Source: Gammaproteobacteria bacterium (GTDB lineage: Bacteria; Pseudomonadota; Gammaproteobacteria; JABABF01). Taken from it: DNA of 64,000 bases. Of this stretch, positions 1-64,000 are shown piece after piece. The translations under genes were made by a program, and so were the position numbers. The stretch is from assembly GCA_965237805.1 (NCBI GenBank), contig OZ250153.1, positions 1,504,001 to 1,568,000 of the forward strand, read 5' to 3'. The notes under the pieces were generated by a model. It saw only the letters and a list, made by a program, of their open reading frames with translations, was not told where the DNA came from and made no database searches. How positions within the stretch are numbered: position 1 is the stretch's first letter; every line of letters begins with the position of its first letter.

Positions 1-696
1 GGAGTTGAAGCTGCGCGGCAGCAGTGGCGACAGTAGTCTTTCGGCAGTGGTGGCAGCGAAGCCCACGACCGCGCCGATGGCGATTCCGCCACAGCATATG
101 GTGACGAAGTCGACTGCGGCGGCACCGAGGCTTGGGGTCTGTGTGCCAGCGGCAGTTGCGGCGCTGACGACCAGAGCGAATATAACGATGGCGGTGGCGT
201 CGTTGAACAGGCTCTCCCCTTCGACCAGTACTACCAGCTCCGACGGTGCTTGCAGCTGCCGGATTTGCGCCACCACGGCCACCGGGTCGGTGGCGGCCAG
301 CAGGGCACCGCCGATCAGGCCAGCGACCAATGGGAAGCCGGGATGGTCGATGCCTAGATAGAGCGCCACGCCGGTAATGAACACCGAGATGATGACCCCC
401 AGCGTCGCCATCAGCAACACCGGGACGATGTCTTGCCACAGCAAGTCTTGCCGCAAGCTGTAGCCCGCCTCAAAGATCAGTGCGGGCAACAGCACGAAGA
501 ACATCAGCGAGTGCACATTGCCCGCCCGCACGCCGGTGTCGAAGCCGGTTGCCTCGACCCCGAGGCCGAGAGCGAAGCCAAAGGCGACCAGCCAGGCAGA
601 GAGTGGTAGTTTGGGGACGAAGTAGGCGGCGGCGGTTGCTGGCAATGTCACCACTGCGAGCAACAGCGTGGTGGCGACGACCTCTTCAACGCCCAT
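1..696 (-). CDS. CPA1-family Na+/H+ antiporter (NhaP-like), 3' end outside window
   Basis: Not in the ORF track. Manual translation from ATG at 696 gives MGVEEVV...LLPALIFEAG...AATDPVAV...VEGESLFNDATA, the CPA1 signature motifs; frame stays open to the window edge. Confidence 0.9.
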   Translation of the reverse strand, partial: MGVEEVVATTLLLAVVTLPATAAAYFVPKLPLSAWLVAFGFALGLGVEATGFDTGVRAGNVHSLMFFVLLPALIFEAGYSLRQDLLWQDIVPVLLMATLGVIISVFITGVALYLGIDHPGFPLVAGLIGGALLAATDPVAVVAQIRQLQAPSELVVLVEGESLFNDATAIVIFALVVSAATAAGTQTPSLGAAAVDFVTICCGGIAIGAVVGFAATTAERLLSPLLPRSFNS

Positions 697-732
697 GGAG
701 TGACAAACGCTGTCGGCCGATTGCTGACACCG

Positions 733-2256
733 TTATACGTTCCGGCTGGTGCTGATCAGGTACTCGGTCTTGGTTGCGACTGGTGGATAGAGTTCGTCCA
801 GCGGTGCAGAACGACCATTCTGTTGCACTTGACGCGCATGGGAGCGCCGCAGTTCACGTGCCTCCCGGAGCCCACAAGAATGGGCGATGACCTGCACCTC
901 TTTGATAGTGTTGCGAGCGTAGTGCGCTACGCGTTGCGCTTTGGCCTCGGGTACCAAGCCGTTTTGCAGGCGCTCATTGTGGGTTGTGATGCCCGTTGGG
1001 CAAGTGTCGCGGTTGCATTGCAATGCTTGGATGCAGCCCAAGGCGAACATGAAGCCGCGTGCCGAGCTGATGAAGTTGGCACCCATGCACAGCGCCCAAG
1101 CGATGGAGCCCGGGGTGATCAACTTGCCCGAAGCGATGATGCGGATTTCTTCGCGCAGACCGTATTTTGTCAATATGTCCACAGCCATCGGTAGGCTCTC
1201 GCGTAACGGCAGGCCGACATAGTCCATCAGGCTTTGCGGGGCGGCACCGGTGCCGCCGTCGGCGCTGTCGATGGTGATGAAGTCAGGTGCCGATTCGATG
1301 CCTCGCTGGTGGATAGCCTCCATCAATTCGTGCAGCCACCCTTGGCCGCCGAGCACGGCCTTGAAGCCCACCGGTCGACCCGTGACCGAGCGCACCCGTT
1401 CGATCATATCAAGCAGCTCTGCCACCGAGCCGATATCCAAGTGCGCGTTGGGGCTACGCGAATCCTCGCCCGCGGGGATGCCGCGGATCGAAGCGACTTC
1501 TGGCGTCACCTTCAGCCCGGGCAGGATCCCGCCTTTGCCGGGCTTGGCTCCTTGGCTCAGTTTGATCTCGAACATGCGCAAGCGCTCGTATTGCGACAGT
1601 TCGCGCAATCGCTCATCTGATAATTGACCGTGTTCGTCGCGCACGCCGTACTTGGCGGTGCCGATCTGGTAGACCAAGTCGCAATCGCCGTCACGGTGGT
1701 AGGGGGACATGCCGCCCTCGCCAGTATTCATCCAGATGCCAGCCTCGTGCGCCCCTCCCGCCAGCGCCTGCACGGCTGGCTTTGATATGGCACCGTAACT
1801 CATGCCAGAAATGTTGAACAGTGATTTGGCGAGGTAGGGGCGCTGGGCGCGCCCAGCGCCGATTTCCAGCGCTGAGATATCACTGGTTTCCTCGGCTTGG
1901 AGCGGGAAAGGGCTATTCATGAACAGTACTTCGCCCAGCACGTTGAGTCGGCGCGTGCTACCAAAGGCGATGGTGTTGTCGTGGTTTTTGGCGGTGCGGT
2001 AGGCCCAGCTGCGCTCGGAGCGGTTGAATGGCATCTCTTCGCGATCCATGGCGAAGAAATATTGGCGGAAGAATTCTCCCAGCTCCTCGAAGAGATAACG
2101 GAAGCGGCCGATGACAGGGTAGTTGCGCCGCACGGCGTGGCGCGTCTGTGTCACATCGACGATGTACATATAGGTGACTGTCAAGATGCCGACACCGATT
2201 AGGAAGATCAGCAGGTAGACAGACCATCGTATGAAATCGAATATAAACGTTTCCAT
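733..2256 (-). CDS. FMN-binding glutamate synthase family protein (stand-alone FMN domain with N-terminal TM)
   Basis: ISGMSYGAIS, NTGEGG, EIKLSQGAKPGKGG and the CIQALQCNRDTCP 3Fe-4S motif; ATG at 2256 chosen (ORF track starts at GTG 2274). Confidence 0.9.
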   Translation of the reverse strand: METFIFDFIRWSVYLLIFLIGVGILTVTYMYIVDVTQTRHAVRRNYPVIGRFRYLFEELGEFFRQYFFAMDREEMPFNRSERSWAYRTAKNHDNTIAFGSTRRLNVLGEVLFMNSPFPLQAEETSDISALEIGAGRAQRPYLAKSLFNISGMSYGAISKPAVQALAGGAHEAGIWMNTGEGGMSPYHRDGDCDLVYQIGTAKYGVRDEHGQLSDERLRELSQYERLRMFEIKLSQGAKPGKGGILPGLKVTPEVASIRGIPAGEDSRSPNAHLDIGSVAELLDMIERVRSVTGRPVGFKAVLGGQGWLHELMEAIHQRGIESAPDFITIDSADGGTGAAPQSLMDYVGLPLRESLPMAVDILTKYGLREEIRIIASGKLITPGSIAWALCMGANFISSARGFMFALGCIQALQCNRDTCPTGITTHNERLQNGLVPEAKAQRVAHYARNTIKEVQVIAHSCGLREARELRRSHARQVQQNGRSAPLDELYPPVATKTEYLISTSRNV

Positions 2257-2271
2257 CGGAGTGTTTCTCCC

Positions 2272-2324
2272 CACTCAGGCAGCGGTCGCTTGGCACTCAG
2301 GCAGCGGTCGCTCGGCACTCAGGC
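2272..2324. repeat. 22-bp tandem repeat, about 2.4 copies, spanning the glnA stop codon
   Basis: cactcaggcagcggtcgcttgg / cactcaggcagcggtcgctcgg / cactcaggc. Confidence 0.85.
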
Positions 2325-3731
2325 GCTGTAGTACATCTCGAATTCTGCCGGATGTGGCGAGCCCTGCAAGCGATCGGCTTCTTCGGTTTTCAGGTCGATG
2401 TAGGAATCGATCAGCGTCTCGCTGAAAACACCACCATCCGTCAGGAAGGCGCGATCCTCGTGCAATGCGTCCAGCGCCACCCGCAAGTCGGTGGCGACTG
2501 TGGGGATGTGGCTGAGCTCGGCATTTGGGTCGTAGAGGTTGCGCTCCTCTGGGGCACCCGGGTCGATTTTGTTTTTGATGCCGTCCAAGCCGGCCATCAA
2601 CAGGGCGGCAAAGCACAGATAGGAATTGCCGCTGGCATCTGGGAAACGCACCTCAATACGACGGGCCTTGACCGAATCGACATATGGGATGCGCACAGCC
2701 GCCGAGCGGTTGAGCCCGGAATATGCGAGATGGATCGGTGCCTCGAAGCCCGGCACCAAACGCCGGTAGGAGTTGGTGGTGGCGTTAGCGAAGGCATTGA
2801 GCGCCCGCGCATGGCGGAAGATGCCGCCGATATAGTAGAGCGCTATTTGTGATAGTCCGGCATAGAGCTCGCCAGCGAACAGGTTCTCGCCATCTTTGAA
2901 TAGAGATTGGTGGCAGTGCATGCCATTGCCGTTGTCATCCAACAGCGGCTTCGGCATGAAAGTGGCGGTCTTGCCATAGGAGTCGGCGATGTTGAGTGCG
3001 CAGTATTTGAAGATTTGCAACTCATCGGCTTTTTGCGTCAGGGCACTAAAGCGCATGCCGATTTCACTCTGGCCACCGGTGGCCACTTCGTGGTGATGCA
3101 GTTCGGGTACCAAGCCCATTTCGCTGGCGGCCTTGCTGATCGCGCAACGCAGATCGAATAGGCTGTCGACTGGCGGCACCGGGAAATAGCCGCCCTTTGG
3201 TGCTGGCCGATGGCCGATGTTGCCCTCTTCCAGCTCGTCGCCGGATTGCCAGTGCCCCTCATCGGAACGGATGGCGTAGAAGCTGCCGCCTGTGCTAGTC
3301 TTCCAACGGACATCGTCAAAGACAAAGAATTCTGGTTCCGGACCGAAGAAGGCCTGATCGGCGATGCCGCTACCACGCAGGTATTCCTCGGCGCGCAGCG
3401 CGGTGTGGCGCGGGCAGCATTCGTAGGGTTCAATACCGCTTTTGCCAGTGGGTTCCGCCACATTGCAGCGCAGGTTGACGGTGCTCTCCTCGGTGAAAGG
3501 GTCGAGCACGGCGCTGTCGTCGACGGGCATTAACAACATGTCGGATTGGTGAATTTCCTTCCAGCCAGCGATGGAGGAACCGTCGAAAGAGAAGCCGTTT
3601 TCGAACAGGGCTTTGTCCCAGGCGCTACCGGGTAGGGTGACATGCTGCTCTTTGCCGCGCAGATCGGTAAAGCGGAGATCCACCCACTGCGCGTCGTGGT
3701 CTTGGATCAATTGCTGGGTTTTGCTGGACAT
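2319..3731 (-). CDS. glnA: Glutamine synthetase type I
   Basis: [45 protein letters not shown] and NLYD adenylylation site; start MSSKTQQ at 3731 gives a typical 470 aa. Confidence 0.97.
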
Positions 3732-3926
3732 TTTCTCTATACTCTCGGTCGATCTGACTGGTGGTTGGGTCATCGGAGCAGGATCAAGGCTGGTGGGATG
3801 CGATGATCGCTTGGGCGGATTGATAACGATTGGCAATGTGGACACTCGATCCCTGTGATCCGCCTCGGCTCAGGCTCGCAGGCAATGTAGGCTGCTGGCC
3901 AAACTGAGGGACACTACCAACTAATA

Positions 3927-3955
3927 ATTGTAGTCCCCGTCGGCAAGATGCGCAA
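3927..3955 (-). promoter_or_regulatory. Putative sigma70 promoter for glnA
   Basis: Minus strand TTGCGC-N17-TACAAT in the AT-rich glnA/thiI divergent spacer. Confidence 0.5.
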
Positions 3956-3979
3956 GAACTTCAGGCTAATATAGCCGCT

Positions 3980-5467
3980 ATGGTGTCTCAGCTGCCCCGC
4001 GCTTCGCACTATCTGTTGTTGCGCTATTTTTCCGAGATGACGCTGAAGAGCGTGCCGGTGCGTCGGCGTCAGCGACAGCAACTGCAGCGCAATCTCAGAC
4101 GCTTGCTCGGCAAGCAGGCCGAGTTGCGTGCGGTCTGGAACCAGCTCGCCGTGCATCCCGCTGCCGATTTGTCGCCAGCGGCGTGGGAGGATGTGCGCGG
4201 GCTGTTACTGCGCACGCCGGGCATCTCCAAGCTGCTCGAAGTCGACGATTACCCGCTCGGGGATTTGGCTGCGCTCAGCTGCTTGGCGACGGCGGTTTGG
4301 GCCGAGCGCGTCGCCGGGCGCAGCATCGCGGTGCGTTGCCGCCGCGTCGGCCAGCATGCTTTCAGCTCGCCAGATGTGGAGCGCCAGCTCGGTGCCGCCC
4401 TGTTGCGCTGCGGTGCATCCAGTGTCGATTTGGAGACCCCGGAGGAATGCTTGCTGCTGGAGTTGCGCGGCGATCACGCCCTGTTCGTGCAGCAGCAGTG
4501 GCCCGCCTTGGGAGGCTTTCCGCTGGGCTCCCAAGATGGTGCGCTGTCCTTGCTCTCCGGAGGCTATGACTCGGCGGTGGCCAGCTATCGGGCGCTGCGC
4601 CGCGGCCTGATCCTGCACTACTGTTTCTTCGATTTGGGTCTGCCCGGCCAAGAGGAGCTGGCGCGGCAGGTGGCGCTGTGGCTGTGGCGACGCCATGCGA
4701 GTTCGCATCGGGCACACTTCTTTACCGTGCCCTTCGCCGATGTGTTGGACGAGATTCTGCGCCGAGTACCGGGTTCGCTGGCCACTGTGGTACTCAAGCG
4801 TTGTATGTTGCGCGCCGCCTCCGAGCTGGCCAAGCGTGCCGGGCTGGGTCTGCTGCTCAGCGGCGACAGCTTGGCACAGGTCTCCTCTCAGACGCCGGCC
4901 AATCTGGCCGCCGTGGATGGCGCGTCGGAGTTGCTGGTACTGCGCCCGCTGATCACCGAGCACAAGGGTGACATCATCGCAGAGGCACGGCGTATTGGTG
5001 TCGCCCAGTTCAGCGAGCGGGCGCAGGAGAGCTGTGCCAGCACCTCGCACCGTCCACGCACACGAGTGTCGCCACAGCTGGCGGCGGAGACTGAGGCACG
5101 TTGCCGCCCGCAGCTGTTGCAACATGCTGTGGCCAGCTGCCGCCGCCACGCCCTCGACCAACCCCCGCCCGAGCCTCTGAGCGCCCCTGTCTGCGACGAT
5201 GTCGTGTCGGTGATACGCGTCGCTGTGCCCGGCAGTGTGATCATCGATCTGCGCGCCCCTGATGAAGCGGGTGGCCGCCCCCTGCGTGGTTCGGTGGCGG
5301 AGATTTTGCGCATCCCCTCCTATCAACTGGCTTCCCGCCTGTCCGAATTGTCTCCAGAACGGCAGTATTTGCTCTACTGCCCGCGCGGTGCGCTCAGCCG
5401 CCTGCACGCCGCACGCTTGCGCGAGTGCGGCTACGAGCGGGTGGCGGTCTACCGCCCGCTGGGCTGA
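3980..5467 (+). CDS. thiI: tRNA 4-thiouridine synthase ThiI with C-terminal rhodanese domain
   Basis: THUMP region, GGFPLGSQ, PP-loop LLSGGYDS, GDSLAQVSSQT, rhodanese LLYCPRG; divergent from glnA. Confidence 0.92.
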   Translation: MVSQLPRASHYLLLRYFSEMTLKSVPVRRRQRQQLQRNLRRLLGKQAELRAVWNQLAVHPAADLSPAAWEDVRGLLLRTPGISKLLEVDDYPLGDLAALSCLATAVWAERVAGRSIAVRCRRVGQHAFSSPDVERQLGAALLRCGASSVDLETPEECLLLELRGDHALFVQQQWPALGGFPLGSQDGALSLLSGGYDSAVASYRALRRGLILHYCFFDLGLPGQEELARQVALWLWRRHASSHRAHFFTVPFADVLDEILRRVPGSLATVVLKRCMLRAASELAKRAGLGLLLSGDSLAQVSSQTPANLAAVDGASELLVLRPLITEHKGDIIAEARRIGVAQFSERAQESCASTSHRPRTRVSPQLAAETEARCRPQLLQHAVASCRRHALDQPPPEPLSAPVCDDVVSVIRVAVPGSVIIDLRAPDEAGGRPLRGSVAEILRIPSYQLASRLSELSPERQYLLYCPRGALSRLHAARLRECGYERVAVYRPLG

Positions 5468-5487
5468 GGTCCGGGTCGGGAGCTACA

Positions 5488-5937
5488 TTGCGCGCCTTGT
5501 TGCAACGGGTCAGCTCCGCATCGGTGTCGGTGGCTGGCGTCGAGCTCGCCAGCATCGGTACAGGTTTGCTGGTCTGTGTCGCCGTGTTGCGCGGCGACGA
5601 TTCGGCGGCGGCGGCGCGTCTCGCCGAGCGCATCGTCCACTATCGCCTATTTCCGGATCGCAGCGGACGCATGGCGCGCGATGTGTGCGCGGTTGGCGGT
5701 GCCCTGTTGGTGGTGCCGCAGTTCAGCTTGGGTGCTGACACGCGCCGCGGTCGGCGCCCCGATTTTGCGTCTTGCGCACCGCCTGAAGAGGCGCGTGGGC
5801 TGTGCGATGAGCTGCTGCGTTGCTTGGCGTCGGCTGGCGCGCCGGTGGCCAGCGGGCGCTTCGCTGCAGACATGCAGCTCGCCTCGGTCAACGACGGTCC
5901 GGTCAGCGTCTTTCTGGACACTGGAGAGCTGCGCTAA
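5488..5937 (+). CDS. dtd: D-aminoacyl-tRNA deacylase
   Basis: TTG start (M)RALLQRV, PQFSL, GRRPDF, NDGPV motifs. Confidence 0.92.
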
Positions 5938-5977
5938 AATAGTCCGGATACGCACGCGCTGGGAGTCGCTTGCATTG

Positions 5978-7897
5978 ATGAAAGATTTAGACGCGGGTGC
6001 CAATATCAAGGCGCTGATTCAACAGGGTCGGGAGAAGGGTTTTCTCACCTATGCTGATGTCAATGACCACCTGCCCGGCGAGATCACCGACCCGACCCGC
6101 ATTGAGGAGATTATCCAGATCCTCTCCGATGTCGGCTTGCAGGTCTTCGAGGAGGTGCCGGACGAGACCGATTTGCTGCTGAGCAATGCTAGCGCGATTG
6201 ACAGCGACGATGAGGCGGCGGTCGCCGCGCTGATGGCGGATGACGATGTCGGCGGCTCGCGCGATCCGGTGCGCATGTACATGCGCGAAATGGGGTTGGT
6301 TGATCTCTTGGATCGTAGCGGTGAGCGTGCCATCGCACGCCGCATCGAGAGCGGCATGGCCGAGACACTGGCGGCCTTGGCGCTGTTCCCGGGAGTTGTG
6401 GAGACGGTCTTGCAACGTGTCGCCGCAGCCAAGGGTGATGGACGTCGCCTGACGATGACGGTGGTCGGGCATTTGGATCCCAAGATTCAAGACCAAGCCA
6501 TCAACTTGGAGCGTAGGGCTGTCGAAAACAGGGAGGCCGAGGGCGAGGAGCCCAGTCGCGAGGAGATTGCGCGCGCCCACTTGGACGACATCATCGTACG
6601 CTGTAAGCGGTTGCACAAGTGCCACAAGCAGACCCGCGCCGTGCTCTGTGCTCACGGGCGAGACAGCGCTGAGGGGAAGGAGGCCATAGAGCAGCTGAGC
6701 GCGAATTTTCGCTATCTGAAGTTGGCACCGCGTCTGTTTGAGGAGTTGATCGCCGATGTGCGCCAGCGCGCCAAGGTGATCCAAGAACGCGAGCGGCGTA
6801 TCATCAAGCTATGTGTGTCGCAGGCGGGCATGCCGCGGAAGGAATTCCAGCGTCGCTTTGCCGGGCGCGAGGCAGATATCCGCTGGACCGGCTATCTGGT
6901 GCAGATCAAGGCACCTTGGGTGAAGCGGGTGCGCACCCACCGCGATGAGATCCGCCAGAATCAGTCTCGCATCGCCGAAGCGGTGGCCGAGATGTGCCTG
7001 CCGGTACCGAGTGGAGAGGATGCGGACAAATGGTGGGAGGCGGTGGCACCTTTCCGTGCCGGGCTGTCGGTGGCAGAGATCAAGAACGTCGGTCGCCGCA
7101 TCATGCTCGGCGAATCTCGTATGCACAAAGCCAAGAAGGAAATGATCAAGGCCAATTTGCGGTTGGTGATCTCGATCGCTAAAAAGTACACCAATCGCGG
7201 GCTTCAGTTTTTGGATCTGATTCAAGAGGGCAATATCGGTTTGATGAAGGCGGTAGATAAATTTGAATACCGTCGCGGTTTCAAGTTTTCCACCTATGCC
7301 ACTTGGTGGATCCGCCAAGCCATCACCCGTTGTATCGCCGACCAAGCGCGCACCATCCGCATCCCGGTACACATGATCGAGACGATTAACAAATTGAATC
7401 GGAAGACGCGCCAGATTGAGCAAGAAATCGGTCGCGAGCCGACGGCGGCGGAATTGGGTGAGGCCTTGGACATGCCCGAGGACAAGGTGCGCAAAGTGAT
7501 GCGCATCGCCAAAGACCCGCTCTCCTTGGAGACGCCGATCGGCGACGATGAAGATTCACATTTGATCGATTTCATCCCCGAGACCTCCGAGATCTCTCCC
7601 TTGCAACAGACCAGTGGCGGCGATCTGAGCGATCGGGTCAAGGAGGCCTTGTCCTGCCTCAGCGCCCGTGAAGTCAAGGTGCTGTGCATGCGTTTTGGCA
7701 TCGACATGCCAGTGGACTACACACTGGAGGAAGTGGGCAAGCAGTTTGATGTTACCCGCGAGCGCATCCGCCAGATTGAAGCCAAAGCCCTGCGCAAGCT
7801 GCGCCATCCCAGTCGGCAACGCCTGCTGGCGGGCTATCTCGATGAAGAGTTCGATGCTCAGCCGTCGGGGCGGGGCGAATCTCGCCGGGGCCCGTAG
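5978..7897 (+). CDS. rpoD: RNA polymerase sigma factor RpoD
   Basis: Region 1.1, [58 protein letters not shown]; ATG at 5978. Confidence 0.97.
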
Positions 7898-7964
7898 CTC
7901 AGTTGGTTAGAGCATCCGACTCATAATCGGCAGGTCCCCTGTTCAAGTCAGGGCGGGCCCACCA
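7888..7964 (+). tRNA. tRNA-Ile2 (anticodon CAT, lysidine type)
   Basis: GGGCCCG/CGGGCCC acceptor stem, TAGCTCAGTTGGTTAGAGC D-arm, CT-CAT-AA loop, GTTCAAGT T-loop, encoded CCA; position after rpoD as for E. coli ileX. Ile2 versus Met is inferred. Confidence 0.9.
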
Positions 7965-8053
7965 CTTCAACCCCATCGCAGCATCAGCTTTGTAGCCTGC
8001 TCAGAAAAGATTGCCAGAGTGTTGCTCAAGCAGCTCGATCACCTAGCCGAATC

Positions 8054-8600
8054 ATGACGATGAAATATTTCCTTGTCGCAGTGATCGCGCTTGTGTCGAT
8101 ATTTGGGTTGGCGCAAGTCGTGTTGTGACAAGAGGCTGTCTGGCTAGCCAAAACCCATGACCGCAATATTGATGTGTACGGACATCATATTTTCTATCGT
8201 GAGACCGGTGACCCCGCCGATCTAACAATTCTTTTTTGCCTGGTTAGCTTGCTTCATCACATGTGTATCGCGAGCTGAGCCCGCTGCTTTCTGGTCGTTA
8301 CCATATTGTTGTGCCCGCTAAGCTCGGATCCGGCTATAGCGACAAACCGGATCCGGATGAGCAGCCTGATTCATTTGAGCTGCTGGCCTATCCGCAATGG
8401 CAAGCCTATTGACGAGAATACAAGCCGCCGACATGATTGGTTTGTGGGAAACACGATCCGGCGTTTATCTCAGCCGGTGTACAAGCCTATTTGCGCGATG
8501 TTCCAAATGCAGAGCTGCAGCTGCTTGATGCCCGGCATTTTGTGATGGAAGACAAACCGGTAGCAATTGCCAAACACATTATAAAATTCTGGGCAAGAGA
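8054..8600 (+). pseudogene. Degraded alpha/beta-fold hydrolase
   Basis: Remnants HIFYRETGDP, ASSHVYREL, GSGYSDKPD, YPQWQAY*REYKPPT*LVCGKHDPAF, LLDARHF; several in-frame stops, a frameshift and a large internal deletion; lower GC than neighbours. Confidence 0.8.
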
Positions 8601-8632
8601 TTCAGGGTGTGGTGCCTCGGTCGGCACTCGGC

Positions 8633-9796
8633 TCAGCGCGCCGCGCTGGAGGCATCGTTGCGCAGGCTCTGGCGCAAGCTGCGCAGGCGCGCCAAATTGT
8701 CGCGCCGCTCTGGTGCTGAAGGTGCGCTGGGTTCCGGCTCGGACGGCAGAGTATCGGCATGTGGGGTGGTACAGCGTCGTGCCACTTCGGCGAGCGAGGG
8801 CAGATAGCTGCTCTGCAATGCGGCGGCGCGTGCGGCCGCCAGTAGCGCCTTTGCCGGCACCGCGGCCAGCGCGGTGCGCCACATTTGCTTGACTTCCCGC
8901 AGTGCCTCAAGGGTGGGCCATGCTTTGCGAAACTGCTGCGGAAAGAGTCGGGCGAACAGGTGGAAGACTCGATCCACCGCATCGTCACTATCGCCCTCAG
9001 CGGCGGCTTTGGAGTCGGTAGCAGCCAGCTGGCGTTGCCACAGCCCGATGAGCTGACGGCGCAGTTGGTTGAGGCGTTTCCCGGGGAGCTTGTGCTCCTC
9101 AGCGGCGCTCAGTGCGGTACCGTGCTCCAGTGTGAAGTCGGTCGGTATATCTTTCTGGCGGTGCAGCTCGAGGGCGAGCTCCTGGATTTGCGCCGTTGCG
9201 CTCGGTGCCGCTTGCGCCCGTGTATCCCGTGCCTCAGCTGTGGGTGGCACCAGTGACAGCCGCAGGGGAGCCGCCGGTGCCGGGTCGTGGTCGCCCCACA
9301 GCACGCCGAGCTGGCACAGACGTTCGAGTAGTTGGCGCAGCTGTGGCCGATCCCACCAGCTGAAGCGTGCGCCGAGGGCTTCCCAAGTGCTTTCTACCAT
9401 GCTCTCAGCGGCGGTCTGCGCCAGCAGATCCAAGCCGCTGAGCAAGCAGGCCTCGGCGGCACCGAGCATGGAGACCAGCGTGGGGGATACCGCCAAGGGT
9501 GGTGCGCCGTCACCGTCGCCGGGCCATGTCGCCAGCCTCAGCTGCAACCGCTGTGCCTGGCGCTCGACGATGTGCAATAGGCCTTGGTCGCGCAGGGAGT
9601 CGAGCTGTTTGAGTGCCCAATCCGGTGTCGGTCCGGGCAGGGCTACCCGCAGCTGTGTTGTGGGCAGCGTCAATTCCCCGTCGACGTCGGCCCACTGCCA
9701 CAGGCGCGCCAGCACGAGCGCCTCGTCGACACCGCATCGCGCCGCCAGCGAAGGCGACAGCGACAGCGGGTGTTCGGCGATCAATGCGTGTGGCAT
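8633..9796 (-). CDS. Putative replication protein: DnaT-like-family N-terminal repeats fused to a lambda-P-like domain
   Basis: Two PLxxSPxL...G..EA.(V/L)L repeats; C-terminal AVDRVFHLFARLFPQQFRKAW...KQMW...SSYLPSL resembles gammaproteobacterial 'replication protein P' (recall, not searched). Confidence 0.6.
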   Translation of the reverse strand: MPHALIAEHPLSLSPSLAARCGVDEALVLARLWQWADVDGELTLPTTQLRVALPGPTPDWALKQLDSLRDQGLLHIVERQAQRLQLRLATWPGDGDGAPPLAVSPTLVSMLGAAEACLLSGLDLLAQTAAESMVESTWEALGARFSWWDRPQLRQLLERLCQLGVLWGDHDPAPAAPLRLSLVPPTAEARDTRAQAAPSATAQIQELALELHRQKDIPTDFTLEHGTALSAAEEHKLPGKRLNQLRRQLIGLWQRQLAATDSKAAAEGDSDDAVDRVFHLFARLFPQQFRKAWPTLEALREVKQMWRTALAAVPAKALLAAARAAALQSSYLPSLAEVARRCTTPHADTLPSEPEPSAPSAPERRDNLARLRSLRQSLRNDASSAAR

Positions 9797-9865
9797 GCTT
9801 TCTATTGTGGCATGTCCATCTTCGCGGTCGCTACTGTATGCTGCTGAGTCTAGAATAGCCGCGCT

Positions 9866-12800
9866 ATGCTGACCACTGCGCTTACCGTATCCAAAGCGTG
9901 GAGTTTTTGGATCGACCGCGGGGGCACTTTCACGGATGTGGTGGCGCGTGCCCCCGATGGCCGTCTGCACGTGCGCAAGCTGCTGTCGGACAATCCGACC
10001 CAATACGATGATGCGGTGCTTGAGTCGCTGCACGAGCTGCTGGGGGTGGCGCGGGGACAGCCCCTGCCAGCGGCGCGCTTGGCAGCGCTACGCTTTGGCA
10101 CTACCGTCGCCATCAATGCCCTGTTGCAACGCAGCGGGGAGCCGCCAGCGCTGCTGATCACGCGCGGCTTTGGCGATGCCTTGGCGATCGGCTACCAAGA
10201 TCGCCCGCGGCTATTCGATTTGGCCATCGAGCAAGCGCCGCCGCTCTACGCCCGCGTCGAGGAGCTGCGCGAGCGCATCGCCGCCGACGGCAGCATACTC
10301 GAGCCGCTGGACGAGGCGCAGTTGCACCGGCAGCTGGCCTCACTGCGGGCAGCTGGCATCCGCTCGCTGGCCATCGTTTTGCTACACAGCTGCACCCAGC
10401 CAGCGCACGAGCGGCGCGCAGCGCAGCTGGCGACCGAATATGGCTTTGAGCATGTGATCCAGAGTCATGTCGTGATGGCGTTGGCCAAGCTGGTGCCGCG
10501 CGGTGATACGGCTGTCGCAGATGCCTATCTGCAACCGGTGTTGGATCGCTATCTCGGCCGCCTTGGCGCTGCTTTTGACGGCGAGCTAGCTCCCGGCAAG
10601 CTGTTGTGTATGCGCTCGGATGGCAGCTTGGTCGACTGGCACGGTTTGTCTGGCAGCAATGCCGTGCTGTCGGGACCGGCGGCGGGAGTACTGGCCACCC
10701 AAGCGGTGGCGCATCGCTCCGGTCGCGAGCGCTGTGTCGGCTTTGATATGGGAGGCACTTCCACCGATGTCTCGATCTGCGATGGCCGCTTCGAGCGCGA
10801 GCTGGAGACGGTGGTGGCCGGTGTGCGCCTGTGCACGCCGATGCTGCCAGTGCATACGGTGGCGGCGGGTGGCAGCTCACTACTGCGCCGTCGCGATGGG
10901 CGTCTACAGGTCGGCCCCGACAGCGCCGGTGCCGACCCCGGCCCAGCCTGCTATCGCAATGGCGGCCCGCTATGCCTCAGCGATGCCAACTTGCTGTTGG
11001 GCAATGCGGTTGCCGAGCACTTTCCCGCCGTGTTTGGCCCGGCGGCCGATCACATCCCAGAGTTGGTGCTGGCGCGCGCTGGCTTCGAGCAATTGGTCAA
11101 AGACTATGGCGACGGTCAGTCGGCCGAGCAGCTGGCGGCGGATTTTGTCGCGGTGGCAGAGGCCAAGATGGCGCGGGCTGTGCGTCGGGTCTTGCTCGAC
11201 CATGGCCACGATCCCAGCGACTGGTCGCTGTGTTGTCTCGGCAGTGCCGCCGGGCAACATGCCGCCGCCGTCGCCGAATTGCTCGATATCGACGAGGTGT
11301 TGTGTCATCCGCTGGCCGGGGTGTTGTCGGCTTGGGGGATGGGCTTGGCAGAGCTGCGCGACGAGCGCGTCACCACCGTGCGCGAGGGCTTGGACGATGA
11401 CTGTCTCGGCCGTTTGGCTGTCCAGGCGGCGGACATGGGGCGACAGCTGGGGGATGCGCTGTGTCGGTGCCACAGCGCATCGCTTGCACAGCTGTCGCAG
11501 CGCTGGCTGTTGCGCTGTGCTTACCGCGGTACAGATGGCGAGATAGAGTTGCAATGGGATGGCCGTGCCGGTGCCGAGGCACTGGTGGCAGAGTTCCAGA
11601 GCCGCCACCAGCAGCGCTTTGGCTATAGGGAAGCCGATGCCTCGGTGGTGGTCGTGCTGCTCAGTGTGCAGATGCTGTTGCCGGGCAGTGACGACTTGGC
11701 ATGGGTGCAGAGCGATGCGGGGGGCGCGACCGCCGAGTCGGCACCGCTGTTTGTCGACGGCGCATGGCGCGAGGTGTCACTGTTGCGTCGCGCCAGCTTA
11801 GCGTCCGGTTTCTCGGCCGATGGTCCCTTGCTGCTAGCTGGCGAGTTGGACATGGTGGTGGTGCGTTCCGACTGGCAGCTGCAAGTGGAAGAGAACGGCC
11901 TGTGCTGCCTGCGCCGTCACCGCCGCAGCGCCATCCGGCGGCAGCGCGGCGACCGCGATCCGGCGCTGTTGGAGATATTCAATCATCGCTTCATGGGCAT
12001 CGCCGAGCAGATGGGTGCCGTGTTGCGCTCCACGGCGCGTTCGCTAAACATCCGCGAGCGGCTCGACTTTTCCTGTGCGCTATTCGATCGCGACGCCGCG
12101 CTGATCGCCAATGCCCCGCATATCCCAGTGCATCTGGGGTCGATGGGCGGTGCCGTGCGTGCAATTGCCGAGCGTTGCGCCGAGCAGCTGATGCCGGGCA
12201 GTGCCTTCGCGCTCAACGATCCCTATTTGGGAGGCACCCACCTGCCCGATATCACTGTGGTGATGCCGGTGTACGATGGGCGGGGACGCCTGCTGTGCTT
12301 CACCGCCGCGCGTGGGCACCACGCCGATGTCGGCGGCATCGCGCCGGGTTCGATGCCAGCCGACTCGCGCGATATTGCCGAGGAGGGGGTGCGCCTGCGC
12401 GGCGAGCCCTTGCTGCTTGATGGCCACTTCGACCATGCTGGCCTGCGCCAGCGCCTGAGTGATGGACCGTGGCCAGCGCGTGACCCAGAGCAGAACTTGG
12501 CCGATTTGCGCGCCCAGCTAGCTGCCTGTCACCGCGGGGCGCAGGAGGCGCTGCGGGTATTCGACGAGTACGGGAGCGCTACGGTGTGGCGCTATATCAA
12601 CTTCTTGTTCGACAGCTCGGCGGCGCAGCTGCGTCGAGCTTTGGTGCGCTTGCGTGGGGGCGCTTTCAGTGCGCCACTTGACAATGGCGCTAAGATTGCG
12701 GTGCATGTGTCGCTACATCAAGGGCGCGTGGTGATGGATTTCAGCGCCAGCTCGGCGCAGTGCGAGGACAATTTCAACGCGCCGTTGCCGGTGTGCCGTG

Positions 12801-13489
12801 CTGCCGCGCTCTATGTGTTGCGCACTTTGATCGGCGGCGAGTTGCCGCTAAACGAGGGTTGTCTGCAGCCTTTGGAACTGATCGTCCCGCCGGGCTCTGT
12901 GCTCAATCCGCAGCCGCCGGCAGCGGTGGTGGCTGGCAATGTCGAGACCAGTCAAGTGGTGGTTGACACCCTCTATGCGGCACTCGGCATCATGGCGGCC
13001 TCGCAGGGGACGATGAACAACCTGAGCTTTGGTGATGACAGCTGTCAGTACTACGAAACGCTTTGTGGCGGCACTGGTGCCGGTGCTGATTTCGATGGTG
13101 CCAGCGCTGTGCACAGCCATATGACCAACTCCCGCATCACCGATCCAGAATTGCTCGAAGCGCTCTATCCGGTTCGGCTGGAGTGTTTTGCTAGGCGCCG
13201 CGGCTCTGGCGGTGCCGGGCACCGCATCGGCGGCGATGGCGTGATCAGAGAATTGCGCTTCCTGCGAGCCTTAACTGTTTCCGTGCTCGGTGGCCGCCGC
13301 CGGCACGCGCCCTTTGGCTTGGCCGGTGGTGCGCCGGGGGCGGCGGGGCGCAATCTGCTGTGGCGTGCGGACGGCAGCCTACATATAATTCCGTTTCGGG
13401 CACGCTTGCAGCTCGCCGTTGGTGATTTGTTGCGTGTGGAGACCCCTGGTGGTGGCGGTTTCGGGGCTGCCAAGGAGTGCGACGGGTGA
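9866..13489 (+). CDS. ATP-dependent 5-oxoprolinase / hydantoinase A+B fusion
   Basis: [66 protein letters not shown]. Confidence 0.93.
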
Positions 13490-13560
13490 TTGCGATGTGG
13501 GTGCAGGCGGGATGACAGCAGACTGTTGCAGTGTTTCCTGCAGTGGGTGCGGAGGGATGC

Positions 13561-14685
13561 ATGGGCATATCGACCACTGAGGCGGCAGCTGTCGTTGACC
13601 GCCTGCACTCGCAGCTGGCCGCTTGGCGTGATCCGCTGAGTGGGGCGCAGCCCTTGCATGGTGATGTGGTGCGCTCGCTGACATTGGTCGGCGATATCGT
13701 GCAACTCGAGCTGTGCCTGCCCTATCCGGCCGCGACATTGCGCGCCTCGCTGGAGGCCGAGTTGAGCGAGCTGTTGCGCACCGCCGCATCGCTACCCGAG
13801 CTGAAAGTGCAGATCGGCATCGACTGGGCGGTGGTACCGATCAAGCCACCGACCGGAGCACGCGGCCTGCCGGGAGTGCGCAACCTGTTGGCGGTGGCCT
13901 CTGCCAAGGGCGGTGTTGGCAAATCGACACTGGCGCTGAATTTGGCTTTGGCGCTGTTGGCCGAAGGGGCTTCGGTCGGCCTCTTGGATGCCGATATCTA
14001 CGGTCCCAGTCAGCAGCGGATGCTGGGGGTCGGTGCCGAGGACATGCCGCCGCCGCCATCTGAGCAGAGCTTGCCGCCGATCGAGGTGTATGGCCTGCAG
14101 ACCATGTCGATGGGCTACTTGCTCGCGGCCTCTCGTCCGGTGGTGTGGCGCGGCCCGATGGTCAGCGGTGCGCTCCAGCAGCTGCTGGAGCGCACCCGTT
14201 GGCAGGATCTCGATTATCTGATCGTCGATATGCCGCCGGGCACTGGCGATATCCAGTTGACTTTGGCACAACGGGCACCAGTGGTCGGTGTGATGATTGT
14301 CACCACGCCGCAGGAAGTGGCGGTACAGGATGCGCGCCGCAGCATTGAGGCTTTTGGCAAGATCGGCGTACCGGTGCTCGGTGTTGTGGAAAATATGGCC
14401 TACTATGTCTGCGCGGGTTGCGGGCGGCGCGAATTCCCATTCGGTCAAGGCGGCGGTGTGCGCCTCGCCGCTGACTACCAGTTGCCCCTGCTCGGCTCGC
14501 TGCCCTTGGAGCCGCGCATCGGTGTCGGCGGCGATGGCGGCCAACCGTTGCTACAGTTAGATCCCGATGGTGATTGGGCGGGTGAGTTGCGCGTTGCCGC
14601 CCGCCGCTTGGCGGCGCTGGCATCGACCGGGAAGAGAGCGCCAGAATATTTGGCCCGTTCAGCACAATTGGGAGTGCCAGCATGA
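13561..14685 (+). CDS. apbC: Fe-S cluster carrier ATPase ApbC/Mrp
   Basis: [34 protein letters not shown]..CxxC. Confidence 0.93.
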
Positions 14686-15248
14686 GTATCAAACCAGATC
14701 GGTGGATTCGCGAGCGGGCGGCGGCCGGCATGATCGAGCCTTTCGAAGCTCGACAAGTGCGGCACAGCCCTGCTGGCACTCCGGTGGTGTCCTACGGCAC
14801 TTCCAGCTATGGTTACGATGTGCGTTGTGCCGCTGAATTTCGCATCTTCACCAACCTGCATTCCTCGGTGGTGGATCCAAAAAACTTTGATGAACGGGGC
14901 TTTGTCGAGGTCAATGACACTGTTTGCACCATCCCGCCCAATGCCTTTGCCTTGGCCCGCACCATCGAGTATTTCCGCATGCCGGATCGGGTGCTGGCGC
15001 TGTGTGTGGGCAAGTCCACCTACGCCCGCTGTGGCATTATCGTCAGCGTGACACCGCTGGAGCCCGGCTGGGAAGGCCATGTGACGCTGGAATTTTCCAA
15101 CACCACCAACCTGCCAGCGCGCATCTACGCCGACGAGGGTGTGGCGCAGGTTTTGTTCTTTGAGTCAGATGAGCCCTGTGACAGCAACTACCGCGAGCGG
15201 GGTGGCCGCTACCAAGGGCAGACGGGCGTCACTTTGCCGCGACCATAA
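14682..15248 (+). CDS. dcd: dCTP deaminase
   Basis: [35 protein letters not shown]. Confidence 0.96.
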
Positions 15249-16209
15249 GCTCCAACCGGGAGATCGAGCGCGGCAGTCTACAGGCCGTCATCGGGTGCTC
15301 GTGCGCAAATTTGAGAATCGTATCGTGTCGTGATGGCCGCTTTTGTATGAGCCAGACCACTTGGTAGTCTAAGTCCTCTGCCAGCCACATGCGCTCGCTA
15401 CGGTTGCGCTCGGTATCGAGACTGAACAGCTCGACGGTGCGCAGGCGGCCCGCTGTGGTATGGATTGATCCTCTCACTTCGCTCACCATGCTGATCGCCC
15501 GTCGGCGGAATTTCCCTTTGTAGAGTATTTCGTACTCGCTGGGCTTGATATAGCCACTGCCGTTGCGCAATGCCAATTGCACCTGAACTAGCAGGCTGGC
15601 ATTATCGAGTACCCCCGGATGCAGTGCTACTTCCACGGTGCTGAGCGGGCGATAGAATTTCGATCGATAGCGTACTTGAGCCGTGCCCGCTTCCCAATCG
15701 TAGTTGTGGAATTGCATCTTGATGCCGTTGATGAATTGTTGGTAATGTAGCGGGTAGACCTGTTGGTCGCGCAGCTCGAAGATGCTGTATTCTCTGGCGC
15801 TGATGCTGCTCGCACTGATAGAGCGCCCGATCAAATAGCGGTTCGGCGCTGCCAATTTTCGCAAGCTGGTCCAGCCCACTGAGGACAGCACTCCTCTGCG
15901 TGTGTCGTAGCTGGTGCAGTATGGGTCCAGTGGGGAGTTCAGATCCTGTGGCTGGATCAACGCATCGTCTGCTGCCGTCGCCGACAGTGTGTCATCCTCC
16001 GACAGCTGATCGGTGCTGTCGCTTTGCAGCGGTGCATCGGTTGGCTCGGTTGGGGGTGGCATGGCTGGCTTGCCAGCTGGCTCGGCACCAGTGGCGGTGG
16101 TGATCAGCAACGCCAGCCCCAAGGCAGCAACGCTACCCGGGCACAGCTGCCACTGTTGTGGCGTTGGTCTGAGACGACCGTACAGAGGACAGGGGCGGAA
16201 ATTTTGCAT
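15229..16209 (-). CDS. Secreted protein, DUF3108-like
   Basis: Signal-like hydrophobic stretch, then [32 protein letters not shown] pattern; start uncertain. Confidence 0.55.
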
Positions 16210-16442
16210 GGTATTTTGCTGGCGTAGCAAGCGCCATGGAAACCATGACCCAGAGTAGGGGCAAGCATGCCCCTCGCTACCGATGCACACCCTGCGAGGA
16301 TCTCCCCCCGACACTCACGCAGACAGCGCAGGCTGCCAATTATTATCGTCTATATTACTATAACCAGCGTACAGGGCGCAGAGTTGCTGTTGCTTGCTGA
16401 TGGCGCTTTTAGGACAGGGGTGGTGATGGCCGAGAGCGCGAG

Positions 16443-17108
16443 ATGAGTGCTTGGCGGGTGTTGCGTCTCTACGCCTTGCTGTGGTTTGCCCCGCGCCATG
16501 TCACACGCGATTTTCCCAGCGGCGGCAGTCTCTCCCTGTGGCTGGGGCCACCATTTTTGGGGCTGTTGTTTAGCGGATTGGCGATGGAGCTGCACTCGTT
16601 GTTGGCGCAGTTGCTCCCGCTGCTCTACAGCCAATTGTTCGAGCTGCTGCCGTCGCTGCGCCACCACGGCATCGTATCGTCCGCGCGCGAACCTGCCAAC
16701 ACGCTGCTGCTGATGTGGTTGGAGTTCATCGTCACTTTTCACTTGTTCGCCTTTTGCTATGCTCGCCTAGCGCACTTGGCCGATGGCCGCATCGATGGTA
16801 TCGATTGCCAGCGAGCGGTGTTGTGGGCTCTGTGGTTGCTGGTGCCACCGATATTGCTGGGTGGCGGCACGGTCTATTTCGCCATGCTGGCACCGTTGGC
16901 GCAGGGTCTGGCTCCGGGAGCCTCGGTGACGACTTTGCTCTTGTTACTCTTGTCACTGGCTGGCCTGTTGTGGGGTAGCCTAGTCGGTTGCTTGTTATTG
17001 GCTGAGCGTAGCGGTCTGCACTTTGCTAGGGCTGCCGTGTTCATGTTGATCAGCTCTGTGGTAGTGGCTGTGTTACTGTGGCCGTTGCGCTTCTGGCACT
17101 GGTCATAG
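16443..17108 (+). CDS. Hypothetical integral membrane protein
   Basis: About five hydrophobic segments; fills the gap before the cytochrome b gene. Confidence 0.55.
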   Translation: MSAWRVLRLYALLWFAPRHVTRDFPSGGSLSLWLGPPFLGLLFSGLAMELHSLLAQLLPLLYSQLFELLPSLRHHGIVSSAREPANTLLLMWLEFIVTFHLFAFCYARLAHLADGRIDGIDCQRAVLWALWLLVPPILLGGGTVYFAMLAPLAQGLAPGASVTTLLLLLLSLAGLLWGSLVGCLLLAERSGLHFARAAVFMLISSVVVAVLLWPLRFWHWS

Positions 17109-17160
17109 TGGCGGGTATTCCCGCCATCTGGGCATCTCGACCATAGCGGAGGATAGAGCG

Positions 17161-17754
17161 ATGGCATCTTGGCGCAATTCAAGCGGAGCCTATGGCTGGG
17201 TCAGCTGGGTTTTCCACTGGGGCATGGGGATGATGATCATCGGCCTGATCGTCATCGGCTATCAAGCGGCGCAGCTGCCGCCCGCGGCGGAGAAGGTGGC
17301 ACTGCTGTGGTGGCACAAATCCTTTGGCTTGTTGGCCTTGGTGTTGGTGGGCGCCCGCCTCGCATGGCGCCGCGCCAATCCGCCGCCAGCCCTGCCCGAT
17401 GCGATGTCTCAGCTGCGCCACCGCTTGGCGCAGATCAGCCACTTCACACTCTACGCGCTGATGGTGATCCAGCCGCTGAGCGGTGTGATCATGTCGCGGG
17501 CCGCCGGTTATCCCAGTCCTTTCTTCGCTTTGGGGAAAGTGCCGCCGATGGCCGCGGAGAATGAAGCCTTGAGCGGGGCGATGCACACAGTGCATGAATA
17601 TGGCTGGTGGCTATTGGCACTGTTGATCAGCCTGCACTTGGCCGCAGCTTTACACCATCATTTTGTGTTGCGCGACGGGGTGCTGCGGCGCATGTTGTGG
17701 CCACATGGTAGCGCGGCCACCGAGGCGGGTGATCGGCCAACTGCCCGGCGCTGA
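17161..17754 (+). CDS. Cytochrome b561 family protein
   Basis: FHW, WHKSFG, SHFTLY, VHE and LHLAAALHHH...RDGVL.RM motifs. Confidence 0.9.
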   Translation: MASWRNSSGAYGWVSWVFHWGMGMMIIGLIVIGYQAAQLPPAAEKVALLWWHKSFGLLALVLVGARLAWRRANPPPALPDAMSQLRHRLAQISHFTLYALMVIQPLSGVIMSRAAGYPSPFFALGKVPPMAAENEALSGAMHTVHEYGWWLLALLISLHLAAALHHHFVLRDGVLRRMLWPHGSAATEAGDRPTARR

Positions 17755-17775
17755 GCGCCGCCGCACTATTGCCGC

Positions 17776-18459
17776 TTAGGGTGTCGGCTGCCCCTCAACA
17801 TAGCGGTAGCCCGTAGACGGCAGGCGTTCTCCGTCCAGCAATACGCTGTGGTCGTCCGTCACGCGCAGCTGCCCCTCGGCAAACCAGCGTATTGCCAGTG
17901 GCAGGATCAAATGCTCTTGGCAACGCACGCGTTCGGCCAGTGTCGCGGCGTCATCGCCAGCTTCGATTGGGATGGCGGCCTGCACGATGCGCGGCCCGCC
18001 ATCCAGCACTTCGTCGACAAAATGCACGGTGCAGCCGTGCTCTGCGTCACTGGCGTCAAGTGCCTGCTGATGGGAGTGCAGGCCCGGATACTTGGGTAGC
18101 AAGGAGGGGTGCAAGTTGATCAGCTGGCCGGAGAATGGTGTGACGAATACATCGCTCAGTATGCGCAGAAATCCAGCCAGCACGACCAGTTGCGGTGCCT
18201 CGGCTGTGACGATGTCCCTGAGTTGACGGTCAAACTCGTGGCGTTGATCGAAAGCTCGGTGATCGATAGCGATGGCGCGCACCCCTGCGCGCCGTGCCCG
18301 CTCCAGCCCCCCCGCTGCCGGGCGGTTGCTGATCACCGCCGTGACTTGCACCGGCAGCTGGCCAGCTGCCGCGCCGTCGAGAATGGCCTGCAGATTGCTA
18401 CCCTCACCAGATAACAGCACCACCACCCGGCAGGGTGTCGCCTTGCGAGCCGCGCTCAT
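17776..18459 (-). CDS. purN: Phosphoribosylglycinamide formyltransferase
   Basis: SGEGSNL, LAGFLRIL, INLHPSLLP, GCTVHFV..LDGGP; ATGA overlap with purM. Confidence 0.95.
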   Translation of the reverse strand: MSAARKATPCRVVVLLSGEGSNLQAILDGAAAGQLPVQVTAVISNRPAAGGLERARRAGVRAIAIDHRAFDQRHEFDRQLRDIVTAEAPQLVVLAGFLRILSDVFVTPFSGQLINLHPSLLPKYPGLHSHQQALDASDAEHGCTVHFVDEVLDGGPRIVQAAIPIEAGDDAATLAERVRCQEHLILPLAIRWFAEGQLRVTDDHSVLLDGERLPSTGYRYVEGQPTP

Positions 18460-19577
18460 GCGCCGCGTTGCCCAAACTCGATTTGATGGCTCTGTGTGGG
18501 CGGGCATGCCGCCACATATCCCAGCTGCCAAGCATCCAAACCCGTTGCCTGCAAGCTCTCCAGCACCGTTACCGCTCGCTGCGGCCGTGTGCACAGCACC
18601 ATGCCGACACCGCAGTTGAAAGTTCGGTACATCTCCAGTTCACCTTCGGGACCGTGCAGGGAGGCTGCATCTCTGATCCAGCTGAACAGCTCGGGCCACT
18701 GCCAAGAATCGGTGTGCACCACGGCGCGTAGCCCCGGTGCCAAGATGCGCGGCAGGTTCTCGATCAGCCCGCCACCAGTAATGTGGGCGGCGGCCTCGAT
18801 CAGCCCCTCCCGTGCCAAATCACATAGCGCTGTGGCGTAGAGCTGGGTCGGTCGTAGCAATTGATCCAGCGGTGCGTCGGCACCGCGTCCGGTCGTATCG
18901 GCCAGCAATGTACGCACCAGCGAAAAGCCGTTGGCGTGCGCCCCCGAGGAGGCGATGCCCAGCAGGCTGTCGCCCAGCTGTGGGCGGTGGCTACCGAGCA
19001 GTTGTGCACGCTCGGCCACGCCGACGCAGAAGCCGGCCACATCGAAGTCGGTACCCCGGTAAAGGCCGGGCATTTCCGCCGTTTCGCCGCCAGCCAAGCT
19101 GCAACCGATCTCGCCGCAGGCGGCGGCCACTCCCTCGAGCACTGCCAGCGCATCTGCTGGTACCAGCTTGCCGGTGGCGAAGTAATCAAGGAAGAACAGC
19201 GGCTCTGCGCCGCTGGTCGCGACATCGTTGGCGCACATCGCCACCAAGTCGCGGCCGATGGTCTCGAGCTGCCCATGTTGATGAGCCAGCAACAGTTTGG
19301 TGCCGACACCGTCGGTGCCGGCGACCAGCACCGGTTCGCGGTAGCCTGTCGGCAAGGCGAAGAGCGAGCAAAAGCCGCCCAGCGCATCGATCTGCTCAGC
19401 CCGCCGTGTCGCCTCGGCCAGTGGTTGTAGGCGGCGCATCAACTCTGCGCCCACGTCGATGTCGACACCAGCGTCGCGGTAACCCAGTGGCGTGGTGGGC
19501 GATGGCGGCTGGTGTGCGCCGCCATCGGTCGCCGTGTGCGAGCGCGGGCGGCGGCCTTTGTTCGCAACGCTACTCAC
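18456..19577 (-). CDS. purM: AIR synthase
   Basis: YRDAGVDID, TDGVGTKL, GGETAEMPG, HITGGG, TFNCGVGM; start uncertain. Confidence 0.95.
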   Translation of the reverse strand: MSSVANKGRRPRSHTATDGGAHQPPSPTTPLGYRDAGVDIDVGAELMRRLQPLAEATRRAEQIDALGGFCSLFALPTGYREPVLVAGTDGVGTKLLLAHQHGQLETIGRDLVAMCANDVATSGAEPLFFLDYFATGKLVPADALAVLEGVAAACGEIGCSLAGGETAEMPGLYRGTDFDVAGFCVGVAERAQLLGSHRPQLGDSLLGIASSGAHANGFSLVRTLLADTTGRGADAPLDQLLRPTQLYATALCDLAREGLIEAAAHITGGGLIENLPRILAPGLRAVVHTDSWQWPELFSWIRDAASLHGPEGELEMYRTFNCGVGMVLCTRPQRAVTVLESLQATGLDAWQLGYVAACPPTQSHQIEFGQRGA

Positions 19578-19687
19578 GATTCCCGTCTGCCCACCTACTG
19601 CGCTGGGGCACTATTCTAACCGCCGCCGTCACCGCACTGGCAAGGCTACAATAGCTTTCCCATCGCTCGCACAGGCTGTCCGCGCCC

Positions 19688-20812
19688 ATGATGCCGCGCT
19701 ATTTTGCTTTTGTGCTGGCGCTGGTTGCCGTGTCCATGATATGGCCCGCATCGACACACGCCGAGGTTTTCCGCGGCCTGTTCACCGGCACGGTTCCGGT
19801 GTGGAGCCGCGATGTGGGTGAGCGCAAAGAGGCGACGACACGGGCGCTGTTGCAAGTGTTGATCCGCGCCAGTGGACGCTCATCGCTGAGCGAGAATGCC
19901 GCCTTGTTGGAGGGCTTGGCCAATACCCAGCGCTTGGTGCGCTCCTATCGCTATCTGTCGACGGAAGCGGATGAGCGCCTGCAACTCGAGCTGCGCTTTG
20001 AACCACGCTTCGTCGAGGCATTGTTGATCAATGCCGGTCTGTCGGTGTGGCCCGGCAACCGCCCCAATGTTGTTGTCTGGATGGTGCGTGGGGCACCGCA
20101 GTCGCGCTTGCGAGAGGTGGATGCCCAGCTCAGCAGGGTCGTGCGCGACTATTCTGCCCGCCATGGCTTCTTGGTGCGCTTGCCGCTACTCGATCTGGAG
20201 GATCGCCGAGCTGTTGCGCCCCGCGATATCTTGCGCCTGCGCCGCCAGCGTTTGTGGCGCGCTTCGGGGCGCTACCTCGCCGACAGCATCCTCAGCGGTG
20301 TGGTGGTCGGTGAGCGCAACTCATGGATCGGGCGTTGGTCCTATCTCTACGGTGACCAGCTGCTCAATTTTGCGGTCAGCGGCGACACCGAGTTCGCTGT
20401 GTTGCGCACCGCGCTCGACACGATCCGGGCCGCTTTGACCGAGCGCCAGTCTCTCGACTCTACCACCGCACTGAGCGAGTCGATGCTGTTGTCGCTGGTA
20501 GGCGTGGAGCGTTTCGCCGACTACGCCGAGCTGCTGCGTTATCTGCAGAACTTGGATCAGGTGCGCTCGGCATCGGTGGTGCAGCTCGACAATCAGCGGC
20601 TATTCCTATCCCTCGACGCGCAGGCCTCGCCCGATCGCCTGCGTGAGCTGTTCGCCCTTGATCGGCGTCTGACCGAGGAAGAGACCGCCGCGGTCGAGCT
20701 GGCACAGGCACAGGGCGACGATGGGGCTGAGGCAGAGGGTGACGATGGGGCTGAGGCAGAGGGCGTCCAGAGCGCTACTACGCTCTCCTATCGATGGGTG
20801 CGCAGTCGTTGA
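19688..20812 (+). CDS. DUF2066-family exported protein
   Basis: Signal peptide, W..NRP.V.VW, LPLLDLED; conserved position between purM and hda. Confidence 0.75.
   Translation: MMPRYFAFVLALVAVSMIWPASTHAEVFRGLFTGTVPVWSRDVGERKEATTRALLQVLIRASGRSSLSENAALLEGLANTQRLVRSYRYLSTEADERLQLELRFEPRFVEALLINAGLSVWPGNRPNVVVWMVRGAPQSRLREVDAQLSRVVRDYSARHGFLVRLPLLDLEDRRAVAPRDILRLRRQRLWRASGRYLADSILSGVVVGERNSWIGRWSYLYGDQLLNFAVSGDTEFAVLRTALDTIRAALTERQSLDSTTALSESMLLSLVGVERFADYAELLRYLQNLDQVRSASVVQLDNQRLFLSLDAQASPDRLRELFALDRRLTEEETAAVELAQAQGDDGAEAEGDDGAEAEGVQSATTLSYRWVRSR
20713..20764 (+). repeat. 24-bp in-frame tandem repeat (GDDGAEAE x2)
   Basis: gggcgacgatggggctgaggcaga / gggtgacgatggggctgaggcaga / gggc. Confidence 0.85.
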
Positions 20813-21534
20813 GAGCAGTCGCCACTGGCCAGTTGCCACTGCCTTTGCAGCTGCACGGCGACGACGGCACCGCGACGCTGGAGGACTTCCACATCTCGTC
20901 CGCCAACCGCGAGGCTTGGACGGCCTTGAGTCGGCTGTCGGCACAGCCAGCATCCGCCGTGTTATTTCTGCATGGTCCATCCGGTGCCGGTCTCAGCCAT
21001 CTGTTGCAAGGCGGTTGCCGCGCTTGGCCAGCCGCGCGCGGTCGCGCTGGCTACCTGCCGCTGGCGGACAGTTCCTTGTATTCCTTCGCGCCGGCCGCGC
21101 TGTTTGACTCCTTGGAGCGCTGGGGCCTGTTGGCCTGTGACGATCTGCAGGTGGTTGCCGGACGGCGGGACTGGGAGGAGGCACTGCTCAATTTCTGGGA
21201 GCGTCGCGGTGCGCACGGCACCGTGCTGTTGCTCGGCGCACGCTTGCCGCCCTCGGTGCTACCCTTTGCCTTGGCTGATCTGCGATCGCGCTGTGCTTCT
21301 GCCGTGGTTTACCGGCTACAGGCTCTAGGCGCTGAGGATGGCCCGGCGCTGTTGCGTCATTGCGCCGAGCGTCGCGGCCTGCAGCTCAGCGATGAGGTGG
21401 TGCGCTTTATCGTGCGCCGCTCCGGTCGCGATGCCGCTACGCTGCGCGATGTCGTGCACCGCTTGGATCATGCCAGTATGGTAGCCGGGCAGCGGGCGAC
21501 GGTGCCGCTGGTCAAGGCGGTTTGTGGTTGGTGA
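20809..21534 (+). CDS. hda: DnaA regulatory inactivator Hda
   Basis: Clamp-binding QLPLPL, degenerate Walker A GPSGAGLSHL, LADLRSR; synteny. Confidence 0.88.
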   Translation: MRAVATGQLPLPLQLHGDDGTATLEDFHISSANREAWTALSRLSAQPASAVLFLHGPSGAGLSHLLQGGCRAWPAARGRAGYLPLADSSLYSFAPAALFDSLERWGLLACDDLQVVAGRRDWEEALLNFWERRGAHGTVLLLGARLPPSVLPFALADLRSRCASAVVYRLQALGAEDGPALLRHCAERRGLQLSDEVVRFIVRRSGRDAATLRDVVHRLDHASMVAGQRATVPLVKAVCGW

Positions 21535-21621
21535 ACTGCCAAGTTTGAGCAGCTGCCTGCAGCATGGGAGGTGGTGTATGCTGGCGCAGCTTGGAAGCGA
21601 TAGCGCGGGAGCGGCGAACTG

Positions 21622-22251
21622 ATGTCGGAGCAGCAACAAAAGAACAAAGCGAGCAATGTGCATTGGCACGAGGGGGAGGTCTCGCGCGCTGATCGCGAGC
21701 AGCTGTTGCGCCAGCGCGGCGGCACACTCTGGTTCACTGGCTTGTCCGGTAGCGGTAAGAGTACGATCGCGGTGGCCTTGGAGCAGCGTCTCCACAGCGC
21801 GGGCTGTCTTTGCTACCGTTTGGATGGCGACAATGTCCGCCTTGGCATCAACCGTAATCTGGGTTTCAGCGCCGAGGACCGCACTGAAAACATCCGTCGC
21901 ATCGGCGAGATCTGCAAATTATTTGTCGATGCTGGCGTACTCGTGATGAGCAGCTTCATCAGCCCATACCGGGCCGATCGTGACACGGCTCGCCGCTTGC
22001 ACGATGAGGCTGGTATGCCTTTCTTTGAGGTCTATGTCAGCTGTGCGCTGGAGGCTGCCGAGCACCGCGATCCCAAGGGTCTCTACCGCCGTGCCCGCGC
22101 TGGTGAGATCCCGGAGTTCACCGGTATCAGCGCACCCTATGAGGCTCCTGAAGCTCCCGATTTGGTGCTGCAATCCGACGAGCTCTCGCTGGCGCAAGAG
22201 GTGACTCAACTGCTGGCCTTTTTGGCCGAGCGCGGTTTCACCCAGCAATGA
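21622..22251 (+). CDS. cysC: Adenylyl-sulfate kinase
   Basis: WFTGLSGSGKSTIA, LDGDNVR, RDPKGLY, FTGISAPYEAP. Confidence 0.96.
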   Translation: MSEQQQKNKASNVHWHEGEVSRADREQLLRQRGGTLWFTGLSGSGKSTIAVALEQRLHSAGCLCYRLDGDNVRLGINRNLGFSAEDRTENIRRIGEICKLFVDAGVLVMSSFISPYRADRDTARRLHDEAGMPFFEVYVSCALEAAEHRDPKGLYRRARAGEIPEFTGISAPYEAPEAPDLVLQSDELSLAQEVTQLLAFLAERGFTQQ

Positions 22252-23447
22252 GCACACTGGCACCGCCCTACGGCTCTTCGCGGCTGTTGCCGCGACTGGT
22301 CTCCCCCGAGCGTGCGGCACAATTACAGCGCGAGGCGCAGGCGCTGCCCTCGGCTTTGCTACACTCCGCCGCCGCCGCCAATGCCGTCATGCTGGGGGGC
22401 GGGTATTTCACGCCGCTGACGGGCTATATGAACCGCGCCGATGCGCTCGGGGTGGCCGCCGATATGCGCACTGCCGACGGCCTGTTTTGGCCGGTGCCGA
22501 TTTTGAATCGCCTCGCCGAGGAGCCAGCTGTGGAGATCGGCGGGCAGCTCGCGTTGCGTGATCCCAATCTGCCGGGTCAGCCGCTGTTGGCGGTGCAACA
22601 CATTGCGGGGGTGGAGCATCTGTCTGCCGACGATCTCACGGCCTTGACCAGCGGTATTTTTGGCACTGAGGACCCCGCCCACCCGGGGGTTGCCACCTTT
22701 TCCGAACAGGGTAATTGCTTGCTGTCGGGGCCAGTGGAAGTGTTGCACTGCAGCTATTTTGAACGCGATTTTGCCCAGACCTTCCGCACCGCGATGGCGA
22801 TACGCGATGAGATGGAGCGCCGCGGTTGGAGCCGTGTGGTCGCCTTTCAGACCCGCAACCCGATGCACCGCGCCCACGAGGAGTTGTGCAAAATGGCCAG
22901 CAAAGCGGTGGCGGCAGACGGCATTTTGATCCATATGTTGCTGGGTCAGCTGAAGCCGGGCGACATTCCTGCCGATGTGCGCGATGCAGCCATTCGCAAG
23001 ATGGTCGAGCTCTATTTTCCAGAGAACAGCGTGTTGATCAGCGGCTACGGCTTTGACATGCTTTACGCTGGCCCGCGCGAGGCCTTGCTGCACGCCATCT
23101 TTCGTCAGAATTGTGGCTGCTCGCATCTGGTGGTCGGCCGCGACCATGCTGGGGTCGGCGACTACTACGGTGCCTTCGATGCCCAGGCGATCTTCGAGCA
23201 AGTGCCCGCCGACACGCTGTCGTTGCAACCCTTCCTCGCCGATCACACGGCCTGGTCCAAGCGCTTGGGGCGGGTGGTGATGATGCGTGATGTGCCCGAC
23301 CACAAGCCCGAGGATTTCGTGTTGCTGTCGGGCACCAAGGTGCGCGAGATGTTGGCCGCGGGCGCGTCCCTGCCGCCAGAATTTGCCCGCCCAGAAGTGG
23401 CGCAGATACTGATGAAGTATTATCAGCATCAGTCGGTCTCCAGCTGA
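22248..23447 (+). CDS. sat: Sulfate adenylyltransferase (Sat type)
   Basis: AFQTRNPMHRAHE, MLYAGPREA, GRDHAGVGDYY, LSGTKVR. Confidence 0.96.
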   Translation: MSTLAPPYGSSRLLPRLVSPERAAQLQREAQALPSALLHSAAAANAVMLGGGYFTPLTGYMNRADALGVAADMRTADGLFWPVPILNRLAEEPAVEIGGQLALRDPNLPGQPLLAVQHIAGVEHLSADDLTALTSGIFGTEDPAHPGVATFSEQGNCLLSGPVEVLHCSYFERDFAQTFRTAMAIRDEMERRGWSRVVAFQTRNPMHRAHEELCKMASKAVAADGILIHMLLGQLKPGDIPADVRDAAIRKMVELYFPENSVLISGYGFDMLYAGPREALLHAIFRQNCGCSHLVVGRDHAGVGDYYGAFDAQAIFEQVPADTLSLQPFLADHTAWSKRLGRVVMMRDVPDHKPEDFVLLSGTKVREMLAAGASLPPEFARPEVAQILMKYYQHQSVSS

Positions 23448-23522
23448 GCGCAGGGGATCATCCGAGCTGGGTACGCCCCCCGCTGTGCTCGGCGATCACC
23501 CGCTTAGGCAAGAGGGAGCAGC

Positions 23523-24314
23523 ATGTTGCTAACAGACAAAATCGTGGTGGTTTCTGGCATCGGTCCGGGTCTCGGGATCGAGCTGGCGCTGGCCGCTGCC
23601 ACCGAGGGTGCTGAGGGGGTGGTCGTAGCGGCGCGCACGGCTGCCAAACTGGACGATGCCGAGCAGCGCATCGCGGCACTGGACACCGGCACGGCGGTGC
23701 TGAAGGTGCCGACTGATATCGCCGATATGGTGCAGTGCCAGCGCTTGGTCGAGCAGTCCTTGGAGCGCTTCGGGCGCATCGATTCGCTGATCAACAGCGC
23801 CTACAACCCCGGCACATTCACGACCGTGCTCAATGCCGATGTCGAGGAGTGGCGCCGCATCATGGATGTCAATCTATTCGGCACTTTGAATATGTGTCGG
23901 GCGGTGGTGCCGGGCATGCAGGAGCGAGGTGGTGGCACCATCGTCATGATCAACACCTTGGTCACGCGCAAGCCCTTGGCCACCCAAGGTGGCTACGCCG
24001 CCTCCAAAGCGGCGCTGACAGCGGCCAGCGCGCATCTGGCGTTGGAGTTGGGCTCGCATAGCATCCGCGTCAACGCCGCCCATATGGGCTGGATGTGGGG
24101 GCCGCCGGTCGAGGGCTATCTGCGCGCTGCGGCTAAAGAGCACGGTGTGCCGCTGGAGCAGATACGGGGCGAGATCGAGAAAAACATTCCGCTGGGCAGA
24201 ATCCCCGACGATGCCGATTGCGCCAAGGTGGCCATCTTTCTCGCCTCCGATCAATCGATAGCGATGACCGGCGCTTGTGTCGATGTCAACGGTGGCGAGT
24301 ACATGCCGAATTGA
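23523..24314 (+). CDS. Short-chain dehydrogenase/reductase
   Basis: SGIGPGLG, NSA, YAASK catalytic motif, GWMWGP, DVNGG. Confidence 0.88.
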   Translation: MLLTDKIVVVSGIGPGLGIELALAAATEGAEGVVVAARTAAKLDDAEQRIAALDTGTAVLKVPTDIADMVQCQRLVEQSLERFGRIDSLINSAYNPGTFTTVLNADVEEWRRIMDVNLFGTLNMCRAVVPGMQERGGGTIVMINTLVTRKPLATQGGYAASKAALTAASAHLALELGSHSIRVNAAHMGWMWGPPVEGYLRAAAKEHGVPLEQIRGEIEKNIPLGRIPDDADCAKVAIFLASDQSIAMTGACVDVNGGEYMPN

Positions 24315-24338
24315 TGGCCGCTACCGGTGCGGCGGCGC

Positions 24339-24752
24339 TCAGCCGGGCACCGCGCCCCAAGGCAGGTAGCGGTTGTCGCTCTGGCTGCGGATCCAAGTCG
24401 TGAGTTCACGATCCAGCGGTGCGCTACGGCGGCGTAGCGTGCGCGCAAGCGCGATGACCGGCGAGTGCGCATCGGCGCGCCAGCCGGGCAGGCGCATCTC
24501 GGCGACGGTGAAAAAGCGGATCAAATCCCGCAGTTCGTCGTCAGTGAAATGCTCGGCCACCGCATCCCATACCCCGTTTTCGTCGCGCTGCATCAGCACT
24601 GCGTGGCGTTGCTGCTCTGTGGGCGACAGAGCGCTCTCCAGTGTATCCAAGCCCCCGCTTTGGCACAGCGCGATGGCGCGCCGCAGGAAATCCATATCCG
24701 GCGCCGAGGCGGCTGGTGGTGCGTCGGGATCCCAAGTGCCAACTTTCGTCAT
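24339..24752 (-). CDS. Conserved hypothetical protein
   Basis: GTWDP, LIRFFTVAEM.LPGW...SPVI, WIR..SDNRYLPWG look like a conserved gammaproteobacterial family; RBS-like GGAG upstream. Confidence 0.65.
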   Translation of the reverse strand: MTKVGTWDPDAPPAASAPDMDFLRRAIALCQSGGLDTLESALSPTEQQRHAVLMQRDENGVWDAVAEHFTDDELRDLIRFFTVAEMRLPGWRADAHSPVIALARTLRRRSAPLDRELTTWIRSQSDNRYLPWGAVPG

Positions 24753-24790
24753 CGCTCCGTGTCCTGAGGCGGGCTGCAGCTGAGCGCGCC

Positions 24791-25741
24791 ATGTCGTCCA
24801 TCAATCATCACATCGCCACCGCTTCGACCTGCCGCCGCTCAGCGCACAGTGCACAGTCACCCGCTGCTGTCATTGTAGTGTCTCCTCGCCGCACCGGCGT
24901 GCCCCCCACACCACTCGTTATACGCTGCTTGGCGGCGGTTTGCCTGTGGGCTTGGGTGCCGCAGGTGGCGGCACAGGATATCGCGCCGCTGCAGCTGTGG
25001 GGCGATCTGAGTCAGGGGGGCTTGATGGTGGGGCGCGCCACTTCCGGTACTGAGTTGCGCCTTGGCAATCGTCGCCTGCGGCTTTCAGAGCGCGGTCTGT
25101 TCACTTTCGGTTTTGGCCGCGACGCGCTGCCCTCGGCTCTGCTCGAATGGCGTTTGCCCAGCGGGGTGTCGGGTAGCCGCCAGCTGGCGGTCGCAGCCAA
25201 AACATTTCCTTCACAGAGCATCACCGGCGTGCCGCAACACACGGTGACGCCGTCCACCGCAGCGCTGGCGCGGATCCGTGCGGAGTCGACCGAGCTGCGT
25301 CGGGCACGCAGTCCGGACAGCGCTGCCGACGATTTTTTCCAGGGCTTCGTCTGGCCGCTGATCGGGCCGATCACGGGGGTCTACGGCAGCCGCCGCGTAT
25401 ACAACGGTGTGCCGGGCCGCCCGCACTACGGGGTCGACATTGCCGCCCCTATCGGTACGCCAGTGCATGCTCCGGCGGCGGGTATCGTGCGCCTCGCCCA
25501 CCCCGATATGTACTACTCTGGCGGCACCGTGATCCTCGATCATGGTCATGGTGTCACATCCTCATTTTTGCATTTGAGTAAAATCCTGGTACAGCGAGGG
25601 CAGCACTTGCGTCGCGGCGAGTTACTGGCGGAAGTCGGGGCCGGGGGGCGCGCCACCGGGGCACACTTGGATTGGCGCATCAACTGGTTTGGCAAGCGTC
25701 TCGATCCGGCGCGTTTGGCTGGTCCCATGCCACACGAATGA
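24791..25741 (+). CDS. M23 family peptidase
   Basis: HYGVD (HxxxD), DHGHG, FLHL, GRATGAHLDW; start uncertain. Confidence 0.85.
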   Translation: MSSINHHIATASTCRRSAHSAQSPAAVIVVSPRRTGVPPTPLVIRCLAAVCLWAWVPQVAAQDIAPLQLWGDLSQGGLMVGRATSGTELRLGNRRLRLSERGLFTFGFGRDALPSALLEWRLPSGVSGSRQLAVAAKTFPSQSITGVPQHTVTPSTAALARIRAESTELRRARSPDSAADDFFQGFVWPLIGPITGVYGSRRVYNGVPGRPHYGVDIAAPIGTPVHAPAAGIVRLAHPDMYYSGGTVILDHGHGVTSSFLHLSKILVQRGQHLRRGELLAEVGAGGRATGAHLDWRINWFGKRLDPARLAGPMPHE

Positions 25742-26389
<648 letters not shown>

Positions 26390-26397
26390 TCTCGGCT

Positions 26398-29300
26398 GTG
26401 GATACCGCCGCCCTGCGCCGGGCTTTTCTGGATTTTTTCGAAGCCCACGGGCACCGCCGTGTGGACAGTGCTGCGCTGGTGCCGCAGCGCGACCCCTCGC
26501 TGCTGTTCACCAACTCTGGCATGGTGCAATTCAAGGACTATTTTTTAGGGCGCGCCGCGCCGCCCGCCCCCTGCCTAGTCACTGCCCAGCGCTGCCTGCG
26601 CGCTGGTGGCAAGCACAACGATCTCGACAATGTCGGCTATACCAGCCGCCACCACACCTTCTTCGAGATGCTCGGCAATTTCTCTTTTGGCGACTACTTC
26701 AAGCAGCGCGCCATCGAGTTGGCATGGCAGTTCCTGACCGATGCAGACAAGGGTTTGGGCTTGGATCGCCGCCATCTTTGGGTGACGGTCTACGGCGGCG
26801 GGCACCCCTTTGCCATTGACCCTGAGCGGGAAGAGTTTAGAGGGGATGAAATTAAACCAGATGAAGAGGCGCAGTCGATCTGGCTACAGCTGTTGCAGGA
26901 CGCGGGCTTCAGTGAGGCAGAGGCCGAGCGGCGCGTGGTCCCGGTGCCCAGCAACGACAATTTCTGGATGATGGGAGACACCGGTCCCTGCGGGCCGTGC
27001 AGCGAGATCTTCTACGATCGCGATGCCGAGACCAGCGCCTTTCGCGGCAGGGAGGAAGCCCATGCCGACGACTGCGTCGAGCTGTGGAACTTGGTTTTCA
27101 TGCAGTATCAGCGCGATGACAGCCGTGCGGTGGGAGCTCTACCGCAGCCCTGCGTGGATACCGGCATGGGTTTGGAGCGCATCGCCGCTGTCACTCAAGG
27201 GGTGGCCGGTAACTACGATATCGACCTGTTCAGCTCTCTGATGGCAGCGGTCGATGAGGTGGTGGTGGCGGCTGGTGGCGAGCGCGCCGAGGGCAGCTTC
27301 GGTGCCGCCCACCGGGTCGTCGCCGACCACCTGCGCGCGGCGGTGGGGCTGGTCGGCGACGGGGTGTTGCCGGACAACAGCGGCCGCGGCTATGTGTTGC
27401 GTCGCATCCTGCGCCGCGCTGTGCGCCATGCCCACCAGCTGGGGGCGAGCGAGCCGGTACTGGCGGACTTGGTGCCAGCAGCGCTGCACGAGATGACTCC
27501 GGCTTGGCCGGAGTTGACCGCGCGTGCCGGGGCGATCGCAGCTGTGCTGCGCCGTGAGGAGCAGCTTTTCGCACGTACGCTGGAGCAGGGGCTGGCAGTT
27601 TTTGAAGAGCAGGTGGTCGGGCTACGACACGGCGACGAGTTGACGGGAGAGAAGATTTTCTTTCTCCACGACACCTTTGGTTTCCCGCGGGAGCTGACAC
27701 GGGATCTGGCTGCCGAGCGTGGGCTGCGCTTTGATGAGAAGGGTTTTGATCTGGCGCTGATCAATCAGCGCCGTCACTCCGCTGGTCGCCCTCCGCTAGA
27801 TCGGCATGGTGGCGTCGGCGAAAGCCTGTTGCAAGAGGGCGGACACCGGGTGGGAGCAAGCCCCCCTGAGGTCCCTATCCCGCCATTGTTAATCCCAGCT
27901 CAAGGGCTGCCATTTTGCGGCGATACGGTCGATCTGACTCATGGTGAACAACAACAGCAGTTTGGTCTTTTGCTTTTCATCCCTGATGAACCCTCGGAGT
28001 TTTCCCCTGACGTCATGGGATTCGATCCGGATCTGCTGGCGCGCGATCGGCACGTGCAGCTGAGCGGTGACGAATCTTGTTGGTTGCTACTGGATCGCAA
28101 TCGTTTCTATGCCGAGGGGGGCGGGCAGGTCGGTGACACTGGGCGGCTACAGCTGGTAGGCAATAATGATGGGCAAGACACCGGAGGGGCACGTTTGGCG
28201 GTATTGGATACGCAGAAGTTAGAGATGTGGCCTGACGACCATGCCCGGAATGATGAGGGGAGCTTGCTATGCACCTTTCTCAAGGTGCGACCTGTTGATG
28301 GCGGCACTGTCCAGCTGAAGAAGGATGACAAATTCCGCTTCATCTTAGACCTTGATCGCCGCCGTGCCATCACCGCCAATCACTCCGCCACCCACCTGCT
28401 ACACGCTGCCCTGCGGCGCGTGCTCGGCGAGCATGTGCGCCAGCGCGGCTCGCTGGTCAACGCTCAGATGACGCGCTTCGACTTCTCCCATCCGGAGCCG
28501 CTGTCCGAGTCGCAGTGGACCGCGATCGAGCGCTTGGTGCGGGAGCAGATTGACAAAAAACTGCCGGTTGAGATTGCGCAGCTGTCGCGGGAGGAGGCCG
28601 ACCGAGCTGGCGCGATGGCGCTGTTCGGTGAGCAGTACGGCAAGCAGGTGCGCGTGCTCAGCATGGGTGCTGAGGATGACAGCGGACGCCCCTTCTCGGT
28701 AGAACTCTGCGGTGGCACCCATGTGCGGAACACCGGCGACATCGAGGATTTCTGCCTGATCTCAGAGAGCGGCGTCGCCGCCGGGGTGCGCCGCGTCGTC
28801 GGCAAAGGCGGCGCGGCGGCGGCGGCACATCGCCGCGAGAGCGGCGAGCTGCTACAGCGGCTCGCCGACTGTTTGCGGGTCGCCGCAGCTGCCGACGCTC
28901 CCCCCATCGCTGTGCTCGAATCCCAGCTCGCCGCCCTGCAGGCTGATCTGCGTGCCTTGGAGCGTCACTGTGAGCTGTTGCGCGCCCGTCTGGCGCAGGG
29001 CGGCGGCGAGGCCCCGCCGCCGCCCGCCGCCAGCGCAGTGCCGCCGCCGGCAGCTGTGCTGGACGATGACGACGAGTCGGCGCTGCTGCGCCGCTTGGGC
29101 CGCGCACTCAAGGCTCCGCGCGAGGGCTTGCCGGCCAAGCTGGAGCAGTTGACGGAGCGCCGTCTCGCCCTGCGTGCCGAGGCCGCCACGCTGCGTGAGC
29201 GTTTGGCGCAGAGTGGCGGGGATGGCGCGGATGCCGTCGTGTGCGTTGCCAACACCGCCGTGTTGGCGCTTCGCGTCGAGGCCAGCGACGCCCGCGCTCT

Positions 29301-29589
29301 GCGCGAGGCGGTGGATCACTACCGCGATCGCACCGGCGGCGTGGTCTTCTTGGCCGCCGAGCGCGATGGCCGCTTGTTGTTGGCGGCCGGTGTCGCCAAG
29401 CCCTTGCTCTCGCGGCTGTCGGCCGGCGAGCTGCTGCGCGAATTTGCCGGACGCCTCGGCGGCAAGGGCGGTGGCCGCGCCGATTTCGCTCAAGGTGGCG
29501 GCAGTGATTTGGCGGCCTTGCCAGCGACCTTGGCCGCGGTGCCGTCTTGGGTTGAACAGCGCCTGCTGGCCGATCCCGGAACAACCTGA
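26398..29589 (+). CDS. alaS: Alanine--tRNA ligase with insertions (about 1063 aa)
   Basis: LLFTNSGMVQFK, HHTFFEMLGNFSFGDYFK, DTGMGLER, NHSATHLLH, ELCGGTH, GGKGGG; GTG start inferred. Confidence 0.96.
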   Translation: MDTAALRRAFLDFFEAHGHRRVDSAALVPQRDPSLLFTNSGMVQFKDYFLGRAAPPAPCLVTAQRCLRAGGKHNDLDNVGYTSRHHTFFEMLGNFSFGDYFKQRAIELAWQFLTDADKGLGLDRRHLWVTVYGGGHPFAIDPEREEFRGDEIKPDEEAQSIWLQLLQDAGFSEAEAERRVVPVPSNDNFWMMGDTGPCGPCSEIFYDRDAETSAFRGREEAHADDCVELWNLVFMQYQRDDSRAVGALPQPCVDTGMGLERIAAVTQGVAGNYDIDLFSSLMAAVDEVVVAAGGERAEGSFGAAHRVVADHLRAAVGLVGDGVLPDNSGRGYVLRRILRRAVRHAHQLGASEPVLADLVPAALHEMTPAWPELTARAGAIAAVLRREEQLFARTLEQGLAVFEEQVVGLRHGDELTGEKIFFLHDTFGFPRELTRDLAAERGLRFDEKGFDLALINQRRHSAGRPPLDRHGGVGESLLQEGGHRVGASPPEVPIPPLLIPAQGLPFCGDTVDLTHGEQQQQFGLLLFIPDEPSEFSPDVMGFDPDLLARDRHVQLSGDESCWLLLDRNRFYAEGGGQVGDTGRLQLVGNNDGQDTGGARLAVLDTQKLEMWPDDHARNDEGSLLCTFLKVRPVDGGTVQLKKDDKFRFILDLDRRRAITANHSATHLLHAALRRVLGEHVRQRGSLVNAQMTRFDFSHPEPLSESQWTAIERLVREQIDKKLPVEIAQLSREEADRAGAMALFGEQYGKQVRVLSMGAEDDSGRPFSVELCGGTHVRNTGDIEDFCLISESGVAAGVRRVVGKGGAAAAAHRRESGELLQRLADCLRVAAAADAPPIAVLESQLAALQADLRALERHCELLRARLAQGGGEAPPPPAASAVPPPAAVLDDDDESALLRRLGRALKAPREGLPAKLEQLTERRLALRAEAATLRERLAQSGGDGADAVVCVANTAVLALRVEASDARALREAVDHYRDRTGGVVFLAAERDGRLLLAAGVAKPLLSRLSAGELLREFAGRLGGKGGGRADFAQGGGSDLAALPATLAAVPSWVEQRLLADPGTT

Positions 29590-29608
29590 GGAGTTCCCGC
29601 AGCAGAAG

Positions 29609-30142
29609 ATGCGCTATATCCTAGACGATAAGAGCCCGCAGCTGCGCGGTGAGGGTCACTTCATCGCCCCGGGTGCTGTGCTCATCGGCAATGTGCTGCT
29701 CGAGGCGAATACCAGTATCTGGTTCAATGCCGTGCTGCGCGGCGACAACGAGCTGATCCACATCGGCGCGGGTAGCAATGTGCAGGACTTCGTCATGTTG
29801 CACACCGATCCAGGCTTCCCGCTCAGCATCGGTGCCGATGTCACCATCGGCCATCATGCTGTCGTTCACGGTGCGGTGATCGGCGACGGTAGCCTGATAG
29901 GCATCAACGCCGTGGTCTTGAACGGCGCACGCATCGGCAAGTGCTGCCTGATCGCCGCCAACGCATTGGTGACAGAGGGCATGGAAGTGCCTGCAGGAAG
30001 CCTGTTGATGGGCTCGCCAGCACGGGTGCAGCGCCAGCTTTCGACCGCTGAGCGCACCGCCTTGATCGAAGGCGCACGCCACTATGTGCAAAATGGAGCA
30101 CGTTGCAACGCCGCGTTGCGTCCACTGACAGCGGGGACTTAG
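29609..30142 (+). CDS. Gamma carbonic anhydrase family (YrdA-like)
   Basis: IWFNAVLRGD, SNVQD..LH, TIGH..VHG hexapeptide repeats. Confidence 0.9.
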   Translation: MRYILDDKSPQLRGEGHFIAPGAVLIGNVLLEANTSIWFNAVLRGDNELIHIGAGSNVQDFVMLHTDPGFPLSIGADVTIGHHAVVHGAVIGDGSLIGINAVVLNGARIGKCCLIAANALVTEGMEVPAGSLLMGSPARVQRQLSTAERTALIEGARHYVQNGARCNAALRPLTAGT

Positions 30143-30210
30143 CGCCTGAGCTAGTGCGCTGTCCACACCCTTTGCCCAACAGCCATCCAGCACCGACAGG
30201 AAGGAGCACG

Positions 30211-31833
30211 ATGAGCACTTTTAATTTGGCAGATCTATTTGAGCTGGCGGTGGACCATATGGGTGATCGCGAGCTCTTGATCTGTGATGATCAGCGCTGC
30301 GACTACCGGCAGATGGAGGAGCGCGCCAATCGCCTCGCCCACAGTTTGGCCGCTCGCGGTATCGGTCCCGGCGACCATGTCGGCATCTATGCGATGAACT
30401 GCTTGGAGTGGGTCGAGATCCTGTGGGCGGTGTTCAAGCTGGGCGGGGTGTGGATCAACATTAACTACCGCTATGTGGAGCGCGAGCTGAGCTATCTGAT
30501 GGGCAACGCCGACCTCAAGGCGATTTTCTGCCAGCGCCGCTTTCTGCCTCGCCTCGCCGCCGTGCGTGCTGGCCTGCCGAGCCTGCGTGAGGTGTACTGC
30601 TTGGAAGACGGCAGTGAGGCCGAGCTCTTGGTGGTCGATGCCGACTACGAGGAGATGATGGCCGCTGGCTCGCCAGAGCGCGATTTCGCGCCGCGCACGG
30701 CGGACGCGCTCTACATGCTTTACACCGGTGGCACCACCGGCATGCCCAAGGGCGTGGTGTGGCGCCACGGCGATGTACTGTTCGCCCTTGGTGGTGGGGT
30801 CGATGCCGTCACTGGTGAACGCGCCAAGGAGCCGATGGATTTGGTGCGGCGCGGCATGGAGAGTGACTCGATGACGATGCTCTCGCTAGCACCGCTGATG
30901 CACGGTGCCTGTCAGTGGGCGGTGATGGGTGGCGCTTTCGGTGGCCGCCGCATGGTGCTGATGGAGCGCTTCGAGGCCGAGCGGGCTTGGCGCTTAGTCG
31001 AGCGCGAGCGCATTGAGGGCATGATGCTGACTGGCGATGCGATGGCGCGGCCGATGATCGAAAAGCTCGCCGAGTTGGGCGCTACCATCGATGTCTCTTC
31101 GCTGGCGTTGGTGACCAGTACAGCGGCGCTGTTCTCGCCCGCAGTCAAAGACGAGTTCTTCAGCCGCTTCCCGTCGCTGCTCATGCTGGATGGCGTCGGC
31201 TCTTCGGAGAGCGGTAGCCACGGCATGTCGGTGATCCAGTCGGGTGCCACCGCCATGCGCGGCGGCCCGACTATCACCCCGGTGTCTGGCTGCAGCGTAC
31301 TGGACGATGAGCTGCGTGTGGTCGCACCGGGCTCGGACACGGTCGGTCACTTGGCGACCACAGGTGATCTGCCGCTGTGTTACTACAAGGATGAGAAAAA
31401 GAGCGCCGAGACCTTTGTCATCGGTGCCGACGGGCGGCGCTATTCGCTTTCTGGCGACATGGCGATGGTCGAGGCAGATGGTCGCATTACGATTTTGGGG
31501 CGCGGCTCAGTGTGCATCAATTCCGGTGGCATGAAGGTTTTTCCAGAGGAGGTGGAGCAGGTGCTCAAATCGCATCCGGATGTGCTCGACGCCGTCGTCA
31601 CCGCCGCTCCCCACGAGCGTTGGCACGAGTGTGTTGCGGCGGTGGTGGAGCCGCGCGCGGGCACGAGCCCGACATTGGAGGAGTTGCAAGAACACAGCCG
31701 CACCGAGCTGGCCAGTTTCAAATTGCCGCGCCGTCTGCACTTGGTCGAGCGTATGCAGCGCTCGCCCAGCGGCAAGGCCGACTACGCTTGGGCTAAATCC
31801 CTTTTTGCAGAGTTGGGGAGCGCCTCCGCCTGA
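30211..31833 (+). CDS. Acyl-CoA synthetase, FadD19-like
   Basis: FNLADLFE, NINYRYVE.EL, YTGGTTGMPKGVVWRH, GRGSVCINSGG, RSPSGKADY; AAGGAG RBS. Confidence 0.85.
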   Translation: MSTFNLADLFELAVDHMGDRELLICDDQRCDYRQMEERANRLAHSLAARGIGPGDHVGIYAMNCLEWVEILWAVFKLGGVWININYRYVERELSYLMGNADLKAIFCQRRFLPRLAAVRAGLPSLREVYCLEDGSEAELLVVDADYEEMMAAGSPERDFAPRTADALYMLYTGGTTGMPKGVVWRHGDVLFALGGGVDAVTGERAKEPMDLVRRGMESDSMTMLSLAPLMHGACQWAVMGGAFGGRRMVLMERFEAERAWRLVERERIEGMMLTGDAMARPMIEKLAELGATIDVSSLALVTSTAALFSPAVKDEFFSRFPSLLMLDGVGSSESGSHGMSVIQSGATAMRGGPTITPVSGCSVLDDELRVVAPGSDTVGHLATTGDLPLCYYKDEKKSAETFVIGADGRRYSLSGDMAMVEADGRITILGRGSVCINSGGMKVFPEEVEQVLKSHPDVLDAVVTAAPHERWHECVAAVVEPRAGTSPTLEELQEHSRTELASFKLPRRLHLVERMQRSPSGKADYAWAKSLFAELGSASA

Positions 31834-33143
31834 GCCGCTTCGTCGCCGCTCTCTGCCGACTCCTCGTCGTTTTGGTGCAGCGGTAGATAGTGGAGCCGCG
31901 CGCGCTGCACGACATGGCCGCGCACATTGATGATCTCCTCGACGACATAGTCGCCAAGGCGGCAACCGAGTCCGAGCTTGGGGATCAGTTCCATGCGCTC
32001 GATAATCAGACCATTGAGCGTATTGGGTCCGTCGGTAGGCAGCTGCCAGCCCAAGGTGCGATTGATGTCGTGTACCGGGGCACTGGCATCAATGATGAAG
32101 CTGCCGTCAGCTTGGGGGTAGGCAACGCTCAGCCGGGTGTTGCTACCTAGGCCCATCTTGCCGACCATCTCCTCCAAGATGTCGTGCAACGTGACGATAC
32201 CTTGGAAGACGCCGTACTCGTCGACGACGCAACCGGTATTGCTGCGCTGAGTGCGGAAAGCGAGCAGTTGGGCCAGTAGCGGGGTGCCTTCGGGGATAAA
32301 ATACGGCTTTTGCATGACCCGCCGCAAGCGCCGCGCATGCCAAGTTCCCTGGAGCAGCTTGGGCGCATCGCTCAGCGTCAGCATGCCGACAATATTCTCG
32401 TGCTGCTGGAAATGCAGCGGCACCTCGCTCAGGCGACTGTTGTCCAGTTGGCGTTCAAATTCTGCCCGCCCGGACTCGATGTCGATGCTGCGCACCTCGC
32501 TGCGCGGCACCATGATGTGATCCACTGTGGTCTTCTCCAAGTTGAGCAGGTTGAGCAACAGATGGCGGTGCACATCCGGCAGTGCTTGGTTGTCCGGATC
32601 CAACAACAGGATGCGCAGTTCCTCGCGCCCCAGCGTGCCCTCATTGGTGCCGTGCTTTTGCGGGTCGACCCCGAATAGGCCGAGCATCAAGTTGCTCATC
32701 GTGTTCAGCACCCACACGGCTGGCCACAGCAGGTACAACAGTGGCAACAGCACCATGCTGGCGGGGGAGATGAAGGCCTCTGGGTGCAGGGCGGCGGCGG
32801 TCTTGGGACCGATCTCGGCGAAGATGATGATGATCAGCGTCAGCGCGAGGGTGGCCACCGCCACACCGGCATCGCCGAATAGATTGAGCGCCAGTATGGT
32901 GGTGATCGCCGAGGCACTGATATTGACCAAGTTGTTGCCGAGCAGGATCAGCCCGAGCAACCGGTCTTTACGGCGCAACAGGCGGGCGGTGCGCTGCGCC
33001 CCGCGATGCCCCTCACTCACCAGCACCTTGAGCCGGTAACGATCCAGTGCCAGCATCGCCGTTTCGGCACTGGAGAAGAAGCCCGATAGCAACAGCAGGC
33101 CACCCAAGGTGAGTAGCAGTGCGCCGGGGGAGATTTCGCTCAA
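31782..33143 (-). CDS. HlyC/CorC (CNNM+CBS) family transporter, YfjD-like
   Basis: SGFFSSAETA, ILLGNNLVNI, FAEIGPK, IMVPR, VVDEYG...TLHDILEE. Confidence 0.9.
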   Translation of the reverse strand: MSEISPGALLLTLGGLLLLSGFFSSAETAMLALDRYRLKVLVSEGHRGAQRTARLLRRKDRLLGLILLGNNLVNISASAITTILALNLFGDAGVAVATLALTLIIIIFAEIGPKTAAALHPEAFISPASMVLLPLLYLLWPAVWVLNTMSNLMLGLFGVDPQKHGTNEGTLGREELRILLLDPDNQALPDVHRHLLLNLLNLEKTTVDHIMVPRSEVRSIDIESGRAEFERQLDNSRLSEVPLHFQQHENIVGMLTLSDAPKLLQGTWHARRLRRVMQKPYFIPEGTPLLAQLLAFRTQRSNTGCVVDEYGVFQGIVTLHDILEEMVGKMGLGSNTRLSVAYPQADGSFIIDASAPVHDINRTLGWQLPTDGPNTLNGLIIERMELIPKLGLGCRLGDYVVEEIINVRGHVVQRARLHYLPLHQNDEESAESGDEAAQAEALPNSAKRDLAQA

Positions 33144-33253
33144 ATCAATTCAGGTGCCCGCTGGCACGGCCACTACTCGGCGCGAATATCAATCATGTAC
33201 CAGCCGCTTCCGTCTGGCAAGTGCGCCCGGTGGCAGCACCGCCAGACGAAGGC

Positions 33254-34039
33254 CTACAGGGCATCGGCTAGCTGGCCGCCGAAATAGCTCACCAGCAGGC
33301 AGGCGAAGCCGCCCACCACCAGCGCGGTACCGAGTCGCCCGCCCGCCTCGCCGTGGTGGCGCAAGACCAGCAATGTGCCGTAGAGCGCCAGCGCCAGCGC
33401 AGAGAATAGGATTTTCCATCGCAAGCCTGAGTGGAGACCCTGTTCCCCGGGCAGGAACAGCGCTCCGCTCAGCAGTGCCGCCAGTAGCAGCCCGGTGCCC
33501 AGTGCCAGCGTGTGGTCGGCGATTTCGCGTTGGCTCTGCAATGGCGGCAGATAGGGCAACAAGCCGCCGAGGCGGTGCTGTTTAAGTCGTTCCTGTAGAT
33601 GGTGCAGGCACAGCAGCTGCAGTGAGGCGATGCCGAGCAGTGCGAAGGATAGCACCGACAGCAGCACATGCAGCTGGATGCCGCCCCGCCACAGCCGTGG
33701 CGCGTGCTCTCCTGGTAGCACTGCCGCCAGTACCACGGCGACTGCCGCCAGCGGATAGAGCACTAGCAACAGGCGGTCGACCGAAGGGCGCAGGCGGCTG
33801 TAGGCCAGCGCCACGCCGCAGCTGACACAGAGAAATAGCGACAGAGCCTCGCCAGTACCCAGCGATGGCCCGGCGGGGGTTACCACCTGCCGCCACAACA
33901 GGGTGGCGTGACTGAGCACGGCCAGCGCACTGAACGCGAACAGCCACGGTGCGAGGCGGTACGCTGGGGCGCGCCCCAGCGCGAGTCCTTGGGCGGCAGC
34001 GGCGGCGAGGTAGAGTGCGACGGTGGCGGCATGTTGCAT
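33254..34039 (-). CDS. CcsA-family inner membrane protein, YpjD-like
   Basis: Multi-TM protein with HVLLS, LPPL, LLVSYFG; adjacent to the yfjD-like gene as in other gammaproteobacteria. Confidence 0.75.
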   Translation of the reverse strand: MQHAATVALYLAAAAAQGLALGRAPAYRLAPWLFAFSALAVLSHATLLWRQVVTPAGPSLGTGEALSLFLCVSCGVALAYSRLRPSVDRLLLVLYPLAAVAVVLAAVLPGEHAPRLWRGGIQLHVLLSVLSFALLGIASLQLLCLHHLQERLKQHRLGGLLPYLPPLQSQREIADHTLALGTGLLLAALLSGALFLPGEQGLHSGLRWKILFSALALALYGTLLVLRHHGEAGGRLGTALVVGGFACLLVSYFGGQLADAL

Positions 34040-34198
34040 GTCGGCGATTGTAACGCGTCCCTGCTGGTGGGTGCACCGCGCCTCAACACTGCCGCCAGCG
34101 CCGCTTGTGCTATCATTTATCGGCGCTGGCAGGTTCGCGTTGTGGATTCAGAACGCCCCGCTCCCGCCCCCGCCCCGCTACTTTAAAAATGGGATCCG

Positions 34199-36799
34199 AT
34201 GGCGGAATTTGCCAAGGAAGTCCAGCCGGTCAGCATTGAGGACGAGCTGCGCCGCTCCTATCTTGACTACGCGATGAGCGTGATCGTCGGGCGCGCCCTG
34301 CCCGATGTTCGCGATGGCCTCAAGCCGGTGCACCGCCGTGTGCTGTTCGCGATGCGCGAGCTGAATAACAGCTTCAACGAGTCCTACAAGAAATCGGCGC
34401 GCGTCGTCGGCGATGTGATCGGTAAATACCATCCACATGGTGACTCTGCTGTCTACGATGCCATCGTGCGCATGGCGCAGCCCTTTTCGTTGCGCTATCT
34501 GCTGGTTGATGGCCAGGGCAACTTCGGCTCGGTGGACGGCGATTCCCCGGCGGCGATGCGCTACACCGAGGTGCGCATGACGCGCTTGGCCGGTGAGCTG
34601 TTGGCCGATATCGAACACGATACGGTCGACTTTGTTCCCAACTACGATGCCAGCGAACAGATGCCGTCGGTGTTGCCAGCGCGGGTGCCGAACCTGCTCA
34701 TCAACGGTGCCGCCGGTATCGCTGTCGGTATGGCGACCAATATTCCGCCGCACAATCTGGCCGAGGTCATCGCCGCCTGCTTGGCCCTGATCGATGACCC
34801 CGAGCTGGACTGCGAGCAGCTGATGGAATGCCTGCCCGGGCCAGATCTGCCCACCGCTGGCATCATCAATGGCTGTGCTGGCATCCGCCGCGCCTACCGC
34901 GAGGGGCGTGGCAGCATGCGCATCCGCGCCCGCGCCGAGCTGATCACGCCCGCCGATGCCGGTGGGCGTCAGCACATCGTCGTCAGCGAGATTCCCTATC
35001 AGGTCAACAAAGCGCGCTTGGTGGAGCGCATCGCCGCCTTGGTGCGCGCACGCAAATTGACTGGCATCAGCGAGCTGCGTGACGAATCGGACAAGGATGG
35101 TGTGCGCATCGTCATCGAGCTGCGGCGGGGCGAGATGGGGGATGTATTGCTCAACCGCCTCTACGCACTGACCGCGCTGGAGGTCTCCTTTGGCATCAAC
35201 ATGGTGGCGCTGGTGGATGGGGTGCCGCAGCGTTGCAATTTGAAGCAGCTGCTGGAGTATTTTCTCGCCCACCGCCGCGAGGTGATTACGCGGCGCTCGC
35301 TACATTTGCTGCGCAAGGCGCGGCTGCGCACGCGTTTGCTAGAGGGCTTGCTGGTCGCCTCGGCCAATATTGATGCCGTGGTCGAGTTGGTCCGCAAGGC
35401 GCCGTCGCCAGCGGTGGCGCGCGAGAGTTTGATGGGCTGCACTTGGCCGTGTCCAGTCGCTCAGTTGGCCGACCCGGCGTTGTTGCGCGACGAGCTCGAG
35501 CTCGCTGAGCCCACCGCTGAGCCCACCGCTGAGCCTCTGCGCGGCGAATACCAACTCTCCGAGCCCCAAGCCAATGCGATTCTCGAATTGCGTTTGCAGC
35601 GGCTGACCGGCTTGGAGCAGGGCAAAATTCTCGACGAGTACCACAAGAAAGTCGCGGAGATCGGCGGGCTACTGGAGATTCTGCGCGATCCCGACCGTCT
35701 GACCACGGTGCTGCGCGCCGAGCTGCACGAATTGCTCGAGCGCTATGGTGACGAGCGCCGCACCGAGCTGGTTGAGCACCAAGAGGATTTGGAGGAAGAA
35801 GACCTGATCCCGGACGAGCCGCGCATCGTCACCGTCAGCCGAGATGGCTACGCGCTGGCTCAGTCGCCGGACGAATTCCGTGCCCAGCGCCGCGGTGGCA
35901 CCGGCAAACAGGGTGCCGGTGTCGGCACCGAGGACTTGATGGCGACGTTGCTGGTGGCGCGCAGCCACAACACCCTGCTGTGTTTCAGCGATCATGGCCG
36001 CGTCTACTGGCTCAAGGTTTACCGCATCCCGATGGCCTCGCGTGGCACCCGCGGGCGCCCCTTGGTCAATCTGTTGTCGCTGGCCGACGGTGAGCGCGTG
36101 ACGGCTCTGCTACCGGTGTCGTCTTTTGAGGTTCCGGGCTGGGTACTGTTGGCGACCGCCCAAGGGCGCATCAAAAAAGTGCCGCTCAGCGCTTTCTCGC
36201 GTCCGCGCACCAGCGGTGTGCGCGCTATCGGTCTGTTGCCCGGCGACGAACTGGTGGCGGCACGGCTCAGTGAGACCGACGAGAGCCTGATGATGTTTGG
36301 CAGCAATGGGAAGGGCATCCGCTTCTCGACGGCGGAGGTGCGCGCCCAGCACCGCCCGGCGCGCGGTGTCATCGGTCTGCGCCTGCCGCCCGGCCAGCGC
36401 TTGGTGGCGATGGTGCTGGAACTGTCCCGAGCGGGAACGATGCTGATCGGTGTCACGCAGGCAGGTTATGGCAAGCTATTGCGTTGCGACGACTTCCCCC
36501 ATCGGCATCGCGGCGGGCAGGGGGTGATCGCGCTGCGTGTCGGCAAGCGCAACGGTGCGCTGGTCGCCGTATTGCCGGTGCAGCCCGGTGGCGAAGCCTG
36601 GGTGGTCAGCGATCGCGGCACTTTGCTGCGTATCCCGATCGACGAGGTACCTGTCTTGGGGCGCGGTGCCGCCGGGGTGCGCATCGCACGTCTGCGCAGC
36701 GCCGAGCAGGTGGCCGATGTGGCCTGTTTCCACAGCGTGTCTGCTGACGCTGAGGTGGCGTCGAGCGAAGCCGCCGCCGGGGATGCCGACCGGGCATGA
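34199..36799 (+). CDS. gyrA: DNA gyrase subunit A
   Basis: [43 protein letters not shown], GyrA-box variant QRRGGTG. Confidence 0.96.
35503..35535 (+). repeat. 12-bp in-frame tandem repeat in gyrA (AEPT)
   Basis: cgctgagcccac x2 plus cgctgagcc. Confidence 0.85.
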
Positions 36800-37893
36800 G
36801 CCGACCATTCAATTTTGCTGCTGGGCCAGCCGCCCTGCCCGAGGCGGTACTCGAGCGCGCACGTGAGGAGTTGCTCGACTGGCAGCACAGTGGTGGCTCG
36901 GTGTTGGAGCTCAGCCACCGCAGTGAGGCCTTCGTCGAGCTGGCCACCGCAACCGAGCGAAAGTTGCGGGCGTTGTTGGCTTTGCCAGAGGATTTTGCCG
37001 TGTTGTTCCTGCATGGCGGCGCACGCGGGCAGTTCGCCGCCGTGCCGATGAATTTACTCGGTGCGACCGATGGTGCTGACTACCTGCACAGCGGCTACTG
37101 GGCCGCCGGTGCCATCGATGAGGCGCGGCGCTACTGTGTGCCACACACCGTCGATGTGCGCTGTCGCCGCGAGGGGCGCGCTGCCCTCGACGACTTGTCG
37201 GATTGGCGACCGTCATCCGGTGCTGCCTATGTGCACTACACCGCCAACGAGACCATCGGCGGTCTGCAGTTCCAGACGCCGCCGGACACCGGTGTAGACC
37301 CACTCACTTTGCCTTTGGTGGCCGATATGTCCTCCGAATTGCTGACGCGGCGCTTAGATTGGAGCCGCTTGGGGCTGGTCTATGCCTGTGCGCAGAAGAA
37401 CTTGGGGCCAGCTGGCCTGACGGTGGTGCTGGTGCGCCGCGCATTGTTTGGCCGCGCTCGTCCCGAGACACCGAGTGTGTTGCACTACCAGTGTGTGGAC
37501 GCGGCCTCCTCGATGCAGAATACCCCGCCGGTCTTCTCTTGGTATATCACTGCGCTGATGCTGCGCTGGATCGGGGAGCAGGGCGGTTTGGATGCCATGG
37601 AGCAGTGTGTCCAGCGCAAGTCCGCACAGCTCTACGCGGCGCTGGATCAGAGTGATTTTTACGACAATCCGGTACATCCTAGCAGCCGTTCCCGCACCAG
37701 TGTGCCCTTCCTGCTGGCCAAGCCCGAGTTGGAGGGTGATTTTCTGCGCGAGTCGACGCATGCGGGCTTGCTCAACCTCAAAGGCCATCGCTCGGTCGGA
37801 GGTATGCGCGCTTGTCTCTACAACGGGGTGCCCGAGCAGGCGGTTGCCGCACTGGTGGAATTCATGGCCGATTTCGAGCGGCGACGGGGTTGA
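36796..37893 (+). CDS. serC: Phosphoserine aminotransferase
   Basis: [37 protein letters not shown]. Confidence 0.96.
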
Positions 37894-38014
37894 GCGCCGT
37901 CTCCAGCCGCTGTAGCGCAAAGCCCGACTGAGTCGTCGTATGGTGCCTATGGAAATGGCTCAGCGCGGGTGCCGCACCCTATAATACCGCCTTGGGAATA
38001 TCGGGATTTGTGCT

Positions 38015-39103
38015 TTGACCGTGTCGGATGCTGCACGAGAATTGGAGCGCCTGCGCGCTGTGGTGGACAGCGTCGATGACCAGTTGCTGGTCTTGTTGCA
38101 GCGCCGCGCACAGCTGGCACTGGAGATCGGCGCAGCCAAACGCGCCCACGGCTTGGCACCCGAGGCATTCCACTCCCCGGTGCGCGAACGGGCCGTGGTG
38201 CAGCGCTTGGTCGATGCCGCCGATGGCTCCTTGCCGATCGGCGAGCTGGAGACGATTTTTCGTGCCATCATGGTCGCCAGCCTGCGCCTACAGCAGCCGC
38301 AGGCGGTGGCCTTCCTCGGTCCCAGCGGGACTTTCAGCGAGGAAGCTCTGATTGCGCATTTTGGTGCCGACGCGCCGGGTCTGGCCTGCACCACCATCGC
38401 CGAAGTGTTCCGTGCGGTGGTCTCGGAGGAGGTGGATTACGGCTTGGTGCCGCTGGAGAACTCCACTGGTGGTGTCGTCAGTGCCACGCTCGCCAGCTTG
38501 CGCGAATCCAGTCTGCTGCTCCAAGGCGAACGCCAGCTGCCGGTGCGCCTGCACCTGCTGGCCGCCGCCGAGGGCCCCGCTGTGCCGAGCTGCATCGCCG
38601 GTCACAGCCAGGCTCTGTCTCAGTGTCGGCGTTGGCTCGACCAGCACTGGCCAGGTATTCCGCGCCAAGCGGTGGAGAGTAGCGGTGAGGCGGCTCGCCA
38701 AGCCAGCGAGCAGGGCGGGCTGTTCGCTGTTGCTGGCAGCTTGGCCGAGCGCAGCCACACCCTGCGCGCCGTTGCCCGCAATATCCATGACGAGGCGGAT
38801 AACACCACTCGCTTTGTGGTCTTGGGACGGTATCCGGTGCCAGCTAGCGGTCGCGACCGCAGCTCGGTCCTGATCACTCTGCGCGATCGTAGCGGTGCCC
38901 TGCGCGACGCGCTGAGCCCCTTCGCCGATGCCGGCATTTCGCTGAGTCATTTGAGCAGCCACCCATGGCAGAGCGGCTACAGCTTCCTGCTCGAATTCGC
39001 TGGTCATCGCGATGACCGTGCCGTCGCCGCCACGCTCGCGGCTGTCGAGCGTCACTGTGCGTTGATGAAGGTACTCGGCTCCTATCCTCAGGCGAGCGAT
39101 TGA
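38015..39103 (+). CDS. pheA: Chorismate mutase/prephenate dehydratase
   Basis: N-terminal AroQ domain, FLGPSGTFS, PLENSTGG, NTTRF, ACT domain. Confidence 0.93.
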   Translation: MTVSDAARELERLRAVVDSVDDQLLVLLQRRAQLALEIGAAKRAHGLAPEAFHSPVRERAVVQRLVDAADGSLPIGELETIFRAIMVASLRLQQPQAVAFLGPSGTFSEEALIAHFGADAPGLACTTIAEVFRAVVSEEVDYGLVPLENSTGGVVSATLASLRESSLLLQGERQLPVRLHLLAAAEGPAVPSCIAGHSQALSQCRRWLDQHWPGIPRQAVESSGEAARQASEQGGLFAVAGSLAERSHTLRAVARNIHDEADNTTRFVVLGRYPVPASGRDRSSVLITLRDRSGALRDALSPFADAGISLSHLSSHPWQSGYSFLLEFAGHRDDRAVAATLAAVERHCALMKVLGSYPQASD

Positions 39104-40230
39104 TGGCGGTAGATCTTGCCGCGCTGGCCAACCCCGGCGCGGCGCGTCTGCGTCCCTACCGTCCCGGTATGCCAGAGGAGCAATTGCACCGCTGTCTCGG
39201 CTTGCCCGCCAGCTCCATCCTCAAGCTGGCCAGCAACGAAAACCCCTTGGGGCCGTCGCCACGCGCCGTCGCCGCGCTGCGCGGCGAGCTCGCCACCTTG
39301 CACCGCTATCCCGATGCCAGCGGCGATGCACTGAAGCGGGCGCTGGCCGAGCGACTTGAGGTGGATGCCGAGCGCGTCGTGCTCGGCTGTGGCTCCAACG
39401 AGTTGCTGTTGCTGTTGGCGCAGTGCTTTCTGTCGGCTGACAACTCGGCGATCTATTCTCAGCACGCATTCGTCGTCTACCCGATCGCGGTCGCGCTCAG
39501 CGGTGCCGAGGCGCTGGTGGCACCAGCGCGTGATTGGGGCGCGGATCCGGTCGCCATACTGCGCCTATTGCGTGCCGACACCCGCTTGGTCTACCTCGCC
39601 AACCCCAACAATCCCACCGGTACTTGGCTCGGTGCCGAGGCGCTTTTTCAGCTGCTGTCGGCGTTGCCGCCAGAGGTCATTTTGGTGTTGGACGAGGCCT
39701 ATTGCGAGTATGCTGAGTCGCCCGACTATCCGGATGGCATCGACCTGACGCGCCGTTTCCACAACTTGGTGTTGACCCGGACTTTTTCCAAGCTCCACGG
39801 CCTCGCTGGTCTGCGCGTGGGCTATGCGGTCGCCGACCCAGCCATCGCCGAGCTATTGGAGCGAGTGAGGGCACCATTCAGTGTCTCTTCTGTGGGTCAG
39901 CTGGCGGCGCTGGCCGCGCTGGACGACGCGGTTCACCAGCGCCGTAGCCGCGCCGTCAACCGTGCTGGCCATGAGCAGCTGCTGGACGGTTTGGCAGCTC
40001 TCGGGCTGCCGGTCATCCCCTCGGCTGGCAATTTCCTCTGCTTTGCCGTGCCAGATGGTGATGCTGGTGCCGCGCGCGTGTATGCCGCCCTGCTCGCCGC
40101 CGGTGTCATCGTGCGTCCGGTGGCCGAGGACTACGACTTGTCAGCGCGGCTGCGCGTCACCATCGGCACCGAGGCCGATAACCAGCGCTTCCTCAAGGCG
40201 CTGGCCGCCGCCCTCGGCAGCCAGCGCTGA
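39103..40230 (+). CDS. hisC: Histidinol-phosphate/aromatic aminotransferase
   Basis: KLASNENPLG, NPNNPTG, LDEAY, RTFSKLHGLAGLRVGY. Confidence 0.93.
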   Translation: MAVDLAALANPGAARLRPYRPGMPEEQLHRCLGLPASSILKLASNENPLGPSPRAVAALRGELATLHRYPDASGDALKRALAERLEVDAERVVLGCGSNELLLLLAQCFLSADNSAIYSQHAFVVYPIAVALSGAEALVAPARDWGADPVAILRLLRADTRLVYLANPNNPTGTWLGAEALFQLLSALPPEVILVLDEAYCEYAESPDYPDGIDLTRRFHNLVLTRTFSKLHGLAGLRVGYAVADPAIAELLERVRAPFSVSSVGQLAALAALDDAVHQRRSRAVNRAGHEQLLDGLAALGLPVIPSAGNFLCFAVPDGDAGAARVYAALLAAGVIVRPVAEDYDLSARLRVTIGTEADNQRFLKALAAALGSQR

Positions 40231-40235
40231 GCGTC

Positions 40236-41243
40236 ATGTCGGGTCGTTTGGTCATCGTCGGCTTGGGGCTGATCGGCGCTTCGGTGGCCGCCGCCGCACG
40301 CGAGCGCCGGCACGGTGGACAGATTGTCGGCTGGGACAACTCGCCAGCGGCGGCGCGCGCCGCCTTGGATGCCAGCTTGGTCGATTGTGTCGTTGACGAT
40401 GCGGCTGCACTGCGGGCTGGGGACTTGGTCTTGTTGGCGGTGCCGCCGAGTGCGGTGCCGTCGGTATTTGCAGCGCTGGCGCAGCGTTCCGGGGTGCCGT
40501 TGGAGCAGCTGGTGATCAGCGACTGCGCCAGTGTCAAAGTCTGTGTGGTCGAGGCGGCACTGGATTTGTTTGGGCGGATGCCGCCGACACTGATCCCCGG
40601 GCACCCCTTGGCCGGTTCCGAGCGCAGCGGTGCGGCGGCGGCGGATGCCGCCTTGTTTGATGGGCATCGCGTGGTGCTGTGCCCGGCGGTGGATGCCGCA
40701 CCGGCCGCGCTGGCGCGTGTCGAGACGCTGTGGCGCGCACTGGGTGCCGAGCCGGTGCGGTTGGATGCGGCCGAGCACGACGAGCTGTTGGCACGCACCA
40801 GCCATCTGCCACATGTGGCAGCCCGCGCGCTGAGTTCGGTCGGCGCCAAGCTGCGTATCGCCACCAGCAATCCCTCCCTGTGGCGAGATATCGAGCACGC
40901 CAATCGTGCGCCACTGGCGGCGGCGTTGCGCGACCACCACCGTCAGCTGCGCAGTCTGGCGCGTGTCGCCGCTGCCGGTACCACACGCTGTGCTGAGCGC
41001 TTTGAAGCGGCGGCAGCGCTGTGTCGCCGCTTGGGTTTGGATGCCGCTGCCGCCGTCGATGCCGTGCCGCTGCAGCGCTTGGTGGCGGTGGCGGTGTTGG
41101 AATGCTTGCCGCAGCGCAGCGATGTGCTGTCTTATGCCGCTGGTGGGCTGCGCGACATCGCCGCTGCCGCCGCCGCGCCGCTGCCGGGTGTGGCGGTGGA
41201 TGAGCGCTCGTTGCAGCGCTATGTGGTGGCGCTCGCCGCCTGA
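40236..41243 (+). CDS. tyrA: Prephenate/cyclohexadienyl dehydrogenase with rearranged C-terminus
   Basis: GLGLIGAS, DCASVK, GHPLAGSE, HD...SHLPH, RIA..P.LWRDI; position between hisC and aroA. Confidence 0.85.
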   Translation: MSGRLVIVGLGLIGASVAAAARERRHGGQIVGWDNSPAAARAALDASLVDCVVDDAAALRAGDLVLLAVPPSAVPSVFAALAQRSGVPLEQLVISDCASVKVCVVEAALDLFGRMPPTLIPGHPLAGSERSGAAAADAALFDGHRVVLCPAVDAAPAALARVETLWRALGAEPVRLDAAEHDELLARTSHLPHVAARALSSVGAKLRIATSNPSLWRDIEHANRAPLAAALRDHHRQLRSLARVAAAGTTRCAERFEAAAALCRRLGLDAAAAVDAVPLQRLVAVAVLECLPQRSDVLSYAAGGLRDIAAAAAAPLPGVAVDERSLQRYVVALAA

Positions 41244-41253
41244 GTGACGGGCG

Positions 41254-42564
41254 GTGAGTTCCTATCTGGTCGAGCCGGGCGGTGCCCTGCGCGGCGAGCT
41301 GCGCGTGCCGGGTGACAAATCGATCTCGCACCGAGCCGTGATGTTGGCTGCCATCGCTGAGGGAGAGACCCACATCGGCGGTTTTCTGTGCAGCGAGGAT
41401 TGTCTGGCCACGCTGGCGGCGGTGCGTGCGCTCGGCGTCGCCTGCGAGGGCCCCGGCGCGGGTGGCGAGCTGCGCATTGTCGGGCGTGGGCGGGCCGCCC
41501 TGCGTGCCCCTGATCACAGCTTGGACTTGGGCAATTCCGGCACCTCGATGCGCCTGTTGGCAGGGCTTTTGGCACCCTGTCCTTTCGCCGTCGTACTGGA
41601 CGGCGACAGCTCGCTACGGCGGCGGCCGATGGAGCGCATCGCGGTGCCGCTACGGCGCATGGGCGCGGTGGTGGAGACCGCCCCGGGCGGCACCGCGCCG
41701 ATCCGCTTGGCCGGTGTCGGTAGCGCGCTGTTGGCGATTCGCTGGTGCCTGCCGGTGGCCAGCGCCCAGCTCAAGTCCTGCCTGCTGCTGGCCGCTCTCG
41801 GTGCGGACGGTGAGACGCTGATCGAGGAGCCAGCACCCAGCCGCGACCACAGTGAGCGCTTGCTCGCACGGTATGGTCGCCCGACGCGGTACCGGGACGG
41901 TGCGCTGGCTATTGTCGGCGGGCCGCTGCGCGGCGATGTCGACTTGCAGCTACCGGGCGATATTTCCTCAGCCATGTTTCTGCTGGTCGGTGCCAGCCTC
42001 ACGCCCGGTTCGGAACTGCTGTTGCGCGGTGTTGGGGTCAATCCCTCCCGCACTGGCGGTTTGGACATTTTGCGCGCCATGGGTGCCGATCTGGGCGTGC
42101 ATGCAGTGCGCGATCAAGGCGGTGAGCCGGTGGCCGATATCTCGGTGCGCCACGCGCCGCTGCACGGCATCCGCATTGATCCGGCGGCGGTGCCCGGTAG
42201 CATCGATGAATTCCCGGCGCTGTGTGTGGCAGCCGCCGCTGCCAGCGGGGTCACCGAATTCGACGGTGCCAGCGAGCTGCGCCACAAAGAGAGCGACCGC
42301 CTGCGGAGCATGGCGCTCGCTCTCGCTGCACTGGGCATCGAAGTCGAGGAGCGCGCGGCGGGCTTGGCGATTCGTGGCGGGCAGCTGGGTGCCGGGCGCA
42401 TCCACAGTGCTGGCGACCACCGCGTGGCGCTGGCCTTTGCCTGCGCTGCCGGTGCCGCCCGCGGCACCATATGCATCGATGACTGCGATAATGTGCGCAC
42501 TTCATGGCCGGATTTCGCCGCCGATGCGGCGGCTCTCGGCTTGCCGTTGACGGTGGTGAGCTGA
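41254..42564 (+). CDS. aroA: EPSP synthase
   Basis: PGDKSISHRA, GNSGTSMRL, SAQLKS, RHKESDR, DHRVA. Confidence 0.96.
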   Translation: MSSYLVEPGGALRGELRVPGDKSISHRAVMLAAIAEGETHIGGFLCSEDCLATLAAVRALGVACEGPGAGGELRIVGRGRAALRAPDHSLDLGNSGTSMRLLAGLLAPCPFAVVLDGDSSLRRRPMERIAVPLRRMGAVVETAPGGTAPIRLAGVGSALLAIRWCLPVASAQLKSCLLLAALGADGETLIEEPAPSRDHSERLLARYGRPTRYRDGALAIVGGPLRGDVDLQLPGDISSAMFLLVGASLTPGSELLLRGVGVNPSRTGGLDILRAMGADLGVHAVRDQGGEPVADISVRHAPLHGIRIDPAAVPGSIDEFPALCVAAAAASGVTEFDGASELRHKESDRLRSMALALAALGIEVEERAAGLAIRGGQLGAGRIHSAGDHRVALAFACAAGAARGTICIDDCDNVRTSWPDFAADAAALGLPLTVVS

Positions 42565-42568
42565 GCCG

Positions 42569-43201
42569 GTGGTGGCACCGGTGATCGCGTTGGATGGCCC
42601 CAGTGGCTCGGGCAAGGGCACGGTGGCCGATTTGCTCGCTGCCGAATTGGGCTGGCACCGTCTGGACAGCGGCCGGTTGTATCGCGCGGTGGCTCTACTG
42701 TCCTTGGAGCGCGGCATTGCGCCCGACGACGAGGAGCTGCTGCTGTCCTCGGTCGACGCTGTGCCGGGTGTGCTGCAGCGCGACGATGCCGACAGCGCAC
42801 TGCGTAGTGAGCGGGTCGGTCGGCGCGCCTCCGAGGTTTCCCCGCTGTCAGCGCTGCGCCGCGCCTTGCTCGGCTATCAGCACCGTTGCCGACGTTTGCC
42901 AGGCTTGGTTGCCGATGGTCGCGATATCGGCACGGTGGTCTTTGCCGATGCTCCGTTGAAGATTTTTTTACTGGCTTCGCTGGCTGAGCGCGCCCGCCGC
43001 CGCCAGGCTCAGTTGAAAGAGTGCGGCGAGCTCGCTACTATAGAGGATGTTTTGGCTGATTTGCGTCGCCGCGACCGCCGTGATCGTTCACGTGCTTCAT
43101 CGCCGCTTTGTGCGGCACCGGACGCAGTCACCATCGATAGCAGCTCCTTGTCAGCTGTCCGAGTTGCAGCCTTGGTGTTGCAGCATTGGCAGGGATGCTG
43201 A
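42569..43201 (+). CDS. cmk: Cytidylate kinase
   Basis: DGPSGSGKGT, LDSG.LYR, DGRDIGTVVF, RDRRD. Confidence 0.92.
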   Translation: MVAPVIALDGPSGSGKGTVADLLAAELGWHRLDSGRLYRAVALLSLERGIAPDDEELLLSSVDAVPGVLQRDDADSALRSERVGRRASEVSPLSALRRALLGYQHRCRRLPGLVADGRDIGTVVFADAPLKIFLLASLAERARRRQAQLKECGELATIEDVLADLRRRDRRDRSRASSPLCAAPDAVTIDSSSLSAVRVAALVLQHWQGC

Positions 43202-43233
43202 ATCACAGACGACAGGGCAGGGGAGACATCACG

Positions 43234-45024
43234 ATGACAGACAATACCAGCACAGACCTAGCGGCTGCAGACAGCGGCACCCTTGCCGGGGGAGCGCCCG
43301 ACTTCGCCACCCTCTTCAGCCAGAGTGCAAACACTTTGGACTGCGTGCCGGGCAAGCTGGTGACGGCGGTGGTGATGGCGCTGGACGATCAATATGTCAC
43401 TGTACACGCTGGCCTTAAATCTGAGGGCTTGATCCCGCGCCGCCAGTTCCTCGAAGAGGAGCGCGAGCGAGCGCTAGAGGTTGGCGATCCGGTGCAGGTG
43501 GTCCTCGAGACTATCGACGATGGCCTCGGTTGCACCCAGCTGTCACGCGAGAAAGCGCGGCGTCAAGAGGTTTGGGGGCGGCTTGAACAGTGCCACAAAG
43601 AGGGTGGCACGGTGACTGGGCTGATTTCGGGCAAGGTCAAGGGCGGCTACACCGTCGATGTCGAAGGCATGGTGCGTGGCTTTTTGCCCGGCTCCTTGGT
43701 GGAGCGTCGCCCGGTGCAGGACATCTCTGATTTGGAGGGGCAGACGCTGGAGTTCCGTATCATCCGTCTCGAGGCCGAGCGCAACAATGTGGTGTTATCG
43801 CGCCGCGCTGTGTTGGAGGAAGAGCACAGCGGTGAGCGCGAGGGCATCTTGGCGAAGATAGCCGTGGGGCAGGTGCTCAAGGGCACGGTCAAAAATATGA
43901 TGGATTACGGTGCCTTCATCGGTTTGGGCGGCGGGGTCGACGGCCTGTTGCATGTGACTGACATGTCGTGGAAGCGTGTCAACCGTCCCGAAGAGGTGGT
44001 GCAGACAGGTCAAGAACTAGAGGTCAAAGTCTTGCGTTTCGATCCCGAGACGCAACGTATCTCACTGGGGCTCAAGCAGCTCGCGGAGGATCCTTGGAAC
44101 AGCATTGAGCGCAAGTACCAGCCCGGTGCCCGGGTGCAGGTGCGGGTGACCAAGATCATGGAATACGGTTGCTTTGCCGAGCTGGAGCCCGGCGTTGAGG
44201 GATTGGTGCACGCCTCCGAGTTGGACTGGACCAGCCAGCATGTACAGCCCTCTCGCTATGTGCATGTCGGTCAAGAGGTTGAGGTCGAGGTGCTGGAGGT
44301 CAATGTCGAGCGCCACCGCATTTCGCTCAGCACCAAGCGTTGCCGGGGTAATCCGTGGCAGGATTTTGCCGGGCAGCACAAGAAGGGCGATCGCCTCGAA
44401 GGCATCGTGCGCTCGATCACCGATTTCGGCCTGTTTATCGAGCTGGAGGGCGGCATTTCCGGTCTGGCGCATGTCTCGGACTTGGCGGAGGAAGCCTCTG
44501 GTGCCGCGCCAGCGGAGCAGCAGAGCCTGCTACAGCGCTATTCCCGCGGCGAGAAGATCGAGGTCATGGTGATCGCCATCGACACCGATCGCGAGCGCAT
44601 CTCCCTAGGTGTCAAGCAGTTGAGCGATACGCTCAGCAGCTATATCAAGCAATACCCGATGGATTCAGTGGTGACCGCTATGGTGGAGAAAACCGGTGCC
44701 CGTTCAGCCACCTTGCTGCTGGACTGGGATGAGCCGGGCGAGGTGCGTGGTGTGTTGCGGGTTGCCGAGCTGGGTGAGGAATTGGCACCGGACGGCATGC
44801 GCGACTTGCTGTCCATTGGCCAGCGCATGCAGCTGCGCATCATCGATCTGGACCATCGGCAGCGTCGGGTGGTGTTGTCGCCGCGTGACTGCGAAGAGAC
44901 GCTCAAGGAGCTGGCGGAGACAGCGGCACCTCGTCGTGGTGCCATCGGCCAGCTGCTGGATGCCCAGGGAGCGGGAGTGGACAGTCAGCCCGATGATGAC
45001 TCGACCCCGGAGTCTGAGGCCTAG
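43234..45024 (+). CDS. rpsA: 30S ribosomal protein S1
   Basis: Repeated S1 domains (GLKSEG, FLPGSLV, DGLLHVTD, EGLVHASE); GGAG RBS. Confidence 0.95.
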   Translation: MTDNTSTDLAAADSGTLAGGAPDFATLFSQSANTLDCVPGKLVTAVVMALDDQYVTVHAGLKSEGLIPRRQFLEEERERALEVGDPVQVVLETIDDGLGCTQLSREKARRQEVWGRLEQCHKEGGTVTGLISGKVKGGYTVDVEGMVRGFLPGSLVERRPVQDISDLEGQTLEFRIIRLEAERNNVVLSRRAVLEEEHSGEREGILAKIAVGQVLKGTVKNMMDYGAFIGLGGGVDGLLHVTDMSWKRVNRPEEVVQTGQELEVKVLRFDPETQRISLGLKQLAEDPWNSIERKYQPGARVQVRVTKIMEYGCFAELEPGVEGLVHASELDWTSQHVQPSRYVHVGQEVEVEVLEVNVERHRISLSTKRCRGNPWQDFAGQHKKGDRLEGIVRSITDFGLFIELEGGISGLAHVSDLAEEASGAAPAEQQSLLQRYSRGEKIEVMVIAIDTDRERISLGVKQLSDTLSSYIKQYPMDSVVTAMVEKTGARSATLLLDWDEPGEVRGVLRVAELGEELAPDGMRDLLSIGQRMQLRIIDLDHRQRRVVLSPRDCEETLKELAETAAPRRGAIGQLLDAQGAGVDSQPDDDSTPESEA

Positions 45025-45071
45025 CGAGTGGGGCGCGCGGGCAGCAGTTGCTGGGTCGGGGTGCTGCGGCG

Positions 45072-45353
45072 ATGACGCGTGCCGAGCTCTGTGGCCGCCT
45101 GTATAGGCGGCATCCGGATCTCAATCGCGCCGACCTCGACGAGGCGGTTCGCATCGTCGTGCGCAGCGTGGCGGCATCCTTAGCCGCTGGCCAATCCGTC
45201 GAGCTGCGCGGCTTCGGCAGTTTCAGAGTCAGCATGCGCAAGGCCGGTTTGGCGCGCAACCCGCGTAGCGGCGAGCTGGTGTGGGTGAATGCTCGGCGCA
45301 CGGTGTTATTTCGCCCTGGGGCCTCGTTGCGCGCCCGCATTAACAATCGCTAG
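45072..45353 (+). CDS. ihfB: Integration host factor beta
   Basis: ELRGFGSF, ARNPRSG, FRPG; follows rpsA. Confidence 0.9.
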   Translation: MTRAELCGRLYRRHPDLNRADLDEAVRIVVRSVAASLAAGQSVELRGFGSFRVSMRKAGLARNPRSGELVWVNARRTVLFRPGASLRARINNR

Positions 45354-45379
45354 CACTGCTAGGGGGCGGTGGTGGCACC

Positions 45380-46348
45380 GTGAAATCCGGGTCGGTGGGG
45401 CATGGGGTGAGCCACCACGTGGTCAGCGCAGATCATTCCGGTCGGCGGCTGGACAATTATTTAGCTGGCCTGTTGCGCGGCGTGCCGCGCGGGCGACTCT
45501 ACCGTGCTGTGCGCAGCGGCGAGGTGCGCGTCGATGGTGGCCGGGTCGCGCCTTCCCACAGGTTGTGCGGTGGCGAGCGTGTGCGCATTCCACCGCTGCG
45601 CCTCTCGCCGCCGCCTGCGGCGCGGGTCTCCCGCGCGCTGGATCTGCCAGCGATGACGCTCTACAGCGATCGCGATCTACTGGTGTTGGACAAGCCTGCG
45701 GGGCTCGCGGTACATGGCGGTAGCGGGCTGCGCGACGGGCTGATCGAGCGTCTTCGCGCTACCTACCCGCAATGGCGTGGCATCGAGCTGGCGCACCGCC
45801 TCGACCGCGACACCTCCGGTTGCCTGTTGCTGGCACGTTGTGGCGAGCCCCTGCGCGCACTGCACAGCGCTCTGCGTGAGCACCGGGTCGGTCGCTGTTA
45901 TCTGGCCTTGGTGGTCGGTGCGTGGACGTCGGTGCACAACTGTATTTCCCTACCGCTTTCGCGTCCCGAGCGCTGTGCTGGCGGGCGGCGGGTGCGGGTG
46001 CAGCTCAGCGGCTATCCGTCTCGGAGTCGTTTTCGCCTCTGCGAGCACTTTCCGGCCGCCGGGCTCAGCTTGGTGGCAGCGCAGGCGCTAACTGGCCGCA
46101 CCCACCAGTTGCGAGTCCATTTGGAGGCGGTGGGGCACCCCATCGCTGGCGATGAGCGCTATGGTGACCGGCGCTGGAACCGTCGTCTCGCCAGCTGGGG
46201 TTTGCGGCGGCAATTCCTGCATGCCACTTCGCTGTCTCTGCGCCACGGCGGGCGACCGCTGAAAGTGCGTGCTGCGCTGCCGGAGGAGCTGCGTTGCGTG
46301 CTGGAGCGTCTGCGGCGCGGTGGCGGCGCTGGCCTCGCCAGCTGCTGA
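45380..46348 (+). CDS. rluC: 23S rRNA pseudouridine synthase RluC
   Basis: S4 domain RRLDNYL, KPAGLAVHGGSG, HRLDRDTSG, TGRTHQLR. Confidence 0.9.
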   Translation: MKSGSVGHGVSHHVVSADHSGRRLDNYLAGLLRGVPRGRLYRAVRSGEVRVDGGRVAPSHRLCGGERVRIPPLRLSPPPAARVSRALDLPAMTLYSDRDLLVLDKPAGLAVHGGSGLRDGLIERLRATYPQWRGIELAHRLDRDTSGCLLLARCGEPLRALHSALREHRVGRCYLALVVGAWTSVHNCISLPLSRPERCAGGRRVRVQLSGYPSRSRFRLCEHFPAAGLSLVAAQALTGRTHQLRVHLEAVGHPIAGDERYGDRRWNRRLASWGLRRQFLHATSLSLRHGGRPLKVRAALPEELRCVLERLRRGGGAGLASC

Positions 46349-46439
46349 TGAGGGAGTGGTGCGCTGAGCCTGCTAAAATGACGATGTCGTTGGTCGGGAG
46401 TGCCGTGGCACTCGCTGTCGTCACAGGAGGACAGGGCGC

Positions 46440-47435
46440 GTGGTCGAACATGATGATGCTTCCCGGCAAGCCGAGCGGACAGATGCACCGCTGAGTACGG
46501 CGGTGCTGGTGCAGTTGTTGCGCACGATCATCCTCGAACAGCGTCGCCGGCGGCGCTCGACCACTCTCTGGCGTCTTTTTAGCCTGCTCTTATTGGTGGT
46601 TCTGTTCACCGCGCTGACGACTTCGGTGCGGGGCGGCTTCGGCGGTGTGGCCTCATTTCCCGGTCGAGTCATCGATTGGTCGGGCGGTCACGCCGCTGTC
46701 GTGCATCTCGACGGGGTCATCTTGGCTGGCGAGCCAGCAGCTGCCGATCTGGTGGTTGCAGGTCTGCGCGATGCCTTTGCGCATGAGCAGACGCGGGCAG
46801 TGGTGCTGGCCATCGACAGCCCGGGCGGTAGCCCGGTTCAAGCGGATCTGATCCATGAGGAGATTTTGCGTCTGCGCACTGAGTATTCCGACACGCCAAT
46901 TTACGCCGTGGTTGGTGACACGGGGGTTTCCGCCGCCTACTATGTGGCGGTTGCCGCGGACAGTGTCTACGCTGCCCGCGCCAGCTTGATTGGCTCCATC
47001 GGTGTGGTCTACAACGGCTTCGGCCTCAGCGAGGCACTGGCCAAGTTCGGCGTCGAGCGTCGTTTGGTGGTCGCCGGCGAGGACAAGGGATTTTTGGATC
47101 CTTTTTCGCCGCTGAGCGAGGCGTCCCGTGCCGATTTACAGGCTATGCTCGACATCATCCACCAACAGTTCATCGAGCGGGTGCGTGCCGGACGTGGCGA
47201 CCGCTTGGTCAGTAGCGAGCAGTTGTTCAGCGGCAAGGTATGGACCGGTGAGCAGGCCTTGGAACTGGGCCTGATCGATGCACTTGGTAGCGTTGATTTT
47301 GTGGTCCGCGAGGTTGTGGAGACCGAGTCGTCGGTCGATTTCACCCGGCAGGAGGAATTGACCAGCCGACTGCTCAATCGCTTCGCCTCGCATTTTGCTC
47401 AGCGCTTAAGTGCGCTGTTGACCGGTTTGCGCTGA
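46440..47435 (+). CDS. S49 family peptidase (SppA-like)
   Basis: IDSPGGSP, SAAYY, GSIGV, FSGKVWTG. Confidence 0.9.
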   Translation: MVEHDDASRQAERTDAPLSTAVLVQLLRTIILEQRRRRRSTTLWRLFSLLLLVVLFTALTTSVRGGFGGVASFPGRVIDWSGGHAAVVHLDGVILAGEPAAADLVVAGLRDAFAHEQTRAVVLAIDSPGGSPVQADLIHEEILRLRTEYSDTPIYAVVGDTGVSAAYYVAVAADSVYAARASLIGSIGVVYNGFGLSEALAKFGVERRLVVAGEDKGFLDPFSPLSEASRADLQAMLDIIHQQFIERVRAGRGDRLVSSEQLFSGKVWTGEQALELGLIDALGSVDFVVREVVETESSVDFTRQEELTSRLLNRFASHFAQRLSALLTGLR

Positions 47436-47878
47436 TGCCGGGCGGCGAGCTGCCGCATCGGCTGCGCCCACAACGATTGGTCGGCAGCCACATCTGCGGC
47501 GACTTGTCGCTGGCGCGTCTGCCGCGTTTGGCCGCGCTGTCCACAGCTGGCACGGTGTCGCTGAGCTTGCAATTTTCAGAGGATGGCGCGCGGCGCTGCT
47601 TGGTGACCGGCATGGTGCGGGCGCTGTTGCGCCTGCCCTGCCAGCGTTGCTTAGATGAGATGGACTGGTGCTTTGAGTCCCGCGTCCAGTGGGGTGTGGT
47701 GGCCGATGATGCCGCCGCCGCCCGCCTGCCCAAATCGCTCGATCCGGTGTTGCTCGAAAGTGATGGTTCGATGGACTTGGACTGGGTGGTGGGTGACGAA
47801 GTACTACTCGGCACCCCGATGAACGCGATGCACGATCTCAGTATTTGTCCGGCGCGTTACAATAATCTGCTGAAGTGA
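47435..47878 (+). CDS. yceD: YceD/DUF177 family protein
   Basis: L.CQRCL motif, DEVLL..P...H; directly upstream of rpmF. Confidence 0.8.
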   Translation: MPGGELPHRLRPQRLVGSHICGDLSLARLPRLAALSTAGTVSLSLQFSEDGARRCLVTGMVRALLRLPCQRCLDEMDWCFESRVQWGVVADDAAAARLPKSLDPVLLESDGSMDLDWVVGDEVLLGTPMNAMHDLSICPARYNNLLK

Positions 47879-47910
47879 CGAGTTTCAGCCCCACATAGGA
47901 GACTTGCTTG

Positions 47911-48141
47911 ATGGCAGTGCAGAAAGGGCGCAAGAGCAGTTCAAAGCGCGATATGCGACGCTCCCATGATGGCTTGCGGCCACCGACGCTGGCGGTGGAT
48001 CCGCTCAGCGGTGAGCCCCACCGGCGCCATGCCGTCACCGCAGACGGTTTCTACCGCGGGCGACGACTGTTCGAACCGCTGCCGGAGCGCGCCGCCGATG
48101 GCGATGAAGCCGAGCCACAGGAGCATGCCAGCCCCTCTTGA
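47911..48141 (+). CDS. rpmF: 50S ribosomal protein L32
   Basis: [31 protein letters not shown]; AGGAG RBS. Confidence 0.95.
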
Positions 48142-49127
48142 TGGTGTCGGCTGAGCCCTCATCTCGCCCCGCTTTCGCGCTACTGTTTCCGGGACAGGGC
48201 TCGCAGCGCGTTGGCATGCTCGGCGCACTCGCCGACGATGCCGAGCTGCGTACGACTTTCGCTGAGGCGGGCGATATATTGGGTGAGGACTTATGGCAGC
48301 TCGCCGCCGAGGGTCCGGAGGAGCGCCTGCGGCTGACGGTCAACACTCAGCCGGTACTGTTGACTGCTGGGGTGGCGTTGTGGCGCTCGTGGCGCACGGC
48401 TGGCGGCCCGGTGCCGCAGCTGATGGCCGGGCACAGCCTCGGCGAATTCACCGCCTTGGTCTGCGCCGGTGCCTTGGACTTTGCAGCTGCCCTGCGTCTG
48501 GTGCGCTTGCGAGCCATGGCGATGCAAGAGGCGGTGCCGGTCGGGCAGGGGGCGATGGCCGCGATCATCGGCTTGGACGATGAGCGTGTCGAGGAGCTAT
48601 GTGTCGCAGCTGGAGGTGACGGCGACGAGTGTGTTGCCGCCGTCAACTACAACGCCCCCGGCCAAGTGGCGATCGCTGGCCATGTGGCGGCGGTTGAGCG
48701 GGCGGTGGCGCTGTGCCGCGCAGCTGGCGCACGGCGCGCCTTGCCACTGCCGGTCAGTGCGCCGTTCCACTCGCCGCTGATGCGCCCGGTGGTCGAGCGG
48801 CTACAGGCGGCGCTGGCACCGCTGGCGATCGCCGAAGCCGAGCCACCGGTCGTGCGCAATGTCGATGCCGATCACGGTGGCGGTCCCGAGCGGATGCGTG
48901 CCGCGTTGGCACGCCAAGCAGCGAGTCCAGTGCTGTGGTCGCGCAGTGTCGAGCGCATCGCCGCCGCCGGTGTCACCACTTTTTTGGAATGCGGTCCGGG
49001 GCGGGTGCTATGCGGCTTGGTCGGGCGCATCCTCAACGGCGTCGAACACAGCGTCTTCGGATTAGAAGAGCCAGCGCGACGCGATGCGGCGCTGCGCCAT
49101 CTCCTCGGCAGCGCAGAGCTGGCATGA
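48141..49127 (+). CDS. fabD: Malonyl-CoA:ACP transacylase
   Basis: FPGQGSQ, GHSLGE, VSAPFHS. Confidence 0.95.
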   Translation: MVSAEPSSRPAFALLFPGQGSQRVGMLGALADDAELRTTFAEAGDILGEDLWQLAAEGPEERLRLTVNTQPVLLTAGVALWRSWRTAGGPVPQLMAGHSLGEFTALVCAGALDFAAALRLVRLRAMAMQEAVPVGQGAMAAIIGLDDERVEELCVAAGGDGDECVAAVNYNAPGQVAIAGHVAAVERAVALCRAAGARRALPLPVSAPFHSPLMRPVVERLQAALAPLAIAEAEPPVVRNVDADHGGGPERMRAALARQAASPVLWSRSVERIAAAGVTTFLECGPGRVLCGLVGRILNGVEHSVFGLEEPARRDAALRHLLGSAELA

Positions 49128-49873
49128 GCGGCGACGGCCCGCTGGCGGGACAAGTGGCGCTGGTCACCGGTGCCAGCCGCGGTATTGGCAGTGCCATCGC
49201 CGCACGGCTGGCGGCTGACGGTGCCGTGGTGGTCGGCACTTCGCGCAATGCCTCCGGTGCCGATAGTATCAGCCGTCAGCTGAGCGCTAGCGGTGGCTTT
49301 GGCTTGGTGCTGGATGCCTGCGATGCCGAGGCGTTGCCAGCCGCATTGACAGAGCTCGAGCAACGCGCTGGCGAGGCTCCCAGCATCTTGGTCAACAATG
49401 CGGGCATCACCCGCGACACCCTGTTGCTCCGCATGGGCGAGGCGGCTTGGGGAGAAGTGTTGGAGACCAACCTCAGCGCTGCCTATCGCCTGTGCCGCGC
49501 CATCGCCCGGTCGATGTTGCGCCGCCGAGTTGGGCGCATCATCAATATCAGCTCGGTGGTCGGTAGCGCTGGCAATCCGGGTCAGTCGAACTATGCCGCC
49601 TCCAAGGCAGGGCTGGAAGGCTTCAGCCGGGCGCTGGCCTTGGAGCTCGGCTCACGTGGCATCACGGTCAACGCGGTGGCACCGGGCTACATCGACACCG
49701 ATATGACACGTGCCATGTCGGACTCGGCGGCTCAGGAGCTACGCCAGCGCATCCCGCTGGGGCGACTGGGTGCGCCCGATGATGTGGCCGCTACGGTCGC
49801 CTTTTTGGCTGGTCCCGGCGGTTCCTACATCACTGGTGCCACGCTGCATGTCAACGGTGGACTCCACCTCTAG
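49124..49873 (+). CDS. fabG: 3-oxoacyl-ACP reductase
   Basis: TGASRGIG, NNAGITRD, NYAASK, LHVNGG. Confidence 0.95.
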   Translation: MSGDGPLAGQVALVTGASRGIGSAIAARLAADGAVVVGTSRNASGADSISRQLSASGGFGLVLDACDAEALPAALTELEQRAGEAPSILVNNAGITRDTLLLRMGEAAWGEVLETNLSAAYRLCRAIARSMLRRRVGRIINISSVVGSAGNPGQSNYAASKAGLEGFSRALALELGSRGITVNAVAPGYIDTDMTRAMSDSAAQELRQRIPLGRLGAPDDVAATVAFLAGPGGSYITGATLHVNGGLHL

Positions 49874-49883
49874 CCGCGATGGC

Positions 49884-49912
49884 TTGACTTGAGTGCCGCA
49901 CGGCATTAGTAT
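49884..49912 (+). promoter_or_regulatory. Putative sigma70 promoter upstream of the pilus locus
   Basis: TTGACT-N17-TAGTAT. Confidence 0.5.
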
Positions 49913-50007
49913 TTATCGACCCCAGCTGCGGAATCTTCGTAGATTTTCGTAACAGCGGTGACAGCTACAGTAGCGTTGACAGTCTCGAAAAAGCGGTCAA
50001 AAAGATC

Positions 50008-50892
50008 ATGTCTATAACAGCAAAAAAAGTGGCGATAGAAGCGGTGATATTTGCCACCTTAGAGCGTTGCTGGACTGGCTCTAGAGGCGCTGGCAGTGTG
50101 TTGGCGACGCTTGCTCTCGCAGTCAGTCTCAGCAGCCTCGCCGCCTCGCCAGTAGGGCGTGCGCAGAGCTCCGCGCAGGCTCAAGTGTTCAAGCCGACTT
50201 TGGTGCAGTTCGCACAGGCACAGAGTATCAATCCGGGTGGCTTCACTCCGCCCGGTAGCGCTGCCAGCGGCACGGCGGCCTCCGCTCTGCGTGGCTTCGA
50301 GCAATTGCAGGAATTGCAAGGCATGCTGGAAAAATACAATATTTCCCTGCCGCCCGAATTGCGCTTCTCTCAGGAGTTGCGCACTTTGGCGCAGCAGACC
50401 CAGCTGATTGATGCTCGTATTTCTCTGCTCGAGCGCATTGCCCAACTGACCGGCACTCACCGCGATGTGATGGAGCAGGTGCAGGGTCGGATCAAAAGTC
50501 TGCCACCAGAGGTTTTGGTGCTGATGTATGAGATCGGTGACATCTCCTCAATATTGCGTGCCGGGCGCACGTATTCGCCGGTTCGTAGCGCAACTCTCAA
50601 TGGTGATGCGGCACTAGCTGACGATGATGATGATGTTGCCCAAGAGATTACAGCCGACCAAGCCGGCTTGGCCTTGGTCGACGAATTGGTTAGCGTCCAC
50701 TGGGCTAGCAACTTGAGCGGCGGCGAAGTGGTGCCCGAACAGCCCGTGCGCTTGGTAGCCTCTTTTGGCGGTCAGTACTATGAGATCAAGACTGGCGATC
50801 ATATCGCGGGTTTTGAGATTGGCTTGGCCGACGAGCTCGGTGTTGGTGTTATCGTCTTCCGAGGCGAGGATCGTTTTTCGATGAAGTTCTGA
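50008..50892 (+). CDS. Type IVb pilus biogenesis protein, PilP-like
   Basis: Signal/TM segment, Gln-rich coiled coil, C-terminal EIKTGDHIAGFEI...GV resembling the PilP beta domain; directly before the ATPase as pilP is in R64-type loci. Confidence 0.5.
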   Translation: MSITAKKVAIEAVIFATLERCWTGSRGAGSVLATLALAVSLSSLAASPVGRAQSSAQAQVFKPTLVQFAQAQSINPGGFTPPGSAASGTAASALRGFEQLQELQGMLEKYNISLPPELRFSQELRTLAQQTQLIDARISLLERIAQLTGTHRDVMEQVQGRIKSLPPEVLVLMYEIGDISSILRAGRTYSPVRSATLNGDAALADDDDDVAQEITADQAGLALVDELVSVHWASNLSGGEVVPEQPVRLVASFGGQYYEIKTGDHIAGFEIGLADELGVGVIVFRGEDRFSMKF

Positions 50893-51035
50893 AATCGGCC
50901 ATTTGGACTTGGGCTGGTTTTTGCGGGTGAGCGGTAAACGCCAACAGATTTTTGATGCTGGCTGATGGGGGTGGCTGGTGTCTTTGGGGGCATGCGGGGG
51001 GCACCTTGAATCACTGAGATCCGTGGAGCTGCGTC

Positions 51036-52874
51036 ATGGCTACAAAAGAGCAAGAGCAAGAGCAAGAGCAAGAGCAAGAGCAAGAGACAGGTTTCTTGTC
51101 TCGCCTATTCAGCGGTAGGAGCAATGTCGGTGCCGATAACGATGCCGCCGCACGGGCATCGGGTCCTAGCGAAGGCACCACCGAGGTTGATTTTATCATC
51201 GAGCAGGCCGAATGGCTCGGTGTCGCTCCGATCATAGCGCGCAAAGACCTGCCAGACCAGCACCCGATCAGCTCTGCCCACCCGCAGCTCTACGAGTGGG
51301 CCATGGGTCATCCGGAGTTCCTCTGTCTGTTGTCAGATGGCGTGACGCTGGTCAGCTCGAAACCCTCCCATCCGGCGGTGCAAACGGCCAAGAATATGCT
51401 GGCTAGCATGGGGCGCCAGCCCGTGGTGCGTCCAGCGGTGCAGAACATCGTGCGCCATTTGCGCGACATCATGGTGGCCGAGCCAACGCCGGGGGAGGAG
51501 GGCGCCCGGCAGTTGGAGCAAATCTCCGCCGCCGCTACTGACGTGCAGCGTCTCTTTCACGCCATCGTCGAGGCGGCGCTCAATCGCGGTGCATCGGATA
51601 TCCACATGGAGATGCGCGAGCAGCAGACAAACATCAAGTTCCGCATCGACGGTCGCCTGATTTTGTTCGATACCGTGGGGCGCGATGAGCTGCTGGCACT
51701 GGGGAACTACATGTTCAATGCCGAGGCCAAACGTGGCTCTTTGCAGTTTATGCTGGACAAGCCCTTGCACGGTTCGCTCGATTTCCGCATGGGCACGACA
51801 GTGGTGCCGATCCGTCTCAGCACCGCCCCCGATGTGCGCGGTGTCGATATCTTCCTGCGCGTTTGGCGCCCCAACACCAGCGGTATCAAGATTGAGGAAG
51901 CTGGCTATTCGACCTTGCAGATCTCACTGCTGCAAGAGGCCATGTCTCGTCCCTATGGTGTGATAGTGATGTCTGGCCCCACTGGCTCTGGCAAGAGCAC
52001 ATCACTGACAGCATTGTTGGAGACGGTGGATCCGCAACACAAGATCATCTCACTTGAGGAGCCGGTCGAGCGCATGTTGCCCAATGTGACCCATGTCCCG
52101 ATCGCCATCCATGTCCGTGAGAGCGGCTGGGATGTCCTGCGTGCCTCGCTGAACCGGTGGGACACCAATATCAATTTTCTCGGTGAGGTCAAAGATCGCA
52201 ACACGGCCGAGGCGATCAAGGATTTGGCCACTTCGGGTAAGTTATGCGTGACCACCCTGCATGCTTCCAATGTCTTGTCGATCCCCTCCCGACTCGAGGA
52301 TCTTGGTGTCGAGGCCTCAATGATCTACGATCCGAATTTCCTGATTTGTCTGATCAACCAGCGCCTGTTGCCACAGAATTGTACGCACTGCCGTGTGCCG
52401 TTGGAAAAGCAGGCCGCACGGCTGGATCGCTACACGCTGAATCGCTACAAGAAATTATTCAAGGGCCATGAGAGCGAGGTCTACTTTATGGGACCCGGTT
52501 GCAATCATTGTGATGGTACGGGTATTGCCGGGCGACGCTTGGCGGCCGAGGTGGTCATGCTCGACGATGATGGCCGCACTTTCATTCGCGAACGCGACCA
52601 AATGGGCTGGCGCGCATACCTGTTGGAGCGCGGTTTTCAACCGATCAGCACACATGTGCTGAGATATGTCCTCAGCGGTGATGCCGATCCCGTTGTCGCC
52701 GAACGCGCCGTCGGCTTGCTTGATTCCTCTCACCAAGTACAGTTTGATTACCGATTGCGCCAAGATGCCTTGGATGCCGCTCTCCGGGAGAGTGACACGA
52801 CGGCCCATCGCGATACTACGCTTGGTGCTGGCAAGGATACGGGTGCCGCCACCCGACAGCAGGCGGCCTCTTAG
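51036..52874 (+). CDS. Type IV pilus assembly ATPase (GspE/PilB family, PilQ-like)
   Basis: ASDIH, FRIDG, Walker A GPTGSGKS, LEEPVE, GEVKD, TTLH, QRL, CxxC...CxxC. Confidence 0.9.
   Translation: MATKEQEQEQEQEQEQETGFLSRLFSGRSNVGADNDAAARASGPSEGTTEVDFIIEQAEWLGVAPIIARKDLPDQHPISSAHPQLYEWAMGHPEFLCLLSDGVTLVSSKPSHPAVQTAKNMLASMGRQPVVRPAVQNIVRHLRDIMVAEPTPGEEGARQLEQISAAATDVQRLFHAIVEAALNRGASDIHMEMREQQTNIKFRIDGRLILFDTVGRDELLALGNYMFNAEAKRGSLQFMLDKPLHGSLDFRMGTTVVPIRLSTAPDVRGVDIFLRVWRPNTSGIKIEEAGYSTLQISLLQEAMSRPYGVIVMSGPTGSGKSTSLTALLETVDPQHKIISLEEPVERMLPNVTHVPIAIHVRESGWDVLRASLNRWDTNINFLGEVKDRNTAEAIKDLATSGKLCVTTLHASNVLSIPSRLEDLGVEASMIYDPNFLICLINQRLLPQNCTHCRVPLEKQAARLDRYTLNRYKKLFKGHESEVYFMGPGCNHCDGTGIAGRRLAAEVVMLDDDGRTFIRERDQMGWRAYLLERGFQPISTHVLRYVLSGDADPVVAERAVGLLDSSHQVQFDYRLRQDALDAALRESDTTAHRDTTLGAGKDTGAATRQQAAS
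51048..51086 (+). repeat. Hexanucleotide tandem repeat (GAGCAA)6 encoding (EQ)6E
   Basis: Six perfect GAGCAA units plus GAG directly after MATK. Confidence 0.9.
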
Positions 52875-52956
52875 CATGCGCTGCGTCGCGTGTTGTGAGC
52901 AGCGCGGCGCGGCGCGGCACCGCCCAGACCCAGCCCAGCTTCGCTGAGGCCCGACC

Positions 52957-53994
52957 ATGAGCCTCTACGACAGTTTTAACGACGGCCTGTTGCGCCTGCA
53001 GTTTGGGCGCAAGGCACAGGCCGACTATGTGCGCGCTTTCTTTTCCCTACTCGACGAAGGGGTGCCCCTGCGCGATGCATTGATCAATATCCGTGCCATT
53101 GGCAATCCGGTGGAGCAGATGGTTGCCAAGCGCATGTACCAAGCTTTACGCGCTGGCCAGCCGGTGGCGCGGGGCATGCAAGGCCTGTTCGATCCGGTGG
53201 TTGTGGGGTCGCTGGCGGCTGGTGAGCAGACCCCAAATTTCATCCCCAATGGCTTGCGCATCGCCGATGTGATGGAGAGTGAGCTCGGTGTGTTCGGTGA
53301 GGTGGTAGGCAAGCTGTTGCCACCGATACTCTTTATGGCTCTGGTGTTGGCGATGTTCACCCAGATGCGGTTGCGTTTCTATCCGCTGATCCTGCATATC
53401 AAGCCGATAGAGCAGTGGACTTTGCCGGGTCGGATCGTCTACCACACTGGCGACTTCCTCGCCTCCCACTGGCTGGTAGTCATCATTGGTATCGTTGTGG
53501 GCATAGCGTTGTTCGGCTCTTTTATCACGCGCTATACGGGGGTCGGTCGCCAGTTGCTCGATCGGATGCCGCTCTTCGCGCTCTACCGGGAAAATACCGC
53601 GGCCAAGAGCCTCGAGTCGATGGCGCTGGTGTTGTCTTCCGGCATGGAGATGCGCAATACCTTGCGCCTGATGCACGACAGCTCGCCGCCGCTGGCACGG
53701 CTCTACCTGCGCAAGATGATGGGGCGTCTGCAAGAGGGTGGCACACTGGCCGATGTCATTGATGTCGGCTTTCTCGGCAGAGAAGAGATCTCCTTGTTGA
53801 AGTTGCTGGCCCAGCACCGGGGCTTCATGGATGCTATGCAGCGCGTCGCGCGCAAGAGTGGCGAAGCCGTGCGACGGCGGGTGCGGCTCACCGTGCGGCC
53901 GCTTCAAGTCATCCTGTTTGGCGTGGTCGGCTTGGGCTACGGTCTGATGATCTTTGCCGTCTATACCAATACCCAGAACTTGGCCTCGTTCTGA
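52957..53994 (+). CDS. Pilus inner membrane platform protein (GspF family, PilR-like)
   Basis: LLDEGVPLRDAL, AAGE, three TM segments, second cytoplasmic repeat LSSG...L; follows the ATPase. Confidence 0.8.
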   Translation: MSLYDSFNDGLLRLQFGRKAQADYVRAFFSLLDEGVPLRDALINIRAIGNPVEQMVAKRMYQALRAGQPVARGMQGLFDPVVVGSLAAGEQTPNFIPNGLRIADVMESELGVFGEVVGKLLPPILFMALVLAMFTQMRLRFYPLILHIKPIEQWTLPGRIVYHTGDFLASHWLVVIIGIVVGIALFGSFITRYTGVGRQLLDRMPLFALYRENTAAKSLESMALVLSSGMEMRNTLRLMHDSSPPLARLYLRKMMGRLQEGGTLADVIDVGFLGREEISLLKLLAQHRGFMDAMQRVARKSGEAVRRRVRLTVRPLQVILFGVVGLGYGLMIFAVYTNTQNLASF

Positions 53995-54019
53995 ATTTGG
54001 CATCGAGGGGTGGCAGGGC

Positions 54020-54049
54020 TTGACGCGCTGGCCAAGTGGATGTTACAAT
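54020..54049 (+). promoter_or_regulatory. Putative sigma70 promoter of the major pilin
   Basis: TTGACG-N18-TACAAT with extended -10 TG. Confidence 0.55.
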
Positions 54050-54145
54050 TGCCGACAGAAGTTGATTTCTGGCACACACGATCACGATCAGACCACCTCA
54101 AGATCCTTAAATCTTAAATACTGTAAGCCAACGGGGGCAGCACAT

Positions 54146-54787
54146 ATGACAACCAGATTCAATAACAGCTTGCAAGAAGCACGGTATTCGCGCGGTGCCA
54201 CCCTGATTGAACTCTCGGTGGTGGTGGTGATCATCGCATTGATCGTGGCGGGTGCCTTGGTCTCTTTCAGACAGGTGCAGCGCTCCCAGACCATTACCGA
54301 GGCTGCGAGCATCAATTCGCAGATTGTCTCGGCGGTCGCACGCATCTCCGGTGCCGTCGGCCCCTCTGGTTCTGGATTGATCGCTTGCGTGACTAATTGT
54401 GAGATGCAGGGAACTGCGGCGGTGATTATCGCCCAGACGCTGGGCAACACCGGTTTGGAAGAAAAAGCAAACAACTGTTGTGCTCTCATCTCAGGCAGCA
54501 ATCCCGGTGCCCAAACTGGTTTCACGAATGCCAATTCTTGGGGCGGAAATATCGTCCTCTATGCATACAATGCACGCTCTATCATCGTCCGCCATACCGC
54601 TGTGCCAGACTATGCGCTCACATCGCTGACCAACGCTTTGGAATTGGGGGCGCAGTCCATTGTGACCAGCGACGCTCAGCTGACATCGCTGACTAGTAGC
54701 AGCGCGCTTAACTACACGGGGTCTAATTACGCTAGCGGCCTATATAATGGCACAGCTGGTCATGTCGACGGGCTCTATCAGTTCTGA
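54146..54787 (+). CDS. Major type IVb pilin (PilS-like)
   Basis: 17-aa leader ending SRG|ATLIEL followed by a hydrophobic helix; mature length about 196 aa; NSWGGNI motif; ends in YQF. Confidence 0.8.
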   Translation: MTTRFNNSLQEARYSRGATLIELSVVVVIIALIVAGALVSFRQVQRSQTITEAASINSQIVSAVARISGAVGPSGSGLIACVTNCEMQGTAAVIIAQTLGNTGLEEKANNCCALISGSNPGAQTGFTNANSWGGNIVLYAYNARSIIVRHTAVPDYALTSLTNALELGAQSIVTSDAQLTSLTSSSALNYTGSNYASGLYNGTAGHVDGLYQF

Positions 54788-54940
54788 AGCAGGCCTTGCC
54801 AGCTCGCGGTCGGTGCCGCACTGAGCCACCACTTTAGCGCTGTCTGTAGTCTGTATCAGCCTATCGGCTTGGCTTGAGGGCGCACTTGTTGCCCAGCGGC
54901 ATAGAGCGGGCTGTTTTGAGCCTGAGTTGGGGTTCCTGTG

Positions 54941-55777
54941 ATGGCTGAGGCGACCCAGTGGCCGGGGGCGTTCTCGCTGTGGTTGCTCGAATGGCAGCTG
55001 TTGCTCCAAGCGCAGCCTTGGCTGGTGCTGGTGCTGGCCGCGTTGGCTGGTGCCTGTGCTGGTAGTTTTCTCAATATGATGGTGTACCGGCTACCCCTGA
55101 TGGCAGAGCGCAGCTTGGCTTTGGCACGCGGTGTGGCACCACAGCAGCTGCCTGGTGGCGAGGCCCCCTACAACTTGGCCGTGCCCCGTTCGCACTGTCC
55201 GCATTGTCGGCAGCCGATTCCACTGTGGTACAACATCCCGCTGCTGAGCTATCTGTGGTTGCGCGGGCGTTGTGCAGCCTGTGGTGTAGCCATCCCGCCG
55301 CGCTATCTGTGGCTGGAATTGTCGACGGTGGTACTCTTTGTGCTCGCCGCGCAACGCACCAGCGGCGCACTGATGCCGCTGCTCGCCCTGTGGCTGGCGC
55401 TGGGTACATGGTTAGCAGCGCTGTGCCTCGCGCTGGAGCGGGACTACTTGCCGACAGCCATCGCTTGGTTGCCGTTGTGGCTTGGCCTGTTGCTGGTGGC
55501 GGGTGATCCCGCCCCCGCCGCCCCCGCACTGTGGGCAGCGGCGGTGGCGGCGGGGCTGGCGGCGTTGTGGCTACGGTGGCTACAACGCCACCCAGCCTCG
55601 CCAGAGCTGCTGGCGTTGTCAGCCGCCGCTGGGGCTTGGGGCGCTTGGCTCGGGCTCGCCTGTCTCGTCGTGCTGTGGGCTGTGGCCGCCCTGTGGGCGC
55701 GCTGGCGAGGAGCCCCCGCCACCGCCTCAGTGCCGTTGTTGGCACTGGCTGGTATTGCTGCGGCGCTGCTCGCCTGA
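54941..55777 (+). CDS. PilD-like protein: intact N-terminal Cys (methylase) domain, degenerate A24 peptidase domain
   Basis: GSFLN...RLP, PRSHCPHC, NIPLLSYLWLRGRCAAC; no recognisable catalytic Asp motifs downstream. Confidence 0.82.
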   Translation: MAEATQWPGAFSLWLLEWQLLLQAQPWLVLVLAALAGACAGSFLNMMVYRLPLMAERSLALARGVAPQQLPGGEAPYNLAVPRSHCPHCRQPIPLWYNIPLLSYLWLRGRCAACGVAIPPRYLWLELSTVVLFVLAAQRTSGALMPLLALWLALGTWLAALCLALERDYLPTAIAWLPLWLGLLLVAGDPAPAAPALWAAAVAAGLAALWLRWLQRHPASPELLALSAAAGAWGAWLGLACLVVLWAVAALWARWRGAPATASVPLLALAGIAAALLA

Positions 55778-55947
55778 ATCGATACCGCACGGCCAGCTCG
55801 GCCGCAATGCTTTCGGTCGCCAGCATGCATCGGTTATACTCCAGATCGCATTGGACAGTTTTTTCCCTGTGCCCATTGCGGTGGCAAGTGGCGGCGGCAA
55901 GTGGTCGCGAAAACCGCCATCCAGAGCGAGTTGCTGTGTCCCGAACC

Positions 55948-56682
55948 GTGCCGAAAAAACCACCACCCCATTCCCGCCACCCGGCGGCATTCGCGCCGCG
56001 CCACCCTGCGCTTGCTTTCACCCTGCTTGAAATGTCGATCGCGTTGACGGTGATCGTCAGCGCGATCCTCTATTCTGCGCTCTACTTGCGCGACGCATCG
56101 CGTCAATATGCGTTGGGGGGGCGAGCTTTTGCCACCATGCAGGAGATCGCACTCAGCGCGGACACTTTTTACTGGCAGAACTGCAGTGCTATCCAGCAGG
56201 CATTCGCTGCCAGCGGTGCACTCGTGCCCAGGGTGGTGGTGGCCAGCAATAATGCGCTGCTCAGCGCCCATCCCACCCTGCGCATGACGCTTCGTGGCAA
56301 CCAAAACTCGGTGAATCCGCTGAGCGGCACCACTTATGATGTCTATTATGAGCGCCACCGCAGGGATGGCGTGGTGGACAGCTATGGCATCACCATTCCG
56401 CCAACAGATGTGGTCTACCGTGTCGTGCAGTTCCCGGCACCGCCCGACCGCTCGGTGGCCGATGCCGTGGCGGACTATCAGCGCTATATGGATACCGCAC
56501 AACTGGTGGTGACAGCGGACAGTGACCGCACCGTTCTCTACCTCGCCCAAGTGCAGCGCAGTCCCATCGCCGACGATGTCTCCCTGCAGGCTTTTACCGC
56601 GGGGGCGCGCAGAATTGCCGCCAGCAGCTCGGCCTCGGTGTCGATCAACCCAGCCTGTGCCGCCACTGCCCCGGTGCGGTAG
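55948..56682 (+). CDS. Minor pilin-like protein
   Basis: A|FTLLEMSIALTVIVSAIL class III signal-like motif, NPLSG, two Cys; start uncertain (GTG 55948 chosen, downstream of TATACT at 55835). Confidence 0.65.
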   Translation: MPKKPPPHSRHPAAFAPRHPALAFTLLEMSIALTVIVSAILYSALYLRDASRQYALGGRAFATMQEIALSADTFYWQNCSAIQQAFAASGALVPRVVVASNNALLSAHPTLRMTLRGNQNSVNPLSGTTYDVYYERHRRDGVVDSYGITIPPTDVVYRVVQFPAPPDRSVADAVADYQRYMDTAQLVVTADSDRTVLYLAQVQRSPIADDVSLQAFTAGARRIAASSSASVSINPACAATAPVR

Positions 56683-56736
56683 CTGCTGGCACAACCCACA
56701 TGTCGCAGGCAATTTTCCATATCTTGGCCCGCGTGT

Positions 56737-56745
56737 TGTTATACT
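56737..56745 (+). promoter_or_regulatory. Putative extended -10 promoter for the giant pilin genes
   Basis: TGTTATACT in an AT-rich spacer about 50 nt before the start. Confidence 0.4.
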
Positions 56746-56797
56746 GTGGTTTAATGCACGAAGTGGATTTTAGCGATACGACGAGGCTTGGCACGTG

Positions 56798-59449
56798 ATG
56801 CTCTCGACGCTTACTGACGATCTGCAACAGCACGTTTCTATGACTGTGGCTGCCAGTGGTGCTGCCAGCACAGCGCAACAATGGCACAAGTCCACTCGGC
56901 GGTGCCTGCCCGCTCACCCGCCGCGCCGTCGTCGTCGGGGAATCACACTGATCGATATGTCGGTGCTGCTGACATTTGCCGCCATCGTGGTGGGTGTGGC
57001 GGCGATGGAGCGGGTGCGCGGCCAAGCTCGTGATTTCGCCATCTCCAGCGGTTTGGAATTGCGTGAGGTGCTGGATGCGGCGATGGTCTACCGCTACCAG
57101 ACCGGTGAGTGGCCACTGAATCAATGCTCGCGTTCCTATGCCCAAGGTCTGGGCAATGACTGCAATGGCGATGGCAGTGCGGACAGCGGTGATCTCAGCG
57201 GCCTGACACAGCTGGTGGAGGTGGGGCGTCTGCCGGACTTACAGCGCCACCGGAACAACCAGGGGCGCGACGGCCAATGGATCTCGCTACAGCCATGGGA
57301 TGCTGCCACCGCTGCCGTCTCTACTAACTCGGCGGACATCGCCTCGGTGCTGCGTTCCGACAGTCTGCGCATGGAGACCGTGGTGGGCTCGAATCTCAGT
57401 GCCTATGCGAACTACATCGCCCGCTTGGTGCCGGGTACTGAGGTTGAGCAACGGGGTGCTGATACCGTCCTTGTCACCACCCTCCAGTTCGGCGGCTACA
57501 GCGCCATTCTGCTCTCGCAGCTGGGCCTTAGCACCGGCTACTTCAATTCCCTGCGGGTCCCAGAAGTGGTGCTGAGTCGGCGGGTGATATTAGATGCCCC
57601 GCAACCCGGTCTGCTACGGATACGCCCCTATATAGAGACCGATCCATCGCTGCTGGGGTCTCACCCCCGCCGGGTGCGCGTCAACACAAGCGGTGAGCGT
57701 CTCTCCGATCAGTCTACGGCTGCCCTGGCTGATGGTGATGACGATCCTCTTGTCATTACGAATGAAACTGGTGAACTCTATACTTCAGAGATTTCGATCA
57801 ACTTGGCTGATGCCTCTCGGCAGGCCGTCAGAATCAGTCCCTCACCAGCGTTGGTCTTCGGTGTCGCGGCCTTGGAGGACAGCGTGGGTATGCCGAGCAG
57901 CGACAGCGGTGACCGCGTCGAACTGCGGGCAATTTCGGGTAATCGTCTGCAAATTGTCGAGCGTGACACCGCCGTTTTCATGCCCGATGGCACCACGCCG
58001 CTGCGCCAAGACAATTTCGATGGTCGTCCGTTACGCAAACTCTATCGCACCGCAACTCATTTTCTCAGCTTCGATTATGTGAACAACTCCAATGAGACTT
58101 ATTACTATCTCAGGCAAACCAATCGCGCCACTCAAAGCTATGAGCCGCGACCGCACTTCATCGATTCCGGTAGCTTTTCTGGCTCGGCCTATGATGGCTT
58201 ACCACCTTATTTGATTACCGCACAGATTGATGGCGGTTATCCTGGTCGGAGATTGTTAGGCGCGACGCGCACCGCGCTGATGTTCGCTGGCATCTATGAC
58301 CATCCCGACACCAGCCCGGCGCTCTTTCCCAATGGTGCCCCCGCTGGCACCTCTGCTCTCACCGCCACGGCCAGGGAGGGGCATGCTCGCATTATCTTGG
58401 CTCATAGGGTTGGTCAACATTCATATATACAAGCTGTACGCCGCGTGGTTGGAGGTGCCCTTAACAACCTAACGGACATTATGTTTAACATGGATCTGTG
58501 GGGATCTATGGAGCCTGCTTTCGCTGAGCAGCTGTTCTTGGACGACGCGCCGGCGGTGCAAAATGCCGATATCCCCGGTCGCTCCTACGATAGAGCAGTC
58601 TACAGCCGTACAATCGATGGTCTGTTCGTGATATGCCACCTGCCGGAGCTGTTGACAGCGAGCGGCAATACCGATTGCGGTAACCCGCGAGCTGGTGCGA
58701 CAGGGCCGATGGATGTGCTCGGCAATCAGACCGGTGATCTGGGCTGGGTCATCCCGCGGCTCAGCGTCTATTTCAGCGCTACCGGAGGCTATATGAATCT
58801 CCACCACGTATTTAAGGACATTAACAGCGATACGAACGATCGCTATGGAGAAATCGAGTTGTGGTCCGACGGAGATAGTGGCAATCAGGCGGGTCGCACG
58901 GTGCAGCGGGAGCCCGGACGGCACCGTCGCGTCTGGATCAGTGGTAGATTCGGGCTGCGCATTGGTGACAACGATGATGCTTACCAAAACTACCAAGATT
59001 CCCGGGCACTGCGCGTCCGCCAGCTTGATGTGGGCATTGGGACAGCATATAGATTTGCCCTCCACCCTTACATCACCCCCGAGGGCGCCTCGAATGCGCT
59101 CTTTCTAGATGGCAACACGGAGGGCGTTTCTTTTGTGGGCATCGGTGTCGCTGGCCAAACCGAAACCGCGATCATCGATTTTGGCGGCTCCACTGACGGT
59201 GCCCGCACCCCGCTGAGGCTGCAGGGTAGCCCGCAGATCCTCGTCACAGACCCCAGCACCGGATCGCCTTCGTTGAACTTGTGGTACGGGGCGAGTGACC
59301 ACCCGGTTGTTGACGATAGCCGCGTGCCCTTCATGAATGTCAGGAATCTCGCGGTGGAGTCACTGAATGCTTTGGACTGTTTTAAGTGCGCTGGCGGTAC
59401 CGCCAGCGACTGCCCTCATGTGAGCTATACTGATTATGGTTGCCCCTAA
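56798..59449 (+). CDS. Giant pilin-headed protein 1 (putative tip adhesin)
   Basis: RRRRRG|ITLIDMSVLL, ELREVLDAAMVYRYQTGEWPL, DCNGDG loop, Cys-rich C-terminus. Confidence 0.7.
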   Translation: MLSTLTDDLQQHVSMTVAASGAASTAQQWHKSTRRCLPAHPPRRRRRGITLIDMSVLLTFAAIVVGVAAMERVRGQARDFAISSGLELREVLDAAMVYRYQTGEWPLNQCSRSYAQGLGNDCNGDGSADSGDLSGLTQLVEVGRLPDLQRHRNNQGRDGQWISLQPWDAATAAVSTNSADIASVLRSDSLRMETVVGSNLSAYANYIARLVPGTEVEQRGADTVLVTTLQFGGYSAILLSQLGLSTGYFNSLRVPEVVLSRRVILDAPQPGLLRIRPYIETDPSLLGSHPRRVRVNTSGERLSDQSTAALADGDDDPLVITNETGELYTSEISINLADASRQAVRISPSPALVFGVAALEDSVGMPSSDSGDRVELRAISGNRLQIVERDTAVFMPDGTTPLRQDNFDGRPLRKLYRTATHFLSFDYVNNSNETYYYLRQTNRATQSYEPRPHFIDSGSFSGSAYDGLPPYLITAQIDGGYPGRRLLGATRTALMFAGIYDHPDTSPALFPNGAPAGTSALTATAREGHARIILAHRVGQHSYIQAVRRVVGGALNNLTDIMFNMDLWGSMEPAFAEQLFLDDAPAVQNADIPGRSYDRAVYSRTIDGLFVICHLPELLTASGNTDCGNPRAGATGPMDVLGNQTGDLGWVIPRLSVYFSATGGYMNLHHVFKDINSDTNDRYGEIELWSDGDSGNQAGRTVQREPGRHRRVWISGRFGLRIGDNDDAYQNYQDSRALRVRQLDVGIGTAYRFALHPYITPEGASNALFLDGNTEGVSFVGIGVAGQTETAIIDFGGSTDGARTPLRLQGSPQILVTDPSTGSPSLNLWYGASDHPVVDDSRVPFMNVRNLAVESLNALDCFKCAGGTASDCPHVSYTDYGCP

Positions 59450-61448
59450 GATCGCGCCGGGCGAGCATCGCCGCGGCGCGACGCTGTTTGAGATGGCCAT
59501 TGTGGTTGCTCTGATCGGCGCTATAGCCAGCCTGCATTTCGAGCGCGAGCAGGCAGCGGTGCGGCAGCAGATTGTCGGCAAAATGGCCGCCGAGCTGCAG
59601 CGGGTCTTGGATGCCGCCATGGCCTATCAGCTAGACCACGGCGAATGGCCGCTGGACAGCTGTAGCGCAGCGGCCTATGCCGCTGGCAGCCTGCGCGATT
59701 GCAATGGTGATGGGGACAGGCAATCAGACGATATCAATGGTGTGCGGCGGCTAGTCGACTCGGGTTATCTGCATGCTGGCGGCATTGCGATAGACGATGC
59801 TGGCACCCGCAACCTTGCCACTGCCCGCACGCTGATGGGGGCATCGCTCGTCATGCATCCGGTGCAGGAGATCGTGCCCGCCGCAGCCACCGATCTCGGT
59901 AGTGGGCGCTCGCTCTACCACACCACCGCCTATTGGCAGAGCTATCTGCCCGGCACGCTGGCGGCGACCAACAGCTCGCCTACGCTTGCGCCCGGGCTGC
60001 GGGTGCGCTATGCCTTGCCCCGAAGCGCCGGTTGGTCTTGCTACGCCCGCGAACTCGCTCACCATATCATCGGTGCCAAGCCGATCCGGCTCGCAGATCC
60101 GCTGCTGACGCCGCCCGCACCCACCGAACTCTCGCAGGAGCCGCAGCTGCCCATCAGTTTGGGCAATTGTCGGCAGCTGAATGCTGCGGGGGATGCCGAT
60201 GAGGCCTTTGCGGTTGAGGTGTTGCTGCGCCGCTGGCAGGAGTCGACGGCGACTGTCATGATTCCCTCCATTGACGGTCGCTTGCATGTCTCAGGACTAC
60301 GTCTGGGTGGGTCAACTGGCGTCCCGATGTGGCTGGAGGCAGCGGCTAGCGGTGAATTGCGGTTGCGCGCTGCCGTGCGCACCGCCAGCGATTTGCCGAC
60401 CACCGATGCGATGATTCAATTCGCCAAGGCCGACAACCATCCGACGGCACCGCGCGGCGGCATCGTCACCCTGCGCGGGGTCGACGAGGGGCATTTGGGC
60501 ATCATGTCGGGCTATGTGCCGGGTGGAGGGGATGCCGTGCGCCCTACCATCGACAGTGTGGGCAGCGATCATCGGCACTTGTCCTCGCTGGTCTTTGAGC
60601 GTCCCGACGGCAGCCACATTGGCATGCTGAGTGGCGATTTGCTGGGCTATGACAGATTCGTGTCCCCCGATGCGGCGATCTTTGGGGGCACTGCCGTGAC
60701 GCTGTCGGTTGGTGATGCGGCGCGCGCCAGCCGACACGCCGGTTGGCGTGCCGAGCTGCTGCATTACCCGGCCGGTCAAGTGCATGGCCTCGATGCTTCC
60801 CACTCGCTGATACAGCCGGATACCACTGGTCTGCGTCTCTACAATGTGGTCAAGTTTGAATATGCGGGTGTGCGCATCTACGGTGGGCGGATGACGATCA
60901 TGCCGGGCAATACTTTCTACGCCGGATTTAACTCAGGCGCACAACGTTACTTCACCATGGACTCCGCCGATAACCCCCCCGTCTCCGCTGAGACCGAGGC
61001 TTATCAACATCCTGGAGAGGGTGTTCAAGTCAATCGATTGACGGTCTACAGAGATTTGGTCTACGATCCGCCTGATACAACATTGCTTTCTGCCGGTGTG
61101 GTGCGGCCCGCGGGGCTCGGTGGCTCTGCCAAGCGCGTACCGCTGGTCGGTGCTGGTGCACCACACGACAACTATCCAGCTAATTTCATCATGCGCCCTG
61201 CTACCGGCATCTACCTGCGAACCAACGGTCACCGTCTCACACTGGATCTCGTGGGAAAGAATCTAGAGCTGCACGAGGCCTCTATCAGTCTGCACGGTCT
61301 CGACGCCACTCGCATCGACTTCGCTGTCACCGGTGCCGATGCACCCTTTGAGCAGTCTGCTGCCACGGTTCAAGTGCTCAACGGTGGCATCCAGGATCTG
61401 CGCACCCTCCGCTGTGCTGGCTCCGCTACGCAATGCCCCACCCCATGA
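59436..61448 (+). CDS. Giant pilin-headed protein 2 (putative tip adhesin)
   Basis: HRRG|ATLFEMAIVV, ELQRVLDAAMAYQLDHGEWPL, DCNGDG loop, C-terminal LRCAGSATQCP. Confidence 0.7.
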   Translation: MVAPKIAPGEHRRGATLFEMAIVVALIGAIASLHFEREQAAVRQQIVGKMAAELQRVLDAAMAYQLDHGEWPLDSCSAAAYAAGSLRDCNGDGDRQSDDINGVRRLVDSGYLHAGGIAIDDAGTRNLATARTLMGASLVMHPVQEIVPAAATDLGSGRSLYHTTAYWQSYLPGTLAATNSSPTLAPGLRVRYALPRSAGWSCYARELAHHIIGAKPIRLADPLLTPPAPTELSQEPQLPISLGNCRQLNAAGDADEAFAVEVLLRRWQESTATVMIPSIDGRLHVSGLRLGGSTGVPMWLEAAASGELRLRAAVRTASDLPTTDAMIQFAKADNHPTAPRGGIVTLRGVDEGHLGIMSGYVPGGGDAVRPTIDSVGSDHRHLSSLVFERPDGSHIGMLSGDLLGYDRFVSPDAAIFGGTAVTLSVGDAARASRHAGWRAELLHYPAGQVHGLDASHSLIQPDTTGLRLYNVVKFEYAGVRIYGGRMTIMPGNTFYAGFNSGAQRYFTMDSADNPPVSAETEAYQHPGEGVQVNRLTVYRDLVYDPPDTTLLSAGVVRPAGLGGSAKRVPLVGAGAPHDNYPANFIMRPATGIYLRTNGHRLTLDLVGKNLELHEASISLHGLDATRIDFAVTGADAPFEQSAATVQVLNGGIQDLRTLRCAGSATQCPTP

Positions 61449-63535
61449 GACAGCGCCGAGCTCAGGCCATGTCCCCGAGCTGCGACACGCAGCCCCGTCG
61501 TCGCGCCTCGGCAGCGTGCGGGGCGACTTTGGTCGAGCTATCCCTGGTGGTGACGGTGTTGGCGCTTTTCTTTGCCCTGGATCTGCAGTCGCGCCGAGAG
61601 GATCGGCTGTTCTATCTCGCCGACTTGGCGGCCGCCGAGCTGAATGAGATCGTCTCGGCCTCGCTGTCCTATAGGACCAACACCGGCAAGTGGCCACTGG
61701 ATCACTGTGCTGAAGACTATCTGTTGCCCCCGTCGCCGCCCTCTCCCCTGAGTAGCAACTGCGACGGCGATAGCGGAGGCTTAATCGACGAAAACGACCT
61801 CTCCGGTGTGCGGCGTCTCTTCAGAGAGGGCTATATTCCGCTGAGCGATTGGCGCACCGAGCTGTCATCGACCGATGCCCCCATGGGCGGTAGCCGAGCC
61901 CTGTCGCTCAACTCCGTGCTCGGTGGTCGCCTGTTATTGCAGCCAGTGCCGACGACGGGGACGACTTCTTGGACCTTGCTGCCCACCGGTATGTCATATG
62001 CAGCTCTCGCCACCAGTATCGACAGTCCCGCCGAGCTCGATGCCCTCGTCTCCCGCCAAGGTTTGCGCCTGTGGATGGCACTGCCTGTGCCCTTTGCCTG
62101 CATGGCGCGCTATATCTCCGGCTTGGTGCCGTCTTCGCGCGTCCTCGTCGACGGCACGCCCATCGTCGACGGCATGCCGCTCGCCGGCATGCGTACCATC
62201 GCTGGCGTGCAGACCGCCTCGTGTCCCCAAGCTGGCAATGTCAGCGTTGAAATCCTGCGTCGCAACGCGCCCTATACCCGCTCGGAGGATGCCTTGGTGG
62301 CCGGGGGTGTGGATACCGATGTCGAGCTGGGGACGGTACTGCGGGTTGAACGCTTGATTATCGGCGACAATGTCAGCCTTGATGCCCCCGGTAACCGCAT
62401 CTTTTTCGAGGCGGAGAACACTTATAGCCCCTACTATGGGGTATTGCGTTTGGCTCCCTACGGCCTCAGCTCTACTGAGGCCACGACCGTGGAGACTGCC
62501 ATACAATTCGCACGTTCGTCCGTGGATACAACAGCGCCATCGGGCGGTTTGGCGGTGTTGGCTGCGCGCCCTGGAGGCGGCCCCCAAGCGACAGAATGTT
62601 GCGTTGAGCACTACCGCCTGGTCCCCGGCGACAGCACATCCCCCGCCTCCGGCATAGACTACTTCCCCTTCGGTGTGGCACCCTATAGTCCGCTGGATCG
62701 CAATTGGCAGAACAATGTGCTGATCATGCGTCCCGGTGCGCGTGCCGATCTGGCCACCAATACCGAGCTCGAGCTGCAAGATGCCAACACCCGTGAGATT
62801 GCACTCAGCTTGGAGATGCTGTCTAAATATCGCCAATACCCCAGCTCGATCGACGCGGGACAGCGTGCTTTCGGGCAGCCGCAGGGGCTGACTTACCACG
62901 GTGCCAGATCGGTCTCCGGGCGGGCTTCTGGTGTCGCTTTTGCTGTTCCAAGAGACTCGGTACAGACTGACATAGAGCTGGTGATCGGCGGTCTACCTGT
63001 GGCGAGTGGTGCCAATCAGGGTCTGCGTCACCGCAGCGCCTTCGACTTGTACAACAATCCGGCGGTACTCATGGGGCCGAGCACGCTATTGCGATACGAC
63101 CATTCCTATGTGGCCAACCTTTTCCTTGGCGACACCGACCTCATTCTCGGCTACGGACCGCGTTATTGGCGGTGGGATCCCTTGGGTTATCGAGATGCCG
63201 CGACGCCCTACCAGACCGCCTTGGACACACCACCGGATACGATTTGGTTGGATGAGGATTATGGGTTGATCAATTTCCAGCATAGTTTTACCAATATATA
63301 TTTTCAACGGCCCACCCGTCTGCTGGGCGTGGATTTCATCGACACAGGATACGCTTCGCTTCACCTCAATGATTCGATCCCACTGAAGATCGGGCGGGAA
63401 AACAGCGGTAGTAGCGCCACCCACACGCTGGCGAGTGATGCCATCATTGAGGGACGTAATATCACCGATCTTTCGTGCCTGCAGTGCACCGACAGCACTC
63501 GATGTCCCGCCGATGCCTCGGCCACTGCCTGTTGA
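61445..63535 (+). CDS. Giant pilin-headed protein 3 (putative tip adhesin)
   Basis: CG|ATLVELSLVV, ELNEIVSASLSYRTNTGKWPL, NCDGD loop, C-terminal CLQCTDSTRCP; ATGA overlap with the previous gene. Confidence 0.7.
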   Translation: MRQRRAQAMSPSCDTQPRRRASAACGATLVELSLVVTVLALFFALDLQSRREDRLFYLADLAAAELNEIVSASLSYRTNTGKWPLDHCAEDYLLPPSPPSPLSSNCDGDSGGLIDENDLSGVRRLFREGYIPLSDWRTELSSTDAPMGGSRALSLNSVLGGRLLLQPVPTTGTTSWTLLPTGMSYAALATSIDSPAELDALVSRQGLRLWMALPVPFACMARYISGLVPSSRVLVDGTPIVDGMPLAGMRTIAGVQTASCPQAGNVSVEILRRNAPYTRSEDALVAGGVDTDVELGTVLRVERLIIGDNVSLDAPGNRIFFEAENTYSPYYGVLRLAPYGLSSTEATTVETAIQFARSSVDTTAPSGGLAVLAARPGGGPQATECCVEHYRLVPGDSTSPASGIDYFPFGVAPYSPLDRNWQNNVLIMRPGARADLATNTELELQDANTREIALSLEMLSKYRQYPSSIDAGQRAFGQPQGLTYHGARSVSGRASGVAFAVPRDSVQTDIELVIGGLPVASGANQGLRHRSAFDLYNNPAVLMGPSTLLRYDHSYVANLFLGDTDLILGYGPRYWRWDPLGYRDAATPYQTALDTPPDTIWLDEDYGLINFQHSFTNIYFQRPTRLLGVDFIDTGYASLHLNDSIPLKIGRENSGSSATHTLASDAIIEGRNITDLSCLQCTDSTRCPADASATAC

Positions 63536-63555
63536 GTGGCTTGCACCGAGCTGCC

Positions 63556-63584
63556 TTGCACTGGCTCTGTTCTTGTGATATTCT
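63556..63584 (+). promoter_or_regulatory. Putative sigma70 promoter
   Basis: TTGCAC-N17-TATTCT with extended -10 TG in an AT-rich spacer. Confidence 0.45.
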
Positions 63585-63799
63585 AGAGGAATACACGTTT
63601 TAGTTTGTTTGCAATATCGTCTAACAGGCCATTGTTCGCTGAGAATTTTAGCGCCGTTGCCGAGCAAACGGACAGGGTGGCGGCTGTTCAGATCGATTCG
63701 CAGCTGCTCAGCGTGGCCTTGGTTTCAAAACGCAGGTGGCTATTTGGAGGTGTTGGGGTGGTAGGGCTTGGGAGACAGCGGATCATGCAGGGGGAGCCT

Positions 63800-64000
63800 A
63801 TGCATAGCCGGTGGTGGAGATTGACAGCCGCACCGCGCCCGTTGTGGTCGGGTTCGGGCGTGTTGCTCGCCACGGCCACGGTCGTTCTGATGCTCGGGGG
63901 CTGTTCCTCGCTCGGCTCTGGGGTCGGATTGTGGAATCGTGCCACAACGCCCAGCACTGAGACTGATGCCGTCGCGCTGAACAGCTTGGCATCGGTCGCC
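63800..64000 (+). CDS. Lipoprotein, truncated by the window edge (candidate PilN-like secretin or PilL)
   Basis: Not in the ORF track. GGGGAG RBS, then MHSRWWR...VLLATATVVLMLGG|CSS lipobox; frame open to the end. Confidence 0.55.
   Translation, partial: MHSRWWRLTAAPRPLWSGSGVLLATATVVLMLGGCSSLGSGVGLWNRATTPSTETDAVALNSLASVA

Follow-up and report, generated by a model that had tools for sequence, protein, structure and literature searches.

The window analysed here, a stretch of 64,000 nucleotides of the chromosome of an uncultured gammaproteobacterium with a small genome (1.73 Mb), carries in its last part a pilus locus that begins directly after fabG, whose end lies at 49873. The locus comprises 13 genes (here A to M) over 19.7 kb, all on the + strand and separated by short gaps or overlapping, and forms one chromosomal cluster flanked by housekeeping genes. 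None of the 13 reading frames is interrupted, not even the three that span 2.0-2.7 kb. The order after fabG is a signal-peptide protein (A), an ATPase (B), a platform protein (C), a pilin (D), a PilD-like protein (E), a minor pilin (F) and three pilin-headed proteins (G, H and I); the initial annotation had given this order with its coordinates, and open reading frames and family matches bear it out. The locus extends 5.7 kb past the window end (64000), to the extrapolated window coordinate 69738, and there adds a TcpQ-like/SPOR lipoprotein (J, whose 5' part is still in the window), a SPOR-like lipoprotein (K), a PilN/BfpB-type lipoprotein secretin (L) and a bitopic 690-aa protein (M). Reading the contig downstream for the secretin and PilO thus yielded a secretin and a bitopic protein in the PilO position, together with lipoproteins in the PilL and PilM positions, and the earlier view of the locus as an unusual parts list is weakened. 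As the L-M-N-O and P-Q-R-S-U-V set of R64 is present, in permuted order, the locus is less exotic than proposed.

The claim of a lower GC content holds against the 14 kb just upstream (0.58-0.62 vs 0.63-0.70 in 2-kb bins) but not genome-wide, where the locus has 59.8% GC compared with 61.6% for the genome and falls in the 16th percentile of 20-kb windows. The two matches to the tyrosine recombinase family PF00589 in the genome, at 327 kb and 1484 kb, both lie outside the window, and searches of the whole genome for VirB4 (PF03135) and for PF03432, the relaxase family searched, gave no match. The statement that the window holds no integrase, relaxase or T4SS is consistent with these results and, judged on sequence, the locus does not belong to any ICE or plasmid that can be recognised.

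Protein B (51036..52874; 612 aa) is an assembly ATPase of the GspE/PilB superfamily (PF00437, E 6e-60), which scores 181.9 bits against the GspE model and 163.8 bits against the PilB model of NCBIfam, both far under the cut-offs. Its tetracysteine motif (C449, C452, C489 and C492) is invariant across 30 clade members. In the ATPase tree, B groups with unnamed metagenome proteins in a clade that is nested neither in R64/Bfp nor in GspE/PilB and is placed beside GspE/PilB with weak support (86), in keeping with the earlier proposal of a possibly undescribed subtype. By sequence, the nearest solved relatives of B are PilF and GspE. A GAGCAA-type hexamer repeat of 6.8 copies (window 51046-51086) encodes an (EQ)n stretch of B. 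The inner-membrane platform protein C (52957..53994; 345 aa) has two PF00482 stretches (E 1.9e-16) and is 78% identical to its orthologue in the same-genus genome G001. The major pilin D (54146..54787; PF07963, E 2e-4) has a 17-aa leader with cleavage at G|ATLIELS and a mature part of 196 aa with Gly at -1, Ala at +1 (a non-Phe first residue) and Glu at +5; G001 carries two copies of D, 49% and 36% identical. The minor pilin F (about 55936..56682, with an uncertain start codon; TIGR02532, E 0.017) has a cleavage site A|FTLLEMS (A-1/F+1) and a mature part of 221 aa; it is 46% identical to its G001 orthologue, and both have Ala at -1.

The secretin L (G000:C1:1569806-1571527) lies past the window and has a lipobox, LSGC, and a PF00263 match (E 1.2e-6). 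Its best family is TIGR02520 PilN (E 4.7e-37), at 127.7 bits under the cut-off of 287.65. Homology identifies B as the assembly ATPase, C as the platform, L as a secretin of the PilN/BfpB kind and D as a type IVb-style major pilin. The long leader, the non-Phe first residue, the large mature pilin, the single cluster and the PilN/BfpB-like lipoprotein secretin together agree with the initial annotation of a chromosomal type IVb-like pilus.

Four further proteins surround this core. Protein A (50008..50892; 294 aa) is a secreted protein without a lipobox, residues 28-46 of which form a hydrophobic signal segment. Its gene lies immediately ahead of that of the ATPase, the place of PilP/BfpU, and the protein is 51% identical to its G001 orthologue. 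It had been called PilP-like, which its position supports and its family assignment does not: no family was found in Pfam or NCBIfam, and its ESM Atlas matches (0.82-0.84, one of the clusters being auto-named PilP family) stay under the lead threshold of 0.9. Lipoprotein J (63605..64000 in the window; full gene G000:C1:1567605-1569278) has the lipobox LGGC and a SPOR domain (PF05036, E 8.2e-5), and its G001 orthologue matches PF10671 TcpQ at E 2.8e-4, under the cut-off. Tandem repeats were also noted in J, at L001 1565-1977. The 168-aa lipoprotein K (G000:C1:1569281-1569787, past the window; lipobox LAAC) is SPOR-like at residues 93-166, which share 32% identity (E 4.4e-6) with the SPOR region of the G001 J protein. 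Protein M (G000:C1:1571666-1573738, also past the window) has a transmembrane segment at 299-317; only three homologues were found, and 28 of its 30 ESM Atlas matches are clusters bearing PAP_PilO (0.91). Comparison of A, J, K and M with R64-type proteins by phmmer gave E values of 0.01 or worse, and hhalign of M with R64-type PilO gave nothing. The roles of A, K and M are inferred from position and topology. With the weak matches added, these suggest that periplasmic A and bitopic M could form an alignment subcomplex like PilP/BfpU and PilO/BfpC, and that TcpQ-like J and K could be secretin-associated lipoproteins.

The three genes after F, namely G (56795..59449; an 884-aa ORF), H (59436..61448; 670 aa) and I (61433..63535; a 700-aa ORF), encode giant modular minor pilins with cleavage sites G|ITLIDMS, G|ATLFEMA and G|ATLVELS, respectively. 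The N-termini of F, G, H and I are class III signal peptides, and because of these signals G, H and I are taken as filament subunits and not as Sec-exported cargo. G and H overlap by 14 nt and H and I by 16 nt, each time at the start of the second gene, which suggests coupled translation. The three are paralogous and have in common an N-terminal domain, in which a pair of Cys is conserved, and a C...CP motif at the C-terminus; G is only 39% and I 46% identical to the G001 orthologues. Protein G matches no Pfam or NCBIfam family and has no relatives outside the genus beyond the N-terminal helix, and the C-terminal modules of all three match no family and no protein outside the genus. PF04917 (PilV) gives no match to the giant pilins at E up to 0.1, and no homology to R64-type PilV was detected beyond the signal peptide. 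In the AlphaFold2 model of H, residues 15-270 form a confident pilin fold and the remainder has pLDDT below 35; in structure H comes closest to the CofA pilus (Z 7.3), followed by TcpA (Z 6.7) and CofB (Z 6.1), the last being also the best Foldseek match (E 7.8e-4).

We consider it probable that the 13 genes are a complete and intact chromosomal type IVb-like pilus locus of 19.7 kb that works along the following lines. G, H and I would be modular minor pilins, each with a pilin domain of ~250 aa and type IVb-like fold followed by an orphan C-terminal module of 400-600 aa. With F they would most likely prime assembly, and at the pilus tip they would make up a three-part complex displaying fast-evolving adhesin modules. 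The SPOR domains of J and K could tie the outer-membrane part to peptidoglycan, where R64 and BFP have a lytic transglycosylase; family searches of the locus here found the SPOR domains and no such enzyme. The pilus would most likely serve attachment to a surface, a partner or a host.

Whether the three giants share one tip bears on this proposal. The type IVb tips with solved structures are homotrimers of a minor pilin (PMC6048534 and PMC13533445, both in excerpt). Since the tips made by CofB and TcpB are homotrimeric, each giant might act alone as an alternative adhesin with its own homotrimer, giving three interchangeable tips, and this reading, which we hold to be possible though unlikely, gains from the common architecture of the paralogues and from the CofB match of H. 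The evidence from relatives points the other way. The trio is kept as a set in this genome and in G001, with further relatives yielding fragments of each paralogue, and a related system in genome G126 has four tandem a-b-c triplets of pilin-headed genes of 430-560 aa. There like pairs with like and the a-b-c order is kept in all four cassettes, so the types are duplicated only as whole cassettes; no 1:1 homology of G, H and I with a, b and c could be demonstrated outside the N-terminal helix. The first gene, moreover, tends to lack Glu at +5, having Asp in G here and in G001 and His or Gln in three of the four G126 cassettes. The non-Glu residue in the first gene and the duplication of whole cassettes point to fixed, different positions in one complex, and the coupled translation suggested by the overlaps also argues against three independent tips. 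Prediction of a complex of the three pilin domains (run agreement at least 37%, partner pLDDT at least 65) gave an ipSAE of 0.40 compared with 0.00 for the best of three controls. Of 80 solved complexes, 58 reach the mark used for ipSAE, as do 2 of 110 mismatched pairs, and values of 0.60 or under include only 7 of those 80 complexes plus both passing mismatches; the prediction thus lends the hetero-complex weak support, and its pass may reflect generic packing of pilin helices. A joint three-part tip is accordingly the arrangement that we prefer.

The second unusual element is E (54938..55777), a PilD paralogue that keeps the N-terminal CxxC...CxxC domain (PF06750, E 2.7e-28) and in which PF01478 is not detected. 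Alignment shows that motif 1, IDxxxxLPD, is replaced by LALERDYLPT and motif 2, GxGDFKLLA, by SPELLALSA. The aspartates of both motifs, which we take from mutagenesis of TcpJ and PilD to be the essential catalytic residues, are thereby lost; the two motifs are absent from all three locus-type orthologues (P0275 and P0276 among them) and present in 8/8 canonical sequences aligned. At a dN/dS of about 0.20 against G001, E is by this measure under purifying selection despite the loss of both catalytic aspartates. As E lacks these residues, prepilin cleavage is probably carried out by the single canonical PilD elsewhere in the genome, encoded by its one canonical PF01478 gene at 579.8 kb, and E may keep a role in N-methylation or as a scaffold. 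It could be argued instead that E is an active peptidase acting through displaced acidic residues, which would make the locus self-sufficient for pilin processing. In 3/3 orthologues an Asp (in ERD/EHD) is conserved four positions past the lost first site and a Glu (in P/L/I-E-L-L) adjoining the lost second site, the gene is under selection, and a peptidase of their own is normal in type IVb loci, as in the R64-type and BFP records; residual or shifted protease activity may thus persist. We hold an active peptidase to be unlikely, as both the GxGD motif and the first Asp are replaced, the segments around motif 2 are shortened, the FGP motif is gone, and PF01478, recorded together with PF06750 in the other 117 of the 120 homologues listed, goes undetected in the three locus-type ones, which have only PF06750. 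A protein that has left cleavage to the canonical PilD remains our reading of E.

It is improbable that the machine is mainly a secretion device, either a T2SS pseudopilus or a TCP/CFA/III-like exporter, with the giants as piston tip or exported cargo. The ATPase is about as close to GspE as to PilB by the scores given above, and its clade lies, with weak support, beside both in the tree. Type IVb pili are known to secrete proteins (abstracts of PMC6048534 and PMC10120004), and TCP and CFA/III export TcpF and CofJ. Yet the genome already has a GspE above the equivalog cut-off (658 vs 630 bits) with GspD and GspF adjoining, the major pilin is type IVb-like in its mature length and not GspG-like (E 0.067, NCBIfam), family searches of the locus found no candidate cargo gene, and the class III signals of G, H and I speak for subunits.

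Conservation in relatives bears on the integrity of the locus. All 13 genes are matched in G001, intact and syntenic, and a rough dN/dS against G001 is 0.10-0.33 across the 13 genes, with dS saturated. The locus was not found in two sister genera with the query used; G056 keeps only four genes, with an in-frame TGA in its ATPase match, and a 345-aa ATPase fragment is kept in L022. These reduced versions and the small genome would fit a decaying remnant in a shrinking genome, of which the degenerate E would be the first sign, but with every frame open here and the whole set conserved under constraint, E included, we regard this as very improbable. The earlier description of the pilus as domesticated is no more than plausible: the locus is present in this genome and in G001 of the same genus, the query used did not find it in the two sister genera, and its GC is unremarkable. 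Scarcely credible is a conjugative thin pilus of the ordinary R64, PAPI-1 or ICE kind, stranded on the chromosome or within a still-mobile element: although the P-Q-R-S-U-V order resembles R64 and the best ATPase matches in plasmid records are R64-type PilQ proteins adjoining PilP, these are only 27-29% identical to an ATPase outside the R64/Bfp group, VirB4 and relaxases of the PF03432 family are absent from the genome and its two tyrosine recombinases lie elsewhere, there is no shufflon and no PilV match beyond the signal peptide, and the flanks are housekeeping genes.

Compared with known systems, the core machine is ordinary, and what is unusual are the three giant candidate tip-pilin genes and the PilD copy without protease residues. 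Unusual also are an ATPase clade drawn from metagenome genomes only, giant modules without relatives outside the genus, the apparent purifying selection on E after its aspartate loss, and SPOR domains without a lytic transglycosylase. The R64/IncI1 thin pilus (PilL-PilV, taken from an E. coli IncI1 plasmid record) has the same run of small periplasmic protein, ATPase, platform, major pilin, peptidase and large minor pilin, and the same block of lipoprotein, small lipoprotein, lipoprotein secretin and bitopic protein; its ATPase (E 2.3e-40), platform (C vs PilR by phmmer, E 3.5e-8) and secretin (L vs PilN, E 1.2e-23) are homologous. The L-M-N-O block, however, follows the pilin genes here and precedes the ATPase in R64, and our locus is without the PilT lytic transglycosylase, PilI/J/K, the shufflon and its recombinase. 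It has three giant pilins where R64 has one PilV, its E has an A24_N domain that R64-type PilU lacks and has lost the catalytic aspartates, and it is chromosomal with no conjugation genes (VirB4 and PF03432 searched).

BFP of EPEC (bfpA-L on pMAR2) shares the run of secretin, bitopic BfpC, small BfpU, ATPase and platform, and its secretin BfpB is the only solved sequence match of L in the PDB (E 9.3e-20). BfpD is more distant from B (E 2.7e-27) than PilF or GspE, and BFP differs further by its BfpF retraction ATPase, its active BfpP peptidase and its BfpH transglycosylase; none of the four PF00437 ATPases in our genome is of the PilT retraction type. The three minor pilins of BFP, BfpI, J and K (PMC13533445, in the excerpt available), are a likeness to our trio and tell against the earlier notion that one tip pilin is the rule, although at 162-183 aa they are small.

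Large modular minor pilins are shared with CFA/III (CofB) and TCP (TcpB), and in structure H matches CofB, CofA and TcpA best. In CofB and TcpB, beta-rich C-terminal domains follow a type IVb pilin domain; both proteins are located at the tip and prime assembly (excerpt of PMC6048534), and each of these systems has one minor pilin gene with a homotrimeric product (excerpt of PMC13533445). Our locus encodes three paralogues (670-884 aa), each ending in an orphan C-terminal module, along with a fourth, small minor pilin. In the T2SS and T4aP, GspI-J-K and PilI-J-K are likewise three minor pilins side by side, proposed as a tip initiation complex. GspK lacks Glu at +5, so that in both cases one member is without it. 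The likeness is one of arrangement, with no sequence homology shown, and differs in that all three are giant here and the non-Glu member is the first gene, not the last. The synteny and heterotrimer of GspI-J-K and PilI-J-K are described in PMC13533445 (in excerpt). Modular type IV pilins number more than 1,200 proteins in 264 architectures, many of their modules without database signatures (Raynaud et al. 2021, PMC8179133, as excerpted). Among these, PilB and PilC of Streptococcus sanguinis similarly join a pilin module to a bulky extra one that the filament presents (same excerpt), whereas the modules in our locus match no family and no protein outside the genus, and they belong to three pilins conserved together within a type IVb-like locus.

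The 13 co-oriented genes on the plus strand from window position 50008 to an extrapolated 69738 form one cluster of 19.7 kb in a genome of 1,725,584 bases (G000; a single contig, 97% complete), and we conclude that they make up a real, complete and selected type IVb-like pilus locus whose core is ordinary. What is new is found in the detail. The machine belongs to an uncharacterised clade, the operon is permuted and has SPOR lipoproteins where a transglycosylase would be, a trio of giant orphan modular pilins is encoded, and the PilD paralogue, judged by its sequence, would be protease-dead. The genes, named A to M in order, encode a periplasmic-type protein (A), an ATPase (B), a platform protein (C), the major pilin (D), a PilD-like protein (E), a minor pilin (F), three giant pilins (G, H and I), two lipoproteins (J and K), a secretin (L) and a bitopic protein (M). 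The gene list of the initial annotation proved right for A to I. The protein that it listed as a lipoprotein at the window end (J) does have a lipobox, and its full frame turned out to be 557 aa, to carry a SPOR domain and to run past the window. The secretin proposed to be sought on the downstream contig was found beyond the window, as lipoprotein secretin L.

The genes upstream of the locus have housekeeping functions (rpsA-like S1, pseudouridine synthase, S49 peptidase, yceD, fabD and fabG). The fabG gene ends at 49873, and every long plus-strand frame from 50008 on belongs to the pilus cluster, which gives way at its far end to a convergent SDR gene and one for a P450. The fab genes are not all together in this genome, with fabD-fabG at window 48138-49873 and acpP at 65303-65527 of the contig. 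In the two sister genera (G002 and G003), fabD-fabG-acpP-fabF stand at this site, with two extra ORFs in between in G003. Since acpP is at 65 kb in G000, the pilus genes occupy the point where the fab cluster is broken. At 2.3 kb downstream of the locus (9088-11991 of the downstream stretch L001, extrapolated window 72088-74991), there is a 967-aa ORF that belongs to no Pfam or NCBIfam family; it has a match of 51% identity in the same-genus genome G001 and no match in G002-G004. None of the RNA sequencing runs searched contained the locus stretch; the runs that do contain it are two from one sample, which may be its source.

That the surroundings hold no integrase, relaxase or type IV secretion system, as had been noticed from the window, held for integrase, for VirB4 and for the only relaxase family searched, PF03432. 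No tyrosine recombinase or integrase was found in or near the pilus locus, and searches of the entire genome sequence (97% complete) gave 0 hits for PF03135 (VirB4) and 0 for the PF03432 relaxase. The window has one tRNA gene, at 7888. The GC content of the locus is 59.8% against 61.6% for the genome; as this is the 16th percentile of 20-kb windows, GC was rejected as a sign of transfer.

The synteny that was to be checked in relatives was found in G001, where the whole locus stands in the same place after fabD-fabG and 13/13 proteins are matched at 39-78% identity. In G002 and G003 we found only an ATPase of a second-system type (33-34% identity; see below). Among the other genomes of the class, 3 of the 399 scored (one genome was unscored) have an ATPase match at E 1e-95 or better, namely G056 (50%), G126 (39%) and G221 (39%). 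It is plausible that the genus acquired the locus. The nearest ATPase outside the genus among the sampled genomes, that of G056 (50% identical, with one in-frame TGA in the match), is part of a reduced four-gene set at G056:C1:84925-89559, consisting of a 298-aa protein, the ATPase, a platform protein and a 190-aa pilin, with two rpoD-like genes next to it. A Pseudomonadales metagenome genome has a 345-aa C-terminal ATPase fragment of the clade, 48% identical (L022, 10323-11360), around which there are no further pilus genes, and which looks like a remnant. Both were set aside as synteny witnesses, L022 being a fragment alone and G056 having 4 genes of the set.

Protein A (294 aa) has a signal-like hydrophobic segment and no family in Pfam or NCBIfam; its ESM Atlas scores of 0.82-0.84 are under the lead threshold. 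With E values up to 10 allowed, 0 Pfam families matched A, K or the middle part of J. The ATPase B (PF00437, E 6e-60) has 612 aa, and the platform protein C, of 345 aa, contains two T2SSF stretches. The pilin D starts with an ATG at 54146 and has a 17-aa leader, a G|ATLIELS cleavage site and a 196-aa mature part, and the small minor pilin F has Ala at -1 in both G000 and G001. The leaders of the giants are 14 aa in H, 18-30 aa in I and 32-49 aa in G. An (EQ)n stretch of B is encoded by a perfect hexanucleotide repeat of 6.8 copies at the 5' end of its gene (window 51046-51086); as the repeat is in frame, changes in its length would alter the N-terminal tail only.

The remaining components lie largely or wholly beyond the window. 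J, with its lipobox, has K/E/A/R-rich tandem repeats and a C-terminal SPOR domain (E 8.2e-5), and may be TcpQ-like in that its G001 orthologue, the only one of the J sequences to do so, matches Pfam TcpQ (PF10671) at an E of 2.8e-4 that is below the cut-off. The tandem repeats overlap, have periods of 15-42 and stand at 1565-1977 of L001 (extrapolated window 64565-64977); the K/E/A/R-rich linker they encode is largely absent from the G001 orthologue (350 aa vs 557 aa). The 168-aa lipoprotein K has a C-terminal part like the SPOR region of the G001 J (32% identity, E 4.4e-6). L is a 573-aa lipoprotein secretin (lipobox LSGC; PF00263, E 1.2e-6) whose best NCBIfam family is the type IVb PilN, TIGR02520 (E 4.7e-37; its 127.7 bits fall short of the 287.65 required), and whose sole sequence match in the PDB is BfpB (E 9.3e-20). 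In kind, though at a score under the curated threshold, it fits the PilN/BfpB/TcpC secretins. M (690 aa) has one transmembrane segment, at 299-317, and 28/30 of its feature hits in the ESM Atlas are clusters in which 38-43% of members bear PAP_PilO, at scores of 0.91. The M family showed no homology to R64-type PilO by hhalign (probability 0.1%), and the AlphaFold2 model of M from 4 sequences, with a mean pLDDT of 37.7, was too low in confidence for a fold search, so the likeness of M to PilO is a lead only. In PDB sequences, D and the profiles of the giants and of M matched only the N-terminal helices of pilins. No lytic transglycosylase was found among the families of the locus.

When the 120 best homologues of B were listed, the first 87 rows (P0001-P0087) formed a block of 37-74% identity at E 6.5e-99 or better, in which the named rows are metagenome Gammaproteobacteria only; beyond it come two partial rows, and then identity is down to 25-37% among the 120 listed. 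The best matches in plasmid records are R64-type PilQ at 27-29%, and the nearest solved structures are PilF (E 1.8e-44), GspE (5.5e-40) and then BfpD (2.7e-27). In a tree of 62 rows, made by quick search, rooted on the very long branch of BfpF and built without TcpT, CofH, MshE and Tad references, B falls in a 25-row clade (support 99) within a 38-row clade (support 92) that includes the second ATPase of G000. Neither R64/BfpD (18 rows, support 80) nor GspE/PilB (5 rows, support 100) falls within this larger clade, which joins GspE/PilB at support 86, with a placement by R64/Bfp not rejected (p-AU 0.28). Thus, among the references used, B is not nested in a characterised clade, in line with the divergence suspected from the window. 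In a published study, T4bP are basal in the bacterial clade, and 'generic' systems are sometimes in that place (PMC6668835). Scanning genome contigs with the ATPase alignment kept 80 loci, of which only L020, L021 and L022 are members of the clade; they are few because the search patterns correspond to the generic Walker region, and they told little about synteny.

The second ATPase of G000 belongs to a smaller type IVb-like system outside the window, at G000:C1:1355900-1364200 (L117). It consists of a 453-aa protein, a lipoprotein secretin (best family PilN, E 1e-37), 407-aa and 305-aa proteins, an ATPase of 501 aa (31% identity with B), a platform protein of 344 aa and 2-3 small pilins, and has no giants. 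This ATPase type is also present in G001, G002 and G003. Altogether there are four PF00437 genes in G000, which encode GspE, one PilB/TfpB-like enzyme and both type IVb-like ATPases, with a fifth, weak match (E 2.9e-4) at 347.9 kb in an 889-aa frame; a PilT/PilU-type retraction ATPase is not among them.

The giant pilins G, H and I are pilin-headed ORFs of 884, 670 and 700 aa on the plus strand, with the starts of H and I overlapping the preceding stop. They are paralogues: all have an N-terminal domain of ~130 aa in which a Cys pair is conserved, and they also have scattered conserved positions and a C...CP motif at the C-terminus in common. When 1.84 billion representative proteins were searched with a profile of six sequences (from G000 and G001), 537 hits reached E 0.001 or better and only 14 reached 1e-10 or better. 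Of these 14, five are its own query rows and seven are fragments of orthologues of G (P0128, P0129, P0130, P0132), H (P0126, P0131) and I (P0127); the last two are 82-aa N-terminal pieces. Apart from one more G fragment (P0137), the weaker hits cover the N-terminal pilin helix only, so the C-terminal modules are orphans outside the genus. The giants evolve fast: between G000 and G001 their dN is 0.47-0.57 and that of the ATPase 0.17, and the dN/dS of the giants is 0.22-0.33, a rough figure as dS is saturated.

AlphaFold2 modelled H with confidence at residues 15-270 only, as a long N-terminal helix and a beta-sheet; residues 271-670 have pLDDT below 35, and structural matches to that part are not meaningful. 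Compared with 48,161 PDB representatives, the model is most similar to the type IVb pilus of CofA (Z 7.3, 167 aligned residues, rmsd 5.3), followed by TcpA (Z 6.7, 158 residues, rmsd 4.4), C. difficile PilA1 (Z 6.5) and CofB (Z 6.1, 157 residues, rmsd 4.2). Pilins account for nearly every one of the first 22 rows, at middling Z values. In Foldseek, CofB is the best match (E 7.8e-4) and the sole one at E 0.001 or better.

That the three pilins act together is argued from G126, where whole triplets are duplicated. At about 261200-283800 of G126:C1, 12 pilin-headed genes of 430-560 aa follow the platform gene and small pilins, and make up four a-b-c cassettes in tandem, with the order the same in 4/4. 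Across them, like types match (a-a, b-b, c-c) at 21-40% identity over >200 residues. The residue at +5 of the first cassette gene is Glu, His, His and Gln in the four, and that of G is Asp in both G000 and G001. When the N-terminal helix was removed, hhalign gave a probability of 3.5% or less for 9/9 pairs of G, H and I with the a, b and c sets. One of the c-type proteins matches Peptidase_S74 (E 1.1e-4, 22.9 bits, cut-off 22), the domain that serves phage tail fibres as an intramolecular chaperone. The machine in G126 is of the same ATPase clade, and its prepilin peptidase is canonical and on the opposite strand.

Prediction of a complex of the pilin domains of G, H and I gave an ipSAE of 0.40 (best of 3 controls 0.00), by a mark that was passed by 58/80 solved complexes and 2/110 mismatched pairs and that, at 0.60 or under, was reached by just 7 of those 80 solved complexes plus both passing mismatches. 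The runs agreed to at least 37%, and the partner pLDDT was 65 or more. The prediction lends weak support to an association of the three. In all solved filaments that we know of, pilin helices pack alike, so the value may mean likeness and not specific binding.

The PilD-like protein E (plus strand) has the A24_N domain only (PF06750, E 2.7e-28), and PF01478 was undetected in it. E aligns end to end with the canonical PilD of G000, with 34% identity over the aligned columns. The two aspartates of PilD, the second of which is in GxGD, are essential catalytic residues according to published mutagenesis. We aligned 11 sequences, 8 canonical (including the PilD of G000 and the peptidase of the G126 locus) and 3 locus-type (E, and its orthologues P0275 and P0276, which are 78% and 70% identical to it). 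The first Asp (I/S-D-x4-5-LP-D/N) and the G-x-G-D-F/V-K motif are kept in 8/8 canonical sequences. In the locus type the first site reads LALERDYLPT or LVLEHDWLPT, with the first Asp replaced by Ala or Val, the second site, GxGD in canonical sequences, reads SPELLAL, SLELLAL or EIELLAL, and the flanking segments are shortened. Only these three have PF06750 alone; the other 117 of the 120 listed homologues have both PF01478 and PF06750. The N-terminal cysteines C87, C90, C112 and C115 are invariant in 11/11 aligned sequences, and E, with a dN of 0.24 and a dN/dS of about 0.20 against G001, is not drifting. G000 has exactly one PF01478 match, at 579.8 kb, adjoining pilC. We infer that prepilins would be cleaved by the canonical PilD at 579.8 kb, and that E would have another role. 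A literature search, which was not exhaustive, found no report of a PilD paralogue that lacks the catalytic aspartates. In the TFF-SF model, pilD is mandatory but a 'loner' (PMC6668835).

Taking these together, we regard it as possible, though on balance doubtful, that the locus represents a distinct, uncharacterised branch of the type IV filament superfamily, with a tip of the giant trio and a protease-dead PilD accessory. Such a branch, placed between classical T4bP and T4aP/T2SS, would occur only in uncultured Gammaproteobacteria, most of them with small genomes. Its hallmark would be a tip and initiation complex made of three distinct giant modular minor pilins whose genes form an a-b-c cassette; this cassette, single here and fourfold in G126, could give rise to adhesin variation. 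The genus's own PilD may have become a protease-dead methyltransferase or a prepilin chaperone, with cleavage borrowed from the housekeeping PilD. To our knowledge, nearly all known type IVb pili come from enteric pathogens or conjugative plasmids. The locus is a complete, selected, chromosomal relative of them in an uncultured, genome-reduced environmental lineage, and takes up ~1% of the genome. It could bear on whether type IVb-like tips can be heterotrimers of giants, bridging the CofB/TcpB homotrimer and the GspIJK/PilIJK heterotrimer models, on multiplication of cassettes as a shufflon-free route to adhesin variation and, through E, on whether the N-methylation or chaperone role of PilD is separable from its protease role. 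The orphan C-terminal modules are candidate new binding folds.

We compared the locus with an annotated R64-type pil region and the EPEC bfp operon. The R64 order is PilL (TcpQ family), PilM, PilN (secretin), PilO, PilP, PilQ (ATPase), PilR (platform), PilS (pilin), PilT (transglycosylase), PilU (peptidase) and PilV. By position and topology, A to M read P-Q-R-S-U-(minor pilins)-L-M-N-O, which is the R64 plan with the L-M-N-O block shifted behind the pilins. The permutation is supported by the related system of G126, where the order is unpermuted (an STN-like protein, the secretin, a 435-aa and a 186-aa protein, ATPase, platform protein and pilins), and by the second system of G000 at 1356-1362 kb, which is likewise unpermuted. 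With phmmer, only 3 significant pairs were found between the 13 locus proteins and 13 R64-type proteins, B with PilQ (E 2.3e-40), C with PilR (3.5e-8) and L with PilN (1.2e-23). For the accessory proteins specific to type IVb systems (PilL/TcpQ, PilO/BfpC and PilP/BfpU), J and M offer the weaker likenesses given above, and A has a sub-threshold Atlas lead. Major pilins of T4bP have a leader of about 15-30 aa, a variable non-Phe residue at +1 and a mature part of about 180-200 aa. D falls within these class ranges (17-aa leader, G|A, 196-aa mature part), and the 13 genes in 19.7 kb are a single compact locus, as in T4bP. The locus differs from R64 in having no PilV tip adhesin (PF04917, Shufflon_N) with shufflon and Rci, and no link to a conjugative T4SS and relaxase (PF03135 and PF03432, searched genome-wide). 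Up to E 0.1, PF04917 has no match in G, H or I, and hhalign of the giants with R64-type PilV aligned only the signal region (34 columns, probability 4%). The T4aP are marked by a PilB equivalog, PilMNOPQ, a short-leader pilin with Phe at +1 and the retraction ATPase PilT. Membership of them was rejected, as B reaches 163.8 bits where PilB requires 675.65, the leader of D is 17 aa long and followed by Ala at +1, and no PilT-type ATPase was found in the genome. Nor does the locus belong to the T2SS, which has equivalogs of GspE, GspF, GspD and GspG and a GspC-L-M set, with B at 181.9 bits against the GspE cut-off of 630.25, C at 41.4 against 424 for GspF and L at 18.1 against 351 for GspD; another gene of G000 passes the GspE cut-off. 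As for the tip, published studies describe CofB as a homotrimeric initiator at the type IVb tip (PMC6048534), GspIJK and PilIJK as heterotrimers, with three such genes in BFP (PMC13533445), and modular pilins as widespread, many of their modules being without any signature (PMC8179133). These precedents agree with the idea of a tip made of three pilins.
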